Shown here in pieces: positions 1-64,000 of a DNA stretch of 64,000 nucleotides. The first letter of the stretch is position 1. Every line of letters starts with the position of its first letter. This DNA is from Bacteroidales bacterium (GTDB taxonomy: Bacteria > Bacteroidota > Bacteroidia > Bacteroidales > UBA3663). The notes below the pieces were generated by a model. The model made no database searches. It was not told the origin of the DNA and saw nothing but the letters and a program-made list of their open reading frames with translations. The translations under genes and the position numbers were made by a program. The stretch is from contig JAZRVB010000121.1 in assembly GCA_045598885.1 (NCBI GenBank), forward strand, positions 3,987-67,986, read 5' to 3'.

Positions 1-694
1 TGATTTCGTCTGAGTCGATGCCTCCCATACGCATAGGATACCCCGTCACACGCTCATCTATGAAGCCTGTCAGATGTCCGTTTTCATCCATTTCGAGCAG
101 ACCGCCCGGTATTTCCTTGATAAGCACATTGCCCTTGTCGTCGATGATACCGCAGCGGCGGAAACATTCCGTATTGCAGTACATGTTGTGTCCGCCGGAG
201 TCAAACAGTGCGACAGACAGTCCGTGTGAGACAGCATCAAGTTCTGCCAATGTGATATGGTCGGTCATTCTGTTCTTAACCATATCCCATCCGAAACCGA
301 ACAGACAATGCTTGCCGGAATTGGCGGCTTCAAGAGCAGCGGCATCGACTTTCTTCAGGATTTCAGCCTTTCCGTCTTCGTGATCAAACAGCAAACCTCC
401 CTTCATGTTGGCAAGACAAATCGTCATCATGTAATGTGCGTGACCGTCGAAACAGCCCGGCATTACCATACCTTTACCTGTATGGTCAACCACTTCGGTT
501 ACACCATCTTTGATATAGGCTTCTACTCCGGTTTTGTCACCTACGTAGACAAACTTGCCGTTCTTGACAGCAATTGCCTCTGCTACAGGGTTGTCTTCTT
601 CCGCCGTGCGGATTGTTCCGAAAACAACGGTATCAGCCGCCTTGTTGCAGCCGACTGCCATAAGAATGGCGATTGCGTAAATGATTTTTTTCAT
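1..694 (-). CDS. Amidohydrolase-family (YtcJ/amidohydrolase_3-like) lipoprotein, 3' end outside window
   Basis: Minus-strand frame is open from the ATG (complement of 692-694) to the window edge. It is absent from the ORF track because no stop lies in the window. N-terminus MKKIIYAIAILMAVGC is a lipoprotein-type signal. 'GCFDGHAHY' fits the HxH metal motif of amidohydrolases. Confidence 0.7.
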   Translation of the reverse strand, partial: MKKIIYAIAILMAVGCNKAADTVVFGTIRTAEEDNPVAEAIAVKNGKFVYVGDKTGVEAYIKDGVTEVVDHTGKGMVMPGCFDGHAHYMMTICLANMKGGLLFDHEDGKAEILKKVDAAALEAANSGKHCLFGFGWDMVKNRMTDHITLAELDAVSHGLSVALFDSGGHNMYCNTECFRRCGIIDDKGNVLIKEIPGGLLEMDENGHLTGFIDERVTGYPMRMGGIDSDEI

Positions 695-768
695 TGGACA
701 ATAATTGTTATGTTGGCGCATAAATAATTGAATATCAGTAGGTTAATTGAAATATTATTCGTAACTTT

Positions 769-921
769 ATGAGCATCAATCAAATAAGTTATGGGACTAT
801 ATCCTTGGCCAACCTTACTGATAAACAGTGGCAAATTACGGAAAATATTCTTGATCCGAATCATAGAAAGAGAAAATATTCTCTCAGAGACATTATGAAC
901 GCTATTGGTAGGTTCTATTAA
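769..921 (+). pseudogene. Degraded N-terminal fragment of an IS4/IS5-type transposase (HTH/DUF4096-like part only)
   Basis: 50-codon ORF MSINQISYGTISLANLTDKQWQITENILDPNHRKRKYSLRDIMNAI... matches the usual 'LTDxQW...RKRK..LR.I.NAI' N-terminus of Bacteroidota IS transposases. Similarity ends after ~47 aa and no DDE domain follows. Confidence 0.45.
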
Positions 922-1035
922 TTCATAAATTCGAGTGGAAGCCGTTCCGTTAGAGTCAATCTTTCGGAGTCTGTCGCTCATCTGAGGACTTCGGCTATCG
1001 ATTGCGTTCGTTTATCCACTCATTGACATGTTGTT

Positions 1036-2212
1036 TTTGACGATTTGAGACGTACGGGCACAGTTATCCCTTGCAAGTGATAAGCTGTGGCTGGTAAATG
1101 TTGATCTGTACATATCTGAATATGTTATAGACGAGGTTGGTCAGAGCATTGGCTGCTTTGGCTCGCACCATTCCGATGCTGCGGACAAGCGAACCGTCCA
1201 TCGCACCCTCAATGAAGCCGAAGATGTGCTCAATGCGACATCTGTCCTTGGACTTGATGCGGTTGTTCTGCTTCTGTTTGTCAGTCAGAGGGTTGTTGCG
1301 ATGCCCTTTCTCGCAGATGATGGGATTCATTCCTTTCTTCCTGACAATGTCGTCCTTGGATTCATAGCCGGCATCAAGAAAGAGGTCTTGTCCTTTATCC
1401 TTCTCCTCTATGAGAGGCTCGATGACATTTGAGTCGTGTACGCTTGCATCCGTGGTGTGATACTTCTCTATGAGCTTGGTCTTCTTGTCTGCCTTGACGT
1501 GATTCTTGTAACCATAGTGATTTTCACCACGTTTCTTCGTCCATCGGGCATCAATGTCCTTGTGTGACTTCTTGGCCAGCTTGTGTTTCCTCTCCTTTGG
1601 AGTGTCGCCATCCTCGGGATTCCACAGGTCTTTGCCGTTTCCGGCTTTGATCTGTTTGTTCTCCTCCTTGGTGTTTCTCTGCCTTGGGGCTTCAACAAAA
1701 GTGGCATCGATGATCTTGCCCTCGTTGAATGAAAGTCCCTTGTTGTCAAGGAAGGTGCGGAACTCATCAAACAGGCGGTCGAAGGTGCCGTCCTCAGCAA
1801 GCTTGTTCTTGCATGCCCAGACTGTCTTCTCGTCAGGAACCTCTGCCACAGTATGAATGCCAAGGAACTGGCGGAAGCTGGTACGGTCTATAATCTGATA
1901 CTGTATCTGGTGGTCGCCCAAACCATAGTAACGCTGAAGGAATATGACCTTGAACATTAGAACAACATCAATCTGCGGACGTCCTGCCGGAGTCTTGCAG
2001 TCTTTTTTGACCAGCACTTCTTCAAGTGCGGGACGGAACATCTCAAAGTCGACCAAGGCGGCGAGTTGCTCAAGGGGATTACCCATCTGGGAGAGAGCTT
2101 CAATCGTGAACTCCTCCTCGAACAGGTTCTCACCCATCGGCTTGCGGTATATAGTAGTTCTATGCATGATTCTGTATGATTTCTACTACAAAGGTACGAC
2201 TTTTTATCGAAA
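1036..2212. mobile_element. IS5-family insertion sequence (limits approximate)
   Basis: Single transposase ORF. There is only a weak terminal inverted match (1036-1055 vs 2194-2212, shared GTACG...ATCG). The ends and any target duplication could not be fixed by eye. Confidence 0.5.
1064..2167 (-). CDS. IS5-family DDE transposase
   Basis: 367 aa. N-terminal region 'GRPQIDVVLMFKVIFLQRYYGLGDHQIQYQIIDRTSFRQFLG' is typical of IS5 transposases. DDE-type blocks are 'IDATFVEAP', 'LFLDAGY' and 'KDRCRIEHIFGFI'. Confidence 0.9.
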   Translation of the reverse strand: MHRTTIYRKPMGENLFEEEFTIEALSQMGNPLEQLAALVDFEMFRPALEEVLVKKDCKTPAGRPQIDVVLMFKVIFLQRYYGLGDHQIQYQIIDRTSFRQFLGIHTVAEVPDEKTVWACKNKLAEDGTFDRLFDEFRTFLDNKGLSFNEGKIIDATFVEAPRQRNTKEENKQIKAGNGKDLWNPEDGDTPKERKHKLAKKSHKDIDARWTKKRGENHYGYKNHVKADKKTKLIEKYHTTDASVHDSNVIEPLIEEKDKGQDLFLDAGYESKDDIVRKKGMNPIICEKGHRNNPLTDKQKQNNRIKSKDRCRIEHIFGFIEGAMDGSLVRSIGMVRAKAANALTNLVYNIFRYVQINIYQPQLITCKG

Positions 2213-2420
2213 TATTATACCATTTATCTAATTATTAATATGTTAATTTATAGAACATCCCTAGAATGTATTTTGGTGACAGAAGCTTTGAACGATTAGT
2301 TGTTGCTGCTATCACATACAGGCCAACCTTCGAGCACAGATCCTACAATTTGTCACCGATATGCGGATAATCATTTTTATATTATTTATAATTGCTTATA
2401 TGTGATTTAAGATTAAATAC

Positions 2421-2450
2421 AAAAAACGTGGGGTACTGTATGCTCCACGT
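2421..2450 (-). terminator. Candidate intrinsic terminator (minus strand)
   Basis: ACGTGG(GG)...(CT)CCACGT stem. On the minus strand it is followed by a run of six U (plus-strand A6 at 2421-2426). It lies ~250 nt downstream of the 2702 stop. Confidence 0.45.
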
Positions 2451-2701
2451 CTTAACATCCAGGCCCTGAGATAACCTTTGTAAGCAGATGTGGGATAACA
2501 GCCCCACGCAAAAGCGTGGAGACCATTACACCTTCTCTTGCTTACTTATTGAAGTTTCTCAGGCTTCGGATGTACAAGTGGAAGACATAACGCCTCTATA
2601 TTTTTTCACCAGTTTATGTATGTGCTGGGGGTTGCATTATGGATGCTTTCTGTTTCGTAAATATAACTATGATTATGTGATTTGACGTATTTATTTAGAA
2701 T

Positions 2702-4264
2702 TTAGACTATCGCCTCTATTAACTTGCGACCATTCAGTTCAACTGGTGGCAACAGACCTGACTTCTTGGTCTTGTTGAAGCAGAAGCTGAGAAGGTAGCC
2801 TTCCTTTAAGTCGAAGTATTCGAGGTAGCGACAGAGTTGCTCCTCGCCACGCTCGTTGTATGCGTTACCTCGCCATATCTTCAGTTCGATGACGTACTGC
2901 TTACCGAGGTAGTCAATGACGACGTCCATTCGGTCATGGTCACGTGTCTGTTCTTCTATGTGATAGCTACCAATGCCGTTTATGACCGGACGCAGGTAAG
3001 TAAGGAACACCTTGCGACCATCATCTTCAATGAACTCGTTGCCATGGTCCATCTTATACGTCTGGTTCATGTGGACAACGAAGCGTTCCATGAGGTGTGC
3101 CATGTCTATGACACCATCTTTGATAAACTGGCTTTTGTCGATTTGTCCTTGCCTGAAGAAAGACGAATTTTCCTCTTCACTGATAAACAGATTATAAAGA
3201 CGAGTCTCCATGATGCGACAAGCGATGGCTATCTTTCCGTCCTTATTGGATATGTAATTGAACATCGATGCAATCTGGACGTATTTCTCATCGGGATTAT
3301 AATACTTCACTTTACCGGAGAAAAGGATGCCCTTTAATATCTGCTTAAGTTCTGGGTACTCATCCAGCTTCTTAATCATGTTATCAAAGAGTGTGTTACG
3401 TTCAACCAAAATGGCATTGACTGCTTTCAGCACACCTTCCTTATCCCAAGTGTATTGCTCTGCATCGACAATCTGACAGATGCGGCTCACAAGGAATGGA
3501 TAGCCAGAAGTATAGTCGCGAATCATCTGGCCTACAAACACTTCATCAAACGCCAAGTTGTGGTCAGCCCTGTATTCAGCGAGCATACCAGCAATGCCCT
3601 TTGCAGAAAGGCTCATGTCCACATCGAAAGGAACGGCAATGTTCCAAGGACTATTGTACTGGTGTTCATCCTCCTTGCGTATCTTCAGTTTTAGGTTCTT
3701 GATGTCGTAAACGCCTGCAAGGATGACGGATTGAAAGGTCGGACGTGTGTCGCGCTTCAAGTACATTTCCCTGAGAAGCCCCAAGAATTGGATAAATGAA
3801 GCTGAATTGCTGGCTTGATCCACTTCATCGATAAGAAGAATGGCTTTTTCTGTTTTGCACATCTTTGAAATCGTTCTCGTAAAAACGACATCATCAATAG
3901 ATGAGACAGCACTCTTTTCAAGTTCTTCTAGCAACACCTTTGAGGTTTCAGATATATTCTTAACCTCATCCCACAGAATACAATCATTGATTTTCTGTAT
4001 CAACTTAAACAATACTGTATTCAAATTCTGGAAGGAACCCTCTGCCATGCCCTCAAAACTTAGGCTGAAAACAGTATATCCTAGTTTTTCGAGTGTGTTC
4101 TGAAGAGCATTCAGTGTAGTAGTCTTACCATACTGTCTACCACGGTTGATGCAGAAATAGTCACCCTTGGCAACCATCTTGCGGATGATTTCCAAACGGT
4201 CGGTGATGTCCACCATATAGTGTTCATTCGGGCGACAAGTACCCGCTGTATTGAATGTTTTCAT
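2702..4264 (-). CDS. AAA-ATPase-like protein with C-terminal PD-(D/E)XK nuclease-like domain
   Basis: 520 aa. Walker A-like 'NRGRQYGKTTT' and Walker B-like 'ILLIDEVDQ'. The C-terminus 'DVVIDYLGKQYVIELKIWRG' has the D...ExK pattern of the PDDEXK domain commonly fused to this ATPase family in Bacteroidales. Confidence 0.75.
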   Translation of the reverse strand: MKTFNTAGTCRPNEHYMVDITDRLEIIRKMVAKGDYFCINRGRQYGKTTTLNALQNTLEKLGYTVFSLSFEGMAEGSFQNLNTVLFKLIQKINDCILWDEVKNISETSKVLLEELEKSAVSSIDDVVFTRTISKMCKTEKAILLIDEVDQASNSASFIQFLGLLREMYLKRDTRPTFQSVILAGVYDIKNLKLKIRKEDEHQYNSPWNIAVPFDVDMSLSAKGIAGMLAEYRADHNLAFDEVFVGQMIRDYTSGYPFLVSRICQIVDAEQYTWDKEGVLKAVNAILVERNTLFDNMIKKLDEYPELKQILKGILFSGKVKYYNPDEKYVQIASMFNYISNKDGKIAIACRIMETRLYNLFISEEENSSFFRQGQIDKSQFIKDGVIDMAHLMERFVVHMNQTYKMDHGNEFIEDDGRKVFLTYLRPVINGIGSYHIEEQTRDHDRMDVVIDYLGKQYVIELKIWRGNAYNERGEEQLCRYLEYFDLKEGYLLSFCFNKTKKSGLLPPVELNGRKLIEAIV

Positions 4265-4436
4265 AATTACAGTGGTGAAAGTGCACAGCTTTGGCTTTGC
4301 AAAAATATGAAAATCTTCTCAAAAAAAGAGCAAAAAGGCTCTAAAAAATAGCGTTTTTTATAAAACTTTATAACTTATGTTATACAAAACTGACATTTTA
4401 GCGCACATTTCTGCAATTCGTTGCAATCATTCGTTA

Positions 4437-5600
4437 TCATTCTGTTAGTGCTTGATTAAAGAAATCTGACAACCTATTGACTGCCTCAATTCTTGTTGGC
4501 ATAATCACCTCTGCATAGATTTGAGTTGTCTGAATATCCTTATGACCAAGCAACTTGCAGACGGTGAACAGATCACCTCCAGCAGCTATTGCACTCGTTG
4601 CAAAAGTGTGACGAGATACATGGAAACTGACAGTCTTGTTGATGCCGACAGACTTCGCCATCTTCTTCAGTATTACGTTCGTCTGGCAGAGCGAAGTCAA
4701 TCCTGCAAACACCTTCTGGCTTGCTGCATTATTGCCTCTTTCTGGAAGCCATGACAACGCAATGTCACTCAATGGAACACGGACGGAGTGTTTTGTCTTC
4801 TGCATAGAATCGATTACAATCTCTCGCCCTAACGAGGTGTATTGAATGTTACCCCACATGAGAGAAGCAACATCGCTATATCTGAGACCTGTAAAACAAG
4901 CAAACATGAAGGCTTGTTTTGCCAACTTATTCTTGGTGTCTGCTGATGCCATCAGTTCCAATTCTTCTTTTGTTAGGTAGTCACGTGATGTGGGAATCTC
5001 TGCAACCTTTTCCCTATCATTCAATGAATAGAAGGGATTGGCACTGAGAACTCCAGACTGTACGGCATCATTGAGTATCTTGGTCAGTTGGTGCTGATAC
5101 GCAAGACAAGTTCGTGGTGAGAGTGGTTTGGGGTTCTCTGGGCTATTGGTGTTCTTGTATGTGTGTTGCAGATAATCAAGAAAGTCAATCATAAACTTCT
5201 TGTCTATCTTCTTCATAAGCATTCGAGGACGATGTTTGAAAGCCAAGTACGACTTGACCACCTTTATGCAGGAATCCACATTCTCCAAAGTACTGTCTGC
5301 CAGTCGGTCTTCATCCTTCAATCTCTTATAGTAGCCGTCAAGCCAGTCTGCAAAGACACGCTTCGGCAGTTCACCATTGGCTAATGGCTCTGGCTCATCC
5401 TCAATACCCAAGATGCGTTTGGCTTTGATGGCAATAGCCTTATTCATCGTCCCTTCATTCTCCTTCTTGATTGCAGGAGTATTGCCAGGAACGATGTAGA
5501 GGTCAAGGTACTCATACCACCTTTTGCCATTCTCGTAGAAGTCAAGATACAAAGTCTTGTTGCCGTTCTTTAGCGAACGTGAGCGAAGTTCTACAGTCAT
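4437..5600 (-). CDS. Tyrosine site-specific integrase
   Basis: 387 aa. N-terminal arm-binding type 'LKNGNKTLYLDFYENGKRWYEYL'. C-terminal catalytic blocks 'FTGLRYSD' and 'HVSRHTFAT...LLGHKDIQTTQIYAEV'. Confidence 0.9.
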   Translation of the reverse strand: MTVELRSRSLKNGNKTLYLDFYENGKRWYEYLDLYIVPGNTPAIKKENEGTMNKAIAIKAKRILGIEDEPEPLANGELPKRVFADWLDGYYKRLKDEDRLADSTLENVDSCIKVVKSYLAFKHRPRMLMKKIDKKFMIDFLDYLQHTYKNTNSPENPKPLSPRTCLAYQHQLTKILNDAVQSGVLSANPFYSLNDREKVAEIPTSRDYLTKEELELMASADTKNKLAKQAFMFACFTGLRYSDVASLMWGNIQYTSLGREIVIDSMQKTKHSVRVPLSDIALSWLPERGNNAASQKVFAGLTSLCQTNVILKKMAKSVGINKTVSFHVSRHTFATSAIAAGGDLFTVCKLLGHKDIQTTQIYAEVIMPTRIEAVNRLSDFFNQALTE

Positions 5601-5611
5601 ATTGCAATGGG

Positions 5612-6784
5612 TTATTGTTGCTTTCCGAAGTAGTTATCCATCAGATTGATGGTCTCAACCTTCTTCTGGTCAACGATTTTAGCATAAATCTGGGTTGTTT
5701 CTATATTCTTGTGACCTAACAACTTGGACGTAGTGAAGAGGTCAGCACCTAATGTAAGCAACATCGTAGCATAGGAATGTCTGGCACAGTGGAAGGTCAG
5801 ATGTTTCTTGATACCAACACCCTCCATCCACAAGCGGATGTTGCGTTCAACATTGGAATCAGTCGGAAGGCGGAAAACTGGCTCGTTCAGATCCTCCTTC
5901 TTTGGCATCCAGTTCAGAGCCTCATTAGATAGAGGCACATTCACATAGGTCTGAGTCTTTTGCATCAGGCAAGAGACGAACAACGTCTTGTCATCAGGTG
6001 ACTTCTGCACCTTTCCCCAAGTCAGAGTGCGAATGTCGCTCAAACGCAGACCAGTGAAGCAAGCAAAGATGAAAGCCTTCTTAACATCTTCATTGATGCA
6101 AGAACCTGTCATAGCCAGTTTCAACTCTTCGAGAGTCAGGAACTCTCTGGAAGAATCTGGGGTATGAACCTTCTCCTTTGGATTGATTGCCTTCATAGGG
6201 TTACTTTTGAGCATACCTTCACGAACGGCATTATTCAAAGCACCATTGAAGGAAGTCTGCACGGTTGCAGCATAACCAACGCTGATAGTTGATTCCTCCT
6301 TCTTGCGAGCATTCTTTGCAGTTCGCAGGAAACGAATGAAGCCACGGCAGAACTCAACATCGATATTTGCAACCGAAACCAACTGCTGATTGCTTTCGCT
6401 TGCATATTGCTCTACCTTCAGGCGCATATCATGGCGATTCTTCAAAGTCTTTTCAGAAACACCAGTCTTGGCATTCTCATAGTCTTTGAGATAGTCAAGG
6501 AGTAATGTGCTTGACTTACGCACCTTGTCCCATTGCTTCACACTGGCATGTTGGAGGGCAAGAATACGATCCGACTTTATTTTCTCGGCAGTCTGTCGTG
6601 CTTCCTTATTTAATTGACGCGCGTGAGGGCTTGTCTCTGGCACAAGATAAAGTCCAAGAGACTCATATTTGCGCACACCCTTCTGATAAACGTCCAAATA
6701 CAAGCTGATATTTCCGTTAGCGAGTTTGCGCTCACGGATGCGGATAGGCTCTTTTGCCTTAATTTCCTTTTTCTGTCTGCCCAT
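5612..6784 (-). CDS. Tyrosine site-specific integrase (tandem paralogue)
   Basis: 390 aa. 'LANGNISLYLDVYQKGVRKYESL', 'FTGLRLSD', 'HCARHSYAT...LLGHKNIETTQIYAKI'. Confidence 0.9.
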   Translation of the reverse strand: MGRQKKEIKAKEPIRIRERKLANGNISLYLDVYQKGVRKYESLGLYLVPETSPHARQLNKEARQTAEKIKSDRILALQHASVKQWDKVRKSSTLLLDYLKDYENAKTGVSEKTLKNRHDMRLKVEQYASESNQQLVSVANIDVEFCRGFIRFLRTAKNARKKEESTISVGYAATVQTSFNGALNNAVREGMLKSNPMKAINPKEKVHTPDSSREFLTLEELKLAMTGSCINEDVKKAFIFACFTGLRLSDIRTLTWGKVQKSPDDKTLFVSCLMQKTQTYVNVPLSNEALNWMPKKEDLNEPVFRLPTDSNVERNIRLWMEGVGIKKHLTFHCARHSYATMLLTLGADLFTTSKLLGHKNIETTQIYAKIVDQKKVETINLMDNYFGKQQ

Positions 6785-7031
6785 TGATTTTTTCTTATTG
6801 TTGGAAATGGTTTTTAGAAACCCAAAAGAAGAAGGATTTCAGGTGCAAAGATAGTGCTTTTTCTTGGTTCGTGCAACAAATACGCAACAAAAATAACATT
6901 TTTAAGAGTTTTTATGAATCACCTCGGCAAAGATAGGAAAATTCGATTTGTGCTTTACTATGCACTAAATATCAGTGTTTTACACTCTCGATATTTGCTT
7001 TCTTTTCCTATCGCTACTTTTTGTTTCTCGT

Positions 7032-7319
7032 AATAGAAACCTCAAGGAGAAAGGTTTCTACAACAACATCATGGGTACGAGTGCCGTCTTCAGCATCTTC
7101 TGTGACAGCATCCGTCTCGACATGGACAAGATGGAGTTCACCTACTATGGTCGTCAGCGTATCGAGCGCAGAACGAGCATCCTCACCCGAGAGCTCGTCA
7201 CCGCAGGTAGTATGAAGAGAGTTCCGAGAACCGAGAACAACCCTCACGGACTGTTGATCACCAACTGGCGTACGCTCCTCAATAAGGACATCGAGCAGAA
7301 GACCAAGTCTAACTTCTAA
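7032..7319 (+). pseudogene. traK: 3' fragment of conjugative-transposon traK (5' part missing)
   Basis: Translation '...LKEKGFYNNIMG...TYYGRQRIERRTSILTRELVTAGSMKRVPRTENNPHGLLITNW' resembles only the C-terminal ~90 aa of ~200-aa Bacteroides TraK proteins. No credible N-terminus or TM segment lies upstream; integrase genes abut instead. Confidence 0.6.
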
Positions 7320-7330
7320 CAAGAGACACA

Positions 7331-7681
7331 ATGGGAAGCTGGAAGAAGCTGATCATGGGAGAGCCCATGCCGGACAAGGATGATCCTAAGTACAAGGCGC
7401 AGTATGAGAAGGAGGTGGCCACGGGCAGGAAGGTAGCCGAAAGGCTGCACCTCTCGAAGCCTTTCATCAAGGCGCAGGAGTTTGCAAACCGGTACCCTGC
7501 TGCCTTCCTCACGCTGGTCTTCGGTTTCGTCACGCTCTGTCTCTGTATGAACCTGTACAGGATGGCAGATGCCTGGCACAACCGTCCGAAGGAACCGATG
7601 ACAGCCACGGAGGTACAGGAGCAGCTCATCAAGGCCAGGAAGGCGCATACTATAGAAACTAACACAAATATACAGCCATGA
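7331..7681 (+). CDS. traL: TraL-like small conjugative-transposon membrane protein
   Basis: 116 aa with one TM segment (AAFLTLVFGFVTLCLCMNL). It sits between traK and traM as in Bacteroidota CTns. Confidence 0.6.
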   Translation: MGSWKKLIMGEPMPDKDDPKYKAQYEKEVATGRKVAERLHLSKPFIKAQEFANRYPAAFLTLVFGFVTLCLCMNLYRMADAWHNRPKEPMTATEVQEQLIKARKAHTIETNTNIQP

Positions 7682-8901
7682 GAATCAAGGAAATTCGTTT
7701 CAATCAACCGAAATACGTCATCCCGGCCTTAGTCTATGTCTTCGGACTGTTCATCGGATGGATGGTCATTGATATGTTCCACACTGAGATCGAAGACAAG
7801 GAAACAGGACTAGAGACCACCGAGTACCTCAATACCAACCTTCCTCAGGCCAATATCAAGGATGACGGTATCGGCAACCGCTATGACAACATGAAGAAGA
7901 GCTTCGGTGCTGTCAAGGACTTCTCTGCCGTCGAGAATATCGACCGCTATGAGGAAGGCTCGCTCGAAGAGTTCCAGTCGCGCTATAGTGACGATGAGCG
8001 TGACCGTATCGCCGAGGATGCCGCAGCACGCAGTGCCGAGCTGGACCGTCTCAGGGAGATGAGTGAGGCCATCGAGCAGGGAGCAGAGAAGGGCAGAGGG
8101 CTCTACTCCGAGGGAGAGACCGTGCCACAGACCGAAGATCAGCGTCTCGCAGCCTCGAAAGCCCGGCAGGACAGTGCCATGGCAGAGCTCACCAGAGTCC
8201 TCAATGAAAGCCGTCAGGCAGGAAGACAGAAGGTAACAGATGCCCGAGACACCATCGCACTGACAGCACAGATCGCAGTAACCAATAAGGACAATGTCAA
8301 TGCCGATGCCGTCCACACCCTCGATGAGGATGAAAATGCTACGGAAGTGGTCAAGGTACTCACCCAGCAGAACAGCTATTTCAACACCATCGCCGACAAT
8401 GACCCCCAGCCTAAGATGATCAAGGCCATCATCGATGAGGACATCACGGCTGTCAACGGCAGCCGAGTCCGACTCCGTCTTTTGGATGACATACAGATCG
8501 GAGAGGTCACCATGAAGAAAGGCTCGTACCTATATGCCACCATGAGCGGTTTCGGTTCACAGAGAGTCAAGGGTACAGTCCAGAGCATCCTTGCCAACGA
8601 TGAGCTCGTCAAAGTGAGTCTCACGCTCTACGACACCGATGGTCTTGAAGGACTCTATGTGCCTCAGAGCAGGTTCAGAGAGACAGCCAAGAATGTGGGC
8701 AGCGGTGCCATGAGCGGAAGCATGAGCTTCAATCAGGGAGGCAGCAGCGGCGATATGCTCAGACAGTGGGGTATGAATGCCTTGAACAATGCCTATCAGA
8801 AGACAACCAACGCCATTGGCAATGCCGTCAAGCAGAACAAGGCCAAGCTGAAGTATGGTACACAGGTATATCTTATCAACTCTAAAGAGAAGAGACAATA
8901 A
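7678..8901 (+). CDS. traM: Conjugative transposon protein TraM
   Basis: 407 aa. N-terminal TM segment, coiled/charged middle, conserved C-terminal beta-domain ('GSRVRLRLLDDIQIG...YLYA...GFGSQRV'). Gene order is K-L-M-N-O. Confidence 0.85.
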   Translation: MRIKEIRFNQPKYVIPALVYVFGLFIGWMVIDMFHTEIEDKETGLETTEYLNTNLPQANIKDDGIGNRYDNMKKSFGAVKDFSAVENIDRYEEGSLEEFQSRYSDDERDRIAEDAAARSAELDRLREMSEAIEQGAEKGRGLYSEGETVPQTEDQRLAASKARQDSAMAELTRVLNESRQAGRQKVTDARDTIALTAQIAVTNKDNVNADAVHTLDEDENATEVVKVLTQQNSYFNTIADNDPQPKMIKAIIDEDITAVNGSRVRLRLLDDIQIGEVTMKKGSYLYATMSGFGSQRVKGTVQSILANDELVKVSLTLYDTDGLEGLYVPQSRFRETAKNVGSGAMSGSMSFNQGGSSGDMLRQWGMNALNNAYQKTTNAIGNAVKQNKAKLKYGTQVYLINSKEKRQ

Positions 8902-8928
8902 AGTGTAACAGAAAAAAACATCAATAAT

Positions 8929-9771
8929 ATGAAAATGAAGAAGTTTCTTGGACTGGTTGTTACCAGTCTCATGTCCGCAACCGCCCTGAACGCACAGAGC
9001 ACCATCACCGATATGGAGGTGCTCACCGTCAACGAGCATGTCACCACTATCATCACAGCCAGCGAGCCTATCCGCTTCGTTGACATCAGTACCGATATGG
9101 TGGCAGGTGACCAGCCTATCGAGAACACCATCCGTCTGAAGCCCAAGGAGGGCAAGGAAGATGGTGAGATCATGGGCATCGTCACCATTGTCACCGAGCG
9201 TTACCGCACCCAGTACGGTCTCATCTACACCACTGAGATACACGAGGCGGTAACTGATAAGGAGATATGCCTTGCCGACCGCCGTCAGTATAACAACCCA
9301 GCCGTCACCATGAGCACCGAGGATATGTATGCCTATGCCCATAGGATCAGCAGCTCTCCGGCCAACTACCGTGACGTGAGCTATAAGAACCACGGTATGA
9401 GGATGCGACTGAACAACCTCTATAGCATCGGTGACTATTTCTTCGTGGACTACAGTGTCGAGAACGCCACGAACATCAAGTTTGACATCGATGAGATACG
9501 TCTGAAGCTCAATGATAAGAAGATCACCAAGGCTACCAACAACCAGACCATCGACATCAAGCCGACGATGATACTTAACAGAACCACCAGTTTCAAGAAG
9601 GGCTATCGCAATGTAGTGGTCATCAAGAAGATGACCTTCCCTAATGATAAGATACTCACTATAGAGATGAGTGAGAAGCAGATCAGCGGACGCACGCTGA
9701 AGCTGGATATTAACTACGAGGATGTACTCACCGCAGACAGTTTCGATGAGACCCTCCTTAACGTACAGTGA
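8929..9771 (+). CDS. traN: Conjugative transposon protein TraN (DUF4138 type)
   Basis: 280 aa with signal peptide MKMKKFLGLVVTSLMSATALNAQS. Position and size fit TraN. Confidence 0.8.
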   Translation: MKMKKFLGLVVTSLMSATALNAQSTITDMEVLTVNEHVTTIITASEPIRFVDISTDMVAGDQPIENTIRLKPKEGKEDGEIMGIVTIVTERYRTQYGLIYTTEIHEAVTDKEICLADRRQYNNPAVTMSTEDMYAYAHRISSSPANYRDVSYKNHGMRMRLNNLYSIGDYFFVDYSVENATNIKFDIDEIRLKLNDKKITKATNNQTIDIKPTMILNRTTSFKKGYRNVVVIKKMTFPNDKILTIEMSEKQISGRTLKLDINYEDVLTADSFDETLLNVQ

Positions 9772-9775
9772 TGCC

Positions 9776-10282
9776 ATGAAGAAGATCTTTCTGATGCTAT
9801 GCCTGACTATAACAACACTACAGGCATGGGCTACCGACAGGGGTACGAGGGTGAGTGCCAATGTAGGCCTTCTCTATGAGAGAGGCATGGATGCAACGCT
9901 CTCCGTCGAGCGCGAGACCCGTTATCATAATGTCTGGGAGTACTTCGCTACCGGCTATCTCAAATGGGAAGACTGTCCGAGCTGTGGTCATATCTGTCCA
10001 GAGTCTTTATGGACCAACTATAACACCTGGGGCGTAGGTGTAGCCTACAAGCCTCTGGTCCTAAGAACCAGAAATACGAACGGCAGAGTCCGTTTCGGTG
10101 CATCCTTAGGCAGTGATACGAATAAGTTCTTAGGCACTATACACCTTGGCTATGAGCATGACTATGTCCTCAGTAATGGCATTATTCTTTACTGGCAGGT
10201 GAAGGAGGATGTCGTTATCGAGGGTAAGGATCTTTTCCGTACTGGAGTCGCTGTAGGTATCAAGCTGCCACTAAACTACTAA
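9776..10282 (+). CDS. traO: Conjugative transposon protein TraO
   Basis: Start taken at MKKIFLMLCLTITTLQAWA (signal peptide); the track ORF starts upstream at 9722. ~168 aa, immediately after traN. Confidence 0.7.
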   Translation: MKKIFLMLCLTITTLQAWATDRGTRVSANVGLLYERGMDATLSVERETRYHNVWEYFATGYLKWEDCPSCGHICPESLWTNYNTWGVGVAYKPLVLRTRNTNGRVRFGASLGSDTNKFLGTIHLGYEHDYVLSNGIILYWQVKEDVVIEGKDLFRTGVAVGIKLPLNY

Positions 10283-10285
10283 GCC

Positions 10286-10948
10286 ATGAAAAACACCAAA
10301 TTACGCATGATGGCAATGGCTGCCATCGCTGTCCTTATGACCTCATGTGATGATCATAAGGATTTCATTGACAATAGTATGCACGTAGGAGATGTGCTCA
10401 CTACCGATGGTGACGTGCTCCGTTACCATGACTACGAGAAGAGTGGCAAGGAAGCCATCGGCGTAGTCTTCCATGTGAATCAGGACGGAACCAAGGGAGA
10501 GGGAAGAGGCTATGCCGTCTATCTCTGGGATAAAGAAGGTTTGGCCTATGCCGATACTGTCAGTATCAGCCAGAAGACGGGTACTGACACCGAAGCCTAT
10601 GACGGCAATGCCAATACCTTTGCCATGATGGAGAATACAGGTGTGGGCTCACCACTGGCCGATGCCGTCTTCCCGATGTGGAAGATGGGTCAGAGTGCCT
10701 TTATCCCGAGTGTCGCTGAGATGCGTCTGATGAAGCAGCACAAGCTGGAGGTCAACCCTATCATCGAACGATGTGGCGGTGATGTCCTTCCGGATCAAGC
10801 AGAGGAGTGCTGGTATTGGACGAGTACGGGCGTGGAAGGCCAGGAGGAGTATAAGGCATGGCTCTATTCGCTACAGAGTGGAGCCATCCATGAGACTCCT
10901 AAGGATCAACCTCATAAGGCACGTCCAATCATTTCAATCCGTTACTGA
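10286..10948 (+). CDS. DUF1566-like lipoprotein
   Basis: Lipobox 'LMTSC'. 'AFIPSVAEMRLM' and 'YWTSTGV...AWLYSLQSGAIHETPKDQPHKARPIISI' resemble DUF1566 signature blocks. Confidence 0.55.
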   Translation: MKNTKLRMMAMAAIAVLMTSCDDHKDFIDNSMHVGDVLTTDGDVLRYHDYEKSGKEAIGVVFHVNQDGTKGEGRGYAVYLWDKEGLAYADTVSISQKTGTDTEAYDGNANTFAMMENTGVGSPLADAVFPMWKMGQSAFIPSVAEMRLMKQHKLEVNPIIERCGGDVLPDQAEECWYWTSTGVEGQEEYKAWLYSLQSGAIHETPKDQPHKARPIISIRY

Positions 10949-10956
10949 TCAACAAG

Positions 10957-11589
10957 ATGGAAGAAAGCAAGGAACTGCAAGGTAACTATAAGATCTTCAG
11001 GACAGTGATCTATGTGTCACTGCTCCTGGAGTTCTTCGAATATGCCATTGATCCGGCTGTGCTGGACCATTGGAATGGTGTGCTGGTCGAGATTCATGAC
11101 CGCATGAAACAGTGGTTCATCTATATGGATGGCCATATCGGATGGAGCAAGGTCGCTACCTTCCTAGTGGTCTGTGTCACCTGTCTCGGTACCAAGAACA
11201 AGAAGAGCATAGAGTTTGATGCCCGTAAGATGGTACTCTTTCCGATCGTGGCCGGCTTCATGCTGACCCTTCTCTCGGTAGTGCTTTTCAACCACAGACA
11301 CGCCACTCCTTTCTATGCGTCGATAGGTCTCAGGTTGGGTACGATCCTCTATATGATCGCCACCATCGTCGGCACTGTCTTCATCCATATTGCACTGGAC
11401 AATATCAGCAAGTTTCTTAGAGAGGGACTGCTGAAAGACCGTTTCAATCTGGAGAACGAGAGCTTCGAGCAGACGCAGAAGAAGGAGGAGAACAAGTACA
11501 GCGTCAACATCCCGATGCGATACTACTACAAGGGTAAATTCAGGGAAGGATGGGTGAATATCGTGAACCCTTTTCGAGGTACTAAATAG
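10957..11589 (+). pseudogene. Type IV coupling protein (TraG/TraD family, Bacteroidota type), N-terminal membrane fragment
   Basis: 210 aa with several TM segments. It ends '...WVNIVNPFRGT-K-stop'. The Walker A continuation is found at 25301 onward in a matching reading context. Confidence 0.8.
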
Positions 11590-12019
11590 AACAATCGAGT
11601 GATTTTTGTTAAACTCATACACTGACTAAAAGTAAACGTAAACGACTAAAATACAGTGATATGTGTAAAACAAAGGAAAACAACAGAAAAAATACGAAGC
11701 GGGATGACTTCGGGATGGTTGGGAACTTTGGTCGGGAACAGCCGATTTTGTTTCCCAGAGTTTCCCAGAAATGGGCTGAATACGGCTTGATTCAAATGGA
11801 TAATCCGTTTGTAGGTACATGGATGGAAACGAACGATAAGCCGCCATGAGGTCTAACTGTAAAGTCTAATTTTTCCGTCAGTAACTAAATAGATTTAATA
11901 GAAGATTGATAGTCAACAATTAAAAAGGATAATCCGACCGAAATTCCTTATCTTCGCAACCGCAAATCGAGGATTGTTCGGACTCCTACACTCGATAAAC
12001 AAATAAATAAAGAATTCCA

Positions 12020-13411
12020 ATGAAAATATCAGTTTCGCTACATAATGCCCCAAAGAAGGGCGAAGACCCAAAACTCAGACAGCTGATCTTCCGAGTACGA
12101 GAGGGCAACAATGATTTGAAGGTACGCACTGACCTCATGGCAGACCCAACACTTTGGGATGAATCGATACCAGGCTACCGACGCACTACCAAGTTGGGCA
12201 AAGGAGGCACAAAGGCATACAATGATAAGTTGCAAGACATCTTCCGACTTATCGAAGCAGACTTTACGCCAATGCGTGATGGCAAGTGGCTAAAGGAAAT
12301 CATCAATGGCTATCTTCACCCAGTTGTAGAGCAAGCAAAAACCTTCTCACCTCTACCATGCGAGGATGATGAGAAGGACACTTCGCTTGAAAACCTTGAC
12401 AAAGGCTCAGTTCCAGAGTGGTTCAAGAAATTTGTCGAGCGATGCGATGTCAGCCAAGGCAGAAAGGCTTGCTACCTTTCCACCATCAAAAAACTCCGTC
12501 GCTATGAGCTGTACAAACGAGAGTTTGAAGGTCAGGAAGGATTCAACCTATATCCAGATACCTTCACAATAGATGATCTCTATGACTTCTTTGACTATGT
12601 CGAGAATGAGTACATCTACTATGATGAGCATTTCGAGTGGTACTGCCAGTTCCACATCGGCAAGAAGCCACCTGTAAAGTACACCGACAACTATCTCATG
12701 ACTGTCAAGAGTCATTTCCGAGCATTCATGAACTGGATGACCAAGAACGGCTATAGTTCCAACATGGAATATAAGAAGTTAAAACTCAAAGCCGATGTCT
12801 ATGCAGACCCTATCTATCTCACACTTGAAGAGCGTGACAAGGTCTATTATGCAGACCTTAGCAAGCATCCGACTCTGAGCCTTTATAGGGATATGTTCAT
12901 GTTCCAGTGTCTTGTAGGTTGCCGAGTGTCTGACCTTTATGCTTTCACTACTCGCAACATTACACCTGATGGCTTCATTGAGTTCCTTCCTGCGAAGACG
13001 CGAGAGAATGCGGTCGAAGGCGCACCGTCTTCATTCTGCCGTGTGCCTCTCAATGAGAAGGCTATGGAGATTGTCAACCGCAACATGGATAAGCGCAGTG
13101 GTCGTCTCTTCCCATATCGCAATAAGAATATGTATGCGTATGGCATCAAGATGCTGCTCTTGCTCTGTGAGATTGACCGCATGGTGACAGCCAGAGATCC
13201 TGACACAAAGGAGTTCAATCGCTTCCCACTGTATATGGTTGCAACAACCCATACCGCGAGAAAGACCTTCATTGCCAATGTCTATAAGAAGGTAAAAGAC
13301 CCAGACTTGATCTGTTCTATGACAGGTCACATGCCTGGCTCCAAGTCCTTCCGTCGCTATCGTCACATAGATGACGAATGCAAGTGGGAAGCCCTTGAAG
13401 GCATAGAATAA
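12020..13411 (+). CDS. Tyrosine site-specific integrase
   Basis: 463 aa. 'LVGCRVSD', 'TTHTARKTFIANVY...MTGHMPGSKSFRRYRHI' (R..H.R..Y catalytic pattern). Confidence 0.9.
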   Translation: MKISVSLHNAPKKGEDPKLRQLIFRVREGNNDLKVRTDLMADPTLWDESIPGYRRTTKLGKGGTKAYNDKLQDIFRLIEADFTPMRDGKWLKEIINGYLHPVVEQAKTFSPLPCEDDEKDTSLENLDKGSVPEWFKKFVERCDVSQGRKACYLSTIKKLRRYELYKREFEGQEGFNLYPDTFTIDDLYDFFDYVENEYIYYDEHFEWYCQFHIGKKPPVKYTDNYLMTVKSHFRAFMNWMTKNGYSSNMEYKKLKLKADVYADPIYLTLEERDKVYYADLSKHPTLSLYRDMFMFQCLVGCRVSDLYAFTTRNITPDGFIEFLPAKTRENAVEGAPSSFCRVPLNEKAMEIVNRNMDKRSGRLFPYRNKNMYAYGIKMLLLLCEIDRMVTARDPDTKEFNRFPLYMVATTHTARKTFIANVYKKVKDPDLICSMTGHMPGSKSFRRYRHIDDECKWEALEGIE

Positions 13412-13443
13412 CATTGATTGTCTAACCACCCAAGAACAAGAAG

Positions 13444-14772
13444 ATGAAAGTTACAGCATTTATCCGTCAGAAGACTGTTGCCAAGAACAACACTACTGAC
13501 AAAAGTACGATATTCTTCCGCATCCGTGATGGCAAACTCGACATCAAGGTTGCCAGTGAGCTCTCTATCAATGCGAACCACTGGAGCGATGACCGCCAAG
13601 GCTACAAGCTTCGTGTGAACACCGTATCTGATGCAGTGAAAAGGGAACTCGACCGCAAGGTCAGGGAGATCACCGATCTTATCAATGACAAGTATCACAA
13701 GGGAGTTGATGGCAAGTGGCTGAAGCATCTGATCCAGTTGTATCACCATCCCAACATGATCTATGCAGAAGATGGCATCGACACCCGACTGACAAGTCAG
13801 ATTACTGAGTACTACAATCATAGAAAGGTCGCTACTTGCACCATCTATACGGCTCATACCATCATCAAGAAGATACAGCGTTTCGAGCAGTACATGCAGA
13901 CCGTCAAGCGACGCAAGGGTTATGTCATGTATGCAGAAGCCATCACCGAGGAAGACCTTTATCTTTTCAAGGAGTACTGTCTTGATGAGTATCTGATCTC
14001 ACAGGATTATCCAGAACTCTTCGAGAACGTGAAGCCATGGCAGAAGCCCAGAGCGGAAATGTCAGAGAATGGTGTCTATGACATCCTTCACAGACTCCGC
14101 ACCGTCATGAAGTGGATTGACTTCAACGGCATACCAACAACCAAGCCTTTCAGCCGCTTCGAGTTGAAGGCTCCAACGTATGGTACTCCGTGGTATCTCA
14201 CTCTTGAAGAAAGAGACAAAATCTGGAACCTTGATCTGTCAGGCGAGAAGAACCAGTTGAAGTTCCATCGTGACATCTTCATTTTTCAGTGCTGTGTCGG
14301 CTGTCGTATGGGTGATATTGGCAGATTCACCAAGGACAACATCGTCAATGGTGCTCTGGAGTATATTCCACATAAGACTGCCGAAAGTTCAGGCAGACTT
14401 GTACGAGTTCCGCTGAACCAGAAGGCTCAGGAGATACTGAACAGGTACAGTTGGCGCAAGACTACCTTGCTTCCTTACTTCGTGGATTTCGAGTACAACG
14501 AGGGTATCAAGACACTCTGTACCATGGCAGGTGTCACTCGCATCGTTTCGGTACTCGACCCGAAGACTCGTACCGAGGTGAAGAAGCCACTCAATGAGAT
14601 TGCAAGCAGCCACATGGCTCGACGCACCTTCATCGGCAACATGTACAAAAAGGTCAAGGATCCAGACCTTATTGGCTCGATGTCTGGTCATGTCGAAGGC
14701 TCCAAGGCTTTCGCCAGATACCGCACCATCGATGATGACATGAAGCGTGAACTCGTTGACATGATCAACTGA
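13444..14772 (+). CDS. Tyrosine site-specific integrase (tandem paralogue)
   Basis: 442 aa, collinear with the 12020 protein. 'CVGCRMGD', 'SSHMARRTFIGNMY...MSGHVEGSKAFARYRTI'. Confidence 0.9.
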   Translation: MKVTAFIRQKTVAKNNTTDKSTIFFRIRDGKLDIKVASELSINANHWSDDRQGYKLRVNTVSDAVKRELDRKVREITDLINDKYHKGVDGKWLKHLIQLYHHPNMIYAEDGIDTRLTSQITEYYNHRKVATCTIYTAHTIIKKIQRFEQYMQTVKRRKGYVMYAEAITEEDLYLFKEYCLDEYLISQDYPELFENVKPWQKPRAEMSENGVYDILHRLRTVMKWIDFNGIPTTKPFSRFELKAPTYGTPWYLTLEERDKIWNLDLSGEKNQLKFHRDIFIFQCCVGCRMGDIGRFTKDNIVNGALEYIPHKTAESSGRLVRVPLNQKAQEILNRYSWRKTTLLPYFVDFEYNEGIKTLCTMAGVTRIVSVLDPKTRTEVKKPLNEIASSHMARRTFIGNMYKKVKDPDLIGSMSGHVEGSKAFARYRTIDDDMKRELVDMIN

Positions 14773-14855
14773 CACACCTGCTCTGCTACACTTGCTCTGA
14801 TGTTCTAACGTTCTGTCTGGCAGATGTCCCTATACCGCATCTACCGACAGGACAC

Positions 14856-15608
14856 ATGTCAAACCTTTTAATACTGCAAATCAAAGAAGAAGCATATTCA
14901 ATGAATACCCCACCTCTTGACCAACAGTTTGGTCTTCAGGTATCGAGAGAATCAACCGCTTTTATCACTGATATACTTACTATGTCACAGAAGCATTTTA
15001 CTAACGAGGTCTTTCTCACTCATGCAGTGAGTCTTGACCTACTGGATTACCTCTGTCCAGTTCACAAGAAAGAGGTGTTGAGAGTCGATGCTTTCCGCGA
15101 CCTTCTCAACAAGACCTGCCAGCAGCCTACAGGTGCAATGACCAAGGAGGGTACTCCACTGATCGTTACCCCAGGGCAACTGGTAACGTCGGTTTCCGAA
15201 CTCTCACGAGTGTGGGACTGGCACAGGGATAAGGTTCGTGACTTCCTTGATGGACTTGCCGAACGTGGTGTTCTCACGATCGACATGCACAAGAAGTTCA
15301 TGATTCTTTCGTTCCCTGATCTGGCAGACCGCATTGCAGCCTATGCTCCGAAGGCTGACAACGAGGTATCTGCCGAGCCTGAATCTTCGAATGGTGGAGC
15401 AATCGAAGATAAGGGACAGAAGAAGGAAAGCTCATCTGTCACTCAGGATGTGGATGCAGCAACCGAGGCTATTGAAGCCAAGGAGGTGAAGTCTGGCATT
15501 CAGAAGGACGGAGAGAAGCAAGAAGATGGCGAGGCTGGTACTGCCAGACGTGGCGGTTACATAGAGCAAGACATCTTCTCTGGTGTTGATAACGCTGGCA
15601 CTGAATAA
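14856..15608 (+). CDS. Hypothetical protein, possible winged-helix DNA-binding, acidic tail
   Basis: 250 aa. 'QLVTSVSELSRVWDWHRDKVRDFLDGLAERGVL' looks like a wHTH recognition segment. The C-terminal third is low-complexity and acidic. The start codon is uncertain. Confidence 0.5.
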   Translation: MSNLLILQIKEEAYSMNTPPLDQQFGLQVSRESTAFITDILTMSQKHFTNEVFLTHAVSLDLLDYLCPVHKKEVLRVDAFRDLLNKTCQQPTGAMTKEGTPLIVTPGQLVTSVSELSRVWDWHRDKVRDFLDGLAERGVLTIDMHKKFMILSFPDLADRIAAYAPKADNEVSAEPESSNGGAIEDKGQKKESSSVTQDVDAATEAIEAKEVKSGIQKDGEKQEDGEAGTARRGGYIEQDIFSGVDNAGTE

Positions 15609-15643
15609 GTGCCGGCTAATACTAATCTAATGAATACTTAACA

Positions 15644-16015
15644 ATGGATCTATACTCAATGATTCAGGCTGGTGGTCGCATGAATTTCACGGTCACTGGC
15701 GAGGATCTTGTCCAGTTTGCAGAGACCCTTATCGAGAAGACTATCGCTATGCGTGATGCCGAATCGGCAATGGCTCCAAAGGACGAGACCTATCTTACAA
15801 CTGACGAGGTCATCGCTAAATTCCATGTCTGCAAGACTACCTTGTGGACTTGGGAGAAGAACGGTTACCTGATTCCTTCGCGTTGGGGCAAACGTAAGAC
15901 GTATGCCTTATCGGAACTCCATGCGATCATGAAGGATAAGAAGAAGCGTCTGCCAAATCTTGCCGCTCAGGAGAACAAGCTGGCAGATACGCTTGGAAAG
16001 GAGGTGCAGGGCTGA
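15644..16015 (+). CDS. Helix-turn-helix (excisionase/MerR-like) DNA-binding protein
   Basis: 123 aa. 'YLTTDEVIAKFHVCKTTLWTWEKNGYLIPSRWGKRKTY' is the typical Xis-family HTH of Bacteroidota mobile elements. Confidence 0.7.
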   Translation: MDLYSMIQAGGRMNFTVTGEDLVQFAETLIEKTIAMRDAESAMAPKDETYLTTDEVIAKFHVCKTTLWTWEKNGYLIPSRWGKRKTYALSELHAIMKDKKKRLPNLAAQENKLADTLGKEVQG

Positions 16016-16024
16016 CGGGTATCT

Positions 16025-16075
16025 CTGGGTGATAGGCATGGCTGCATTTGTACGCAGTCGTAGCCTGTCACCAGG
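16025..16075. other. Imperfect inverted repeat, candidate oriT element
   Basis: CTGGGTGATAGGC (16025-16037) faces GCCTGTCACCAGG (16063-16075), with a nested CTGC/GCAG pair. It lies in a ~650-bp ORF-free tract upstream of the mob genes. Confidence 0.25.
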
Positions 16076-16670
16076 GTCTTGCAGGAGCAACAGATTGGTG
16101 CTGTTATACGGCAGACACTCTATGTCTTACCCTTTTCCCTTTCGTCGATACCAGATGCCTTTTTCAATTTCACTTCTTGATCATCTTCAAGGCATAAGCT
16201 GTGATACAGGTATCTGGCAGATACACCCAAAGGTTAAGGGATGCCGAAGCGCCACTTACTATATTATATGTAGTTCGTGCCGCACCAGGCATTGGTCAAG
16301 ACTCGCTTCTATACGGACTTTACGCAGCAGACAGAGGTCAGCGACGTATCTCTGATCACAGTCTGTTATCATGCGTAAATCCGTTTCTGGAGGCTTTGTC
16401 AAGGTCGTAAGTCATGGGCTCACCACCTGTCCTGCAGCCTGTCTATTCATGTTTTACAAGCATCTTCGATGCCTACGGCTAATCCCTTAATTCTAAGTCG
16501 TTATGTCTCTGATCTGCCACGATCCAGCAGAGCTGAAACGATGACTGTCAGACGTAACGTCCGTTTTACGGAAAGAGTTTTTTCGGGGTTGGGGAGCAAG
16601 TGTATGTTTTCTAAGCCCAGAAAACAACCATCCCATTCGGTCGGGAGCATCAAGATGCTGGCACATAAAT

Positions 16671-17072
16671 GTGAAGGAGGCTATTATGAATAAAACCTCT
16701 AAACCCCAACCCCCAATATCTTCTCGTAAACATAAGGGTGGTCGTCCACCCATTCCTGAGGAACAGAAGCGTACCTGCTGCAAGAAGGTTTACTTCACAA
16801 AGGAAGAGTCTGAATGCGTAGAACTCGCTGCTGATGAGAACAACATGTCTGACTCAGAGTACATCAACCAGATGACTATGAACGGCAAGGTGGTAGCACC
16901 AATCTCGCCAGAATTTGCAAGGGACTTTCGATCCGTTGCGAATCTGTCAGGTAATCTCAACCAGTTGGCATACCAGGCCAACAAAGGTGGCTACCATACT
17001 GTGGCAAATGAACTGCTCGCAGAACGGTCAAGGCTGAAGGCTGTACTCAATAAACTCTACAGCTGGGTATGA
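16671..17072 (+). CDS. MobC-like mobilization (relaxosome accessory) protein
   Basis: 133 aa. 'GGRPP...KKVYFTKEESECVELAADENNMSDSEYI' and 'NLSGNLNQLAYQANKGG' match the ribbon-helix-helix MobC pattern. It overlaps the relaxase start. Confidence 0.75.
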   Translation: MKEAIMNKTSKPQPPISSRKHKGGRPPIPEEQKRTCCKKVYFTKEESECVELAADENNMSDSEYINQMTMNGKVVAPISPEFARDFRSVANLSGNLNQLAYQANKGGYHTVANELLAERSRLKAVLNKLYSWV

Positions 17073-18154
17073 TGCCGAAGATAAGTAACGGTTCTACCTT
17101 CGGTGGAATCGTCAATTACGCAAATGACATCAAGGACAAGGGGACAACAATCCTCGCGTCTCGTGGAGTGGATCTGACGAACAACTACACTATAGCGCAG
17201 TCGTTCAAGATTCAGGCTATGATGAACCAGCGAGTACAGATTTGTGTCGGACACTTTGCTCTCAGTTTTCCTCCTGAAGATGCACATCGCTGCACTGACG
17301 GATTCATGCGTAAACTGGCAATGGAGTATATGAAGAAAATGGGCATTACTGATACCCAGTTTGTCATCTTCCGACACCATGACCACGATCATGACCATGT
17401 GCATGTAGTGTATAACCGAGTCAATGATTCCGGCAAGACCATATCTGACGGATGTGATGTAGAAAGGGCAATCGCCATATGTCAGGCGATGACCAGACAC
17501 TATGGTCTTCACTGGAGCGATGGCAAGATGAACGTCAACCGCAACAGGCTCAAAGGCAAGGCTGTTGTCAAGTATGCCATCTTCGACGCAGCACAGAAGG
17601 CGTTGGCTGGCAGTCAGACGTGGAACGGTTTCATCGAGCGTATGAAGGAACAAGGCATTCAGGTCAAGGTTGCACCTCGTGATGATGGCAAGGGCATGGG
17701 CATCGTCTTCACCAAAGGCAATGTCTCTATGAGTGGTTATCAGGTTGACCGACGCAGCCTGACTTTCTACAAGCTCAACCAGCACTTGTACAACATCAAT
17801 GATCTGTTGCCAAGAGACCAGTGGCTACCCGACGAGCCAAGGATCTCTGAGGGCAATTACGACGAGTCTCAGTCTGATGCACGTCTGCCGAAAGTGTCCT
17901 TTAACAAGTCAGACGAGTATGTCGAGGACAGTAGCGTTAATATCTATGATGAGAATAACGATTCTGCCTTTTTTGATACCGACTCGGCTGCCGAAGTTGC
18001 TTCCAACGTGGCTGCTGCAGCTGTTGAACTGGTGACTGGTCCAGCTGTGGTTCCGACCTCAGGAGGTGGCGGCGGTGGCAGTTCCAGTGGCTGGGGCGAC
18101 GACGACGATGACGACGAGAAGAAGAAACGGAACACACCAAGGTTCCATCGTTAA
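17069..18154 (+). CDS. Relaxase/mobilization nuclease
   Basis: 361 aa. 'VGHFALSFPPED' and the histidine triad 'HHDHDHDHVHVVYNRV' are typical of MobA/VirD2-type relaxase domains. It has a Gly/Asp-rich low-complexity tail. Confidence 0.85.
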   Translation: MMPKISNGSTFGGIVNYANDIKDKGTTILASRGVDLTNNYTIAQSFKIQAMMNQRVQICVGHFALSFPPEDAHRCTDGFMRKLAMEYMKKMGITDTQFVIFRHHDHDHDHVHVVYNRVNDSGKTISDGCDVERAIAICQAMTRHYGLHWSDGKMNVNRNRLKGKAVVKYAIFDAAQKALAGSQTWNGFIERMKEQGIQVKVAPRDDGKGMGIVFTKGNVSMSGYQVDRRSLTFYKLNQHLYNINDLLPRDQWLPDEPRISEGNYDESQSDARLPKVSFNKSDEYVEDSSVNIYDENNDSAFFDTDSAAEVASNVAAAAVELVTGPAVVPTSGGGGGGSSSGWGDDDDDDEKKKRNTPRFHR

Positions 18155-18168
18155 TAACTTTACAGAAT

Positions 18169-19131
18169 ATGGGAAATAACACATCAAAACTAAAACCTGC
18201 AAGGGCAATAAGCAGGGAGAAGATCAAGGAAGTGGAAGGGAAATCGGAGAATGTTTCTTCTCCTGTTGCCTCTTCACGGAACGGATTCGTTCAACCTACT
18301 GAGCCTACAGACCAGAGAGAGGATCCTGATGTTATCGTTCCTATCTGTCAGCCGGATTCTGAACCGCCAGACGAGTCGGAAGACTTGGATGTGCCAGAAG
18401 AATTTACTGACAAGATACTCGGTGACATCTCAGTTCATGACTTCTGCTTTGTCATTGAAACCGTTTATAACTCTCTGCTCGATAATCGTGCTGAAGCGAT
18501 GCGCAAAGCACGAGAAGAGAGAATCCGCCAGCAAGAGGAATCTGGTATTGATATTATCACTCCAGAGAATGCTCTTATGAAGTGTGTGGAATACATGAAT
18601 GGTATCAAAGAGAATTACGACCAGTACAAGGCGCAGAAGAATGCAATCGCCAAGGAACAGGCAGAGACTAAGGAAACGGTCAAATTGCAAGCAGAAACCG
18701 TCAAACGACTGGAAACGGTAATTGGCAGGATTGAAGACGTGCAGGGTGTCAAGGCTCCCAAGCGACCACCATTCCCTTCATGGGCATGTCTGACATACCT
18801 ATTCTGGCACTGGCCAATGTACTGTTTCGCTTATTGCTGGCAGTCGAAGTACTTCCGCAGATTCTGCTTCCTGATCACATTCCTTGTGATAGTAGTGCAG
18901 TTCTGTATGATTGTTCTTTTGGCAAGCGACAATAAGAATTTGACTCATGACCATGCAAAATATGTCACTGTCAGAAACTGGTCATACGTGATGAAGGACA
19001 CGGCAGCCATCAATCGTTTCAATCGTGTGGACTTACTCTTTGAAGATGTCAAGTTCAACCGAGAGCAGATTGAAGAACTGGACGAGTTCATCCGTACTAA
19101 GCATGAGAAGAACCAGAAGCGTCGCAAGTGA
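18169..19131 (+). CDS. Hypothetical protein, acidic N-terminal half, C-terminal TM segments
   Basis: 320 aa in an operon position after the relaxase. TM stretches 'WPMYCFAYCW' and 'FCFLITFLVIVVQFCMIVLLA'. No recognisable family. Confidence 0.5.
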   Translation: MGNNTSKLKPARAISREKIKEVEGKSENVSSPVASSRNGFVQPTEPTDQREDPDVIVPICQPDSEPPDESEDLDVPEEFTDKILGDISVHDFCFVIETVYNSLLDNRAEAMRKAREERIRQQEESGIDIITPENALMKCVEYMNGIKENYDQYKAQKNAIAKEQAETKETVKLQAETVKRLETVIGRIEDVQGVKAPKRPPFPSWACLTYLFWHWPMYCFAYCWQSKYFRRFCFLITFLVIVVQFCMIVLLASDNKNLTHDHAKYVTVRNWSYVMKDTAAINRFNRVDLLFEDVKFNREQIEELDEFIRTKHEKNQKRRK

Positions 19132-19160
19132 TAGGCTTGCTACGTCACTCTATTAAAATT

Positions 19161-19192
19161 GGCGCACCATCCGTAGTGGGTGATGCGCCTTT
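19161..19192 (+). terminator. Candidate intrinsic terminator after the mob operon
   Basis: GGCGCACCA...TGATGCGCC stem followed by TTT. It sits between the convergent genes ending at 19131 (+) and 19244 (-). Confidence 0.5.
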
Positions 19193-19243
19193 GATGATTA
19201 TTGTAGAACTCTATTATTTGAGATTATATAATTCCGTATTTCT

Positions 19244-20041
19244 TTACATTTTTTCTACCCATTTAACCACTCTAATACTCAATTCAAAAAGTAAGTATAA
19301 TGGTATAGTTACCAAAATGAGTGTCATTACGTCAGGTGGTGTAATAATGGCAGCTACAAACATTATAACAAGAAATGCATGTTTCCGGTATTCTGAAAGT
19401 AAATCAGAAGAAATGAATTCCATCTTTGCCAATGCAAATGCTATAACTGGTAATTGAAATACTAATCCCATGACTAGGGTCAGGGTTGTGAAAGTACTTA
19501 CATAACTATCCAGCGTAATGGTACTATGTACTCGATCTGCAACACTATACGTTCCAAGAAACCGAAAGGAAATTGGAAATAGTATATAGTAACTCATTAA
19601 CACTCCAAGAATGAAAAGAAAATAAATAACAGCAGCAATCTGTATAGAGTATTTCTTTTCACTTTCATACAGCGCAGGAGAAATGAAACGAAATAATTCA
19701 AATAGAATGTATGGCGATGCTCCAAGCAATCCTAAATATACAGCTGTGGTGATGTGTGTCATAAACTGGGATGACAAGTCGGTAGCTATGAGATCCACAT
19801 TGAATTCATCGAAATGGAAATCAGAAAAACCGAGCGAATGCATCACCGACTCTATCCATTGATATGTACAGAAGTTCCATTCGCTCGGAGCAAGCAACAT
19901 GTTCCAAGTGACACTTTTGAAACAGAACACTACAGCAGAAAGCACTCCTGCTACACCAAGAATGCGAAACAACATCTGGCGGAACACCTCAAGATGTCCG
20001 CCAAATGTGAGCATAGAACTGGTATCGTTACTGCTCGCCAT
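19244..20041 (-). CDS. tatC: Twin-arginine translocase subunit TatC
   Basis: Start taken at MASSND... (the track ORF starts at 20071). '[17 protein letters not shown]' matches the conserved TatC N-terminus, and the protein is polytopic with about six TM segments. Confidence 0.85.
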
Positions 20042-20294
20042 CCTTCTTTTCTTCCTTCCTCTCACCTTCATTCAGAGGTGAGGTTTTTCCTTCTTCTGTT
20101 GGCTGTTCTGATTGATTATTGTCACTTTCACCTTTAACGTCGTTCATACCTTGCTTGAACTCTTTGACACCTTGTCCAAGTCCACGCATCATTTCAGGCA
20201 GTTTTTTGCCTCCAAACAATAATAAAGCTAACCCTCCGATAAGAAGTAGTTCTGTTGTTCCTATAAAAAGGAATGGTATTCGAAGAAAAATCAT
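20028..20294 (-). CDS. tatA: Twin-arginine translocase subunit TatA/E
   Basis: 88 aa. A single N-terminal TM segment is followed by '[26 protein letters not shown]', the canonical TatA hinge and amphipathic-helix signature. Confidence 0.85.
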
Positions 20295-20296
20295 AC

Positions 20297-20569
20297 TTAA
20301 TAAACTAAATAAATTTCACGTGTCTCAAAATCGATTTCCCAGTTTCCTCCTTCTACAAACTCCCACTGGTACTTTTCAGCCATAGTATCCCACCACTTTT
20401 GAAAATTTGTACAAGTTTCGCCAAGATCCTTTACAAGCTTTTCGTATAATTCAGTATTATCTTTGGTTAAGATTAAAGCCAATTCGTTAAGTCCATTACG
20501 ACGTTCGAAAAGCGCTTGAATAGTGTCTCTTTCTTCAACAGTTACCTGTCCTACAGTTTTCTTTTGCAT
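20297..20569 (-). CDS. Small (90 aa) partner protein of CXXX-repeat peptide modification systems
   Basis: Tightly packed between the SPASM gene and tatA. Acidic, predicted helical, no signal peptide. Recalled to match the family NCBI labels 'CXXX repeat peptide modification system protein'; not verified by search. Confidence 0.55.
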
Positions 20570-20576
20570 AACAAAT

Positions 20577-21581
20577 TTAGTTTATTAGTTTTTTAATCCA
20601 ATCTTTGCGAATATCGAAAGGGTCAAGATATGAAATCTCTTCAATGACTTTTCCTTGTAAGAAAACTCCGTGTTTTCTGATAGACTCAAGCAGGTATCTA
20701 CTTGCATTGCGTTCAAGATGTGCAACTACACATTGCTCATGACTTGGGGTGTTAACTTCGGTTGTTGTTCTACGATTAAGCCAGATGCAGCGTTTGCAAT
20801 GATACGCATCACAATTTCTACACAAGGGCGCATGCGAAATCTTGAATAATTGAGGATTCTTTATATCTAATCCATTCTCTAAAGAGCCAAGGTCAAACCC
20901 TTTACAACAAACTTCAGACAAAGACTGTTCGGTGCCTTCAAGTTGCGGATCAAGATAAAAAGCAGGACAAATATAAAAATGACCATCAGGTGCAAGTGTT
21001 ATGGTTGTATCACCAGCACCACAATTATTCATTTTATCAAGCAGCATTCGATCTGTTATCAGATTAAACTGAGGAGAATTTCCATTTATATATAAAGTAG
21101 TTAGCTCATCAGCCCAATCACATAGACATTTTTTGTATGTATCGAAATCATTATTTGAGAAACTTTCAATATCGGTAATAATGATATTTAATCGAGCTAC
21201 TTTCCCAATTATGTTTTTAATCAGATCACGACATGAAAACAAGGTGTTTTTATCAATCCTAATTACATATGCCTTCTTTTCATCATAATGATAATCAGCA
21301 ACCTCTTCAAGTTTGCTCATCACAACTATGTCTGCATCGGAAGTATCAATGCAAGATGGCATTATTTTGTTATGATCGATTGTCTCTACAACATCTTTGT
21401 ATTCTTGTGGTAGTTCATAACCTGGATATACAAACTGAATCATCAAGTTTTCCTTCATTCCAAAGAAAATTCCCTTTTTTAAGTTTTCAATTGAAATAAG
21501 TTGATGTTCTGTATTGCTATTACTGTAATGGCAATATGATGTACTTGTACGATCAAGTAATATAACTAAGTATTGAAGCAT
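20577..21581 (-). CDS. SPASM-domain protein, radical-SAM-like but lacking the CxxxCxxC cluster ('CXXX repeat peptide maturase' type)
   Basis: 334 aa. The C-terminal Cys set 'NNCGAG...YICP...CCKG...LCRNCDAYHCKRCIW...EQC' has SPASM/twitch character. The N-terminus has only 'SYCHY' where the SAM-cluster motif would be. Confidence 0.7.
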   Translation of the reverse strand: MLQYLVILLDRTSTSYCHYSNSNTEHQLISIENLKKGIFFGMKENLMIQFVYPGYELPQEYKDVVETIDHNKIMPSCIDTSDADIVVMSKLEEVADYHYDEKKAYVIRIDKNTLFSCRDLIKNIIGKVARLNIIITDIESFSNNDFDTYKKCLCDWADELTTLYINGNSPQFNLITDRMLLDKMNNCGAGDTTITLAPDGHFYICPAFYLDPQLEGTEQSLSEVCCKGFDLGSLENGLDIKNPQLFKISHAPLCRNCDAYHCKRCIWLNRRTTTEVNTPSHEQCVVAHLERNASRYLLESIRKHGVFLQGKVIEEISYLDPFDIRKDWIKKLIN

Positions 21582-21585
21582 ATTT

Positions 21586-22809
21586 TTAGCAAATTATATT
21601 ACTATTTTTTTTATTTTTTTTGGCCTCAAACTCCTCACGCTTGCCTTCTAACTCCAATTTGCGATAGAGTTTGTTCCAATAATAATTATTAGCTCGAACA
21701 CGTGCTTTGTGCATCTTGCATATTGCTGTAGCACGTTGATAGGTTGTAGGAGTGTCAGCTGCATCATAGTTCTCACCTTGACACCAAGCACAACCACTAG
21801 CGACTTCGCATTCAACGCACTCCGGATTTGATTGAGTACAACGATCTATAGTTAATAAAGGTCGAAGTTTATTGAAATCTAAACCGTCATTGATATTTCC
21901 AACTATCAAAGGTAGTTTGTTCCTTAACGAATATTGTGCAAATCGAGTGCATGGGTAAAAGTTGCCAGCTGCATCTACAGCAAGCATATTACCAGCGCCA
22001 CACCAATTTGTATTGTCCAACACTTTATCCATAGGTTTTCCTAATTGCTCCCAGAAGAAAGAACAAGAATTGTCTATGTATAGATCATTGTCAATAATAG
22101 CATCAGCTAAATCTATTAGCTGTCTTTCCAACTTCAGATCGTCATTTTCTTTCCAAACTTGCTCAAAAACGCAATTGATGTTTACGTCATGAATACCAAT
22201 TGAGAATAAATGTAAAACACTATCCTTGATATAATCGATATTTGAGCTTGTGATTGTAACTTTTGTTGTGGCTACAGGAAATTGGGTTAAATATAGAGGT
22301 ATATTTTTAACAACATCCTCATAGGATCCTTTGTAACTTTCTTTATATACTCTATTGGTATCATGTAGCTGTTTAGTGCCATCTATTGTAATAGTAACAC
22401 TTAAATGATCAAGGTTCTTTTGAATGAACTTTTGAACTTTTTCGTTATGATAATTAATACCATTTGTAGAAAAGTTGAATCTATAAGAATTAAACCATTT
22501 GTGGTTTCTTCTAAACATCTCTACTTTTATATAATCACAAATTCTATCAATCAGATCAATTTCCAAGAAAGGTTCACCTCCAATGAAATCCCAAACTACA
22601 GACTCTTCATTGAAATAGTTATCGTTATCAAGAACATAGTCTATAGCTTTTTTGGCGACTTCCCAAGACATCCTTTCTTTAGTGTTCTTCCCGACTAGAT
22701 AGCAATATTTACAAGCCAACTGGCAATCCTTTGTTACAATAAAAGTGATTTCCCTTGCAACTCCACTTTGCCAAGCAATATCGTCAACTTTAATTCCTAG
22801 CTCTTTCAT
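21586..22809 (-). CDS. Radical SAM/SPASM peptide maturase
   Basis: Start taken at MKELGIK (the track ORF starts at 22842). 'TKDCQLACKYCY' is CxxxCxxC. The C-terminal 'NWCGAG...FYPC...CVECEVASGCAWCQGE...AICK' is a SPASM domain. Confidence 0.85.
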   Translation of the reverse strand: MKELGIKVDDIAWQSGVAREITFIVTKDCQLACKYCYLVGKNTKERMSWEVAKKAIDYVLDNDNYFNEESVVWDFIGGEPFLEIDLIDRICDYIKVEMFRRNHKWFNSYRFNFSTNGINYHNEKVQKFIQKNLDHLSVTITIDGTKQLHDTNRVYKESYKGSYEDVVKNIPLYLTQFPVATTKVTITSSNIDYIKDSVLHLFSIGIHDVNINCVFEQVWKENDDLKLERQLIDLADAIIDNDLYIDNSCSFFWEQLGKPMDKVLDNTNWCGAGNMLAVDAAGNFYPCTRFAQYSLRNKLPLIVGNINDGLDFNKLRPLLTIDRCTQSNPECVECEVASGCAWCQGENYDAADTPTTYQRATAICKMHKARVRANNYYWNKLYRKLELEGKREEFEAKKNKKNSNIIC

Positions 22810-22878
22810 ATTACAGAAAAGGGCACCAAAACAAATGCCCAAAAAGCAAATGTTTTGATGCCAATTAAATTTGATAAA

Positions 22879-23226
22879 TTAGTTTTTGCCTACGCCCTTA
22901 CATGCATAGTGACTACAACCGCCTGTACAGGTTGTACTACAGCTAGTACAGCTGTGAGAACAAGTGCCTGTACATGTAGTGCTACAACCTCGGCAACTGT
23001 GAGAGCAAGTGCCTGTACATGTAGTACTACAACCCTTACATGCACCATAGCATGCACCAGTGCAAGTACCAGTGCATCCCATCGGTGAACTTTCTGCTGC
23101 CCTAACGAATGACGGAGTGCTTGCCATTACAAGAGCAGTAAGAATTGGAAGTGCGCCCTTGGCTGCTTTTTTGAAGAATTCACGTCTAGACTGAAGTTCT
23201 TCATTGTTGTTCATTTTCTTATCCAT
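22879..23226 (-). CDS. Tat-signal, Cys-rich CxxxC-repeat precursor peptide
   Basis: 115 aa. Twin-arginine motif 'SRREFFKKAA', hydrophobic region, and 'VRA-AE' cleavage-type site. The ~65-aa core holds 16 Cys spaced mostly every 4 residues (GCTGTCTGACYGACKGCSTTCTGTCSHSC...). Confidence 0.85.
   Translation of the reverse strand: MDKKMNNNEELQSRREFFKKAAKGALPILTALVMASTPSFVRAAESSPMGCTGTCTGACYGACKGCSTTCTGTCSHSCRGCSTTCTGTCSHSCTSCSTTCTGGCSHYACKGVGKN
22954..23034. repeat. 45-bp-period tandem repeat inside the precursor gene
   Basis: GTGAGAaCAAGTGCCTGTACATGTAGTgCTACAACC (22954-22989) recurs at 22999-23034 with 2 mismatches. A third, more diverged copy lies at ~22909-22953. Each unit encodes a C-STT-C-TGT-C-SHS-C module. 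Confidence 0.85.
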
Positions 23227-23298
23227 GGTTTAAGAATTTAGAACAGACCTATAGTTCCAAGATTCAGTCGTTGTTTTATTAATGTGATTAACAGACAT

Positions 23299-23339
23299 AA
23301 AAAAAGACGTGGAACTTTCATTGTTGCTCGTTCTACGTC
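23299..23339 (-). terminator. Candidate intrinsic terminator or attenuator ~75 nt upstream of the precursor start
   Basis: Minus-strand RNA GACGUAGAAC...GUUCCACGUC (10-bp stem, 1 mismatch) is followed by U7 (plus-strand A7 at 23299-23305). Confidence 0.5.
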
Positions 23340-23554
23340 AGGAGGCCTTCGCATTGCCCAAGATTGTTGAACGGAGCAACGCGAAGTCCACGCCAGATAT
23401 GTATATAATACACCCTACACCAATAATTTGACACTAAACCCTCAATGTTAAGGGAATTTGTATCAAACAATAGGAATAAGGACATGAATATAAACACATC
23501 CCGAAGACATTCATCGTTGCAATGTTCTGACAATCTTTAAGAAAGTTGCGAAGT

Positions 23555-23570
23555 TTCCTGACGTCAGGAA
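23555..23570. promoter_or_regulatory. Perfect 16-bp palindrome TTCCTGACGTCAGGAA (possible dimeric regulator site)
   Basis: Read directly from the sequence. It lies in the ~1.1 kb ORF-poor spacer upstream of the peptide operon. Confidence 0.3.
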
Positions 23571-24368
23571 CAAAGCGTCAATTGAACGCTTTACCATTAT
23601 GTCGTAATCTCCCGCCCAAAACCCGCTTCAACATCTGATGTTACCACCATCTGTTTCGGCTTGGCGTGGACTTTAATAGATTCTATTTTGCAAGCTTATC
23701 TCGTATTGGCATTATACCTTTCGTGATGTGCCTTTCAAATAAATCTAATTAAGGAAATCAAGTGCAAAAATAGCAATAATATTCAAAATGTTTCTAAAAA
23801 AATGAAGAAAATAATCACAAGAGTTAAATAGTTATTTAAATTCATAGCCGAATGTAATTTGAATGTTGCATTTTTGTTAATTAGAGATATCAATCTTATT
23901 CTATTATACATTGCATTTTTATCTATGAGTCCACTTGAAGAAGTCTTGGCCTAAAAAAGTGCTTACAAAATGATATTTGATCTATCCCTACACTAAGAAA
24001 AGAGGGGCAAATCTCCCTATATTGAGGTAATTTAAGACTGAAATTCGTCTTTGTTGGACAATTGCAGCCTTGGAATGTAGCAAAATGAAAGCAAAAATTT
24101 TGGAGCTTTCAAAATTGGCACTTTTTCAAGTAGATTCATCTATAAAAAACTCCTTTTTGATATTTTTTATTACTGTACTTGGAATTTCAACCCTGATTGA
24201 AAATGACATAATGTTACAGATTGGGAACGATCCTAATCTTCCAATTAAAATATTTTTTGATATTCAATAGGTTATATCAATACCCATGTATCATTAAGGA
24301 TGGCACATAGGTAGAAAAGTAGGGGCTACAGTAAAGTAACCCCAATGTAAAGATAGACAGTACTCAGA

Positions 24369-24878
24369 TTAGATCTTTCGTTTCAAAGATTTCATCGCCA
24401 GTTCTTGGATTTTGAGTTTAGCTGCTTCCTCAATTTCCTTCTCTGATGCTACTCGGCATGAACGCATCCATTTCAGGAGTTCTTCCTTTTCAAAGTAAAC
24501 GACTTTACCATTAGGCTTGTAGAATGGGATGACTCCTTCATGAGTCATCTTGTAAATAGAACTACGAGACATTCCCAATAAGATAGCAGCATCTTCAGTA
24601 GTGAGCAACTGCTTGCTTTCATACAATACGTTTTCAAGAGACTCTACACGCGCTGTCAGCTTTTCAATCTTCTCTTGAAGTTCTTTCTCCGTCTTAGAAG
24701 GTACAGGAATAGCCTTTGGTGCAGTAGGCGAGTTTTGAACCTTTGGTGCTACAGGAACACTCTTTTGTCCACTCTGATCAGACGTTAATTGCTTAACGAA
24801 CTCCGCGAGCTCGGCAGCAGAAATCTCAAAATTCACTTGTGAAGTCTGAGCCATTTCTAATTTTTCTTTGATACTCAT
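24369..24878 (-). CDS. Helix-turn-helix (excisionase-family) DNA-binding protein
   Basis: 169 aa. The C-terminal half 'LLTTEDAAILLGMSRSSIYKMTHEGVIPFYKPNGKVVYFEKEELLKWM' is a classical Xis/MerR-type HTH. It sits ~430 bp from the right end of the inserted element. Confidence 0.75.
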   Translation of the reverse strand: MSIKEKLEMAQTSQVNFEISAAELAEFVKQLTSDQSGQKSVPVAPKVQNSPTAPKAIPVPSKTEKELQEKIEKLTARVESLENVLYESKQLLTTEDAAILLGMSRSSIYKMTHEGVIPFYKPNGKVVYFEKEELLKWMRSCRVASEKEIEEAAKLKIQELAMKSLKRKI

Positions 24879-25300
24879 AAAAGTTTATATATTGATACCA
24901 GTGGCAATATCGCCACCTATATAATATAATACTCTTTTCCCTACCTTCAAAGATGATCTTTCCAATTAACACTCTGGGGTAATAGTGTTAAAAATGCAAC
25001 GACAAAAGCAGATTCTTGGGTAACTATTTTCTTAATTCAAGAAAAATATGTATCTTTGCATCCAGTTAGATGTGAGTTCTAACACTTTCACTTGATTCAA
25101 TTTTGCCCACAAAACCAGAATCTTTTTTCGGGCATCGTTTTTAGTTCTTTGAATAAGCGTTTTTGAACGCTAAATACCTCCAACGGACGTTAACAACCTA
25201 ATATCATTTAACGTCAAAATATCGGGAACACGTTGGGAACAATCCCCATTTTTCTCATTTTCCAAACTTTGATTATCAGCATTTTAACTACCACCTAAGT

Positions 25301-26911
25301 CCCACTTTTCGTGGCACCTGGGTCGTAGGTACTCCTGGTTCTGGTAAGACCTTCTCCATCATCGAGCCGTTCCTCAGACAGCACAGTGAGAAGGGCTTTG
25401 CGATGGTTGTGTACGACTACAAGTTTCCTACGCTGGCCACCAAGCTCTATTACCACTATCTGAAGAACAAGAAGGAGAAGAAGTTGCCTGAAGGATGCAG
25501 TTTCAATGTCATCAATTTCGTCAATGTGGAGTACAGCCGACGGGTCAATCCTATTCAGCACAAGTATATCGAGAACCTTGCCGCTGCCTCAGAGACAGCC
25601 GAGACACTGCTTGAATCTCTTCAGAAAGGCAAGAAGGAGGGAGGCGGTGGCGGTAGTGACCAGTTCTTCCAGACTTCTGCCGTCAACTTCCTGGCTGCCT
25701 GTATCTATTTCTTTGTCACGTATAAGATGGAACCCTACGATAAGGATGGCAATGTCCTGCACATGAAGGAGATATGGAGCCCTGCACATAACAAGAATGT
25801 GCCTGATAAGGGTCATGCCTATGACGATGCCGGCAATGAGGTAGTACCTGCTTACTGGCTGGGCAAGTATTCGGATATGCCGCATATCCTGAGCTTCCTG
25901 AATGAGAGCTATCAGACTATCTTCGATGTCCTTCAGACCAACAATGAGGTAGCCCCTCTGTTAGGACCGTTCATGACCGCCTTGAAGAATAAGGCTATGG
26001 AGCAGTTGGAAGGTATGATCGGTACGCTCCGTGTCTATACCAGCCGACTCGCAACCAAAGAGTCTTACTGGGTGTTCCATCGTGACGGTGATGACTTCGA
26101 CCTTCAGGTGTCCAACCGTAAGAATCCGAGCTATCTGCTTATCGCCAATGATCCTGAGATGGAGAGTATCATTGGTGCTCTGAATGCGCTGATCCTCAAT
26201 CGTCTTGTCACCCGTGTCAATCAGGGTCAGGGCAGGAACGTGCCAGTCAGCATCATTGTGGATGAGTTACCTACCCTCTATTTCCATAAGATAGACCGAC
26301 TCATCGGTACGGCACGAAGCAACAAGGTAGCCGTTACCTTGGGCTTCCAGGAGTTGCCGCAGCTGGAGGCAGACTACGGTAAGGTGGGTATGCAGAAGAT
26401 CATCACTACCGTAGGTAATGTGGTCTCAGGCTCTGCCCGTAGCAAGGAAACGCTCGAATGGCTTAGCAACGATATCTTCGGTAAGGTGGTACAGCTGAAG
26501 AAGGGTGTCACCATCGACAGAGACCGTACCAGCATCAACCTGAATGAGAATATGGACAATCTCGTTCCTGCTTCCAAGATCAGTGACTTGCCTACTGGCT
26601 GGATTTGTGGTCAGACTGCACGCGATTTCGTGCAGACCAAGGTAGGCCATAATGGCAATATGAATATCCAAGAGGCAGAGGAGTTTCAGACCACTAAGTT
26701 CTTCTGTAAGACCAACTTCGATATGAAGGCCATCAAGACCGAGGAAGAGAACTACAGGGAGCTGCCAAAGTTCTATAAGTTCCCTTCCAAGGAGGCTAAG
26801 GAGCGTATCCTCTACACCAATTTCATACAAGTCAACAAGGACATAAAGGATATGATCAATGATGTCTTTGGGCGCAACAAGCAGCAGCCAGAGACACCCA
26901 AGAAACAATAA
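25301..26911 (+). pseudogene. Type IV coupling protein, C-terminal ATPase fragment
   Basis: The frame reads '...PTFRGTWVVGTPGSGKTFSIIEPF' (Walker A) with no start codon before it. The track ORF begins at an internal Met (25403). Also 'GGGGGSDQFFQTSAVNFLAACIYFF' and Walker B-like 'SIIVDELPTL'. Confidence 0.85.
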
Positions 26912-26931
26912 ACCTTGACTTTCTTTTGCCG

Positions 26932-26971
26932 TCCGGCCTGTTGCTCGTGAGAGTCGCAGGTCGGATTTTTA
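26932..26971 (+). terminator. Candidate intrinsic terminator after the T4CP gene
   Basis: TCCGGCCTG...CAGGTCGGA stem (one G.U pair) followed by TTTTT. Confidence 0.6.
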
Positions 26972-26974
26972 TAT

Positions 26975-27008
26975 GGAAAAACCGCAGCCATTTAGATAGC
27001 TACGGTTT
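26975..27008 (-). terminator. Candidate intrinsic terminator after the helicase gene
   Basis: AAACCGCAGC/GCTACGGTTT stem (9/10 paired). On the minus strand it is followed by a run of five U. Confidence 0.55.
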
Positions 27009-27028
27009 CCAGAAAGCAAGAGTAGGTA

Positions 27029-29860
27029 TTAGAATCTATCATACTCTCGACAATCACTTTTTCTATCTGTTTTTGTACTAAGTATCTCATGCAGCAGAGT
27101 GGTAATCTTTTCTTCTTCTCTGCTATCTGTTGTGCTACAGCGTAAGAGTGGGATTCCATTTTTTTTGAAGATGCTATCTTTCTTCATATCGCGTTCTTTC
27201 TGCTCATTGGCAGTTTCAGCATAGTGGAACTGATAGCCATCTGTCTCAATTGCCAGAATTGGCTTGTTTGTGAGTTTGTTGAAAATCAGCAAGTCTGTAT
27301 GAGACATTGTATTCCGGACGAATGACCTTTCTTCATCAGTCATCTGAGAGTCTTTTCCAAAAATATTCTTTAGAGAATAATTTGTGTGAACAGCCAGTTG
27401 TTCAAACTCGGGTTCTTTAAGGATGCGGTCACGTACTAGCTGAAGCATGAGTATTTCCGCTGGAGATTTTACAGACTCCTTCTTCATCTGTTTCTCATAA
27501 ACTTCATCAAGGTGTGTATAGAGAATATCAAAGATTGAATGAATCTTACTCTCGATTACCTCTCCGCAGTTGTACTCTATATAATCAACCAAATCAGAAA
27601 TGATTCTGTCTTTAGGTAACTCATTTCCTGTTACAACAAGATACAGTTCTTCTTTTGCTCTCGATATAGCTACATTCATAAGGCAAGGGTCATCGACAAA
27701 GTCATTAGGTTTGTCTGCAACGTAATCCATAATAATTACATCATTCTCCTGACCTTGGAATTTATGTACTGTATCAACCTTGGTAATGCGAGATTTTGCC
27801 TGTAGAAGATTCTCTATTGTTGCCACTTGATCTCTGTATGCGGCAACAATGCCTACATCCTTGCCTGCCAGTTTGTCGATTACCTCATCTGAGATAATCT
27901 GTGCTTCACGTAGGTTGACCGTACCACGAGCATGATTGCCGGCAACAGAACGTATGACGTGAAGAGGTTTACTATTTTCGTTGTCCTTGGACATTATCAC
28001 CAACTCTCCGTGATAAAACTCTTTATTGCAGAAGTTGATGATTTTTGGATGGCAGCGATAATGCTCTCGCAATAGGGTAGACCCGATTTGTCCATCCAAT
28101 ATATGCACAACTGACTCCAAGAAACTATACTTTGAGCAGTCGTAATATTCATTCAAAGTATTAGGGAAAAGCTGTTCAAGCTTTGGCTTTACGTCGTTTG
28201 AAATAACAGTAGGTAACTGTTTCAGATCACCTACTATAACCACATTCTTCGCTATAGATAAAGACAAAGCTCCTTGAGTAATAGACACTTGAGACGCTTC
28301 GTCCATTATTACATAATCGTATTCTACATTTTTTAGAAAACGTGCAGAAAATGCAGTACTCAGAATAATAGGATATTGTTGAATAATAGACAGTGCGTTC
28401 TTTTCTGACTTAAGTTCAGAATAATCTGAGTAAACTATCCGGTTAAGATGTTTGCTGGTTTTATTAAGATATTGCTTCAGATAGTCCATAGAGCTATCTG
28501 TCAGTTTTTTCAACAAACCATTAGCGTCAACTTTCTTGTTTTCTTCGACACATTTGTTTTTTTCTGTCAATAATTCATTTCGCCTGACTTTGTAGTACAA
28601 GCTCTGAGCTGCAAATACTATTGCATTTACTCTTTCTGGACAGAGAACCTCTTTGTTAATGCCGTAAATAAAACGACATTTGAAAAGAAATAATAAATTC
28701 TTCAGTCTTGAAAAAATATGATTCTTTTTACCAAGTAGCACTTTCGGCAGTATCGTAAAAATGGCTGAAAGTTGCGCTGAAGACAGGTTCGGTGTGATTA
28801 GGCCTTCATCAATGTCATCTTTATGATTTGTCTGAAAATGGTTCTCCTCTGTATCTAATTCCAACAGATTTTGATCTATCTGGGCAATAGTCTCGTTGTT
28901 TTCAAAAACATGTTTCAATTGTGATGAAATATGATCTATCTCATCCAACGACATACCTTCTTTGTTCCATTCTGAAATTTCAGGAGGAACAGTCTTGTCA
29001 CTTTGACTTCTAAGGAAATATTCACAATTGTCTCTATTGCCTAATTTAGCGTTAAGATAATCGAATCCGCTTTTTTTCAGTTTGTCGACTACGTTCTGTA
29101 TGGCAGAATTATTTCCAGATACCACAAGAACAGTCTTTCCTTGAATGAGAATATTGGCAATGATGTTGAGGATAGTCTGCGTTTTGCCAGTTCCTGGAGG
29201 TCCTTGTATAACGCTTATCTGATTTTCGAATGCGGCATTGACCGCCTTTAATTGGCTACCATTACTACCAAAAGGAAATATGCAAGGCTGATGTATAATG
29301 TTTCGTTTAGCTTTGTATTTCTCTGGGTAAAGGTAGGAAGCAAGAGCCGAATACTCTGGTACATAGGAAATCTTATCATAGTTTTGCCTAAGACTTATTT
29401 CGCCATTTTCCGAATTTGTCGGAATTACCGAAAGACTGGCAGCTTGCTTGAAATAGTCGAAAGCATTGTTCTTATCAAAGCCATCAATGCAAGGAGAGAT
29501 CACAATAAGTTCATTAGGACTATATAACCTTGTAGAACCATCTGTTTTTTTGATTCTCCAATATTCTTCTTTGCCAACAGCAAATCGAATTGCCTCTGAA
29601 ATATAATCTTTGCTAATTTCGTTGTTATATCTTGGGTCAATTAAAGTGTAGGAATTTATATCAACGTGCTCACCCTTTTCACAATAACGAACATTTATTG
29701 TTTGTGCACGAAAAGGGGTGTCATAATACTTGTTTTTGTAAAGATAATTGCCTTTGCCTTTATTCTCAAACTGTACCCATTCAACCTCATCGGTCAAATC
29801 TTTCCAGAATTGACCACCATCTTTTTTGGGTATTAAAACTAAGAATAAAAAGTCATTCAT
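27029..29860 (-). CDS. SF1 (Upf1/DNA2-like) helicase fused to a C-terminal DUF2726-type PD-(D/E)XK nuclease-like domain, with an unknown ~200-aa N-terminal domain
   Basis: 943 aa. 'IQGPPGTGKTQ' (Walker A), 'VIMDEASQ', 'VGDLKQLP', 'EHYRCHPKI', 'VHKFQGQENDVII', 'NVAISRAKEEL'. The C-terminus is 'HTDLLIFNKLTNKPILAIETDGYQFH...RDMKKDSIFKKNGIPLLR'. The gene is visibly AT-rich. Confidence 0.8.
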   Translation of the reverse strand: MNDFLFLVLIPKKDGGQFWKDLTDEVEWVQFENKGKGNYLYKNKYYDTPFRAQTINVRYCEKGEHVDINSYTLIDPRYNNEISKDYISEAIRFAVGKEEYWRIKKTDGSTRLYSPNELIVISPCIDGFDKNNAFDYFKQAASLSVIPTNSENGEISLRQNYDKISYVPEYSALASYLYPEKYKAKRNIIHQPCIFPFGSNGSQLKAVNAAFENQISVIQGPPGTGKTQTILNIIANILIQGKTVLVVSGNNSAIQNVVDKLKKSGFDYLNAKLGNRDNCEYFLRSQSDKTVPPEISEWNKEGMSLDEIDHISSQLKHVFENNETIAQIDQNLLELDTEENHFQTNHKDDIDEGLITPNLSSAQLSAIFTILPKVLLGKKNHIFSRLKNLLFLFKCRFIYGINKEVLCPERVNAIVFAAQSLYYKVRRNELLTEKNKCVEENKKVDANGLLKKLTDSSMDYLKQYLNKTSKHLNRIVYSDYSELKSEKNALSIIQQYPIILSTAFSARFLKNVEYDYVIMDEASQVSITQGALSLSIAKNVVIVGDLKQLPTVISNDVKPKLEQLFPNTLNEYYDCSKYSFLESVVHILDGQIGSTLLREHYRCHPKIINFCNKEFYHGELVIMSKDNENSKPLHVIRSVAGNHARGTVNLREAQIISDEVIDKLAGKDVGIVAAYRDQVATIENLLQAKSRITKVDTVHKFQGQENDVIIMDYVADKPNDFVDDPCLMNVAISRAKEELYLVVTGNELPKDRIISDLVDYIEYNCGEVIESKIHSIFDILYTHLDEVYEKQMKKESVKSPAEILMLQLVRDRILKEPEFEQLAVHTNYSLKNIFGKDSQMTDEERSFVRNTMSHTDLLIFNKLTNKPILAIETDGYQFHYAETANEQKERDMKKDSIFKKNGIPLLRCSTTDSREEEKITTLLHEILSTKTDRKSDCREYDRF

Positions 29861-29933
29861 CAGAGGGTAATTACTAATTGATTACTATAAGTCCAACTTG
29901 GCAGAAAAGATTAAATTGCGCTGCAAATGTACG

Positions 29934-29971
29934 AAAAAAACGCGACCTGGCAAAACAAATCGCGTTTTTTT
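29934..29971. terminator. Bidirectional-looking hairpin (A7-CGCGA...TCGCG-T7)
   Basis: A perfect short stem flanked by an A-run and a T-run. It lies between the end of the 30234 gene and the helicase start. Confidence 0.5.
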
Positions 29972-30233
29972 GTTGAAAAATCTTGATGTAGTCCAGAACT
30001 GTTGAATGGTCAGATGTGGCTTCATAAAGCAGCATATAGTCAACCCTATAGAATAGGGCCTGTGTATGCCGGCCCATTTGTTCCTGTCTTTGAAGTCTTA
30101 TCTATCATACTTGTAGTCATCATGAGAGTGAAAGAAAGCGCTGAAACAACCTTTGAAAATCAATGCGATAATCCACCAGAAAGCAAGAAGAGAAAACATA
30201 GTCGTATAGTTTTAGAAGGATTTGTTAATATTG

Positions 30234-30956
30234 TTATTTTACACAGAATGTACCTACAGGAATCGCAGAGGCTGTGATGACAGACATAAAGAAGATACCG
30301 TACTGGCCAGCCTCAATTTCGTTAGCAGGGATGGTGAGCAAGTAGGACTGTTCGCCGTACTTATGTCCTGTGAAGTACACATAGCCACCGTTCTTTGTCT
30401 CGTCACTACCCAGGAATGAAGGTTCAAATTCCATCCATTGGATACGACGGTCTTTCTTGGTAGTGTTGAAACGAACGATTCTGTAGATGCCCATAGGATC
30501 CTGCTCGTTATTCTCACCCTTGATGAGAAGACGTATATCCTCACCGTTCCATTCGTATGTATATGAAGAAGATTTCCCTTGGAATATCACGTCCATGCCC
30601 GATGAACTTGCCAGTGCACTGACGGATGATGCCATGCTTGCGGTAGATGCGGCAGTACGTGCTGCGTTAAGGCCGGTCATTGCACCGCTTATGTTGCCAG
30701 AGTTGAGACCGATTGCAGCACCGAACAGTCCGACCTTGCTGGCTGCACCTGCTGCCTTGCTGATCTTGCCCATGATACTCTTGGTCTTGTTCTCATGTTT
30801 GCCTATAGAGCCATTCTCTTTAGGTAATACGTCATACGTGCTGTCTGACGTTAGGATACAATAGCTGTTTACGAACTCAGGTTCTGGAATAGCGGTCTGA
30901 GCGATGGCGGTTGTTGACAGCAGGGCAGCAAAAGCCATGATAAAGATTTTGTTCAT
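30234..30956 (-). CDS. Secreted hypothetical protein with a Gly/Ala/Ser-rich central segment
   Basis: Start taken at MNKIFIMAFAALLSTTAIAQT (signal peptide). The central segment is 'AAGAASKVGLFGAAIGLNSGNISGAMTGLNAARTAASTASMASS', and the C-terminal domain looks beta-rich. No family recognised. Confidence 0.55.
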   Translation of the reverse strand: MNKIFIMAFAALLSTTAIAQTAIPEPEFVNSYCILTSDSTYDVLPKENGSIGKHENKTKSIMGKISKAAGAASKVGLFGAAIGLNSGNISGAMTGLNAARTAASTASMASSVSALASSSGMDVIFQGKSSSYTYEWNGEDIRLLIKGENNEQDPMGIYRIVRFNTTKKDRRIQWMEFEPSFLGSDETKNGGYVYFTGHKYGEQSYLLTIPANEIEAGQYGIFFMSVITASAIPVGTFCVK

Positions 30957-31191
30957 GATGAGAAAGTATGATATGTTAGACTTTCCCATGGCGCCATGAG
31001 GTTTTGGATTCCGGGTGCAAAGGTAGGCACAATAAATCAAACAAAAAAATCGGATTAACAGTTAAAAGCCTCGCGTGCGAAATCTGTTTCTTGACACGCG
31101 CGCGAGATTTAACAATTTTAATCTCTTTTAACAGATTCTGGTCGTATTATTCATTTTTTCCCCTTATCTTTGCAGAAAAAATCTGTTACCT

Positions 31192-32229
31192 ATGATGAAA
31201 ATCTTATTCCTTTTCATGATTCTGCTTCCGACTGTCTTGCTTGCTCAGGTCAGGACTGATTACACACCAGGGATGGATTTGCCAGTCAGGATTGATCTTA
31301 AGGAACTTAGTGTTCCTAGAGCTTTTATTCTTAATATCGAGATGAAGTTCAGTAAGAACACCAATCGTTATTGCCTTCATATCAATCATAGTATAACGAC
31401 GGGCCTTCACCCTTTAGAGGTCGATAGCATCATGTCCGTAGTATGGGGAAACTACGACCTAAAGTATAAGCAAGACTTTTTCGTACAATTATTGAAGGAT
31501 ATGCATCTGCCTTTCAAATCGGGTGTGTTACAGTCACCTGATGAAGGTCACACCCGATGGACTGATAATGCTGCCTATAAGGGAGTGATGTTTGAAGAGC
31601 GTACAAGAACTTTTTCTTTTGAGGATATAACACACCCGTTGTATGGTCTCATGAAGCATTCTGATTATATGACCTTCGATCATCTGGATGCAACTGATCT
31701 TGTTGTCAGGGATCGTCAAATCAAGTCATTTATGTTAGTGAACAAGGCTTATAATCCCAAAGATGTAAGGCATAAGTACGTCCCTAAACTCTATTTCATG
31801 GTCCGATTCGAAGAAATGGAAGATACAGACTCTTATGTCGTTGCTCTTAGTCCTGATGAGAGCCTTGCTGTAGGTCGGTATCTCCTTGGCGAAAATACAA
31901 TCTTTGATAAAAAGGTAATGATTGAGTACATGCTTCAGAATCTGAAAGTAGAAAGTGCCAGGGATCAGAAGGATGGCTGGAGATTTTATACTACTAAACG
32001 GACCGTACAGGCAAGGAAAGGAATAAACATCATGGACTTCATCAACATCTTTGTCCCTGGAGCCTTCAGTAATGAGGAAATCGCTAGATTCGAGGCTTTG
32101 CCTGTAGAACAGAGAAAGTTCATCACAAACATTGCCACTGGTGTCGCTTTGAATAATGCTCCTACCATGATGGACTCTTTCAACAGTGCTCAACAGGCTG
32201 TGATTGCAGATCATGACAATGCAAGATAA
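31192..32229 (+). CDS. Secreted hypothetical protein
   Basis: 345 aa with signal peptide MMKILFLFMILLPTVLLAQ. No recognisable motif. Confidence 0.55.
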   Translation: MMKILFLFMILLPTVLLAQVRTDYTPGMDLPVRIDLKELSVPRAFILNIEMKFSKNTNRYCLHINHSITTGLHPLEVDSIMSVVWGNYDLKYKQDFFVQLLKDMHLPFKSGVLQSPDEGHTRWTDNAAYKGVMFEERTRTFSFEDITHPLYGLMKHSDYMTFDHLDATDLVVRDRQIKSFMLVNKAYNPKDVRHKYVPKLYFMVRFEEMEDTDSYVVALSPDESLAVGRYLLGENTIFDKKVMIEYMLQNLKVESARDQKDGWRFYTTKRTVQARKGINIMDFINIFVPGAFSNEEIARFEALPVEQRKFITNIATGVALNNAPTMMDSFNSAQQAVIADHDNAR

Positions 32230-32662
32230 TTGTGATACCCCTTAATTTATTCAATTTATATTACAGGTTTTTTATAGTTTCCTGTTCGGATTTTTGAGAA
32301 TAGCGATGGCACGAGTTACATAAACCTTGCCATCGCTAAGTTTAATTTATACTAATTCTTGGCTTTTCACACTTCTGTCATCTCAATAGTCATGAACGTG
32401 TATTATGTTTGTTGGTTCGTAAAAAAACGTTTTTGAAGATGCCTTTTGGGGAACAGATAATGGTGTCCTATCAGTCTTCCAACATTAAATCATTTTCGTA
32501 GAAAAATTCTAAGTAAAATTACTGATTAAGCATATAAATTATCAGTATTCGGTTACAATCATTCGCAATATTTGTTAAATAACAGGAGTTCGGGTTTTGT
32601 TTTTCAATAATAATTGGAAGTATCAATATAATTAATTATATTTGCGCGCAAAAATTATTATC

Positions 32663-33175
32663 ATGACTCAGTTCGTATCAGATGAAGAGCACTATGAAGT
32701 AGTACTCGAAAAGATGCTCAAAGCACAGCATGTCCTCTGGATCGGCACAGCCGACATCAAGGACTTGTATGTGAAGAAAGGAAACGGCTCGCAGCCGCTT
32801 CTCGGTGCATTGTCTGATCTGCTGAAGAGAGGTGTTGAGATCCGTTTGATCCATGCCAAGGAGCCAGGTCCGAACTTCAGGGAGGACTTTGACAAATATC
32901 CGATCCTGGCAGAGAGGCTTGAGAGGGTACTCTGCAACAGGGTTCACTTCAAGATCATCGTTATCGACTGCGAATGGGCCTATGTCGGCTCTGCTAACCT
33001 CACAGGTGCTGGCATGGGTATGAAATCACCACATAAGCGTAACTTCGAGGCAGGCATCTTCTCCGATGAGCCGCATCTGGTGGATGGCGCTATGGAGGAG
33101 TTTGATAGAATCTGGCGAGGTGATGAGTGTAAGGAATGCGGACGCAAGGACTTCTGCATTGATAGGATCAAGTAA
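32663..33175 (+). CDS. Small phospholipase D-family (Nuc-like, single HKD) protein
   Basis: Start taken at the ATG at 32663. 'VHFKIIVIDCEWAYVGSANLTGAG' is an HxK(x)4D(x)6GSxN motif. The ~170-aa size is typical of PLD nucleases that dimerise. Confidence 0.75.
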   Translation: MTQFVSDEEHYEVVLEKMLKAQHVLWIGTADIKDLYVKKGNGSQPLLGALSDLLKRGVEIRLIHAKEPGPNFREDFDKYPILAERLERVLCNRVHFKIIVIDCEWAYVGSANLTGAGMGMKSPHKRNFEAGIFSDEPHLVDGAMEEFDRIWRGDECKECGRKDFCIDRIK

Positions 33176-33214
33176 TACGAACGACGAAACAATAAAACAT
33201 CATATCGGATATCT

Positions 33215-33544
33215 ATGGATGTATTTGAGATGAAATTCGCAAAGGTCTTTCCTTGCCTCATTGCTAAGGCTGAAAAGAAGGGTAGAACACGCTGTGAGGT
33301 GTATGAGGTCACCCATTGGCTCTTTGGCTACTCTGAGCAGGAGCTGGAGGCGTTGCTTGAAAGCGATGTTACATACGGCGATTTCATCGATAACGCACCG
33401 TCAAAGAATCCTGAAAGGATGAATATCAAGGGAAGGATCTGCGGCATCAAGGTCGAAGAGATTGAAGACCCAAGAATGAGAGACTTACGCATTCTGGACA
33501 AACTGGTCGATGACCTTGCCAAGGGAAAACGATTATTTCAATAA
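33215..33544 (+). CDS. DUF2200 domain protein
   Basis: 109 aa. 'FAKVFPCLIAKAEKKGRT..EVYEVTHWLFGY' and 'IKGRICGIKVEEIEDPRMRDLRILDKLVDDLAKGK' match the conserved DUF2200 pattern as recalled. Confidence 0.7.
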   Translation: MDVFEMKFAKVFPCLIAKAEKKGRTRCEVYEVTHWLFGYSEQELEALLESDVTYGDFIDNAPSKNPERMNIKGRICGIKVEEIEDPRMRDLRILDKLVDDLAKGKRLFQ

Positions 33545-33557
33545 AAAAACTAAGATC

Positions 33558-35108
33558 ATGAAACATTTAGCAACAATGACACTGCTAATCTGCTCATCGG
33601 TTGCACTACATGCGCAATCGAAGGTTTATACACTGGCAGATTGGAACATCGAAGGCTACGATATATCCTCAGAACTTGCGCTTAATGTAAGTGAGTACAA
33701 GCTCAATTTCAATCATCCTCTGCCTTATACTGATATGCAGAAACAATGGAGCTTGAAGGCAGAACTGAAATGCGGCACCACGGGTACCGAACAGGTATTC
33801 GTTTGCAAGGAGGGCAAGGGTAGTTTCCTGATTGGCAAAAACTCGCTTCATGGCGACATCTCTATAGGTTACGACAACATGGAGCAAAGGTTCTTTGTCG
33901 AGGTAATTGACAAGGACGAGAATCCACATCGCCTCTTTGCAGGAAATATTGTAGAAAAAGATACATGGCATAGGGTAGAAGCGCAGGGTGTATATGACGA
34001 GAAGAAAGGCTCATCACAGCTAACTCTCTCGGTCGATGGCAAGAATGCGACGCTCGAATACCCAGGCAAGGCGCTACGTCACAACGCTTCGCTGTGGGTG
34101 GTCGGTCATGGTTTTCCAGGCGGCTATCCCAACTCACTTCAGGTTAGACAGGGAGCCATCCGTAACCTTGAGATAAGCGGAGAACCATTGCCTCGTGTAG
34201 AGGGTCAGAACCCACTGTTCTCAGGCCGATTCACAGCCGATCCAGCTTTTACCGTCGTAGGAGACACTGTCTATGCATACGTAGGCGAAGACCGTGCGGA
34301 TGTCGGAGGATGGTTCAACATGCCACGATGGATTTGCTATTCTTCGACTGACATGATCCATTGGACAGACCGAGGTGAGGTGCTAGCTGCATCTGCTTTC
34401 AGCTATGCTCAACCTAATGGAGCATGGGCAGCACAGGTTGTTCCGGCCAATGGCAAATACTACTATTACGTGACCCTTGACCGCAAGGACAACCGCGAAC
34501 ACACTATAGATGTGGCAGTCAGTGACTCTCCGACAGGACCTTTCTTTCCTGCACGCAAGGATGGTACTCCGCTCATCACCGACGGCATGACACCCGATTC
34601 GCACCGTCCGAATGCAGACATTGACCCGACGGTCTTTATTGACGATGACGACACTCCATGGATGGCGTGGGGCAATGGTGACTGCTACATGGTAAAGCTG
34701 AAGAAGAACATGACGGAGTTGGATGGCAAGGTGCGTCGTGTGGGTATGCGCAACTACTCAGAGGGTCCTTGGCTCATGAAGCGAGGCGACCTCTATTATC
34801 TGATCTACGCCAGCGATGCACCAGGCGTACAGGAGGAACAGATGGCATACAGTACGGCACCTAGCATAGAAGGCCCTTGGACATACGGAGGCTTTGTCAG
34901 CACTTCGGCAAACCACGGCTTCACCATCCATCCTTCGGTCATCGAATTCAAGGGCAAGTGGTACTACATCTATCATGACGGATCGTACATGCAGAACGGA
35001 GAACCTGGTGGCCAGTGCCGTCGAAGTGTCTGTGCTGAATACCTACACTTCAACCCAGATGGCTCAATCCAGTTTGTGCCTCTCACACAGGAAGGTCTCT
35101 CTCGATGA
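33558..35108 (+). CDS. Glycoside hydrolase family 43 protein with an N-terminal lectin-like domain
   Basis: Start at MKHLATMTLLICSSVALHAQS. GH43 blocks are 'NPLFSGRFTADPAF', 'GAWAAQVV', 'DIDPTVFIDDDDTPWMAWGNG' and 'EGPWLMKRGDLYYLIYA'. Confidence 0.85.
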   Translation: MKHLATMTLLICSSVALHAQSKVYTLADWNIEGYDISSELALNVSEYKLNFNHPLPYTDMQKQWSLKAELKCGTTGTEQVFVCKEGKGSFLIGKNSLHGDISIGYDNMEQRFFVEVIDKDENPHRLFAGNIVEKDTWHRVEAQGVYDEKKGSSQLTLSVDGKNATLEYPGKALRHNASLWVVGHGFPGGYPNSLQVRQGAIRNLEISGEPLPRVEGQNPLFSGRFTADPAFTVVGDTVYAYVGEDRADVGGWFNMPRWICYSSTDMIHWTDRGEVLAASAFSYAQPNGAWAAQVVPANGKYYYYVTLDRKDNREHTIDVAVSDSPTGPFFPARKDGTPLITDGMTPDSHRPNADIDPTVFIDDDDTPWMAWGNGDCYMVKLKKNMTELDGKVRRVGMRNYSEGPWLMKRGDLYYLIYASDAPGVQEEQMAYSTAPSIEGPWTYGGFVSTSANHGFTIHPSVIEFKGKWYYIYHDGSYMQNGEPGGQCRRSVCAEYLHFNPDGSIQFVPLTQEGLSR

Positions 35109-35142
35109 GATCAAATAAAAAACTGTGACAATCACGTAAACA

Positions 35143-35823
35143 ATGAAAGTCGAGACATTCGTTTGTAACTATCTCAATGAGAACTGCTACGTTGTCAGCT
35201 TTGACAATGGTGAGGGTTTCATCGTGGATTGCGGAGCCATCAAGAAGGTAGAGCGCAAGGCCATCGAGGACTATGTCAAGTCCAATGGCATAACGCTGAA
35301 GGCGTGTCTCAACACCCACATGCATTATGACCATGCCTTTGGACTACCTTTTGTCAAGAAGAAGTATGGACTCGTTCCTCAGTGTAGTCCGAAGGAGCAA
35401 GGTAACTATGAACGCAAGGAGTGGTGGGTACACATGTTGAGGACAGTGGCCACACTGACACAGGGAAGACCCCTCTTCGAGTTCATGCCCAAGCCTGACT
35501 ATTCCCTTACTGACGGGACAAAGCTCATGATCGGAGGTACGGAGATCAGAGTCATCGAGACTCCTGGTCATTCGGTGGGAGGTCTCTGTTTCTATCTGCC
35601 AAAAGAGAATGTCCTTTTCACTGGTGATACTATTTTCTATGACACCATCGGCAATACGAGGGATAAGGATGCCAATATGGATGACATGGAACAGTCCATC
35701 GGTAAGATCTTCAAGATGGTTCCCAAGAATGCGACTTTCTACCCAGGTCATGGTGAAGGAACTACCCTTGGAGGTTTTGTAGAGAATTACAGGAAGAGGG
35801 TAGAACGTGCTAATGAGAATTAG
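35143..35823 (+). CDS. MBL-fold metallo-hydrolase
   Basis: 226 aa. 'NTHMHYDHAFG' (HxHxDH) and 'ETPGHSVGG'. Confidence 0.85.
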   Translation: MKVETFVCNYLNENCYVVSFDNGEGFIVDCGAIKKVERKAIEDYVKSNGITLKACLNTHMHYDHAFGLPFVKKKYGLVPQCSPKEQGNYERKEWWVHMLRTVATLTQGRPLFEFMPKPDYSLTDGTKLMIGGTEIRVIETPGHSVGGLCFYLPKENVLFTGDTIFYDTIGNTRDKDANMDDMEQSIGKIFKMVPKNATFYPGHGEGTTLGGFVENYRKRVERANEN

Positions 35824-35844
35824 GATTCATCAAAATATAAGACT

Positions 35845-36120
35845 ATGCAATTCGTAATAAAGGCTTATGATGGCGAGGGAATGCTTGCCAAGAGGATGGA
35901 GGTGCGTCCTCGTCATCTGGAAGGCATGGAAAAACAGAGAAGTCATGTCATTTGTGCAGGAGGTTTGCTCGATGACGAAGGAAAGATGATAGGCTCCATG
36001 CTCGTCATGGAGTTCGAGAGCCGTGAACAGCTGGATGACTATCTCGCCAATGAACCCTATGTGAAGGAGCATGTATGGGAAAAGATGGAAGTCGAACGTA
36101 TCAATGTAGTCATTCGATAA
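35845..36120 (+). CDS. YciI-family protein
   Basis: 91 aa. 'RPRHLEGMEK...VICAGGLLDDEGKMIGSMLVMEFESREQLDDYLANEPY' matches the YciI-like fold signature. Confidence 0.7.
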   Translation: MQFVIKAYDGEGMLAKRMEVRPRHLEGMEKQRSHVICAGGLLDDEGKMIGSMLVMEFESREQLDDYLANEPYVKEHVWEKMEVERINVVIR

Positions 36121-36138
36121 CGGATAAAGATTGAAACT

Positions 36139-36741
36139 ATGAAGAGGTATTTTATCTTATTATTGTCAACCTTGATGCTCTCTGCTTGTAGTGGAAACAA
36201 GGCGCAGAGCAATGCGAGTGCAGAAACTGCAACAGAGAATGTAGAGGTTGCCACAGAAGAAAACCGCCAGGAACTGTTGTGGGGTTTTGTAAGCGTAGAT
36301 AATGACCAGCTTGCCGCCATTGAAGGATACGACCGCGATGAGTTTTACGAGGCTCAGGAGTTCCTGATGGAAGTGCTCAACCCAGGCGAGGACGTTGATA
36401 CCTATTCCGAGGAATGGATTACGGCTCATTGCTCGGCTGAGATGAAGCAGTTCCTGCGTGATCAATATGACTTCGATGGAGAAGGCTATGCAAAATGGCT
36501 GATGGAGGGACGATTTGCCGGAGAAGGCGAATACGATACTGAAGTGACAGGCTTCGGCTACGGAGATCGCAACGGCAAGCCAGTGTATTCCATCGAGAAA
36601 CGTTATGCTTTCGAAGGAATGGAAAGTTTTGTCCGTAATCTCTACTTCGGTCTTCAGCGCAAAGGCGATGAGTTCATCATCACTTCGTTCGAGATGAATC
36701 TGGAGCCGAAAGACCCTACGGTGAGTGCGTTCCAGAATTGA
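36139..36741 (+). CDS. Hypothetical lipoprotein
   Basis: 200 aa with lipobox 'LMLSAC'. No family recognised. Confidence 0.55.
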   Translation: MKRYFILLLSTLMLSACSGNKAQSNASAETATENVEVATEENRQELLWGFVSVDNDQLAAIEGYDRDEFYEAQEFLMEVLNPGEDVDTYSEEWITAHCSAEMKQFLRDQYDFDGEGYAKWLMEGRFAGEGEYDTEVTGFGYGDRNGKPVYSIEKRYAFEGMESFVRNLYFGLQRKGDEFIITSFEMNLEPKDPTVSAFQN

Positions 36742-36802
36742 GCTAGGTATTGATCACTCACACTCCTTGTCAAGAAAATCGTGACAACAAGACACAAGTG
36801 AA

Positions 36803-37231
36803 ATGGCACTATTGACACTGCATCGCAAGCAACGCTTCAAGGTTGCTATTCCGTACTGGGTGTTCATCGACGGACAGCCAGTAGGTATGATGCGGAGCAG
36901 TGATGTGGGTATTGAGCTTCCCGAAGGTTCATATAACCTTGCAGTCAAGATAGTGCTTGGTCTATGGAAATGGCGCTTTGACATCGGAGGCGATACGGTA
37001 GTCACTCTCTCAGAGCAGCTGCCTACAAGAGTGAGGATCACTGACAGAGAACGATGGTGGAACCTGCTGTTCGACCTTGACTTGGTAATCTGGATAGCCT
37101 GTATGTTCATCGAACTGCCAGAGCCGTGGAACGTGGTCTATCATGTTTTATCCGAAGGGTTCTTCGCAATCTGGATTCTTCGCATCCTCATAATCAGGAA
37201 GCGATACTTCAAGTTAAAAACAAGTTATTGA
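36803..37231 (+). CDS. Hypothetical membrane protein
   Basis: 142 aa with C-terminal TM segments (LLFDLDLVIWIACMFI, FFAIWILRILII). Confidence 0.45.
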   Translation: MALLTLHRKQRFKVAIPYWVFIDGQPVGMMRSSDVGIELPEGSYNLAVKIVLGLWKWRFDIGGDTVVTLSEQLPTRVRITDRERWWNLLFDLDLVIWIACMFIELPEPWNVVYHVLSEGFFAIWILRILIIRKRYFKLKTSY

Positions 37232-37241
37232 ACAACATAAA

Positions 37242-37637
37242 ATGATATTTGCAATTCCTACAAGAGACGGCATGGTGGACAGTCATTTCGGACACTGTGC
37301 CTACTACACGGTCATTGAGACCAACGATCAGAACGAGATTGTCAAGACCTTTACGCTTGACAGTCCTGAAGGGTGTGGCTGCAAGTCGAACATTGCCTAT
37401 CAGATGCAGGAGATGGGTATCACGGTGATGCTGGCCGGCAACATCGGACAGGGAGCCATCAACAAGCTCGGTTCGTGCGGAATCGAGGTCATCAAGGGCT
37501 GTAGCGGTGAGGTCATGCAGCTGGCCAAGGATTATCTTGCAGGAAAGGTAAAGGACAATCCGCAGGTATGTGACCATCATGAGTGTCACGATTCAGAAGA
37601 AAAGCCTGTATTCACTTTTGCTGGATTCAACAAGTAA
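37242..37637 (+). CDS. NifB/NifX-family (dinitrogenase FeMo-cofactor-binding domain) protein
   Basis: 131 aa. 'IFAIPTRDGMVDSHFGHCAYYTV' and 'VMLAGNIGQGAINKLGSCGIEVI' are typical of the family. Confidence 0.75.
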   Translation: MIFAIPTRDGMVDSHFGHCAYYTVIETNDQNEIVKTFTLDSPEGCGCKSNIAYQMQEMGITVMLAGNIGQGAINKLGSCGIEVIKGCSGEVMQLAKDYLAGKVKDNPQVCDHHECHDSEEKPVFTFAGFNK

Positions 37638-37640
37638 GCT

Positions 37641-38054
37641 ATGATTCAACAAGTAGAGTTTTCGCTCAGGGAGAAGCGTCGCGGCTTCCATCTGGTGACT
37701 GGAGAGATCCTTCAGCACCTGCCACAGCCATTGCCAGAGACAGGTCTACTGAACCTCTTTGTCAAGCATACAAGCTGTTCGCTGAGCATCAATGAGAATG
37801 CCGATCCTGATGTCCGCACGGATATGGAGCAGATCTTCAACCACCTGGTCAAGGAAAGAGAACCTTACTATGACCACGTGCTCGAGGGTGCGGACGATAT
37901 GCCAGCTCATGCCAAAAGCACTATGATAGGAGTAAGCCTGACCATCCCAATTACCAGAGGCAGATTGAATCTTGGCATCTGGCAGGGTATCTATCTATGT
38001 GAGCACCGAGACTATGGAGGATCGAGAACTATTGTTGCAACCATCTACTCATGA
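37641..38054 (+). CDS. yjbQ: YjbQ/UPF0047-family protein
   Basis: 137 aa. 'LNLFVKHTSCSLSINENADPDV', 'GADDMPAHAKSTMIG' and 'LGIWQGIYLCEHRDYGGSR'. Confidence 0.8.
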   Translation: MIQQVEFSLREKRRGFHLVTGEILQHLPQPLPETGLLNLFVKHTSCSLSINENADPDVRTDMEQIFNHLVKEREPYYDHVLEGADDMPAHAKSTMIGVSLTIPITRGRLNLGIWQGIYLCEHRDYGGSRTIVATIYS

Positions 38055-38779
38055 TTATGCTTATGACACCCCAGGAATTTATACAGGCATTTGCAGAGGC
38101 ATTCGGCTCTGACGCGCAATTACCGATAGCATTCGGCTTTAGTGACGAACCTTTGACGGAACCCAAGGAGGGATTACGTTGTCTGATGGGACTGTTCCCC
38201 AAGGTCAGGAAAGGTGAGGCTGTAACGCTGGCCGATAAGTTCATAGGCTGTGGCGGCGGTATGCTCTATATGGGTACAGGCGAGTTACAGGATAGAATCC
38301 CTAACTTCGTGTCGAACGTCGAGCACTATCAACAGACACCTCAGATGGTACGTGACTATGTGGAGGGCTTGCATATCGTACCTGCACCGAAGAAGTACGT
38401 CAACTTCCAGCGTGTAGATAGCCTGAAAGAGTGGGATGGAATCGAAGGACTGATCTTCTTCGCTACTCCCGATGTGCTGAGCGGATTATGTTCCTGGGCA
38501 TTCTTCGATGACAACTCTGAGTCGACGGTTGTCTCGCGCTTCTCGTCGGGTTGTGCCTCATTGATCACGATGGCTGTGACGGAGAACCGCAAGGAAGGTG
38601 GTCACAGCTGTTTCCTCGGAGGCTTTGACCCATCGGCCAGAATCATGATGCCAGCGGATGAAATGACCTTTGTCATCCCTGCTGTCCGGCTACCAAAGAT
38701 GCTTTCGACAATGAAGGATACCTGTCTGTTTGATACCCCAGCATGGGGCAAGATCAAGCAAAGAATACAGAAAGCATAA
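38051..38779 (+). CDS. DUF169-like protein
   Basis: 242 aa. Size and blocks 'GCGGGMLYMG' and 'FFATPDVLSGLCSWAFFD' resemble DUF169 as recalled. Confidence 0.5.
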   Translation: MIMLMTPQEFIQAFAEAFGSDAQLPIAFGFSDEPLTEPKEGLRCLMGLFPKVRKGEAVTLADKFIGCGGGMLYMGTGELQDRIPNFVSNVEHYQQTPQMVRDYVEGLHIVPAPKKYVNFQRVDSLKEWDGIEGLIFFATPDVLSGLCSWAFFDDNSESTVVSRFSSGCASLITMAVTENRKEGGHSCFLGGFDPSARIMMPADEMTFVIPAVRLPKMLSTMKDTCLFDTPAWGKIKQRIQKA

Positions 38780-38809
38780 AAGATAAGATACACAAAAAAT
38801 CAAGATAAG

Positions 38810-40249
38810 ATGAAGAAGACAATTCTCCCCATCCTTGCTCTTTTTGCTATGATCAGTTGTAGCGAGAAGCATCCATCAGAACCGCTGACCGCTGAGATAC
38901 AGGATTCGCTGAAGTTCGGCTGCGACTTCCATAATCCTTTGCTCGACCACCTCTACACCGCAGACCCTACTGCTGTGGAGTATGAAGGTCGTCTCTACGT
39001 ATATGGCACGAACGACCAGCAGCAATGTGACGAGGTGCATCCTGACAGTGCCAACACCTACGAGCACATCAATTCGCTGGCCATGATGTCCACACGCGAC
39101 ATGGTCAACTGGACTTATCACGGTCTGATACACACCAAGCAGCTGGCACCATGGATCATCGCTTCATGGGCACCCAGCATCTGCTCACGAGAGGAAGAGG
39201 ACGGCATGACGCACTTCTACCTTTATTACTCCAATAGCGGCTATGGCACAGGTGTATTGACCTCTACCTCTCCTGTCGGTCCTTGGACAAGCCCTTTGGA
39301 CAGCAGTATCGTCGATGCGAAGACCCCGGGATTGGGTGACTGTACCGTGCCGTTCGACCCAGGAGTAGTCATTGACGATGAAGGTACCGGCTGGCTGGCT
39401 TTCGGTGCTGGCAAGGCTCGTCTTGCACGTCTCGGCAAGGACATGCTTTCGTTCGACAGTCCTTTCGTTGTGCTTCCAGCTCCCCATCATTTTGAGGCTA
39501 ATGAGCTGAACTTCCTTGGCGGCAAGTTGGTTTATACCTACAACCTCGATTGGACGGACAAGGAGGACTGGAATGAAAAGGCTGCTGTGCCAACCCGATG
39601 CAGCATGGGTTACATGTTGCCCGATGGCGATCCGCTCAATACCAAGTCATGGCACTATCAGGACTACTACCTGAAGAATCCAGGTGAGGATGGCTTCGAC
39701 TATAGCAACAACCACACGCATCTGCATAAGTACGAGGGCAAATGGTACGTCTTCAATCATACCTTGATCCTGAAAAATGCCAAGCACCACAAGGGCGGTT
39801 ACCGTAACATCTCAGTAGATGAGATCACTGTTGATGAAGCCACTCAGCACATCTCGCTCACTCACGCCACCAACGAGGGTGTTGCTCAGATACGCACGGT
39901 CAATCCGTTCGAGCAGCAGGAGATGGAAATGACCTTCGCCACACACAATATCAGCTTCGAGGAAGACAGCGCCACCTACGGCAACATGCTGGCCAAAACA
40001 GAGGGTGTAGGCGCTATCAAGGTCAAAGGAGTGGAGTTCGACCACCAAGGCAAGAAGATACAATTCTCAGCCATCGGTCATGGTCAGATTGACGTACGCC
40101 TGGACAATCCTGATGGAGAGCTGATAGCCAGCGCTTTCATCAATGGTAACACCAGCACCTCGCTACTTACAAATCCAAAAGGCGTTCATGACCTTGTCTT
40201 CATCATGAAAGGTGAGACGCTCAGGTTGGACACGTGGATGATGAAATAA
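38810..40249 (+). CDS. Glycoside hydrolase family 43 lipoprotein with a C-terminal carbohydrate-binding (CBM6-like) module
   Basis: 479 aa with lipobox 'AMISC'. 'NPLLDHLYTADPTAVEYEGRLYVYGTND', 'WAPSI', 'FDPGVVIDDEGTGWLAFG'. The C-terminal ~130 aa looks like a beta-sandwich. Confidence 0.8.
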   Translation: MKKTILPILALFAMISCSEKHPSEPLTAEIQDSLKFGCDFHNPLLDHLYTADPTAVEYEGRLYVYGTNDQQQCDEVHPDSANTYEHINSLAMMSTRDMVNWTYHGLIHTKQLAPWIIASWAPSICSREEEDGMTHFYLYYSNSGYGTGVLTSTSPVGPWTSPLDSSIVDAKTPGLGDCTVPFDPGVVIDDEGTGWLAFGAGKARLARLGKDMLSFDSPFVVLPAPHHFEANELNFLGGKLVYTYNLDWTDKEDWNEKAAVPTRCSMGYMLPDGDPLNTKSWHYQDYYLKNPGEDGFDYSNNHTHLHKYEGKWYVFNHTLILKNAKHHKGGYRNISVDEITVDEATQHISLTHATNEGVAQIRTVNPFEQQEMEMTFATHNISFEEDSATYGNMLAKTEGVGAIKVKGVEFDHQGKKIQFSAIGHGQIDVRLDNPDGELIASAFINGNTSTSLLTNPKGVHDLVFIMKGETLRLDTWMMK

Positions 40250-43336
<3,087 letters not shown>

Positions 43337-43357
43337 TAATTGAATAAATGGTAGCTC

Positions 43358-45121
43358 ATGAGACGCAATTTTTTATTCGCTTTTTTAGCCTCTGCTTTAC
43401 TTTCCTCTTGCGGAGACAACAAACCTAAGATTGAGCCTTTCGGCCCTCTGCCAACCGAGGATCAGCTGGCATTGCAGGACATGGAGATGTACGCTTTCCT
43501 GCACTATTCGCTCAATACCTATACCGATCAGGAATGGGGATTCGGAGATGAGGACGCAGCTCTTTTCAACCCTTCGAACCTTGACACCCGTCAATGGGCC
43601 AAGACCTGCAAGGCAGCTGGAATGAAAGGAATCATCTTCACCGCCAAGCACCATTGCGGCTTCTGCATGTGGCCTTCGGAATACACGGATTACTCAGTCA
43701 AGTCAGCACCCTGGAAGGACGGCAAAGGCGATGTGGTTGCCGAGCTTGCCGAAGCCTGTCGTGAAGAAGGCCTGAAGTTTGCGGTTTACCTTTCGCCCTG
43801 GGATCGTAACCACCCGGAATATGGGAAGCCGGAATACGTCACTTACTTCCGCAATCAGCTACACGAGCTGTTGAGTAACTATGGTGACATCTATGAGGTA
43901 TGGTTCGATGGAGCCAATGGCGGTAATGGCTGGTACGGTGGTGCCAATGAGACACGACAGATTGACCGTCTGACTTACTACGACTGGGGTCCGACCTACG
44001 ACATGATTCGTGAACTGCAGCCACACTGTATCATCTGGAACGATGGAGCCGACCGCCGCGGTGACCTGCGCTGGGTAGGAACCGAAGCCGGAAACATCGG
44101 ACATCGTAACTGGAGTAAGATGAGCAGTACCAAAGACCCAGAGTGGGGTGATCTGCATTGGGGCATGGAGGACGGTGATGTGTGGTGTCCGGGCGAAACC
44201 AATACCTCCATCCGTCCGGGTTGGTTCTATCATACTTCGGAGGACGGACACGTCAAGTCGCTCTCCAAACTCATGGACACCTATTACAAGTCCGTGGGTC
44301 GCAACTCCACTTTGCTCCTCAATTTCCCTATCATGCCAAACGGCTTGATTTCGCCCATCGACAGCGCTCGTGGCGTAGCATTCAACAAGATGGTGCATGA
44401 GGTGTTCGATCATGACCTTGCCGAAGGTCTTAAACCTAAGAACGAGGGCGACTCTGTCTATATGCTTACCTTCAAGGCTCCAACTACCTTCAACCGCTTC
44501 ATGGCTTCAGAGGACATCGCACTAGGCCAGCGTGTCAAGAAGTTTTCACTTGAGGCATTGGTCGATGGTAATTGGCTGCCGTTGCAGGACGAACTTGCCG
44601 ATTGGGATGATGGACTTGAGACCATTGGCCGCAAGCGTATCATCTGCTTCCCGACGGTCACAGCCACAGCACTTCGCATGACCATTACCGAGAGCCTTGC
44701 CCAGCCAGTTATCAGCCGCATGGGTATATTCATGGCACCAGACATTACTCCCGATATGGCTGATGCGGGCGAGAAGAAATCGTCTGGTTATTATATCTTC
44801 TTCCCAGGCTTTGCTGTCAATGGTGTCAAATCCATGTTCATAGACCTTGGCCAGACACAGAAGATCAACCGCTTCAATTTCCTGCCAGACCAGACACATC
44901 GTGAGGGTATGCCGCTCGAATACATCCTTTGGAACTCAACCGATGGTGGAAACAACTGGACAGAGCTGGCTCGTGGAGAGTTCTCCAACATCGTCAACAA
45001 TCCTATCTGGCAGAAGATCACTTTCGACCCACAGGAAGCCAAGCTGCTCCGTCTCGATGTTCCTCGTATCACCAGCGGAGAAAGCATTTTCTACGATGAT
45101 CTTGAAGTAGTGTTAGACTAA
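43358..45121 (+). CDS. Glycoside hydrolase family 29 alpha-L-fucosidase with a C-terminal F5/8-type (discoidin-like) domain
   Basis: 587 aa. 'MYAFLHYSLNTYTDQEWG', 'FTAKHHCGFCMWPS' and 'EVWFDGANGG'. Confidence 0.85.
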   Translation: MRRNFLFAFLASALLSSCGDNKPKIEPFGPLPTEDQLALQDMEMYAFLHYSLNTYTDQEWGFGDEDAALFNPSNLDTRQWAKTCKAAGMKGIIFTAKHHCGFCMWPSEYTDYSVKSAPWKDGKGDVVAELAEACREEGLKFAVYLSPWDRNHPEYGKPEYVTYFRNQLHELLSNYGDIYEVWFDGANGGNGWYGGANETRQIDRLTYYDWGPTYDMIRELQPHCIIWNDGADRRGDLRWVGTEAGNIGHRNWSKMSSTKDPEWGDLHWGMEDGDVWCPGETNTSIRPGWFYHTSEDGHVKSLSKLMDTYYKSVGRNSTLLLNFPIMPNGLISPIDSARGVAFNKMVHEVFDHDLAEGLKPKNEGDSVYMLTFKAPTTFNRFMASEDIALGQRVKKFSLEALVDGNWLPLQDELADWDDGLETIGRKRIICFPTVTATALRMTITESLAQPVISRMGIFMAPDITPDMADAGEKKSSGYYIFFPGFAVNGVKSMFIDLGQTQKINRFNFLPDQTHREGMPLEYILWNSTDGGNNWTELARGEFSNIVNNPIWQKITFDPQEAKLLRLDVPRITSGESIFYDDLEVVLD

Positions 45122-45149
45122 AAAATAGATAACACGTAATAAACGAAAT

Positions 45150-46649
45150 ATGGCAAAAAAGAAACAGTCCAAACCTCAGCAGCAGTCTATCTCCCCAGTA
45201 AGGTTTCTTAAGGAGAGAGTAAGACAGGTGCCGATCTATAAATGCTACCTCAGTCATGATTTCGAGAACTCTACCGAAGGCACGGTGATGGTAGTGCGCA
45301 AGCATACCGGTGACAAATACACCTGCGGTCTCTATCTCGTTGACAAGTACTGTCTGGGTGTGAAGGATGCCTCGTACCATCTTCGCATGGATGAGCAGGA
45401 GTTCGATGAGTTCCTTGATCTGTTCGAAGAGAACTTCAACCCACATGTAGTAACCTACGAGGAGGCTCATAACTGGGTATGGGGAGCAGTAGGCTTTGCC
45501 GAGGATGCTGGTATTGCACCGTGCAAGGAATTTGATCTTGCTCAGTATGTTCTTGCCGAGGATGATGACGAGGTGGAACTAATAGAATATGACTTCGGTG
45601 ATGCCGACGGCAAGCATTGCCTGTTGGCTAACGACCGTCTGGAGGCGAGCACCTATCTGCCTATCATGCGCAAGAATCTCGGTGATGAGTTCACCTTCTG
45701 TCTTGGCCCACAGGACAGCATCCATGAGCCGGAGGATTGGGACTACGAAAAGAATGTGCCGCTGTTTGATGATTCAGAGTTTACAGATTGGGATGATGAA
45801 GCGGACGATGAGGTAGAGTACCATCAGGTGCATCCAGAATATCCGAAAGAATTGAACCTGAAGAACAGAGATATTGCGGAAGTCCTCTCATGCGATGATC
45901 CTAAACTTCAATCTACGGAAGATGTAGATGCTTTCATGTCACGTGACGGTATCAAGGAAGACCTTGAACAGTATATCCTGTATCATATCGGCCAGACCAA
46001 TGACGATGTCTACGATAAGGATGAGACCATCTATGACAATGATGACAGGTATGACTGCAACCTGATGCAGGCTGTAAGGCTCCTGGCAGAGATAGGTGAT
46101 GCCCAGAGCCTTGATGTAGTGCTGGAAGTATTACGTCAGGATGGAGGATGTCTTGACTATCATTTCGGCGATTATCTGGTTGAGACGTTTGTTCCGGCTG
46201 TAGCGAAGCTCGGTGTCGGTCATCTGGATAAGCTGATGTCGTATGCCAAGGAGTCAGGTCTCTATGACTATGCCCACAATCTCGTTCTGGAGGCTGTATG
46301 TGCTATTTATGTGCATAACCCTGAATTAAGGGAGGAGGCAAAGGAATGGTTCAAGGAGATCCTTTCCTTTGCCATGGATAAGCTCGATGCTAATGACAAG
46401 AGCTATTTCTCGCACACCCTTATCGGTTTCGCCCTCATTCATTGTATGAATATGGGAGAAGAGGATCTGCTTCCGACTATCATGAAACTCTATGAGAAGG
46501 ACTATGTGAACCAGATGATCTGTGGAACCTATGTCAATGTAGCACAGGACATACTTACCAAACATGGCACAATGGATACCTTCTATATGGACATCCATGA
46601 GTGGTTTGAGTGGTACAATAGAAATTTAGTTACAGAAACAAAGAAATAA
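45150..46649 (+). CDS. Hypothetical cytoplasmic protein with an acidic middle and a helical-repeat C-terminus
   Basis: 499 aa, a clean ORF in the same orientation as its neighbours. No family recognised. Confidence 0.55.
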   Translation: MAKKKQSKPQQQSISPVRFLKERVRQVPIYKCYLSHDFENSTEGTVMVVRKHTGDKYTCGLYLVDKYCLGVKDASYHLRMDEQEFDEFLDLFEENFNPHVVTYEEAHNWVWGAVGFAEDAGIAPCKEFDLAQYVLAEDDDEVELIEYDFGDADGKHCLLANDRLEASTYLPIMRKNLGDEFTFCLGPQDSIHEPEDWDYEKNVPLFDDSEFTDWDDEADDEVEYHQVHPEYPKELNLKNRDIAEVLSCDDPKLQSTEDVDAFMSRDGIKEDLEQYILYHIGQTNDDVYDKDETIYDNDDRYDCNLMQAVRLLAEIGDAQSLDVVLEVLRQDGGCLDYHFGDYLVETFVPAVAKLGVGHLDKLMSYAKESGLYDYAHNLVLEAVCAIYVHNPELREEAKEWFKEILSFAMDKLDANDKSYFSHTLIGFALIHCMNMGEEDLLPTIMKLYEKDYVNQMICGTYVNVAQDILTKHGTMDTFYMDIHEWFEWYNRNLVTETKK

Positions 46650-46660
46650 CGTAATAGCCA

Positions 46661-46810
46661 ATGGCAAATATACAAATGACAGCAGAAGATCTTCTTCACG
46701 ATGTATTGAACTATTATGGTGTCAAAGCCGACATCTTCAAGGCAGCAGAATACCTCGAAGTGGCCGAACATCCGACACCTGCTGGGTTCTTGCAGTGGCT
46801 TGAAACGTAA
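46661..46810 (+). CDS. Small hypothetical ORF (49 aa)
   Basis: MANIQMTAEDLLHDVLNYYGVKADIFKAAEYLEVAEHPTPAGFLQWLET. Below the track cut-off. Tightly spaced with its neighbours on the same strand. Confidence 0.3.
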   Translation: MANIQMTAEDLLHDVLNYYGVKADIFKAAEYLEVAEHPTPAGFLQWLET

Positions 46811-46822
46811 AAACAATTATTT

Positions 46823-46978
46823 ATGACACCTGAAGCACTGGTACAGGCATCGTCCCTGTACGGACAGATTGACGATAATACGTTGCTGACGCTGGCTTAC
46901 ACACTGCTTGATCAGAATCCTCTGGCAACACCTGATGATTTTGATTACTTCTGCTGCCAGTCTATCGGTGACAGATAA
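46823..46978 (+). CDS. Small hypothetical ORF (51 aa)
   Basis: MTPEALVQASSLYGQIDDNTLLTLAYTLLDQNPLATPDDFDYFCCQSIGDR. Below the track cut-off. Same strand, 12-nt gaps to both neighbours. Confidence 0.3.
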   Translation: MTPEALVQASSLYGQIDDNTLLTLAYTLLDQNPLATPDDFDYFCCQSIGDR

Positions 46979-46990
46979 AACTATTATACA

Positions 46991-47332
46991 ATGATGAACT
47001 TTGACTATCTGGAATCTGTTCCGAACATAGCTGCCACGGTATGTGACAAAGAGGGCATTGTGCTCTATCAGAATAAACGTGCCATCGCCCGTGATGGTGA
47101 TGTCGTCGGCAAGAACCTGTATAACTGTCACGGAGAGAAAGCCGGTGCTATGATCCGTCACATGATAGAGGCCGATAAGAGCAACACCTATCAGATCATC
47201 CGTCTTGGCAAGCATAAGCTCCTCCATCAGACACCATGGTATGATGCTGACGGCAAGGTGGCAGGTCTGATTGAGTTTGCGATTGACCTCCCTGAGAATA
47301 TGCCTGTATTCAACAGAGACAACAATCAGTAA
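46991..47332 (+). CDS. Single PAS-domain protein
   Basis: 113 aa. 'VCDKEGIVLYQNKRAI...GKNLYNCHG' and 'LLHQTPWYDADGKVAGLIEFAIDL' fit a stand-alone PAS fold. Confidence 0.6.
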   Translation: MMNFDYLESVPNIAATVCDKEGIVLYQNKRAIARDGDVVGKNLYNCHGEKAGAMIRHMIEADKSNTYQIIRLGKHKLLHQTPWYDADGKVAGLIEFAIDLPENMPVFNRDNNQ

Positions 47333-47341
47333 TTTGATAGA

Positions 47342-48841
47342 ATGAGCGAACAGCGCACCTACATAGCCATCGACCTGAAGTCGTTCTATGCTTCGGTGGA
47401 ATGTGTGGAGAGAGGATTGGATCCCCTCACCACCAACCTTGTCGTGGCAGATGCGAGCCGAACGGACAAGACCATCTGTCTGGCTGTATCTCCCTCGCTG
47501 AAGTCGTATGGCATCGGAGGCAGGGCGCGTCTGTTTGAGGTAGTCCAGAAAGTCAGGGAGGTCAATTTCCAGCGACAGAGACTTGCTCCTGGCTTTCGTC
47601 TCACTGGTAAGTCTGTACAAGACAAGGAGCTGAAGGCGCATCCCGAACTGGCCGTAGATTATATCGCTGCCATTCCGAGGATGGCTTACTATATCGAGTA
47701 CAGCACGAGGATCTATCAGATCTACCTGAAGTATGTCTCTGCTGAGGACATCCATGTCTATTCCATCGATGAGGTCTTCATGGATGTGACCAACTATCTG
47801 GGTTCGTGCTACAAGATGACAGCCCATGAACTGGCCATGACCATCATCAGGGATGTGCTGAAGAATACTGGCATCACTGCAACGGCAGGCATCGGCACGA
47901 ATATGTATCTGGCAAAGATAGCCATGGACATAGTGGCCAAGCATATCCCTGCGGATAAGGATGGCGTGCGAATAGCCGAACTCGACGAGATGTCGTACCG
48001 CCGTCAGCTGTGGGATCACAAACCGCTCACGAGTTTCTGGCGAATAGGCAAGGGCATTGCCGAGAAACTGGAGCAGTACGGCATGGATACGATGGGCAAG
48101 GTGGCAAGGCAGTCGGTCAAGAACGAAGAGGTGCTGTATAAGCTCTTCGGTGTCAATGCAGAACTCATCATTGACCATGCCTGGGGTTGGGAACCCTGCA
48201 CCATCGATAAGATCAAAGCCTACAAGCCAGAGAGCAACTCCTTCAGCAGCGGACAGGTGCTGACCTGTGCATACGATGTGAAGAAGGCAAGGATAGTGAT
48301 TCAAGAGATGGCAGATGCCATTGCCCTTGATTTAGTAGATAAGCAGCTTGTCACAGATTAGCTGGTCATCAACGTTGGATATGACGTAGAAAGTCTGAAC
48401 GGAGGTAAGTATCAGGGCGAGGTTGTCATTGACCGATATGGCAGAAAAGTGCCTAAGTATGCGCATGGCACAGGCAATCTGGAGCGTTATACTTCGTCCT
48501 CGAAGGCAATCATCGAGACGGTGTTGAGCGTCTATGACAGGATTGTCAACCCTGATCTTCTCATACGTAGGCTCAATGTCACCACGAATCATGTCATTCG
48601 CGAGGAAGATGCCAAGAAGCACGCCCAGCCAGTACAGCTCGACCTTTTCTCAGACTATGAGGAGCTGGAAAGACAGCGAGAGGAAGAGAAAGCAGCTCTT
48701 GCTAAGGAGCGCAAGATGCAGGAAGCACTGCTTACCATCAAGAAGAAGTTCGGCAAGAATGCTATCCTCAAAGGACTCAACTTTGAGGAGGGTGCTACTG
48801 CCAAGGACAGGAACCAGCAGATCGGAGGACATAAAGCATGA
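47342..48841 (+). pseudogene. Y-family DNA polymerase (ImpB/MucB/SamB type) interrupted by one in-frame TAG at 48359-48361
   Basis: 'YIAIDLKSFYASVECVERGLDP...NLVVAD' and 'SIDEVFMDVT' are Y-family catalytic blocks. The track ORFs 47342-48361 and 48449-48841 share one frame, and the stretch between them (LVINVGYDVESL...) has no other stop. Confidence 0.8.
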
Positions 48842-49263
48842 CGAACGACTACGAAGACATCATCAATCTGCCGCATCACGTATCGAGGAATCATCCTCAG
48901 ATGACGATGCTACAGCGAGCCGCGCAGTTCGCTCCATTCGCCGCGCTTACAGGTCATGATGCAGCTATTCAGGAAACTGCCCGACTCACGGACGATGAAC
49001 TCGACCTTTCAGAAAACGGCAGGGAACTGTTGGATAGAAAACTTTCCTATCTACAGTCATACGATGGTACTTCCATGATTACGATTACGTACTTCGTGCC
49101 AGACCAACGGAAGCAGGGAGGAGCATACGCTTCAGTGACGGGACAGATCAGGAAGATAGATCACTATGAGAGGTGTATTATCATGACGGACGGCACGAAG
49201 ATACCTTTCGAGCATATTACCGATATGGACAGTGTGATCTTTGACGGACTTTATACAGACTGA
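48838..49263 (+). CDS. YolD-like protein
   Basis: 141 aa. 'PHHVSRNHPQMTMLQRAAQFAPFAALTGHD' is the YolD-like signature. It overlaps the polymerase stop, the usual polymerase partner arrangement. Confidence 0.75.
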   Translation: MTNDYEDIINLPHHVSRNHPQMTMLQRAAQFAPFAALTGHDAAIQETARLTDDELDLSENGRELLDRKLSYLQSYDGTSMITITYFVPDQRKQGGAYASVTGQIRKIDHYERCIIMTDGTKIPFEHITDMDSVIFDGLYTD

Positions 49264-49267
49264 GATT

Positions 49268-49618
49268 ATGAATATCGAGGAAGTTAGAGAATACTGTCTG
49301 ACGTTGCCATACGTCACAGAGGATGAGTTCTTCCCTGGCATCATCACTTTCCGCATCGAAGGCAAGTGGTTCCTGATGATGTGGCTGGAAGCCCCAGAGC
49401 CGAGGGTCGCGGTCAAGTGTGATCCTGTTCTGGCTATAGAACTACGCGAACGGTTTCGAGGCGTTGAGCCGGCCTACCACATGAACAAGAAGATGTGGAA
49501 TGACCTCTATCTGGAGAGAGACCTCGACGAAGAAGAAATCAAGAAGTGGATTAGACACTCCTATGATGAAGTGGCGAAGAAACTTCCCAAATCAATAAGG
49601 ACAAAATATCAATTCTGA
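49268..49618 (+). CDS. MmcQ/YjbR-family protein
   Basis: Start taken at MNIEEVREYCLTLPYVTEDEFF. 'VAVKCDPVLAIELRERF..VEPAYHMNKKMWNDL' fits YjbR. Confidence 0.75.
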   Translation: MNIEEVREYCLTLPYVTEDEFFPGIITFRIEGKWFLMMWLEAPEPRVAVKCDPVLAIELRERFRGVEPAYHMNKKMWNDLYLERDLDEEEIKKWIRHSYDEVAKKLPKSIRTKYQF

Positions 49619-49624
49619 AAATAT

Positions 49625-50725
49625 ATGCAACGCAGTCCAATCACATTTGATCGTTTTATTCGTGGCATACTTATACTTGTGGGTATAGCATTGGCAATCT
49701 ATCTGATCAATCTGCTCAGTGGAGTGCTGCTTCCGTTTGCGGTGGCAATGCTGTTGTCTTACCTCACTTTCCCTCTGGTTAAGTTCTTGCAGTATAAGTG
49801 TCGCCTGAAGAACCGCCTGATCAGTATTTTCATAGCTTTGATCATCGTGACAGCCTCTGTGGTCGGCTTCTGCTGGTTGCTCATACCACCCATGATAGAA
49901 CAGGGTGAGCATCTGAATGCCATCGTTCAAAGCTACCTGCATCATAAGATACAAGCTACGGATCTTGCTGGTCAGGTAGAAAGCTGGTTCCAGGGAATCT
50001 GGGCTGACGGTTCAGCTCAGCAGTGGTTGAAGGATGCCAACGTGTTGGGTGTTGCCAGAACTGTACTCCCCAAGCTCCTGCACGCCATGACCAGTACTCT
50101 GGGTGTGCTGATGGGCGTCTTTTCTGGATTCATGACTATCCTTTACTGGGTATTCATCATGGTTGACTACGAAAAGATAACCGAAGGATGGATCAAGCTG
50201 ATTCCTGAGCGTTTCAGGGAGCGTGTCCAGATGGTATGTGGTGACGTGGAAGAGGGTATGCGCCGATATTTCAAGATGCAGTCGGTCATTGCGGCTATCG
50301 TAGGTGTGTTGTTTGCAATAGGTTTCTCCATCATTGATCTACCGATGGCTATTAGTCTGGGGCTCTTTATCGGCGTTCTCAATCTGGTGCCATACCTACA
50401 GACATTGGGATTGATACCTGCCGTGATGTTCGCGATGCTGAGAGCCGTAGAATCAGGTCAGAGTATCTGGTTGGCTTTGCTTGGAGTGGCTATAGTATTC
50501 ATTGTAGTGCAAGGAATACAGGATGCGATACTTACACCTCGTCTTATGGGTAAGCGTTTCGGCCTAAATCCGGCTGTGATGCTGCTATCACTCTCTGTAT
50601 GGGGCGCATTGCTTGGTTTCATCGGTCTGATCATTGCTTTGCCGCTGACCACTATTGTCATCAGCTACTATAAGAGATATATCTTGAACAGTTCACAAGA
50701 AACATCTGTCAACAATCCACAATAA
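49625..50725 (+). CDS. AI-2E family transporter (PerM/UPF0118)
   Basis: 366 aa and polytopic. 'LNLVPYLQTLG' and 'QGIQDAILTPRLMGKRFGLNP' are typical conserved blocks. Confidence 0.8.
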   Translation: MQRSPITFDRFIRGILILVGIALAIYLINLLSGVLLPFAVAMLLSYLTFPLVKFLQYKCRLKNRLISIFIALIIVTASVVGFCWLLIPPMIEQGEHLNAIVQSYLHHKIQATDLAGQVESWFQGIWADGSAQQWLKDANVLGVARTVLPKLLHAMTSTLGVLMGVFSGFMTILYWVFIMVDYEKITEGWIKLIPERFRERVQMVCGDVEEGMRRYFKMQSVIAAIVGVLFAIGFSIIDLPMAISLGLFIGVLNLVPYLQTLGLIPAVMFAMLRAVESGQSIWLALLGVAIVFIVVQGIQDAILTPRLMGKRFGLNPAVMLLSLSVWGALLGFIGLIIALPLTTIVISYYKRYILNSSQETSVNNPQ

Positions 50726-50740
50726 AAAGAGATCTGCACG

Positions 50741-53020
50741 ATGATCAAGATACGTTGTGTCATAGACAGCATCGTCTATCAGAACCAGGAAAACGGTTAC
50801 ACCGTGATGAGGGTCAAGGTGAAGGACTATAATGAGCCCGTCACCCTGATCGGCAACCTGCTGGAAGTACCAGTGGGTGCTGTCCTGTTGTGTGATGGTG
50901 ACTGGACTATGGACAAGAAATATGGCCGCCAGTTCAAGGCAGAGACCTATGAGGAGGTCATGCCAGCCACTGTCTATGGCATCGAGAAGTATCTTGGCAG
51001 TGGATTGGTCAAGGGAATAGGACCGAAATATGCCCATCTGATTGTCGAGAAGTTCGGCACAGACACCATCGAGATCATCGAAGACCATATTGAACGTCTG
51101 TATGAAGTCACAGGTATCGGCAAGAAGAGGGTCGAGAAGATCAGGGAGAGTTGGGAGAAGCAGAAGGACATCAAGAATGTGATGCTTTTCCTTCAGCAGT
51201 ATGGTGTCAGTACAGCCTACGCAGCCAAGATATACAGGCAATACGGCAAGGAGAGCATCGATAAGGTGAAGGATAACCCTTACCGACTTGCCGATGACAT
51301 CTGGGGTATCGGCTTCAAGACCGCTGACGGTATTGCCTCGAAGATGGGCTATGAGAAGAATGACCTTAGAAGATGTAAAAGCGGACTCCAATATACCTTG
51401 AACCAGCTGGCAGATGAAGGTCATGTCTTTGCCATCGAGGATCAGTTGGTCAAGGCAGCCATCGAACTGCTCGAAGCCGATGAGGAACCCATCCGACAGG
51501 CGGTAGAGGAGATGATCGCATCTGAAGACCTGATCAAGGAGGCCATTGCCACCACCGAACCACCACAGAGTGCCATTTATCTGCCTCCCTTCTATCACTC
51601 AGAGAAAGGAACCGCCAAGAAACTTCTTTCCCTGCTTTCCGCAAGTACAGGCAATCTCTTCGAGAGTCAGATTGACATTGCTTCCATCGAGAAGATTTCG
51701 GGCATTCAGTACGATGATGTCCAGATTGATGCCATCAAGCAGGCTGCACAGAGCAAGGTGATGGTACTGACGGGTGGTCCTGGTACAGGCAAGACCACCA
51801 CCACGCAGGGCATCATCGCGGCATACAAGGCTGCTGGCATGAGGATTCTGTTGGCCGCACCTACAGGCAGAGCTGCCAAGCGAATGAGTGAAGCCACCGG
51901 CATGGAGGCCAAGACTATACACCGCCTGCTGGAGTACAACCCGCAGGACGGCTACAAGCGTAATGAGGAGGAGCCGCTGGAGGGTGACGCACTGATCGTC
52001 GATGAGTGTTCGATGATCGACATTATTCTGATGTACAACCTTATGAAAGCTGTTCCAGAGCACATGAGGCTAGTATTGGTCGGAGATATAGACCAGCTGC
52101 CGAGTGTCGGTGCCGGTAATGTACTGAGGGATGTTATAGAGTCTGGGGTTATTCCTGTTATCAGGCTGACCCGTATCTTCCGACAGGCACAGACCAGCCG
52201 GATCGTCATGAATGCCCATGCCATCAACCAGGGCAATTTCCCGGACATCACCAATGGCAGGAATACGGATTTCTTCTTCATTAAGAACGAGGATTCTGAA
52301 GCCGTAGCCAACGAGATTGTCAATCTTGTCAAGAACCGATTGCCCAAGGCATACAACCAGCCGTTGAGCAACATACAGGTGCTCACACCTATGCAGCGCA
52401 GCGTGGTGGGTGCTTCCAACCTGAATATGATGCTTCAGCAATCCCTTAATTCCAGCACACTCGGAATCAGCAGGGGTGGTATCACCTACAAGTTAGGTGA
52501 CAGAGTCATGCAGGTCAGGAACAATTACGATAAGAATGTCTTCAACGGTGACATCGGTGTGGTGGAGCGTGTCAATATGGAAGACAGGACGCTAACTATC
52601 CACTTCGATGAAAATCTGGTAGAATACGAAGCCAGTGAACTTGACGAAGTAGTTCTGGCATACGCCACCACAATACACAAGTCACAGGGCTCGGAGTACC
52701 CGATCGTCGTGATCCCAGTGCTGATGACCCATTTCGTCATGCTACAGCGCAACCTCATATACACGGGTATCACACGAGCCAAGAAGATCTGTGTCCTTGT
52801 AGGACAGACCAAGGCATTGTCCTACGCCATACGAAACCTCACGGTCAGCAAGCGCAATACGATGCTGAAGGAACGACTTAGGGGAACCGCAGGTAATGGA
52901 GATCCAAAGCTGACCATCGGTAAGTCCGTCCCATACTTCTATCAGGAAGATGGCGGCTATGCAATGGTAGCGGACGATAATAGCATCGAGTACAGAACAC
53001 AATCACAGAATAAGCAATGA
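50741..53020 (+). CDS. recD2: RecD2-like SF1B ATP-dependent DNA helicase
   Basis: 759 aa. 'VLTGGPGTGKTT', 'LIVDECSMID', 'LVLVGDIDQLPSVGAGNVL', 'AYATTIHKSQGSEYP' and 'LIYTGITRAKK'. The N-terminal region 'YLGSGLVKGIGPKYA' is HhH-type. Confidence 0.9.
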   Translation: MIKIRCVIDSIVYQNQENGYTVMRVKVKDYNEPVTLIGNLLEVPVGAVLLCDGDWTMDKKYGRQFKAETYEEVMPATVYGIEKYLGSGLVKGIGPKYAHLIVEKFGTDTIEIIEDHIERLYEVTGIGKKRVEKIRESWEKQKDIKNVMLFLQQYGVSTAYAAKIYRQYGKESIDKVKDNPYRLADDIWGIGFKTADGIASKMGYEKNDLRRCKSGLQYTLNQLADEGHVFAIEDQLVKAAIELLEADEEPIRQAVEEMIASEDLIKEAIATTEPPQSAIYLPPFYHSEKGTAKKLLSLLSASTGNLFESQIDIASIEKISGIQYDDVQIDAIKQAAQSKVMVLTGGPGTGKTTTTQGIIAAYKAAGMRILLAAPTGRAAKRMSEATGMEAKTIHRLLEYNPQDGYKRNEEEPLEGDALIVDECSMIDIILMYNLMKAVPEHMRLVLVGDIDQLPSVGAGNVLRDVIESGVIPVIRLTRIFRQAQTSRIVMNAHAINQGNFPDITNGRNTDFFFIKNEDSEAVANEIVNLVKNRLPKAYNQPLSNIQVLTPMQRSVVGASNLNMMLQQSLNSSTLGISRGGITYKLGDRVMQVRNNYDKNVFNGDIGVVERVNMEDRTLTIHFDENLVEYEASELDEVVLAYATTIHKSQGSEYPIVVIPVLMTHFVMLQRNLIYTGITRAKKICVLVGQTKALSYAIRNLTVSKRNTMLKERLRGTAGNGDPKLTIGKSVPYFYQEDGGYAMVADDNSIEYRTQSQNKQ

Positions 53021-53394
53021 TCAACATAGACAACCTATCTCCATCAGCTCTGGAAACCTATCAGGCAACCAGAAAGGCCATGTATCTTGTCCTTGCCCGT
53101 ATGCACGATATGGGTATGAACCCAGACATAGAGAAGGCACAGGGCAACGAGATACTGAGCGTGAACACCTTCATGCTTGGTCAGGCCTTTATCGGCAATG
53201 ATTCCATGCTCAAAGAAAAGAACCCTCTGGAGAATGTTGCTGCAATAGAGGAAACCTACCGCGCAGTTCTCAGTAAAGTTCCGCTTGATGAGGAGATCGT
53301 TAAGTTTATGACTGACGAATCACAGCTGGCTTTCTTGCTATTCCTGTGTGGAGGTGCCAAGGTATGGTTCGAGAATAATACATCAGAGCAATGA
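53017..53394 (+). CDS. Hypothetical protein
   Basis: 125 aa, overlapping both neighbours by 4 nt. No family recognised. Confidence 0.45.
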   Translation: MINIDNLSPSALETYQATRKAMYLVLARMHDMGMNPDIEKAQGNEILSVNTFMLGQAFIGNDSMLKEKNPLENVAAIEETYRAVLSKVPLDEEIVKFMTDESQLAFLLFLCGGAKVWFENNTSEQ

Positions 53395-54188
53395 CAGAAT
53401 TTGAAAAGATGCGACATGGTGAGTTCTATGACTACACCAACGACGAAGGCAATGCCAGTAATCAACGGGCAAGGCAGTTGTGTGCAAGGTTACAGACCAT
53501 GACTTTGGAGGATCAGGATTACCGCAAGGTCATGGAAGAACTGATCCCTGGCATCCCTGCATCGTCGATTGTCAATCCGCCTTTCCATTGTGATCATGGT
53601 CATGGCATCCGTCTGGGTGAGAATGTCTTCATCAACTACAATGCCACGATGCTCGATGGCGGTATGATCACTATCGGTGACAACTGTCAGATCGGACCGA
53701 ACTGTCAGCTGGTGACACCTAATCATCCGATTGACTATGTGGAGCGACGCAAGCCTATCGAGCGTTGTCTTCCTATTACGATTGGCAATGACTGTTGGTT
53801 GGGAGCAGGAGTTATTGTCTGCCCAGGAGTGACCATCGGTGACCGTTGTGTGATAGGAGCTGGCAGTGTGGTAGTGAAAGACATCCCTTCTGACAGCATG
53901 GCAGTAGGTAATCCTGCAAGGGTCATCAAGAAGCTTGTCTCAGAGAATAGGGATGAGCAGTTCCAGTCTTTGCTCGAAGGTCTGTTGAAGATTTTTACAG
54001 AAAAAGGCTATACGGCCGAGGATTTCTATGGAGGGTGTACTCTTTGTGGTGATGCCAATGAGTTTGCTCTTGACATCATAGATGCAGCCGTCAAGCAGGC
54101 TGTTCCAGATATCACTCAACAGGAATTGAATAAGACTACCAATAAGCTCTACCAAGATTTGCATAGACTGTTGTCGGAAGCAGATTGA
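53391..54188 (+). CDS. Sugar (maltose/galactoside-type) O-acetyltransferase with a ~70-aa C-terminal extension
   Basis: 'NPPFHCDHGHGIRLGENVFINYNATMLD' plus hexapeptide repeats 'IGDNCQIGPNCQL' and 'IGNDCWLGAGVIVCPGVTIGDRCVIGAGSVV'. Confidence 0.8.
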   Translation: MTEFEKMRHGEFYDYTNDEGNASNQRARQLCARLQTMTLEDQDYRKVMEELIPGIPASSIVNPPFHCDHGHGIRLGENVFINYNATMLDGGMITIGDNCQIGPNCQLVTPNHPIDYVERRKPIERCLPITIGNDCWLGAGVIVCPGVTIGDRCVIGAGSVVVKDIPSDSMAVGNPARVIKKLVSENRDEQFQSLLEGLLKIFTEKGYTAEDFYGGCTLCGDANEFALDIIDAAVKQAVPDITQQELNKTTNKLYQDLHRLLSEAD

Positions 54189-54234
54189 TAGAGTCAAAGA
54201 ACAATTAGAAACAACAAGTAAAATATAAAGTACA

Positions 54235-55404
54235 ATGGTAAATTTTGATTATCAGACACCGACCCGACTCATTTTCGGTAAGGGTGTAGTTGCAGAGAAG
54301 CTTAAGGGCGTAATGGACAAGTTCGGAAAGAAGGTACTCCTCACTTATGGTGGTGGCAGTATCAAGCGTAGCGGTCTCTATGACCAGGTCAAGGAAATCC
54401 TGAAGGATAAGGAGATCTTTGAACTGGGTGGCATTGAACCAAACCCTAAGTACAATCCAAGCGTACTGGAGGGTGTCAAGATCTGCAAGGAGCAGAAGAT
54501 CGACGTGATCCTCTCGGTAGGTGGTGGCTCTGTCCTTGACTGTACGAAGGCTATCGCAGGTGCAGCATGTTCGGATGCTGATCCTTGGGATGTGGTGACT
54601 GGCAAGGTACGCAATACGAGTGCTGTACCTATCGTGGACATCATCACGCTGGCAGCTACCGGTTCGGAGTATGACTGCGGTGGCGTGATCTCTCGTACCG
54701 AGACCAACGACAAGCTGGCTTATTTCTCACCTTTTGTTTTCCCTGCTGTCTCATTTATCGACCCAACCTATACCTTCACTCTGCCAGTGATGCAGACCCT
54801 TGCAGGTGTAGCAGACTGCATCAACCACATCATGGAGCAGTACTTCTGTGGTGAGCACATCATGATGAACGATGCTTTCATGGAGGGTGCTATCAAGTCG
54901 CTGATGAAGAATGTCAAGATCGTACTTGATGATCCAGAGAACTACGATGCCCGTGCTGAGATCTTCTATGCCACTACTTTGGGTTGTAATGGCATCTATG
55001 CCCTGGGCAACAGCGCAAGCGGCTGGCCAATGCACAGCATCGAGCACGCGCTTTCAGCATATTATGACATCACCCACGGTATCGGTCTTGCCATCGTCAC
55101 CCCACGCTGGATGAAGCACATTCTCAATGAGAATACCATCGAGCGTTTTGTCAGCTTTGGAAAGGGTGTATTCGGTATTGACCCAGAGTTGCCAGAGATT
55201 GAGATTGCTATGATGGCAATCAAGGCAATCCATGACTTCTACAAGGAGATTGGCGTACCTATGACCCTCCGTGAAGTAGGCATCGATGAGAGTCGTATCG
55301 ATGAGATGGCAAAGCACATCGCCGATAACGAGGGTCTTGAAAATGCCTGGGCTCCACTTCTTGAGAAGGACATCAAGGAAATACTGATTGATTGTCTTGA
55401 CTAA
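54235..55404 (+). CDS. Iron-containing (group III, YqhD/butanol-type) alcohol dehydrogenase
   Basis: 389 aa. 'GGGSVLDCTKAIA', 'LATGSE' and 'HSIEHALSAYYDITHGIGLA' (metal-binding His blocks). Confidence 0.85.
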   Translation: MVNFDYQTPTRLIFGKGVVAEKLKGVMDKFGKKVLLTYGGGSIKRSGLYDQVKEILKDKEIFELGGIEPNPKYNPSVLEGVKICKEQKIDVILSVGGGSVLDCTKAIAGAACSDADPWDVVTGKVRNTSAVPIVDIITLAATGSEYDCGGVISRTETNDKLAYFSPFVFPAVSFIDPTYTFTLPVMQTLAGVADCINHIMEQYFCGEHIMMNDAFMEGAIKSLMKNVKIVLDDPENYDARAEIFYATTLGCNGIYALGNSASGWPMHSIEHALSAYYDITHGIGLAIVTPRWMKHILNENTIERFVSFGKGVFGIDPELPEIEIAMMAIKAIHDFYKEIGVPMTLREVGIDESRIDEMAKHIADNEGLENAWAPLLEKDIKEILIDCLD

Positions 55405-55406
55405 CG

Positions 55407-55898
55407 ATGCAGGATTTCGCCGCGATTGACTTTGAGACCGCGAACAGCGAGTGCAGCAGCGTGTGTTCCGTAGGAATAGTCGTAGTGCGAGGGGGTGAGG
55501 TAGTAGATTCGTTCTACTCCCTCATCCAGCCAGAGCCCAACTACTACAACTATTTCTGTCAGCGTGTCCATGGACTTAGCTGTCGAGATACCGATGATGC
55601 ACCTGTCTTCCCTCGTGTCTGGGAGCAGATAGAGCCGCTGATCGAGGGTCTTCCGTTAGTCGCACATAACGCGAGGTTTGACCAGGGATGCTTAAAGGCT
55701 GTCTTCAGGGTGTATCAAATGGATTATCCTGAGTATGTGTTCTATGATACGCTGAAAGCCTCTCGAAAGGCATTCCCTGATGCTCCAAACCACCAGCTCC
55801 ATACTGTTTCGGCACTATGTGGCTACGATCTGAAGAATCATCACCATGCTTTGGCTGACGCTGAAGCTGCGGCTGCCATTGCCATTAAGATATTATAA
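55407..55898 (+). CDS. DnaQ-like 3'-5' exonuclease
   Basis: 163 aa. 'AAIDFETAN' (Exo I), 'LVAHNARFD' (Exo II) and 'HHALADAEA' (Exo III). Confidence 0.85.
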   Translation: MQDFAAIDFETANSECSSVCSVGIVVVRGGEVVDSFYSLIQPEPNYYNYFCQRVHGLSCRDTDDAPVFPRVWEQIEPLIEGLPLVAHNARFDQGCLKAVFRVYQMDYPEYVFYDTLKASRKAFPDAPNHQLHTVSALCGYDLKNHHHALADAEAAAAIAIKIL

Positions 55899-55901
55899 TT
55901 T

Positions 55902-56546
55902 ATGAGTAAGACCGCTCTCGTAATCGGTGCTACAGGTGCTACGGGTAAGGATCTCGTCGCTCAGCTGCTGGAAGATTCATCATTTGACAATGTCCATATT
56001 TTTGTCAGACGCGATGTCGATCTCCATCATGACAAACTTCATGTCCATGTCGTGGACTTTGACAAGATGGATGAATGGAAAGACCATCTGCAGGGTGACG
56101 TACTGTTTTCTGCCCTTGGCACTACCATCAAGAATGCAGGAAGCCAACAGGCTCAGTGGAAGATTGACTACACCTATCAGTACGAGGTGGCAAAGGCAGC
56201 CAAGGCAAATGGCGTTGAGTCGATGGCTCTTGTCTCTTCGGCATGGGCTACCGCTGATTCAAAAGTTTTCTATACCCGTATGAAGGGGCAGTTGGAAGAG
56301 GATGTCAAGAAGCTTGGCTTCAGAAGCCTCTTTATCATGCGCCCACCCTCGCTGATCCGCAAGGACACAGACCGATTTGGTGAAAGACTCAGTGTAAGTC
56401 TTCTTCAGGCTCTGAACAAGATTGGATTGTTGAAGTCACTACGTCCTATGCCCACGGCACAGGTCGCCAAAGCTATGATTGCTATGGCCAAGGAAGGGAA
56501 AGAGGGTATTTTTACCCTTGAACCCAAGGATCTCTGGAACATATAA
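55902..56546 (+). CDS. NAD(P)H-binding (atypical SDR, HTATIP2-like) protein
   Basis: 214 aa with the 'VIGATGATGKDLV' Rossmann motif. Confidence 0.7.
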   Translation: MSKTALVIGATGATGKDLVAQLLEDSSFDNVHIFVRRDVDLHHDKLHVHVVDFDKMDEWKDHLQGDVLFSALGTTIKNAGSQQAQWKIDYTYQYEVAKAAKANGVESMALVSSAWATADSKVFYTRMKGQLEEDVKKLGFRSLFIMRPPSLIRKDTDRFGERLSVSLLQALNKIGLLKSLRPMPTAQVAKAMIAMAKEGKEGIFTLEPKDLWNI

Positions 56547-56564
56547 TAACATTTTTGTACAAAG

Positions 56565-57182
56565 ATGATAAAATCTCTCTATATTGCAGCTTCATTGCTA
56601 CTGTTCTCGGGTTGTGAGAAGAAGCAGGAGCATAAGTGTGTCTGCCCATTGCCTTCAGGACTTGAAGTCGAGGCATTGACAGACTGTACAGTTCCAGCCT
56701 CATTCACTGCGGATGATTTCCGCTGGATGGGTGGCAATCTCAGCCTGACTGTTTATAAAGAAGAACTCTATGATGCCGTCGAGGTTTCACAGATGCAGAT
56801 AGGCGATACTATAGTCTATCAAGGTAATCCTATGATCATTACGAGTCTCGAAGAAGAGAACGGTACCCTAAATGTCAACGGTGGCGTTGAGATGGGTGGC
56901 TGTTGGCTTAAGGGGTATGAAGGAGGAACCTACAGGGCATACACCTTCGATGACCATTCCATCTATAGCAAACTGGGCACATCCGAGGTAGCCTTGTCTG
57001 AGGATTTCGTCATCATAGACTGCCATGAGTTTCCAGATGAACCGTCGGATACTATCCGCACGGATCAGAAGCTCTATCTCGAAAATCTCGAAGACAATCG
57101 TAAGGAGTTCTATTCGATCAATACGAGGGTAGTCATCGAGAATGGTATGATTACAGAGATTAATCGTCGCTGGATTCCATGA
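56565..57182 (+). CDS. Hypothetical lipoprotein
   Basis: 205 aa with lipobox 'LLFSGC'. No family recognised. Confidence 0.5.
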   Translation: MIKSLYIAASLLLFSGCEKKQEHKCVCPLPSGLEVEALTDCTVPASFTADDFRWMGGNLSLTVYKEELYDAVEVSQMQIGDTIVYQGNPMIITSLEEENGTLNVNGGVEMGGCWLKGYEGGTYRAYTFDDHSIYSKLGTSEVALSEDFVIIDCHEFPDEPSDTIRTDQKLYLENLEDNRKEFYSINTRVVIENGMITEINRRWIP

Positions 57183-57245
57183 TAATAATATAGAAGAAAT
57201 CATATTGTATGGTCAAAGATATTGAGCCATAGTACTGTCAAAAAT

Positions 57246-58874
57246 ATGAAAAAGTTATTACTTTTACTCTTGGTGTCGCTTTTGTTCAGCAACACATTTG
57301 CTCAGGGATTTAAGAATCCAGTACTTCCTGGTTTCCACGCAGACCCTTCTGTCTGCCGGGCAGGTGAGGACTTCTATCTGGTCAACTCCACTTTCCAGTT
57401 CTTTCCTGGTGTACCTGTGTTTCATAGCAAGGATCTGATCCACTGGGAGCAGGTAGGCAACTGCCTGACTCGCCCTTCGCAACTCGATCTGTCAGGTCTA
57501 TATGATCAGCAGAATCCAGAATTAGGATGGACGAACGGCGGTATCTACGCATCAACCATCCGCTATAATGAGAGCAACAAGCGTTTCTATATGGTTACTA
57601 CAGTCTTCCCGTCACGCCGGCATTTCTACGTATGGACAGATGATCCTGCCGGAGAGTGGTCAGACCCTGTAGTGATTGACTTCGCCATTGGAAGTTGTGA
57701 CCCTACGCTTTACTTTGAGGGAGATAAGACATATTTCCTTTGGAAAGAAGGTGACATCAAGATCTGTGAAATTGACGTAGAGACAGGTAAGCAGCTGGGT
57801 GAAATACATCATCTGGGTACAGGTCTTGGTGGCCGTTACCCTGAAGGCCCACACATCTATAAGAAAGATGGTTACTACTACATGATGCTCGCTGAAGGAG
57901 GTACGGAACACGGTCATCAAGTCAACATCCTCAGAAGTCGTAATCTTTTCGGCCCTTATGAATCGAACCGTGCCAATCCTATTCTCTCGCATTTCAATAT
58001 GGAGATGCAAGGTAGCGAAATCCAAGGCCTCGGTCATGCAGACCTCGTACAGGCACCCGATTCATCGTGGTGGATGATCTGTCTCGGCTATCGTACGAGC
58101 GGTTATCTGCTGCATGTGATGGGACGCGAGACGATGCTTGCTCCTGTGCGCTGGGAAGAGAATGCCTGGCCAGTAGTGAATGGCAACGGTACACTGGCTG
58201 TAGATATGAAGTGCAGGACTTTGCCACAGGTGACGATGCCTGTTGATCCTGAGCGTGAGGAGTTCAACTACATAAAGCGCAATGTGCCATCAGACAGTTA
58301 CAGTTCCATCGGTCTGCCTTGGGGATGGATGAGCATCGGCAATCCTGACTATTCATGCTACTCGCTCACTGAGCGTAAGGGCTGGCTCCGTCTGAGCCTT
58401 ACAACTACCACGATCGATGCTGCCACTTCTCCGACATTCGTTGCAAGAAGACAAACAGAGAAAAGCTTTAAAGCAACTACCTTGCTCGATGCGTCATATC
58501 TTGCCGAAGGTTCACAGGCTGGTATTACGGCTTTTGCTGCACCGCTCAATCACTATGATGTCATTGTTGAGAATCGTGGAGGACAGTTTGTCGTTCGTCC
58601 TAATATACGTCTTGGAGAACTCTCCCATGCCGAAAAAGAAATAACTTTGAAAGGTAAGAAAGCGTATCTGCGCATCAGTTCCGACGGAGCTTATTATTAC
58701 ATGCAGGTCTCAGAGAATGGGAAAACATTTGAGACGCTCTGCAAGATGGATTTCCGCTACCTCTCTACCGAAGTCATCGGTGGCTTTACTGGTGTGATGC
58801 TCGGTGTCTTTGCCCAAGGAACGGACAAGAAGGGCTATGCCGATTTTGATTGGTTTGAGTATAAGACAGAATAA
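57246..58874 (+). CDS. Glycoside hydrolase family 43 protein (beta-xylosidase/arabinofuranosidase type) with a C-terminal beta-sandwich domain
   Basis: Start taken at MKKLLLLLLVSLLFSNTFAQ. 'NPVLPGFHADPSV', 'FPGVPVFHSKDLIHW', 'IYASTIRY', 'CDPTLYFEGD' and 'EGPHIYKKDGYYYMMLAEGG'. Confidence 0.85.
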   Translation: MKKLLLLLLVSLLFSNTFAQGFKNPVLPGFHADPSVCRAGEDFYLVNSTFQFFPGVPVFHSKDLIHWEQVGNCLTRPSQLDLSGLYDQQNPELGWTNGGIYASTIRYNESNKRFYMVTTVFPSRRHFYVWTDDPAGEWSDPVVIDFAIGSCDPTLYFEGDKTYFLWKEGDIKICEIDVETGKQLGEIHHLGTGLGGRYPEGPHIYKKDGYYYMMLAEGGTEHGHQVNILRSRNLFGPYESNRANPILSHFNMEMQGSEIQGLGHADLVQAPDSSWWMICLGYRTSGYLLHVMGRETMLAPVRWEENAWPVVNGNGTLAVDMKCRTLPQVTMPVDPEREEFNYIKRNVPSDSYSSIGLPWGWMSIGNPDYSCYSLTERKGWLRLSLTTTTIDAATSPTFVARRQTEKSFKATTLLDASYLAEGSQAGITAFAAPLNHYDVIVENRGGQFVVRPNIRLGELSHAEKEITLKGKKAYLRISSDGAYYYMQVSENGKTFETLCKMDFRYLSTEVIGGFTGVMLGVFAQGTDKKGYADFDWFEYKTE

Positions 58875-59309
58875 ATGAACGAAATAATATTTCTAACACC
58901 TGATCTTAGTTCAGAGTTGCCTCTGATGTATGCAGATGGAGGAATACCTGCGGGTTTCCCTTCACCTGCTCAGGATTATGTCGATGGTACGCTTGATCTG
59001 AACAAGGAACTCGTCGAGCATCCTGCCGCCTCGTTCTATGCGAGGGTCAAGGGCAGTTCCATGGCTCCGGGCATCGTAGAGGATGACATCCTTCTGGTCG
59101 ATCGAAGCCTTGAACCCTTCGACGGATGTATAGCCGTCTGCTGTCTGAACCATGAGTTCACCATCAAGCGGCTTGACATGAGCCGTAAGGATAAGGGTAT
59201 CATACGCCTTGTGCCTGACAATCCTGAGTATTCGGTCATCGAAATCGAGGAGGAAGACCAGTTCATCCTCTGGGGTGTCGTGAAGTATGTAATCCATAAG
59301 ACCGTCTGA
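58875..59309 (+). CDS. umuD: UmuD-like S24 (LexA-family) self-cleaving subunit of Pol V
   Basis: 144 aa. 'ARVKGSSMAPGIVEDDILLVDRS' carries the catalytic Ser and '...FTIKRL' the Lys. It lies directly upstream of umuC. Confidence 0.8.
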   Translation: MNEIIFLTPDLSSELPLMYADGGIPAGFPSPAQDYVDGTLDLNKELVEHPAASFYARVKGSSMAPGIVEDDILLVDRSLEPFDGCIAVCCLNHEFTIKRLDMSRKDKGIIRLVPDNPEYSVIEIEEEDQFILWGVVKYVIHKTV

Positions 59310-59313
59310 TAAG

Positions 59314-60609
59314 ATGTACGCCGTCGTTGATTGTGACAACTGTTTCGTCTCGTGCGAGAGGGTCTTCCAGCCAGAGCTATGGGGGAAGCCTGTTGTCGTA
59401 CTCTCGAACAATGACGGCTGTGTGGTGGCCTGGTCGAACGAGGCCAAGGCATTGGGCATCAAGATGGGTGTGCCGATCTTCCAGATAACTGCACTCTGTA
59501 AGCAGCATGACGTACAGATCAGGTCGAGCAACTATATCCTCTATGCAGATATGAGCAATCGTATCATGAGCATATTGAGGGAGGAAGTCGGTCCTGGAAT
59601 GATGGAGCAGTACTCTATTGACGAAGCCTTTCTCACTATCGACCTGAAGATGGACTTCAGGGAATGGGGAGAGGCGTTGGTCAAGAAGATAGGCCGATGG
59701 ACGGGTATGCCTGTGAGCATCGGTATTGCTCCGACACGTACCTTGGCGAAGGCGGCTACTTGGTTCGCTAAGAAGTTCAAGGGCTATAACAAGGTCTGCA
59801 TCATCGATAACGAAGAGCGTAGGGAAAAGGCGCTGAAGGCACTGGCTGTCAAAGAGGTCTGGGGTATCGGATGGCGAGGTCAAGACAAATGCAGATATTA
59901 CGGCATCGAGAAAGCCTGGGATTTCACCGAGAAGTCTGCCTCATGGGTCAGGCAGAACTTTACCATCACGGGACTTCGCACATGGAAGGAGCTGAAGGGA
60001 GAGTCCTGTATCGACACGGTACTGACAGGTGCCAAGCAGACGATCTGCACCAGCCGAAGCTTCAACGGTATGGTCTCGCAGAAGGGTGAACTGGAGATGT
60101 ATGTCAGTAACTATGCAGCACATTGCGCAGAGAAGCTGAGAGCGCAGCACAGCGTCTGTAGTCTGGTCACGGTCTTCATCGCCACGAACACCTTCAGGGA
60201 AGACTTAGCCCAGTATGGCACATCAATCACAGCTACACTGAGCACCCCTGCCAGTTCCACCATAGAGGTGACGGAAGCGGCACTCAGAGCGTTCCGGGCC
60301 TGCTATAAGGAAGGCTACCAGTACAAAAGGGCAGGAGTCATCGTCAGTGGCATCAGTAGTGATAAGGCCATCCAGATGGACATCTTCGATGCTTTGACTC
60401 CAGAGCAGAGAAGCAAGTATAACCGACTCTCCGAAGTCGTTGACACCATCAACCGAAAGATGGGTAACGATACGGTGATACTGGGAGTACAGCAGTTCCC
60501 GAAAGACCCGAAGACAGGGGAGTCCTCGAACTTCAGGAATCTGATCAAGCACGAGCATCGCTCGAAGTGCTATACGACCAAGATAGACGAATTGATAGAA
60601 ATAAAGTAA
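59314..60609 (+). CDS. umuC: UmuC-like Y-family DNA polymerase
   Basis: 431 aa. 'MYAVVDCDNCFVSCERVFQPELWGKPVVVLSNNDGCVVA', 'SIDEAFL' and 'VWGIGWR'. Confidence 0.85.
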   Translation: MYAVVDCDNCFVSCERVFQPELWGKPVVVLSNNDGCVVAWSNEAKALGIKMGVPIFQITALCKQHDVQIRSSNYILYADMSNRIMSILREEVGPGMMEQYSIDEAFLTIDLKMDFREWGEALVKKIGRWTGMPVSIGIAPTRTLAKAATWFAKKFKGYNKVCIIDNEERREKALKALAVKEVWGIGWRGQDKCRYYGIEKAWDFTEKSASWVRQNFTITGLRTWKELKGESCIDTVLTGAKQTICTSRSFNGMVSQKGELEMYVSNYAAHCAEKLRAQHSVCSLVTVFIATNTFREDLAQYGTSITATLSTPASSTIEVTEAALRAFRACYKEGYQYKRAGVIVSGISSDKAIQMDIFDALTPEQRSKYNRLSEVVDTINRKMGNDTVILGVQQFPKDPKTGESSNFRNLIKHEHRSKCYTTKIDELIEIK

Positions 60610-60615
60610 TATACA

Positions 60616-61170
60616 ATGCAAATAGACGAAACGATTACTGAGCATCCTGTTTGGCTCAGTGATGAGCTGACTCTTAGGTGTCTCACCCCGGAGGACAGAC
60701 CGAAGCATAAGGCTATGAGCCAGGAGATAGTAAAGACACTGGCAGCACCTGATTTCCTCATTCCTATGACGGAGGAGGAATATGATGATACCTATACTGA
60801 AGAGAATCAGGATGTGGTCTATGGTATCTTTGACGGTGACAGGCTGGTGGCTACGAGCAGCCTTCTCCATGATGTGAGGGCTTATGCCGATAATAAGGAG
60901 TTATCGGAAGTCATGAAGCACTCATGTATTGAGATTGGCGAGAGCATGGTATTGCCGGAATACAGGGGCAATGGTTATATGCTCAGACTGAATAACCTGA
61001 TCAAGGATGAAGCCAGAAGGCAGGGCGTTGAGTATATGCTTGCCACGGCTCACCCTGACAATATTGCCAGCAACACCTCTCTGTTCCATTTGGGCTATAG
61101 GGTTGTCAAGGAGTTTGTCAGATGTGGCTTCCGCAGGAACTTACATCTGTTAGACCTTTCAAAAGAATAA
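60616..61170 (+). CDS. GNAT-family N-acetyltransferase
   Basis: 184 aa. 'VLPEYRGNGYMLRL' fits the acetyl-CoA binding motif (Q/RxxGxG/A). Confidence 0.7.
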   Translation: MQIDETITEHPVWLSDELTLRCLTPEDRPKHKAMSQEIVKTLAAPDFLIPMTEEEYDDTYTEENQDVVYGIFDGDRLVATSSLLHDVRAYADNKELSEVMKHSCIEIGESMVLPEYRGNGYMLRLNNLIKDEARRQGVEYMLATAHPDNIASNTSLFHLGYRVVKEFVRCGFRRNLHLLDLSKE

Positions 61171-61874
61171 TGAATAAATCCAAAAATATGACAATTGAAG
61201 AAGCGATTGTAGCGCGTCACAGTGTCCGCAAGTACCGTAAGGAACCTATCTCGGCAGAGGTCGTAGAGGCTCTTCAGGAGAAGATTGTCCAGATCAATGC
61301 TGAGAGTGGTCTTCATATACAACTCATGACCAATGAGCCGAAGGCTTTCTCTGGTATCATGTCTTACGGAACCTTCCATAACGTGGCCAACTATCTGGTC
61401 ATGGCTGGCAAGAAGTCTGAAGACTTGGATGAGCGTATCGGGTACTATGGCGAGCATCTGGTACTCTATGCTCAGACTCTTGGTCTTAATTCATGCTGGG
61501 TAGGACTCTCTTACCGTAAGGTCAGCGGCATGTATAAGCTGGCAGACGGAGAGAAGGTGGTATGTGTCATAGCGTTGGGCTATGGTGAAGACCAGGGCAG
61601 AACGCATAAGGTCAAGGCCATCGAAGAGGTCAGCTCAGGTGTTGATCTTGCACCTTCATGGTTCCGAAAGGGAGTGGAGGCAGCGTTGCTTGCACCTACA
61701 GCCGTCAATCAGCAGAAGTTCTTCTTTGACCTATTATCAGAGAAGAGGAATGGGAAGAAGGTGGTCAAGGTGAGCACCAGCTTCTCTATGATCGGATATA
61801 CCAAGCTCGATATGGGCATTGCGAAGCGTCATTTTGAGATTGGTGCAGGAAAAGATAACTTTGAATGGCTGTAA
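61170..61874 (+). CDS. Nitroreductase-family protein
   Basis: Start at MNKSKNMTIEEAIVARHSVRKYRKEPI, which overlaps the upstream stop (taATG). 'RHSVRKY' is the classic N-terminal nitroreductase block. Confidence 0.8.
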   Translation: MNKSKNMTIEEAIVARHSVRKYRKEPISAEVVEALQEKIVQINAESGLHIQLMTNEPKAFSGIMSYGTFHNVANYLVMAGKKSEDLDERIGYYGEHLVLYAQTLGLNSCWVGLSYRKVSGMYKLADGEKVVCVIALGYGEDQGRTHKVKAIEEVSSGVDLAPSWFRKGVEAALLAPTAVNQQKFFFDLLSEKRNGKKVVKVSTSFSMIGYTKLDMGIAKRHFEIGAGKDNFEWL

Positions 61875-61878
61875 ACAG

Positions 61879-62670
61879 ATGAAGTGCTTGAACTGTGGAA
61901 CGAAGTGCACGGGCGAGTATTGTCCTAAATGTGGACAGAAGACCTCGACCCGTCGCTTTCAGGCAAAGGAAATAATAGTGAACACCATTGCATCGCTGAT
62001 TGGCGGTGATAATAAACTATGGTGTACATGTGTGTGCTTGCTCACCCGTCCAGGCTATATGGTTCGAGAATACCTACTGGGCAAAAGAGTATGTTTTTAC
62101 AATCCCGTATCTCTTTTAGTCTGTCTGGTTGCCATCTATGCTATTGCGACCTATTTCTTTACTGATGCGGTCTCTCCGTTTGATATTATGCGACCCGAAG
62201 TGCAGTCTGATTCACTCAATTCGAGTTCCGCAGAATTGTTCCTGTCCTATTATCAGGTGTTGTTCAGCAACAATGTCTATTATGCGATTATTACGGTGTT
62301 GTTCAGCATTTATCCCTATCGCTATGTTTTTCAAAAAGAGAAACTGATGCGACCGACAGGCAAACCTGAACCGATGAACGTAGCAGAGCACTTCATTGCC
62401 CTTACGTACCAGACGTGTTTCAATATTATTCTTGCGTTCATTCTGATTCCCTTCAGCTACATAGAAGACTACAAAACCTGGATGGCAAGAATCTGTATCA
62501 TAATGCCTACCGCATATTGCATCATCTTATACAAGCAGTTGTTGCAAATCACATGGTTCAAGAGCATTTGGAAAAATCTCTATGGCTTAATTCTTAGCTT
62601 CCTCTTCAACGTATCAATCATACTTGTAATAATAGGTATTCTGTACGGATTTGATAATGTAATGAAATGA
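61879..62670 (+). CDS. DUF3667-like zinc-ribbon membrane protein
   Basis: Start at MKCLNCGTKCTGEYCPKCGQKT (CxxC...CxxC), followed by several TM segments. Confidence 0.65.
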   Translation: MKCLNCGTKCTGEYCPKCGQKTSTRRFQAKEIIVNTIASLIGGDNKLWCTCVCLLTRPGYMVREYLLGKRVCFYNPVSLLVCLVAIYAIATYFFTDAVSPFDIMRPEVQSDSLNSSSAELFLSYYQVLFSNNVYYAIITVLFSIYPYRYVFQKEKLMRPTGKPEPMNVAEHFIALTYQTCFNIILAFILIPFSYIEDYKTWMARICIIMPTAYCIILYKQLLQITWFKSIWKNLYGLILSFLFNVSIILVIIGILYGFDNVMK

Positions 62671-63494
62671 TGAAAGAGAGACAACCCTATCAGCAGCCGG
62701 ACCTCGACAGCATCGAGGAACTTAACTATATCTCCACCGTTGAGGAGGATGAGATCATTGATGCGCATATCGAGAAACTCAGGCAGTGGGGATATGGCAG
62801 TATCAGGCATGTCAATGACCTGCATCAGCTGTTCTGGGAACTGACCAGAAGAGGTGTGATATGTGATAAGCTCTTCCGTGTGGCCGTTGTGGAGTGTATC
62901 GAGGAGGAACCTCTCTATACCAAGTTCCTCGGTATGGCCAAGCGCTACAACGGATGGGCACAGAAGCAGAACAATGCCGAAGGCAGGACAGAGAAGGAAA
63001 TTCGAAAGAAGCTGCATGATAAGGAAGCGGAGGTCAGGACGCTTACTGCCAGTCTCAATCAGGCCAATGATAAGATTGCAAAGCTGGAAAATGACCTGAA
63101 GAAAGCGCAGAAACAGAGGTCTAATGGTGCCATCGAGAATGAATTGAGACAGCAGATCAAGAAGGAGTATAACAAGAAGTTGATGGAGTTCAGGACAAAG
63201 TCGAAGTTCGTAAAGCAGACTGCCAAGGCTCTGATCCTGGAGTTGAAGAATCCTTGCAGCCGATTCTACGAATCGTTTGACCTTACCAGAGAGAAGGATG
63301 TCGATGACTACCTGATGTGGTTCAAGAGAGCAGATCGAAAGGTCAATGCCCCTACTCTGAACATCCTGATTCAGCAGTATGGCGAAGAGAACGTCCCATA
63401 TCTCATTGCTCAGGCGAATGCCTATAACGAAGAATGGTCAAAGACTCATCTGGCAAATTCAGGAGACGAAGATATCGATAACGATTTGCCATAA
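62667..63494 (+). CDS. Hypothetical coiled-coil protein
   Basis: 275 aa. The central part is a heptad-like charged region (EAEVRTLTASLNQANDKIAKLENDLKKAQKQ). No family recognised. Confidence 0.45.
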   Translation: MMKERQPYQQPDLDSIEELNYISTVEEDEIIDAHIEKLRQWGYGSIRHVNDLHQLFWELTRRGVICDKLFRVAVVECIEEEPLYTKFLGMAKRYNGWAQKQNNAEGRTEKEIRKKLHDKEAEVRTLTASLNQANDKIAKLENDLKKAQKQRSNGAIENELRQQIKKEYNKKLMEFRTKSKFVKQTAKALILELKNPCSRFYESFDLTREKDVDDYLMWFKRADRKVNAPTLNILIQQYGEENVPYLIAQANAYNEEWSKTHLANSGDEDIDNDLP

Positions 63495-63717
63495 CAACAA
63501 CATCGATAAACGACGGAATTTCATACTGGCTGTTATTCTAGTAATCGCGGTATTTGAGAAGAATTAAATAAACATTTATTGCTGTTGGGAATGTTATTTA
63601 AGCTAAACAAATTGAAAATAAAGCAATAAAAATTACTCCATTTTTGGTATTTCTTATGATTTTCTTTTTGTGAGTAAAAATAAATTATTATTTTTGTAGC
63701 AACAAAAATGCAACAAT

Positions 63718-63933
63718 ATGGCAGACAAGAAGGATTTGAACCGCATAAAGGTCATGTTGGCCGAGAAAAAAAAGACAAATAAATGGCTCGCTTCTGCTGT
63801 CGGTGTCAACGCAGCAACAGTAAGCAAGTGGTGTACTAATTCATCACAGCCATCTTTGGAAACTTTGATCAAGATCGCAGAATTATTAGAGGTCAACTAC
63901 ACAGAGCTGATTAGGGTAGAGCCAAAAGCATGA
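63718..63933 (+). CDS. XRE-family helix-turn-helix transcriptional regulator
   Basis: 71 aa. 'KWLASAVGVNAATVSKWCTNSSQPSLETLIKIAELLEV' is a canonical Cro/C1-type HTH. Confidence 0.8.
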   Translation: MADKKDLNRIKVMLAEKKKTNKWLASAVGVNAATVSKWCTNSSQPSLETLIKIAELLEVNYTELIRVEPKA

Positions 63934-64000
63934 TCATTAAACTTGTTATAGTCAAAAAACGAGACAGATATGACACCCGAAGAAAAAGCAAGGGTCAAAA

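Follow-up and report, generated by a model that had tools for sequence, protein, structure and literature searches.

The interrupted coupling protein gene

The window analysed here, a 64,000-nucleotide stretch of Bacteroidales DNA, carries the gene for a conjugative coupling protein (T4CP) of a resident ICE in two pieces. The N-terminal fragment (10957-11589, + strand, 210 aa) has the Pfam YWFCY membrane domain, aligns to residues 1-208 of an intact 739-aa homologue (P0001) and terminates as ...GWVNIVNPFRGTK-stop. It is cut short one codon past the junction, and its stop codon (TAG, 11587-11589) is element DNA. From about 25295 the T4CP frame is open again, reading ...SPTFRGTWVVGTPGSGKTFS, and it extends to 26911. 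The C-terminal, ATPase fragment (25312-26911, + strand) matches the Pfam profiles T4SS-DNA_transf, TrwB_AAD_bind and TraG-D_C, and the insertion lies just upstream of the codons for its Walker A motif GTPGSGKT (25328-25351). Since the first in-frame start codon of this fragment (25403) lies beyond the Walker A motif, it yields no functional protein, and as long as the element is integrated, this gene certainly provides no active T4CP.

The interruptions are at 11576/11577 and 25311/25312, and each junction carries the 7-bp core CTTTTCG, which has no strand assignment: 11570-11576 at attL and 25305-25311 at attR. The attL copy, which is the crossover region, spans bases 2-3 of a Pro codon, a Phe codon and bases 1-2 of an Arg codon. 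The first-pass annotation had described a T4CP frame split with CTTTTCG shared by its ends; both junctions were confirmed in the sequence, and the corresponding empty site was found on metagenome contigs L001 and L002. Positions 6077-10626 of L001 match 7044-11582 of the window, and 10616-12281 match 25307-26970. The two alignments abut at the core with an 11-base overlap in L001 and therefore the window has 13,735 bp (11577-25311, one core copy counted) that are absent from the empty site.

The halves join into a 739-aa protein 98% identical to an intact 739-aa homologue encoded on metagenome contigs L001 and L002. In a tblastn search, residues 1-738 aligned across 738 columns with no gap, so that the collinearity with intact T4CPs, which the first reading of this DNA had proposed to check, was found. 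The same reading had allowed for a natural gene break at this point, but the intact homologues are unbroken at the insertion position.

Backbone, arms and cargo of the inserted element

The segment 11577-25311 is a Bacteroidales IME integrated into the T4CP gene of the resident ICE via conservative site-specific recombination. The 13.7-kb insert encodes two paralogous tyrosine integrases, a small HTH protein, a NikA-like accessory protein and a MobP-type relaxase, and neither a T4CP nor T4SS or pore genes were detected in it by Pfam and NCBIfam profile searches. The gene content and the empty site bear out the earlier description of a tandem-integrase mobilizable element integrated site-specifically just before Walker A. 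The integrases, HTH_17 proteins and relaxase and the lack of T4CP and pore genes stood as first described, but the supposed MobC-like partner of the relaxase is a NikA-like ribbon-helix-helix protein.

The left arm (11577-12019, + strand) begins with AGGTA and shares about 78% identity with its counterparts in 14 relatives. A motif scan found paired TTGGGAAC / TCGGGAAC motifs at 11719 and 11732 and two inverted copies of GTTTCCCAGA at 11750-11769, all of which are candidate arm-type integrase sites. The right arm (24933-25304, + strand) ends with ...AAGTCCCA, shows 80-82% identity with the corresponding ends of L005 and L041 and carries paired TCGGGAAC / TTGGGAAC motifs at 25222 and 25233 according to the same scan. 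The arm-like motifs in both arms are conserved in relatives.

Int1 (12020-13411, + strand, 463 aa) gave weak matches to both Pfam Phage_integrase and SAM_5. Its catalytic residues R, K, HxxR and H fall in conserved columns of the alignment, and the Tyr (...RRY) was read from the sequence. Relatives of Int1 are 76-90% identical in 21 loci, and an identical copy is not recorded anywhere else. Int2 (13444-14772, + strand, 442 aa; Pfam Phage_integrase) is a paralogue of Int1 (36% identity, BLASTP E = 3e-88); it always adjoins Int1 in relatives, and its 90%-identity cluster has 838 members. Pfam detected no arm-binding domain in either integrase.

Downstream lies a gene for a conserved backbone protein without assigned function (14856-15608, + strand), which has no Pfam or NCBIfam match. 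The protein has 250 aa in the window and 220-231 aa in relatives, all of which encode it at this position. The small HTH_17 protein encoded next (15644-16015, + strand, 123 aa; Pfam E = 1.4e-4, under the curated cut-off) is kept in relatives and is a candidate excisionase or directionality factor; the gene is considered coding because its mismatches to relatives show codon periodicity. The following conserved non-coding region (16016-16670, no strand assigned) is 82% identical to L024 with indels, its mismatches to L024 have no 3-base periodicity and no Rfam match was obtained for it. Since it precedes the mobilization genes, it may contain oriT or have a regulatory role. These genes encode the NikA-like relaxosome accessory protein (16671-17072, + strand; Pfam E = 2e-14) and the MobP-type relaxase (17069-18154, + strand, 361 aa), which matches Pfam Relaxase (MobA/VirD2 nuclease domain, E = 9e-31) and partially the NCBIfam profiles Bacteroid_MobB and TraI_MobP_relax. 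The final gene of the conserved backbone (18169-19131, + strand) encodes a family-specific 320-aa protein without assigned function, with 148 homologues and no detected domain, and the similarity to relatives stops at about 19192.

The cargo stretch (19193-24932) has a G+C content of 36% compared to 47% in the backbone. It encodes, on the - strand, a Tat-exported CXXX-repeat radical-SAM peptide system. TatC (19244-20071; Pfam E = 2.5e-56) and TatA (20028-20294; Pfam TatA_B_E, E = 4e-14) adjoin a maturation system recognized by NCBIfam profiles (20297-23226), which consists of an associated protein (20297-20569), a maturase (20577-21581), a radical SAM/SPASM enzyme (21586-22842) and a 115-aa precursor (22879-23226) with the twin-arginine signal SRREFFKK and Cys-x-x-x repeats. 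The system also contains 45-nt repeats. The profiles TIGR04116, TIGR04119 and TIGR04115 scored above their cut-offs, and TIGR04117 and TIGR04114 just under. An HTH excisionase-family protein is encoded near the right end (24369-24878, - strand, 169 aa; Pfam HTH_17, E = 5e-14; NCBIfam TIGR01764 'excise'). By DNA comparison, its gene is not conserved in relatives, and the sequence shared with L005 and L041 at this end begins only at 24933. The cargo of relatives is mostly anti-phage defence: type I R-M with AbiH, HEPN/methylase/helicase sets, GmrSD, KAP NTPase and AbiE.

The target site across the element family

The survey of related genomes suggested in the first-pass annotation returned the same element family at the same site. 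The left junction could be read in 32 relatives, and in 31 of them the element interrupts the T4CP gene at the same codon, ...NPF|RG..., in the context ...GW[VI]N[VI]xNPF|R. The occupied T4CP alleles represent at least 19 different flank sequences, with N-terminal fragments 27-67% identical to that of the window, and belong to two ICE architectures (TraM-TraN-...-T4CP and ParA / MobC_2-relaxase-T4CP). The integrase genes are co-directional with the T4CP gene in all loci. We have thus shown that this site is the normal target of the family across many ICE lineages; with some 30 relatives at one codon, the family therefore targets a gene needed for its own transfer. One insertion, L005, lies outside a T4CP gene in a secondary site that resembles the primary one (CCCTTTAGGGGGA compared to the consensus CCNTTYCGTGGYA).

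Three right junctions inside T4CP genes were read (window, L041 and L053), and the T4CP frame restarts at R-G-T-W in each. Both ends were read for two insertions in T4CP genes, and each has one core sequence shared by attL and attR, namely CTTTTCG for the window and CGTTCCG for L041. The core varies among insertions, also reading CCTTTCG in L053, and tracks the wobble bases of the host gene. These data showed that the crossover takes place in a 7-bp region, C-N-T-T-Y-C-G, within the conserved Asn-Pro-Phe-Arg-Gly codons immediately before Walker A.

The codons next to the two junctions differ at synonymous positions (cga ggt act and cgt ggc acc), which had at first been interpreted as mimicry of the target by the element. 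This likeness is no selected imitation and is mostly coincidence, because relatives carry AGGTAGAAG there. They read AGGTAGAAGAAG (RGRRR) at this position with AGGTA alone conserved, and CGA GGT ACA also occurs naturally in some T4CP alleles (L053). The codon likeness is ordinary partial attP/attB similarity beside the crossover region.

Element backbones are 96-100% identical over 6.5 kb where the T4CP flanks are unalignable or 72-77% identical (in L024 and L025, the element is 100% and the flank 77% identical), which showed that the element moved between ICEs recently. The window element is divergent, being about 86% identical to the main clade.

Proposed excision and transfer, and related systems

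Taken as a whole, the reading of the segment as an IME that targets the T4CP gene of an ICE, and whose excision would repair the T4CP for use in its own export, is quite probable. Int1 and Int2, neither of which lacks a catalytic residue, would act jointly, probably assisted by the paired YYGGGAAC arm-type sites in both arms and by the small HTH directionality factor. Excision would be precise and would regenerate ...NPFRGTWVVGTPGSGKT...; given conservative recombination, restoration of the T4CP upon excision is a sound inference. No attP-like junction of an excised circle was found in any locus examined, and no repaired T4CP site from the same strain was seen. The NikA-like protein and the MobP relaxase of the element would then form the relaxosome that nicks the circle, at an oriT which probably lies in 16016-16670, and the circle would leave through the ICE pore via the repaired T4CP or that of another ICE in the cell. 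Landing in the T4CP gene would provide a site held constant by protein function in every potential helper, tie the element physically to its helper and make ICE transfer dependent on earlier excision of the element. Since the integrase genes directly follow the T4CP frame, a more speculative possibility is that read-through transcription from the ICE transfer genes reaches them and sets off excision.

The insertion could also be a trace of chimeric assembly or of a T4CP naturally encoded by two genes with others between. All that speaks for either version is that the window comes from one contig of uncertain quality. Both versions are refuted, with next to no probability left to them, by the same left junction in more than 30 independent contigs (isolates, MAGs and metagenomes), the matching right junction in three contigs, the abutting empty-site alignments and thousands of intact 726-739-aa T4CP homologues. 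It is unlikely that the element is a parasite or a host-serving brake which suppresses costly ICE transfer by knocking out the T4CP while its defence or peptide cargo pays its way. The dominance of defence genes in the cargo of relatives and the inactivity of the T4CP with the element in place would fit, but the element retains its own relaxase and accessory protein. These are useless without a T4CP and a pore, and the spread of the element therefore needs the function that it blocks.

A possible though less favoured explanation is that the T4CP motif is targeted simply as an invariant sequence on mobile DNA and that the disruption is no switch. The crippled ICE would then carry the element passively, the element would spread within ICEs that other ICEs mobilise or with a T4CP supplied in trans, and excision would be uncoupled from ICE induction. 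Bacteroidales genomes commonly hold several ICEs, which suits this explanation, and no terminator-free operon link has been demonstrated. It is also favoured by ICEs broken twice: that of the window is interrupted at about 7044 in a traK-like gene by another tandem-integrase element, and the ICE of Parabacteroides faecalis AGMB00274 (L003) has a tandem-integrase insertion in a traJ-like gene besides that in the T4CP gene. Excision of the T4CP element alone would therefore not make the window ICE transfer-competent, and this copy may be stranded in a dead ICE. However, near-identical elements in very different T4CP alleles need frequent excision and re-integration, for which passive carriage is insufficient. 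The fixed orientation co-directional with the T4CP suits a functional link, yet it is also expected from any asymmetric att site.

The preferred reading, in which excision restores the coupling protein for use by the element, has a counterpart in Firmicutes. IMEs with serine recombinases target traG (VirD4 coupling protein) of Tn5252-superfamily ICEs, e.g. Tn6104 of Clostridioides difficile and IME_Sco1050_traG_site1 and site2 of Streptococcus constellatus, and ICE induction was proposed to trigger their excision and rebuild the conjugation module (PMC5704250). They likewise occupy a specific internal T4CP site, disrupting a gene needed for their own mobilization, and carry a bacteriocin-like peptide cluster (Tn6104) or restriction or toxin-antitoxin genes. 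They differ in their serine recombinases, often present replication genes, phylum and T4SS class, whereas the family described here uses two paralogous tyrosine recombinases and a 7-bp crossover region in the pre-Walker A motif of Bacteroidales T4CPs with a YWFCY N-terminal domain. The two groups are unrelated in sequence, and the resemblance is therefore convergent.

The mobilizable transposons MTnPi1, MTnPi2 and MTnPi3 of Prevotella intermedia carry tandem tyrosine integrases; their excision as circles was demonstrated by PCR, and a non-excising copy had lost the downstream integrase, suggesting that both are possibly required (Naito et al. 2016, PMC4755523). As described, these Bacteroidales elements (12-18 kb, variable cargo) share the adjacent integrase pair at one end and a relaxase with the present family. 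Going by the published descriptions, the two are set apart by the integrases (without significant mutual similarity in MTnPi, 36% identical here), a primase-family gene in MTnPi, none of which was detected in the present element, and the att site: 11-bp TTAC-N5-AA-type, of low specificity and with several chromosomal copies in MTnPi, in contrast to one specific T4CP site here. Targeting of traG and tandem integrases were each known before; T4CP-targeting as a family trait of tandem tyrosine-integrase Bacteroidales IMEs is a new result.

NBU1/NBU2 and CTnBST-type elements of Bacteroides are also tyrosine-recombinase elements, mobilised in trans by CTns with their own Mob protein. They similarly show short identical crossover sequences at both junctions, such as the 7-bp duplicated crossover sequence of IntBST (bioRxiv 10.1101/2021.01.21.427628), and occasional secondary sites resembling the primary one. 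However, they have a single integrase and target no conjugation gene: NBU elements use tRNA 3' ends and CTnBST a loose 7-bp pattern genome-wide. As with the skin element in Bacillus sigK and the Listeria comK prophage, a coding gene is split and can be rebuilt only by precise excision; there, the rebuilt gene serves host development or the infection cycle, whereas here it would serve another mobile element, by a putative regulated excision.

Split coupling protein gene and its empty counterpart

The gene for the coupling protein (T4CP) of the resident ICE is present in two parts. The N-fragment (10957-11589, + strand; 210 aa by ORF translation) carries the Pfam domain YWFCY, the N-terminal membrane domain of Bacteroidales coupling proteins, and ends with ...GWVNIVNPFRGTK-stop. 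The frame reopens as ...SPTFRGTWVVGTPGSGKTFS in the C-fragment (approximately 25295 to 26911, + strand), in which Pfam detected T4SS-DNA_transf, TrwB_AAD_bind and TraG-D_C. The sequence CTTTTCG is repeated directly at 11570-11576 and 25305-25311, forming the attL and attR cores. Joining ...NPFRGT to WVVG... yields a protein of 739 aa. A database search found an intact 739-aa homologue (P0001) with 98% identity to the joined halves at 100% coverage, together with thousands of intact homologues of 726-729 aa from Phocaeicola, Bacteroides and related genera.

Both contigs encoding P0001 (L001 and L002) are empty sites. Positions 6077-10626 of L001 align with 7044-11582 of the window (91% identity) and positions 10616-12281 with 25307-26970 (92% identity), the two alignments abutting with an 11-base overlap. 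The joined protein was aligned with L001 by tblastn without a gap across 738 residues, and the two fragments are thus collinear with an intact T4CP. These alignments define a 13,735-bp insert (11577-25311) in a gene which is continuous elsewhere. The proposal of the first-pass annotation that a mobilizable element splits the T4CP just before its Walker A box is therefore confirmed beyond chance.

The first in-frame start codon of the C-fragment (25403) is located downstream of Walker A (25328-25351). Since the N-fragment stops inside the element and the C-fragment can start only after Walker A, no T4CP can be made while the element is integrated. Conservative recombination between the identical cores would restore ...NPFRGTWVVGTPGSGKT on excision. 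In annotation, a split "YWFCY protein", two integrases and, further on, a truncated "conjugative DNA transfer protein" represent one interrupted gene, and this pattern should not be annotated as ICE decay.

Target site specificity of the element family

Relatives of the element were drawn with the integrase Int1 from isolate and MAG genomes (Parabacteroides faecalis, Paludibacteraceae, Bacteroidaceae and Rikenellaceae), and further ones were obtained from metagenomes with Int1 and via a 320-aa backbone protein. These loci were surveyed for the same element at the same site. The left junction could be read in 32 relatives, and in 31 of them the host sequence ...GW[VI]N[VI]xNPF/R passes into the left end of the element at the same T4CP codon, with the core CNTTYCG inside the NPFRG codons. 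The N-fragments of the host T4CPs share only 27-67% identity with that of the window, and at least 19 distinct flanking sequences were found among the occupied sites. Two ICE contexts were distinguished, TraM-TraN(DUF4138)-...-T4CP, which includes the window, and ParA / MobC_2-relaxase-T4CP, which resembles a CTnDOT-like mob region. The element has the same orientation in all loci.

The only exception to the T4CP site is locus L005, in a G+C-rich hairpin. The loop of this hairpin has the sequence CCCTTTAGGGGGA, similar to the consensus target CCNTTYCGTGGYA; judged by this resemblance, the locus looks like a secondary site. The hairpin reads CCCCCCTCAGTGCCCCC-TTTAG-GGGGACTGAGGGGGG, with the element in its loop (L005 6660-6720 and 13960-14003), and its right junction has one extra base between ...GTCCCA and host DNA compared with the other copies.

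Among the relatives, elements that are 96-100% identical over the first 6.5 kb are found beside T4CP flanks which are unalignable or 72-77% identical; the elements of loci L024 and L025 are 100% identical and their flanks 77%. Such near-identical elements in differing flanks point to recent movement between ICEs and are indirect evidence that the element may excise as a circle and be transferred by a helper. The copy in the window is a divergent member (86% identity). The Int2 cluster at 90% identity comprises 838 member sequences. Many metagenome contigs, L004, L011, L015, L019, L028, L034 and L035 among them, start 5-100 bp from the left junction. These starts near att fit a branch of the assembly graph there and could reflect the occupation of several T4CP alleles by the same element or the coexistence of occupied and empty sites in one sample. 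Metagenomes that yielded occupied contigs include ERZ940800 and ERZ28657386.

Three loci gave a right junction in a T4CP gene, but only two of them (the window and L041) a complete attL/attR pair; the L005 pair lies outside T4CP genes. The flanks were read over at most 10 kb and the cargo of the relatives is longer; via the 320-aa protein, only L041 reached the right end. In all three loci the element ends with AAGTCCCA, followed by core CTTTTCG and host TGGCACC in the window, CGTTCCG and TGGCACA in L041, and CCTTTCG and AGGTACA in L053, and the T4CP frame resumes at R-G-T-W. For both the window and L041, attL and attR have the same core. The element sides are invariant (...GTCCCA at the right end, AGGTA... 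at the left end), whereas the 7 bases between them vary with the wobble bases of the host, which confines the crossover to a 7-bp overlap. This is the usual overlap length for tyrosine recombinases. The same length was reported for a CTnBST-type Bacteroides integrase (bioRxiv 10.1101/2021.01.21.427628).

The suggestion that one junction copy is borne by the element and mimics the target at synonymous positions does not hold as it was put, as the relatives read AGGTAGAAGAAG there and some T4CP alleles natively have CGA GGT ACA (L053). Beside the overlap, only partial attP/attB similarity is conserved. None of the loci examined contained an attP-like junction, nor was a repaired site of the same strain observed. 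Paired YYGGGAAC motifs, set in from the left end by approximately 150 bp and from the right end by approximately 80-90 bp, are kept in the relatives and are candidate arm-type sites.

Gene content and relation to known elements

Int1 (12020-13411, + strand, 463 aa) and Int2 (13444-14772, + strand, 442 aa) are tyrosine recombinases with the Pfam domain Phage_integrase. They are paralogues (36% identity, E = 3e-88), in both of which the Arg, Lys, His-x-x-Arg and His columns are conserved in the alignment, the Tyr having been read from the sequence. The two genes lie in tandem at one end of the element, and the pair is kept in all T4CP-targeting relatives. The + strand also encodes a conserved 250-aa backbone protein without assigned function, an HTH_17 protein (123 aa) which is a candidate directionality factor, a NikA-like ribbon-helix-helix protein followed by a MobP-type relaxase (Pfam, NCBIfam), and the family-specific 320-aa protein. 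Between the HTH and NikA-like genes, a 656-bp non-coding stretch (16016-16670) is 82% identical to L024. Its conservation equals that of the coding genes, but indels are present and codon periodicity is absent, and no Rfam match was found for it. From its position, this stretch is the likeliest place for an oriT, although it could alternatively be a regulatory region or a novel RNA.

Pfam found no T4CP and no T4SS or pore domain in any ORF of 11577-25311. With a relaxase and no T4CP or pore gene, the element is an integrative mobilizable element (IME), or type I mobilizable transposon: it has its own site-specific recombinases, a relaxase without mating-pore genes, short direct repeats and an empty site. 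The gene content described in the first-pass annotation (integrases and relaxase, neither pore genes nor T4CP) is thus upheld, except that the gene labelled MobC-like is NikA-like. In two loci outside T4CP genes, the same mobilization module is found, consisting of a 220-aa protein (missing in L045), a 118-aa protein, the NikA-like protein, the relaxase and a protein of approximately 330 aa. In L043 it follows another integrase, present as a single gene, and in L045 the tandem pair is missing. These arrangements indicate that integration and mobilization modules are exchanged and that T4CP targeting goes with the Int1/Int2 pair.

The cargo (19193-24932) has a low G+C content of 36%, compared with 47% in the element backbone. 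Its − strand encodes TatC and TatA (Pfam), an excisionase-family HTH protein and a complete radical-SAM maturation system for a CXXX-repeat peptide, the precursor of which has 115 aa (NCBIfam). The Tat genes and the peptide system together occupy 19244-23226. The TIGR04115 radical SAM/SPASM maturase scored 596 (cut-off 350), the TIGR04119 maturase 228 (cut-off 150) and the TIGR04116 partner 100.5 (cut-off 50). The precursor scored 46.3 against a cut-off of 50 for TIGR04117, and Cys-x-x-x repeats and a twin-arginine signal are present in it. The presence of TatA and TatC alongside a twin-arginine precursor suggests that the modified Cys-rich peptide is exported folded or cofactor-bound.

No identical Int1 was found elsewhere by exact protein look-up, and among PLSDB plasmids tblastn matched Int1 at 24-37% only. 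The top match was to a Bacteroides finegoldii 'plasmid' of 15.9 kb, which is a different element with a single integrase. A conserved right-arm 22-mer was absent from the viral contigs scanned, and nothing relevant was matched in Rfam, among tRNAs or in PDB sequences. A Tn554-like TnpA/TnpB/TnpC arrangement, suggested by two recombinases and a third gene, had no supporting family match.

Like the Firmicute traG IMEs of the Tn6104 type, the element uses a specific internal site in the VirD4-type T4CP gene of an ICE, but theirs is a serine recombinase and a Tn5252-superfamily ICE, whereas here the recombinases are tyrosine integrases and the ICE belongs to Bacteroidales. For those serine-recombinase IMEs, excision on ICE induction was proposed (PMC5704250). 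The Prevotella intermedia mobilizable transposons MTnPi1, MTnPi2 and MTnPi3, which excise as circles, also carry a tandem pair of tyrosine-integrase genes at one end (PMC4755523). Their integrases reportedly have no significant similarity to one another, in contrast to the 36% identical Int1 and Int2. Their 11-bp att sites of the TTAC-N5-AA type are of low specificity, with multiple chromosomal copies (PMC4755523), unlike CNTTYCG in the NPFRG codons of T4CP. They also carry a primase-family protein (PMC4755523); no primase domain was found in our element by Pfam or NCBIfam, the MTnPi elements being compared by description. Integrases of the IntCTnDOT subgroup (CTnDOT, NBU) consist of arm-binding, enlarged core-binding and catalytic domains (PMC8138268). 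Pfam found no Arm-DNA-bind_5 in Int1 or Int2 and SAM_5 only in Int1, below the cut-off. Both align over the full length, with 19-24% identity, with the neighbouring integrase pair at 4437-6784, in which all three IntCTnDOT-type domains are present.

The family is not a new category. It unites the targeting of T4CP genes with tandem integrases, a paralogous pair being directed to a single specific Bacteroidales T4CP target, and it is of interest to researchers of gut mobile elements. In the open-access literature, no account of a Bacteroidales element with a T4CP gene as its target came up in our searches; an earlier description is possible.

Possible coupling to ICE transfer and the surrounding ICE

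Having its own relaxase and no T4CP, the element depends on a T4CP for transfer. Insertion into the T4CP gene would offer a target sequence held constant by protein function in every potential helper and would link the element to its helper ICE, which could transfer only after the element had excised. Together with possible read-through, this is the most economical reading. The integrase genes are co-oriented with the T4CP frame, which allows induction by read-through without proving it; scanning for sigma-70 promoters and terminators carries no information in Bacteroidales. Two other explanations share the insertion itself and depart from this reading only in the functional layer. The T4CP gene may be a safe harbour, with no coupling to induction of the ICE, or the insertion may serve to interfere with ICE transfer.

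The most economical reading can be extended to a checkpoint of conjugation, which as a whole we regard as rather unlikely. Transcription of the ICE transfer/T4CP operon would read into int1-int2-xis, the element would excise and the T4CP gene would be rebuilt, so that an ICE carrying the element would transfer only once the element was a transfer-ready circle. In this scheme, Int1 and Int2 would form a hetero-tetramer, and the 7-bp overlap would be copied from each host allele, enabling one element to colonise T4CP genes differing at wobble positions. The targeting of T4CP genes would have two separate origins, one in Firmicutes through serine recombinases and one in Bacteroidota through tyrosine recombinases. 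We infer the division of roles between Int1 and Int2, the directionality factor, the oriT and the control of excision.

In the gut microbiome, genes flow mainly by way of Bacteroidales ICEs, whose loads include polysaccharide-utilisation loci, type VI secretion systems and antibiotic resistance. A family of such abundance, seated in the T4CP genes of many ICE lineages, would set which ICEs transfer and when. It also carries peptide gene clusters and defence systems from one Bacteroidales family to another. The fixed, conserved target and the paired paralogous integrases make a tractable system for studying how tandem tyrosine recombinases divide their work and whether helpers are under the control of hitch-hiking elements. 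Parabacteroides faecalis AGMB00274 (contig NZ_JAKZMM010000004.1, locus L003) is available as a cultured carrier.

The host ICE, whose genes include Bacteroidales TraM and DUF4138 (TraN), is interrupted a second time at approximately 7044, inside a traK-like 204-aa gene which is intact in L001, L003 and L009. Two excisions would thus be needed for its function. The second tandem tyrosine-integrase pair (4437-6784, − strand, 387 and 390 aa; Arm-DNA-bind_5, SAM_5 and Phage_integrase) belongs to an element which spans 4437-7044 and probably reaches left to or past position 1. To the left of this pair are an AAA ATPase with a PD-(D/E)XK-like tail (2702-4264) and an IS transposase (1064-2167, DDE_Tnp_1/DUF772). 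In the P. faecalis locus L003, a homologous integrase pair (245-2577; 56% and 47% identity) truncates the neighbouring traJ-like 379-aa gene, and GGTTTCTAC is found within approximately 20 bp of the junction in both host-side sequences. On the other side of the T4CP gene, about 5.6 kb before the PLD-like nuclease gene (26970-32599) is missing from the empty-site contig L001. This region encodes an SF1 helicase (27029-29860, − strand, 943 aa) with a DUF2726/nuclease-like C-terminus and two unassigned ORFs, and may have come into the ICE through an exchange of defence-type cargo.

The 521-aa T4CP fragment P0286 was rejected as a gene split by an element of this family, as an apparent group II intron 3' end precedes it at about residue 219. 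In this allele (L047-L052) the interruption thus lies approximately 11 codons beyond the target codon of the family, just after Walker A. The intron-like 3' end, judged by eye, reads GAGCCGTATG...GGGAAAC...CATGTACGGTTC, and in L047 two RVT_1/GIIM reverse-transcriptase genes lie upstream of it. An interruption so close to Walker A suggests that this region of the T4CP gene may attract several kinds of mobile element.

Follow-up and report, generated by a model that had tools for sequence, protein, structure and literature searches.

A Bacteroidales CXXX-repeat peptide cassette with linked tatAC genes and its probable route from cross-linking to Tat export

Why should a short, cysteine-packed peptide that begins with a twin-arginine signal lie in one run with radical SAM (rSAM)/SPASM genes and with genes for TatA and TatC, and in which order would modification and export act upon it? 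The reading we favor, to which we give a probability of roughly 60 per cent, is that the locus is a Bacteroidales CXXX-repeat maturation system with a Tat export module of its own, in which the peptide would receive thioether-type cross-links and would then be exported.

ORF calls place a complete cassette of six co-oriented genes at 19244–23226 on the minus strand of the window (the whole 64,000-nucleotide stretch analyzed; Table 1). The preliminary description had six tightly packed genes with gaps of −14 to +69 nt, and the ORFs agree: from precursor to TatC the intergenic gaps are +69 (or +36), +4, +7, +2, and −44, −14 or +13 nt, depending on the starts chosen. For the rSAM gene the options are a TTG at 22842 and an ATG at 22809, and the 407-aa ATG form matches the length of its homologues (401–408 aa); TatC could also start at 20041 or 20014. 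Family HMM searches, which had been suggested as a check on the six proposed gene identities, upheld them, above cut-off in every case, for TatA, TatC and the three maturase proteins: the rSAM protein scored 596 bits against TIGR04115 (cut-off 350), the SPASM-only protein 228 bits against TIGR04119 (cut-off 150) and the 90-aa protein 100.5 bits against TIGR04116 (cut-off 50). The precursor fell just below, at 46.3 bits for TIGR04117 (cut-off 50) and 19.9 bits for TIGR04114 (cut-off 20).

Table 1. Features of the cassette and its upstream region, in window coordinates
Feature	Coordinates	Strand	Evidence or remarks
Upstream region, 1.1 kb, ORF-free	23227..24368	-	No minus-strand ORFs of at least 60 aa; promoter presumed here
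Precursor gene, 115 aa	22879..23226	-	ORF; TIGR04117 and TIGR04114 near cut-off; Cys spacing
Tat signal peptide and probable leader, residues 1-43	23098..23226	-	Direct sequence reading
SRREFFK twin-arginine motif	23170-23190	-	Followed by h-region GALPILTALVMASTPSF and c-region VRA with basic residue
Tandem repeat in core, 45 nt (15 aa), 2.5 copies	22921..23034	-	Tandem Repeats Finder score 158; direct-repeat family D1
GC-rich hairpin then T-run, between precursor stop and rSAM ATG	22821..22840	-	Terminator-like site
Radical SAM/SPASM maturase, CXXX-repeat target family, 407 aa	21586..22809	-	TIGR04115
SPASM-domain paralogue without SAM-cluster motif, 334 aa	20577..21581	-	TIGR04119
90-aa acidic maturase subunit	20297..20569	-	TIGR04116
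TatA, 88 aa	20028..20294	-	TIGR01411, 61.7 bits (cut-off 53.9); PF02416, 51.9 bits
TatC, 275 aa from first ATG	19244..20071	-	TIGR00945, 146.3 bits (cut-off 132.7); PF00902, 191 bits

The window has no Cys-repeat ORF besides the precursor, which consists of 43 aa of Tat signal/leader and a mature part predicted at 72 aa (∼7.0 kDa), with predicted signal cleavage between VRA and AE, and both features ascribed to it at the outset, the SRREFFK motif (residues 13–19) and a core of 16 Cys (residues 51–109), are present. Successive Cys–Cys gaps run 3, 3, 3, 2, 3, 3, 3, 2, 3, 3, 3, 2, 3, 3 and 4 residues, the C-terminus is the subfamily tail HYACKGVGKN, and the tandem repeat of the core, with the unit CSTTCTGTCSHSC[R/T][G/S], arose by recent internal duplication. 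Among 133 precursors 85 per cent of Cys–Cys gaps are exactly three residues, and a search across the cores for a conserved acceptor residue besides Cys found none. Conservation of the leader extends well past the RR motif (family consensus kkNEELQSRREFFKKAAK.aLPILGA); the motif itself is carried by 226 of 239 Cys-X3-repeat ORFs, a count made independently of homology and including divergent lineages (33–64 per cent GC) that have no adjacent tatAC. The core is 23 per cent Cys and 42 per cent Gly, Ser and Thr with ∼6 per cent hydrophobic residues, and therefore cannot fold unaided; the precursor matched nothing in Pfam.

The rSAM protein holds its CX3CX2C motif at residues 29–36 (nt 22702–22725) together with a full SPASM Cys set. 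Its nearest named relatives are maturases that form thioethers, and against their models it scored 194 bits for PapB, 147 for CcpM, 120 for the SCIFF maturase and 105 for QhpD, below the cut-offs of the PapB (340), SCIFF (425) and QhpD (TIGR03906, 453) models. Its best solved structural relative is CteB (5WGG, E 1e-25), with which it aligns from CteB residue 94 onward; by this alignment it lacks the N-terminal RRE domain of CteB, and leader recognition must therefore sit in another subunit. Its neighbor had been called a SPASM-only paralogue, a label with which the sequence agrees: CX3CX2C is missing, seven of its eight invariant Cys (17, 187, 205, 254, 257, 262, 265 and 284, across 74 homologues and the Anaerococcus fusion) fit the SPASM pattern, and HHalign relates it to the rSAM protein at 87 per cent probability over the C-terminal half only (residues 131–283 against 211–358). 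Its predicted structure was unusable (pLDDT 37.6).

The 90-aa protein (pI 4.55) has a Trp-rich C-terminal half and a weakly HTH-like N-terminal half, shows a mean column identity of 73 per cent across 35 loci, and matched the PDB in neither fold nor sequence. Its family comprises 544 clusters at 50 per cent identity, in several of which it is joined to the SPASM-only protein or to rSAM. Since the rSAM and SPASM-only proteins are also fused in Anaerococcus, the SPASM-only protein and the 90-aa partner in seven clusters, and rSAM and the partner as well, the three maturase parts are linked pairwise, which argues for one complex and for the 90-aa protein as a maturase subunit; a role as a Tat-specific chaperone was rejected on account of the same fusions.

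The cassette is not unique to the window: the CXXX-repeat system has more than 500 matches in species-representative genomes. The cassette is common in gut Bacteroidales and is a typical member of that computationally defined system (TIGR04114/04117 targets, TIGR04115, TIGR04119 and TIGR04116), not a one-off: its three maturase proteins lie above the curated cut-offs, and it shares the Cys at every fourth residue and the adjacent, co-oriented genes. The model names do not reflect the Tat-signal leader and linked tatAC of the window and the Bacteroidales loci. The statement that the family exists as computational definitions only held up in a search of openly readable literature, which found no paper on its product, chemistry or function, none linking CXXX repeats to radical SAM enzymes and none coupling SPASM/ranthipeptide RiPPs to twin-arginine export; TIGR04115 was mentioned once, in passing.

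All 80 genome loci share the core gene order, and TatC adjoins the cassette in 54 of the 68 Bacteroidales loci having enough downstream sequence, so that the arrangement (precursor, rSAM, SPASM-only, partner, TatA, TatC, between variable flanks) is not due to chance; the other 14, and every divergent locus, have no adjacent TatC. A search around related loci found no other conserved neighbor, and no conserved metal transporter or chaperone, immunity gene, leader protease, ABC exporter or outer-membrane export gene. This survey of tatAC linkage, which the preliminary description had called for, backs its picture of a ‘self-contained’ operon with a ‘private’ TatAC.

A Firmicute version on pAPRE01 of Anaerococcus prevotii resembles the window cassette in its TIGR04115-type rSAM (49 per cent identity), SPASM-only module, partner homologue (present but frameshifted) and CX3-repeat precursor, but differs in that rSAM and SPASM-only form one 728-aa protein, the precursor has 56 aa and four Cys without a Tat signal, and an ABC transporter stands in the place of tatAC. 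The export module is therefore exchangeable, the same core genes being found there beside a transporter of the ABC type.

In the route that we propose, the 115-aa precursor would be made with an N-terminal twin-arginine signal, probably doubling as leader, and a cytoplasmic three-part maturase (rSAM/SPASM, the SPASM paralogue without a SAM cluster and the 90-aa subunit) would modify the Cys-X3 core. The modification would most likely be a series of intramolecular thioether (S–C) cross-links, predicted by analogy to PapB and CteB, the closest characterized relatives, although the rSAM protein reaches neither the PapB nor the SCIFF cut-off. The systems PapB/PapA (freyrasin) and CteB/CteA (thermocellin) likewise pair an rSAM/SPASM maturase with a Cys-rich ribosomal peptide, PapB being the best-scoring named relative and CteB the best solved structure. 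PapB is reported to bond Cys with the Asp or Glu of a CX3D/E motif (PMC9413430), the same four-residue register as the window's core, although in that core residue i+4 is Cys rather than Asp or Glu. The window system also differs from PapB and CteB in having no N-terminal RRE on its rSAM protein, two extra subunits, and a Tat-signal leader with export via TatAC where those systems have an ABC transporter or peptidase.

The modified product, branched and without a hydrophobic core, would be exported through the operon-encoded TatA/TatC; signal peptidase I would cleave after VRA, and a ∼72-aa, 16-Cys product would reach the periplasm, or become a lipoprotein in lipobox-bearing relatives. Tat is proposed because such a branched product would have too much bulk to pass the Sec pore, which has been argued to be too narrow for cyclic lanthipeptides, with Tat raised as the alternative (PMC5686179). 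None of the three maturase proteins matched a secretion-related family among Pfam and NCBIfam profiles. Given that radical SAM chemistry also requires SAM and a low-potential reductant, we infer that modification precedes export, and cytoplasmic maturation followed by Tat export is the best-supported order. Tat is also able to carry small unstructured hydrophilic peptides, and a Tat signal is therefore no proof of modified cargo. A similar order is known for QhpD, an rSAM/SPASM enzyme that cross-links Cys of the small protein QhpC (quinohemoprotein amine dehydrogenase gamma) in the cytoplasm before this periplasmic enzyme subunit reaches the periplasm; QhpC is not known to use a Tat signal, the window rSAM protein matches the QhpD model far under its cut-off, and its cassette has no dehydrogenase genes with it.

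As to function, we favor a cross-linked peptide or module that resists proteases and resides in the envelope over a secreted antimicrobial RiPP of the classical kind, namely a bacteriocin of the sactipeptide or ranthipeptide type that would act as a competition factor of a mobile element, with Tat as the inner-membrane step only. Such a bacteriocin would suit the RiPP-like layout of precursor then maturases, the hypervariable cores with up to eight precursor paralogues at one locus, and the position of the cassette in the window as low-GC cargo of a conjugative or mobilizable element; bioactivity is reported for sactipeptides and some ranthipeptides (PMC8172795). However, the operon has neither an immunity gene nor an outer-membrane export gene, and these are not conserved at related loci any more than a leader protease or ABC exporter. 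Roughly one precursor in four is a Tat lipoprotein, some precursors reach 200–470 aa and as many as 74 Cys or include a globular domain, and a maturase so highly conserved (at least 70 per cent identity) in more than 500 species-representative genomes would be unusually widespread for a bacteriocin, which we consider rather unlikely.

It might instead be expected that the product is a thiolate-rich metal-binding or storage peptide, metallothionein- or Csp-like, whose free Cys bind metal or Fe–S in the cytoplasm; the cofactor on the cargo would then account for the use of Tat, which typically exports proteins loaded with cofactors, and the rSAM/SPASM pair would do an accessory job. A core so rich in Cys, Gly, Ser, Thr and Lys with few aromatics is metallothionein-like, and both maturases bear SPASM Fe–S domains. 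Yet the metallothionein-typical CXC makes up only 0.4 per cent of gaps against 85 per cent for CX3C, no metal transporter or chaperone is among the conserved neighbors, the nearest rSAM relatives are cross-linking maturases, and in Anaerococcus the core genes go with an ABC transporter and a precursor that has no Tat signal. The Csp-like copper store raised in the preliminary description is likewise disfavored: Csp1 shares the Tat signal and numerous cysteines in CX3C spacing, but it folds as a four-helix bundle around a hydrophobic core and is not known to need a maturase, whereas the composition of the window's core rules out such a bundle and the core is always accompanied by three maturase genes. 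We regard a metal peptide as unlikely.

That tatAC are host housekeeping genes merely adjoining the cassette, with no special tie to maturation, is unlikely: divergent lineages and several Bacteroides loci do have RR precursors without adjacent tatAC, which a Tat encoded elsewhere must therefore serve, and TatC distances do not follow rSAM distances (rho 0.11, a value equaled or exceeded in 53 of 500 permutations), but tatAC follow the partner on the same strand with gaps of a few bases in those 54 of 68 loci, across many families and unrelated flanks, in the window they lie within the low-GC cargo of the mobile element alongside the maturase genes, and the closest relative has the same gene block on its own short contig.

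In the upstream region an Rfam search matched no RNA family and no strict Bacteroides-type promoter motif was found. The hairpin at 22821–22840 may possibly be a partial terminator that sets the precursor:enzyme ratio; among relatives a terminator-like hairpin occurs at 12 of 80 loci, where chance alone would give 7.9.

Within a widespread, model-defined family for which no experimental study was found, this locus is a typical case; all its components already carry annotation names, and the cassette is common. What is new, as read from gene content, is that the CXXX-repeat family is generally coupled to the Tat pathway and, in Bacteroidales, has a tatAC pair of its own. Both the maturation of peptides by radical SAM/SPASM enzymes and the export of folded cargo by Tat are well known. 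In the literature searched, that outside subscription journals, no earlier report of a natural pathway joining the two was found, either for a radical SAM/SPASM-modified RiPP or for a ranthipeptide. The same literature held no paper joining 'CXXX repeat' with 'radical SAM' and none naming TIGR04114, TIGR04116 or TIGR04119 (TIGR04115 was named incidentally), and the family goes unmentioned in two reviews and compendia of radical SAM RiPP enzymes. Nothing found there contradicted the statement in the preliminary description that the family exists only as computational definitions. The family is abundant in gut and rumen Bacteroidales.

Reading of the ORFs recovered, at the same coordinates, the six minus-strand genes from which the preliminary description had built its operon. 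According to which starts are chosen, the intergenic gaps are +69 (or +36), +4, +7, +2 and -44/-14/+13 nt, with those of 4 and 7 nt lying around the genes of the second maturase and the small system protein. For the radical SAM/SPASM maturase (rSAM) the most likely start is the ATG at 22809, because homologues are 401-408 aa long and a hairpin encloses the TTG farther upstream. Family models bore out the maturase trio, TatA and TatC, each of which scored above its cut-off, while the precursor fell just under both of its models (see table) and had no match in Pfam. The hairpin ahead of the rSAM gene may be a partial terminator raising the precursor:enzyme ratio; a hairpin with a T-run stands at the equivalent spot in 12 of 80 relatives, against 7.9 expected by chance in a crude scan. 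Upstream of the precursor, the 1.1-kb stretch 23227-24368 held no convincing ORF, a search of Rfam across 18900-25500 returned no RNA family, and no match to a strict Bacteroides promoter pattern was found near the operon.

Features of the window, model matches of the cassette proteins, and examples from related loci (L) and from protein clusters of the 90-aa family (P)
Feature	Location	Strand	Match or remark
IS DDE transposase	1064-2167
Tyrosine recombinases	4437-6784 and 12020-14772		four, in two pairs
TraM and DUF4138 genes	7678-9771
NikA-like gene and relaxase	16671-18154
Hairpin, GC-rich, with T-run	22821-22840	minus	between precursor stop and rSAM ATG
Precursor	22879-23226	minus	115 aa, ORF and Cys reading; TIGR04117 46.3 bits (cut-off 50) and TIGR04114 19.9 bits (cut-off 20), both slightly under
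Tandem repeat in precursor core	22921-23034		45 nt
rSAM			TIGR04115 596.3 bits (cut-off 350), full model 1-359 covered, NCBIfam scan
SPASM-only protein			TIGR04119 228 bits (cut-off 150), NCBIfam scan
90-aa partner			TIGR04116 100.5 bits (cut-off 50), NCBIfam scan
TatA			TIGR01411 61.7 bits (cut-off 53.9), NCBIfam scan
TatC			TIGR00945 146.3 bits (cut-off 132.7), NCBIfam scan; PF00902 191 bits (cut-off 25.1), Pfam scan
HTH_17 gene	24369-24878
Type IV coupling protein gene	25403-26911		5'-truncated
SF1 helicase	27029-29860		with DUF2726 nuclease-like domain
Tandem precursors, examples	L066 2760-8215; L037 5923-6963; L055 5580-6992
Multi-domain precursors	L087 4051-4710; L048 4429-5655; L035 5739-6461
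Lipoprotein-only type without adjacent TatC	L005, L007, L008, L029, L030, L034, L052, L057
rSAM and SPASM-only fusion, Anaerococcus	L085 204-2390
90-aa homologue, Anaerococcus	L085 2392-2648		split over two frames
Fusions of the 90-aa family, examples	P0173, P0174, P0183, P0188, P0222, P0237, P0269, P0265

A scan of one genome per species returned at least 599 pattern matches, at least 519 of them encoding a relative. The labels of the best 80 of these at least 519 relatives are nearly all Bacteroidales (Prevotellaceae, Muribaculaceae, Bacteroidaceae, Paludibacteraceae and Lentimicrobiaceae), with three short contigs binned to Clostridium or Clostridia genomes. In the same best 80 the order precursor(s), rSAM, SPASM-only protein, 90-aa partner is kept without exception (80/80), TatA comes next in 59 and TatC in 54. 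TatC adjoins in 54 of the 68 loci with enough downstream sequence, which gives the frequency of the tatAC linkage that the preliminary description had left to a neighbourhood survey. Clustering of neighbouring ORFs across the related loci brought out no other conserved gene, be it a protease, ABC exporter, immunity gene or regulator, and the flanks vary: a relative of 82 per cent identity is chromosomal and sits beside PorU and PorV, while the nearest among the matches listed (99 per cent identity) carries this gene block on a contig of 3.8 kb. Since the order is kept, the flanks differ and no further neighbour is conserved, the cassette is both self-contained, as had been claimed from the window, and movable.

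The rSAM carries its CX3CX2C motif as CQLACKYC at residues 29-36, and the SPASM cysteines C270, C287, C324, C331, C334, C340, C343 and C364 are invariant in the alignment of its homologues (A1). It matches PF04055 and PF13353 in Pfam. Its best named relatives are the cross-linking maturases PapB (194 bits, cut-off 340), CcpM (147, cut-off 500), the SCIFF maturase (120, cut-off 425) and QhpD (105), and it lies under the cut-off of each of these characterised families. Among solved structures CteB (5WGG, E 1e-25) matches best, its residues 94-443 aligning with rSAM residues 16-372. CteB has an RRE leader-binding domain at its N-terminus, whereas the alignment begins only at CteB residue 94 and the cassette enzyme has no such fused domain. 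Reading of the leader would thus probably fall to the 90-aa subunit or to the SPASM-only protein's N-terminal domain.

The label 'SPASM-only paralogue' proved a fair one: the protein has eight invariant cysteines, seven of which fit the SPASM pattern, it has no SAM-cluster motif, and HHalign places it with rSAM at 87 per cent probability over residues 131-283 only. A test of whether its N-terminal 130 residues are a decayed radical SAM barrel lent that idea no support: the HHalign match is confined to 131-283, and the E values were 0.71 by BLAST and 500 for the PDB profile domain. A single-sequence AF2 model of the protein was unusable (pLDDT 37.6). The corresponding model of the 90-aa protein reached pLDDT 76 and had no fold match in the PDB by Foldseek (best E 1.9), nor did its profile match PDB sequences (best E 0.21); a weak, sub-threshold HTH_38 match occurs in 26 of 35 members of the family. 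A search of 1.84 billion representative proteins gave 544 clusters of this family, mostly stand-alone, among which the 90-aa domain is fused to the C-terminus of the SPASM-only protein in seven and to a full rSAM in one. With the fusion of rSAM and SPASM-only protein in Anaerococcus, each pair of the three parts occurs in fused form, an argument for one maturase made of three parts; the strongest co-divergence among the cassette proteins is that of the SPASM-only protein and the 90-aa partner (rho 0.50). These fusions, together with a homologue in the Tat-less Anaerococcus cluster and the lack of a fold or PDB match, led to the rejection of the 90-aa protein as a Tat chaperone of the NapD/TorD/DmsD type.

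As read from its sequence, the Tat signal of the precursor fits the S/T-R-R-x-F-L-K type within the first 45 residues and comprises SRREFFK at residues 13-19, an uncharged h-region GALPILTALVMASTPSF and a predicted cleavage site of AxA type, VRA|AE. The c-region basic residue, seen here in VRA and in relatives often as K-A, is a known Sec-avoidance feature of Tat signals. Among 239 Cys-X3-repeat ORFs defined without homology on the operon strand, 226 have RRx[FLIVM] ahead of the Cys run, and the exceptions are mostly truncated ORFs. The leader consensus kkNEELQSRREFFKKAAK.aLPILGA is conserved far past the needs of Tat targeting, in a set that is biased because its sequences were gathered by similarity to the window's precursor. 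Independent support for a Tat leader comes from divergent metagenome lineages (33-64 per cent GC, rSAM at or below 570 bits), whose precursors read RR(D/G/E)F(L/F)...(I/V)IPT(L/I)G; the h-region motif IPT(L/I)G, common to the divergent and non-Bacteroidales-like loci L090, L091, L102, L111, L112 and L138, indicates that a comparable motif persists. No tatAC adjoins any of the divergent loci, some of which extend 2-6 kb downstream, and twin-arginine signals in their precursors indicate that the Tat leader is old and general in the Gram-negative branch and that the linked tatAC is a trait peculiar to the Bacteroidales clade. Loci that lack a neighbouring TatC are richer in lipoprotein-only precursors (8/14 against 13/54, Fisher p = 0.025).

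The only plasmid match, Anaerococcus prevotii pAPRE01, differs in several of these respects. Its rSAM (49 per cent identity) and SPASM-only protein form one 728-aa fusion where the window has separate genes, its 56-aa precursor has four CX3-spaced cysteines and no Tat signal, and an ABC transporter follows the 90-aa homologue in the place of tatAC. Only a 41-aa fragment of that homologue is annotated, and the split of its gene over two frames reflects either a frameshift or faulty sequencing behind the record. Judged by this comparison, the export module of the CXXX-repeat system is exchangeable.

Maturation and export are proposed to be steps of one pathway. Radical SAM enzymes work in the cytoplasm, and any modification would therefore precede export, while Tat carries folded or bulky cargo. 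The nearest characterised relatives of rSAM form thioether links, and one of them, PapB, is described as acting in a CX3D/E register (PMC9413430), whose four-residue spacing matches that of the Cys-X3 core. The Sec pore has been argued to be too narrow for cyclic lanthipeptides, and preliminary Tat trials with these were unsuccessful (PMC5686179). Cytoplasmic chemistry, thioether-forming relatives, a narrow Sec pore and a Tat system that accepts bulky cargo are the grounds for a three-step model, held as a whole at a probability of roughly 0.6: the Cys-X3 core would be cross-linked in the cytoplasm, by analogy through thioethers; the multiply cross-linked, branched chain, unsuited to the Sec pore, would be exported by the TatAC of the operon; and the signal peptide would then be removed. 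The preliminary description had arrived at radical SAM maturation followed by dedicated Tat export, and is supported as far as sequence analysis reaches. More tentatively, the twin-arginine signal might double as the RiPP leader for the three-subunit maturase, with Tat as the natural exporter of a heavily cross-linked Cys-X3 ladder, whether a peptide or a protein module. If true, this would amount to a route not described before and to cross-linked envelope material of a new class, in hundreds of gut Bacteroidales species. Should the three-step model hold, Gram-negatives would move branched cross-linked peptides over the inner membrane without an ABC exporter, and peptide engineers would gain a route that has been speculated on and tried unsuccessfully (PMC5686179). 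At six genes the system is compact, and so open to direct test.

The weakest part of this account concerns what the product does. Precursors occur in tandem, one to eight per locus, some reaching 200-470 aa and as many as 74 cysteines. In about a quarter a lipobox precedes acidic residues, a pattern suggestive of surface lipoproteins; some bear a non-Cys C-terminal domain weakly like Fib_succ_major or Lcl_C, below threshold, and at the divergent locus L087 the precursor is a Tat lipoprotein in which a C-terminal Cys-X3 run comes after a globular domain. A RiPP layout, hypervariable cores and a mobile context might be expected of a classical bacteriocin, but conserved genes for immunity or secretion are lacking, some forms are lipoproteins or long multi-domain proteins, and conservation of the maturase is high over hundreds of species. 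On these grounds a bacteriocin is rather unlikely, and an envelope-located, protease-resistant cross-linked peptide or module is favoured.

The core itself bears on whether the cysteines serve chemistry or metal. The window's precursor, from a small subfamily whose members end in Y(A/G)CKGV, has 16 cysteines between residues 51 and 109 by direct reading, 11 of the 15 gaps being of three residues. Its tandem repeat (2.5 copies, 84 per cent matches) encodes CSTTCTGTCSHSC(R/T)(G/S), and indicates that the core grew through recent internal duplication. Across 133 unique precursors from related loci the Cys-Cys gaps are exactly three residues in 85 per cent of cases, two in 7 per cent and one in 0.4 per cent, X2 is Gly in 36 per cent, and X3 is Ser, Thr or Gly in 73 per cent. 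The composition is 23 per cent Cys, 16 per cent Ser, 15.5 per cent Gly and 10.5 per cent Thr, so that with Gly, Ser and Thr at 42 per cent and hydrophobic residues at about 6 per cent there is no hydrophobic core, and covalent links or metal must hold the chain together. A metallothionein-like or Csp-like metal binder, the alternative raised in the preliminary description as a Csp-like thiolate-rich store, would agree with this composition as well as with the use of Tat. Metallothioneins, however, have CXC, CC or CXXC clusters, and CXC spacing is nearly absent here; Csp-type copper stores have a helical-bundle core, and the precursor core has no helical character. The Firmicute version moreover works without Tat, and the maturase trio is obligatory. 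A metal store is thus improbable, and cross-linking of the core remains the preferred reading.

The surroundings of the cassette bear on its Tat genes. The first half of the window (1-32000) is a mosaic of mobile-element parts, and glycoside hydrolase genes of ordinary Bacteroidales chromosomal type follow from ~33 kb on. GC content is 35-36 per cent over 20-24 kb, which takes in most of the cassette, as against 43-51 per cent in the flanks. That tatAC are housekeeping genes lying beside the cassette by coincidence would accord with a Mantel-like test in which co-divergence of TatC and rSAM was not significant, but it is very improbable given a tight linkage conserved despite unrelated flanks and a low-GC cargo block in the window common to tatAC and the maturase genes. 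Since the cassette and the HTH_17 gene lie between the relaxase and the coupling protein gene, they look like a cargo insertion that disrupted a mobilisation module. Between the relaxase and the cassette, a 320-aa ORF (18169-19131) lacks a match in Pfam and is hydrophobic in its C-terminal part. In the coupling protein gene the Walker A motif (GTPGSGKT) lies ahead of the first ATG (25403) in the same frame, which stop codons close farther upstream (24881-26911).
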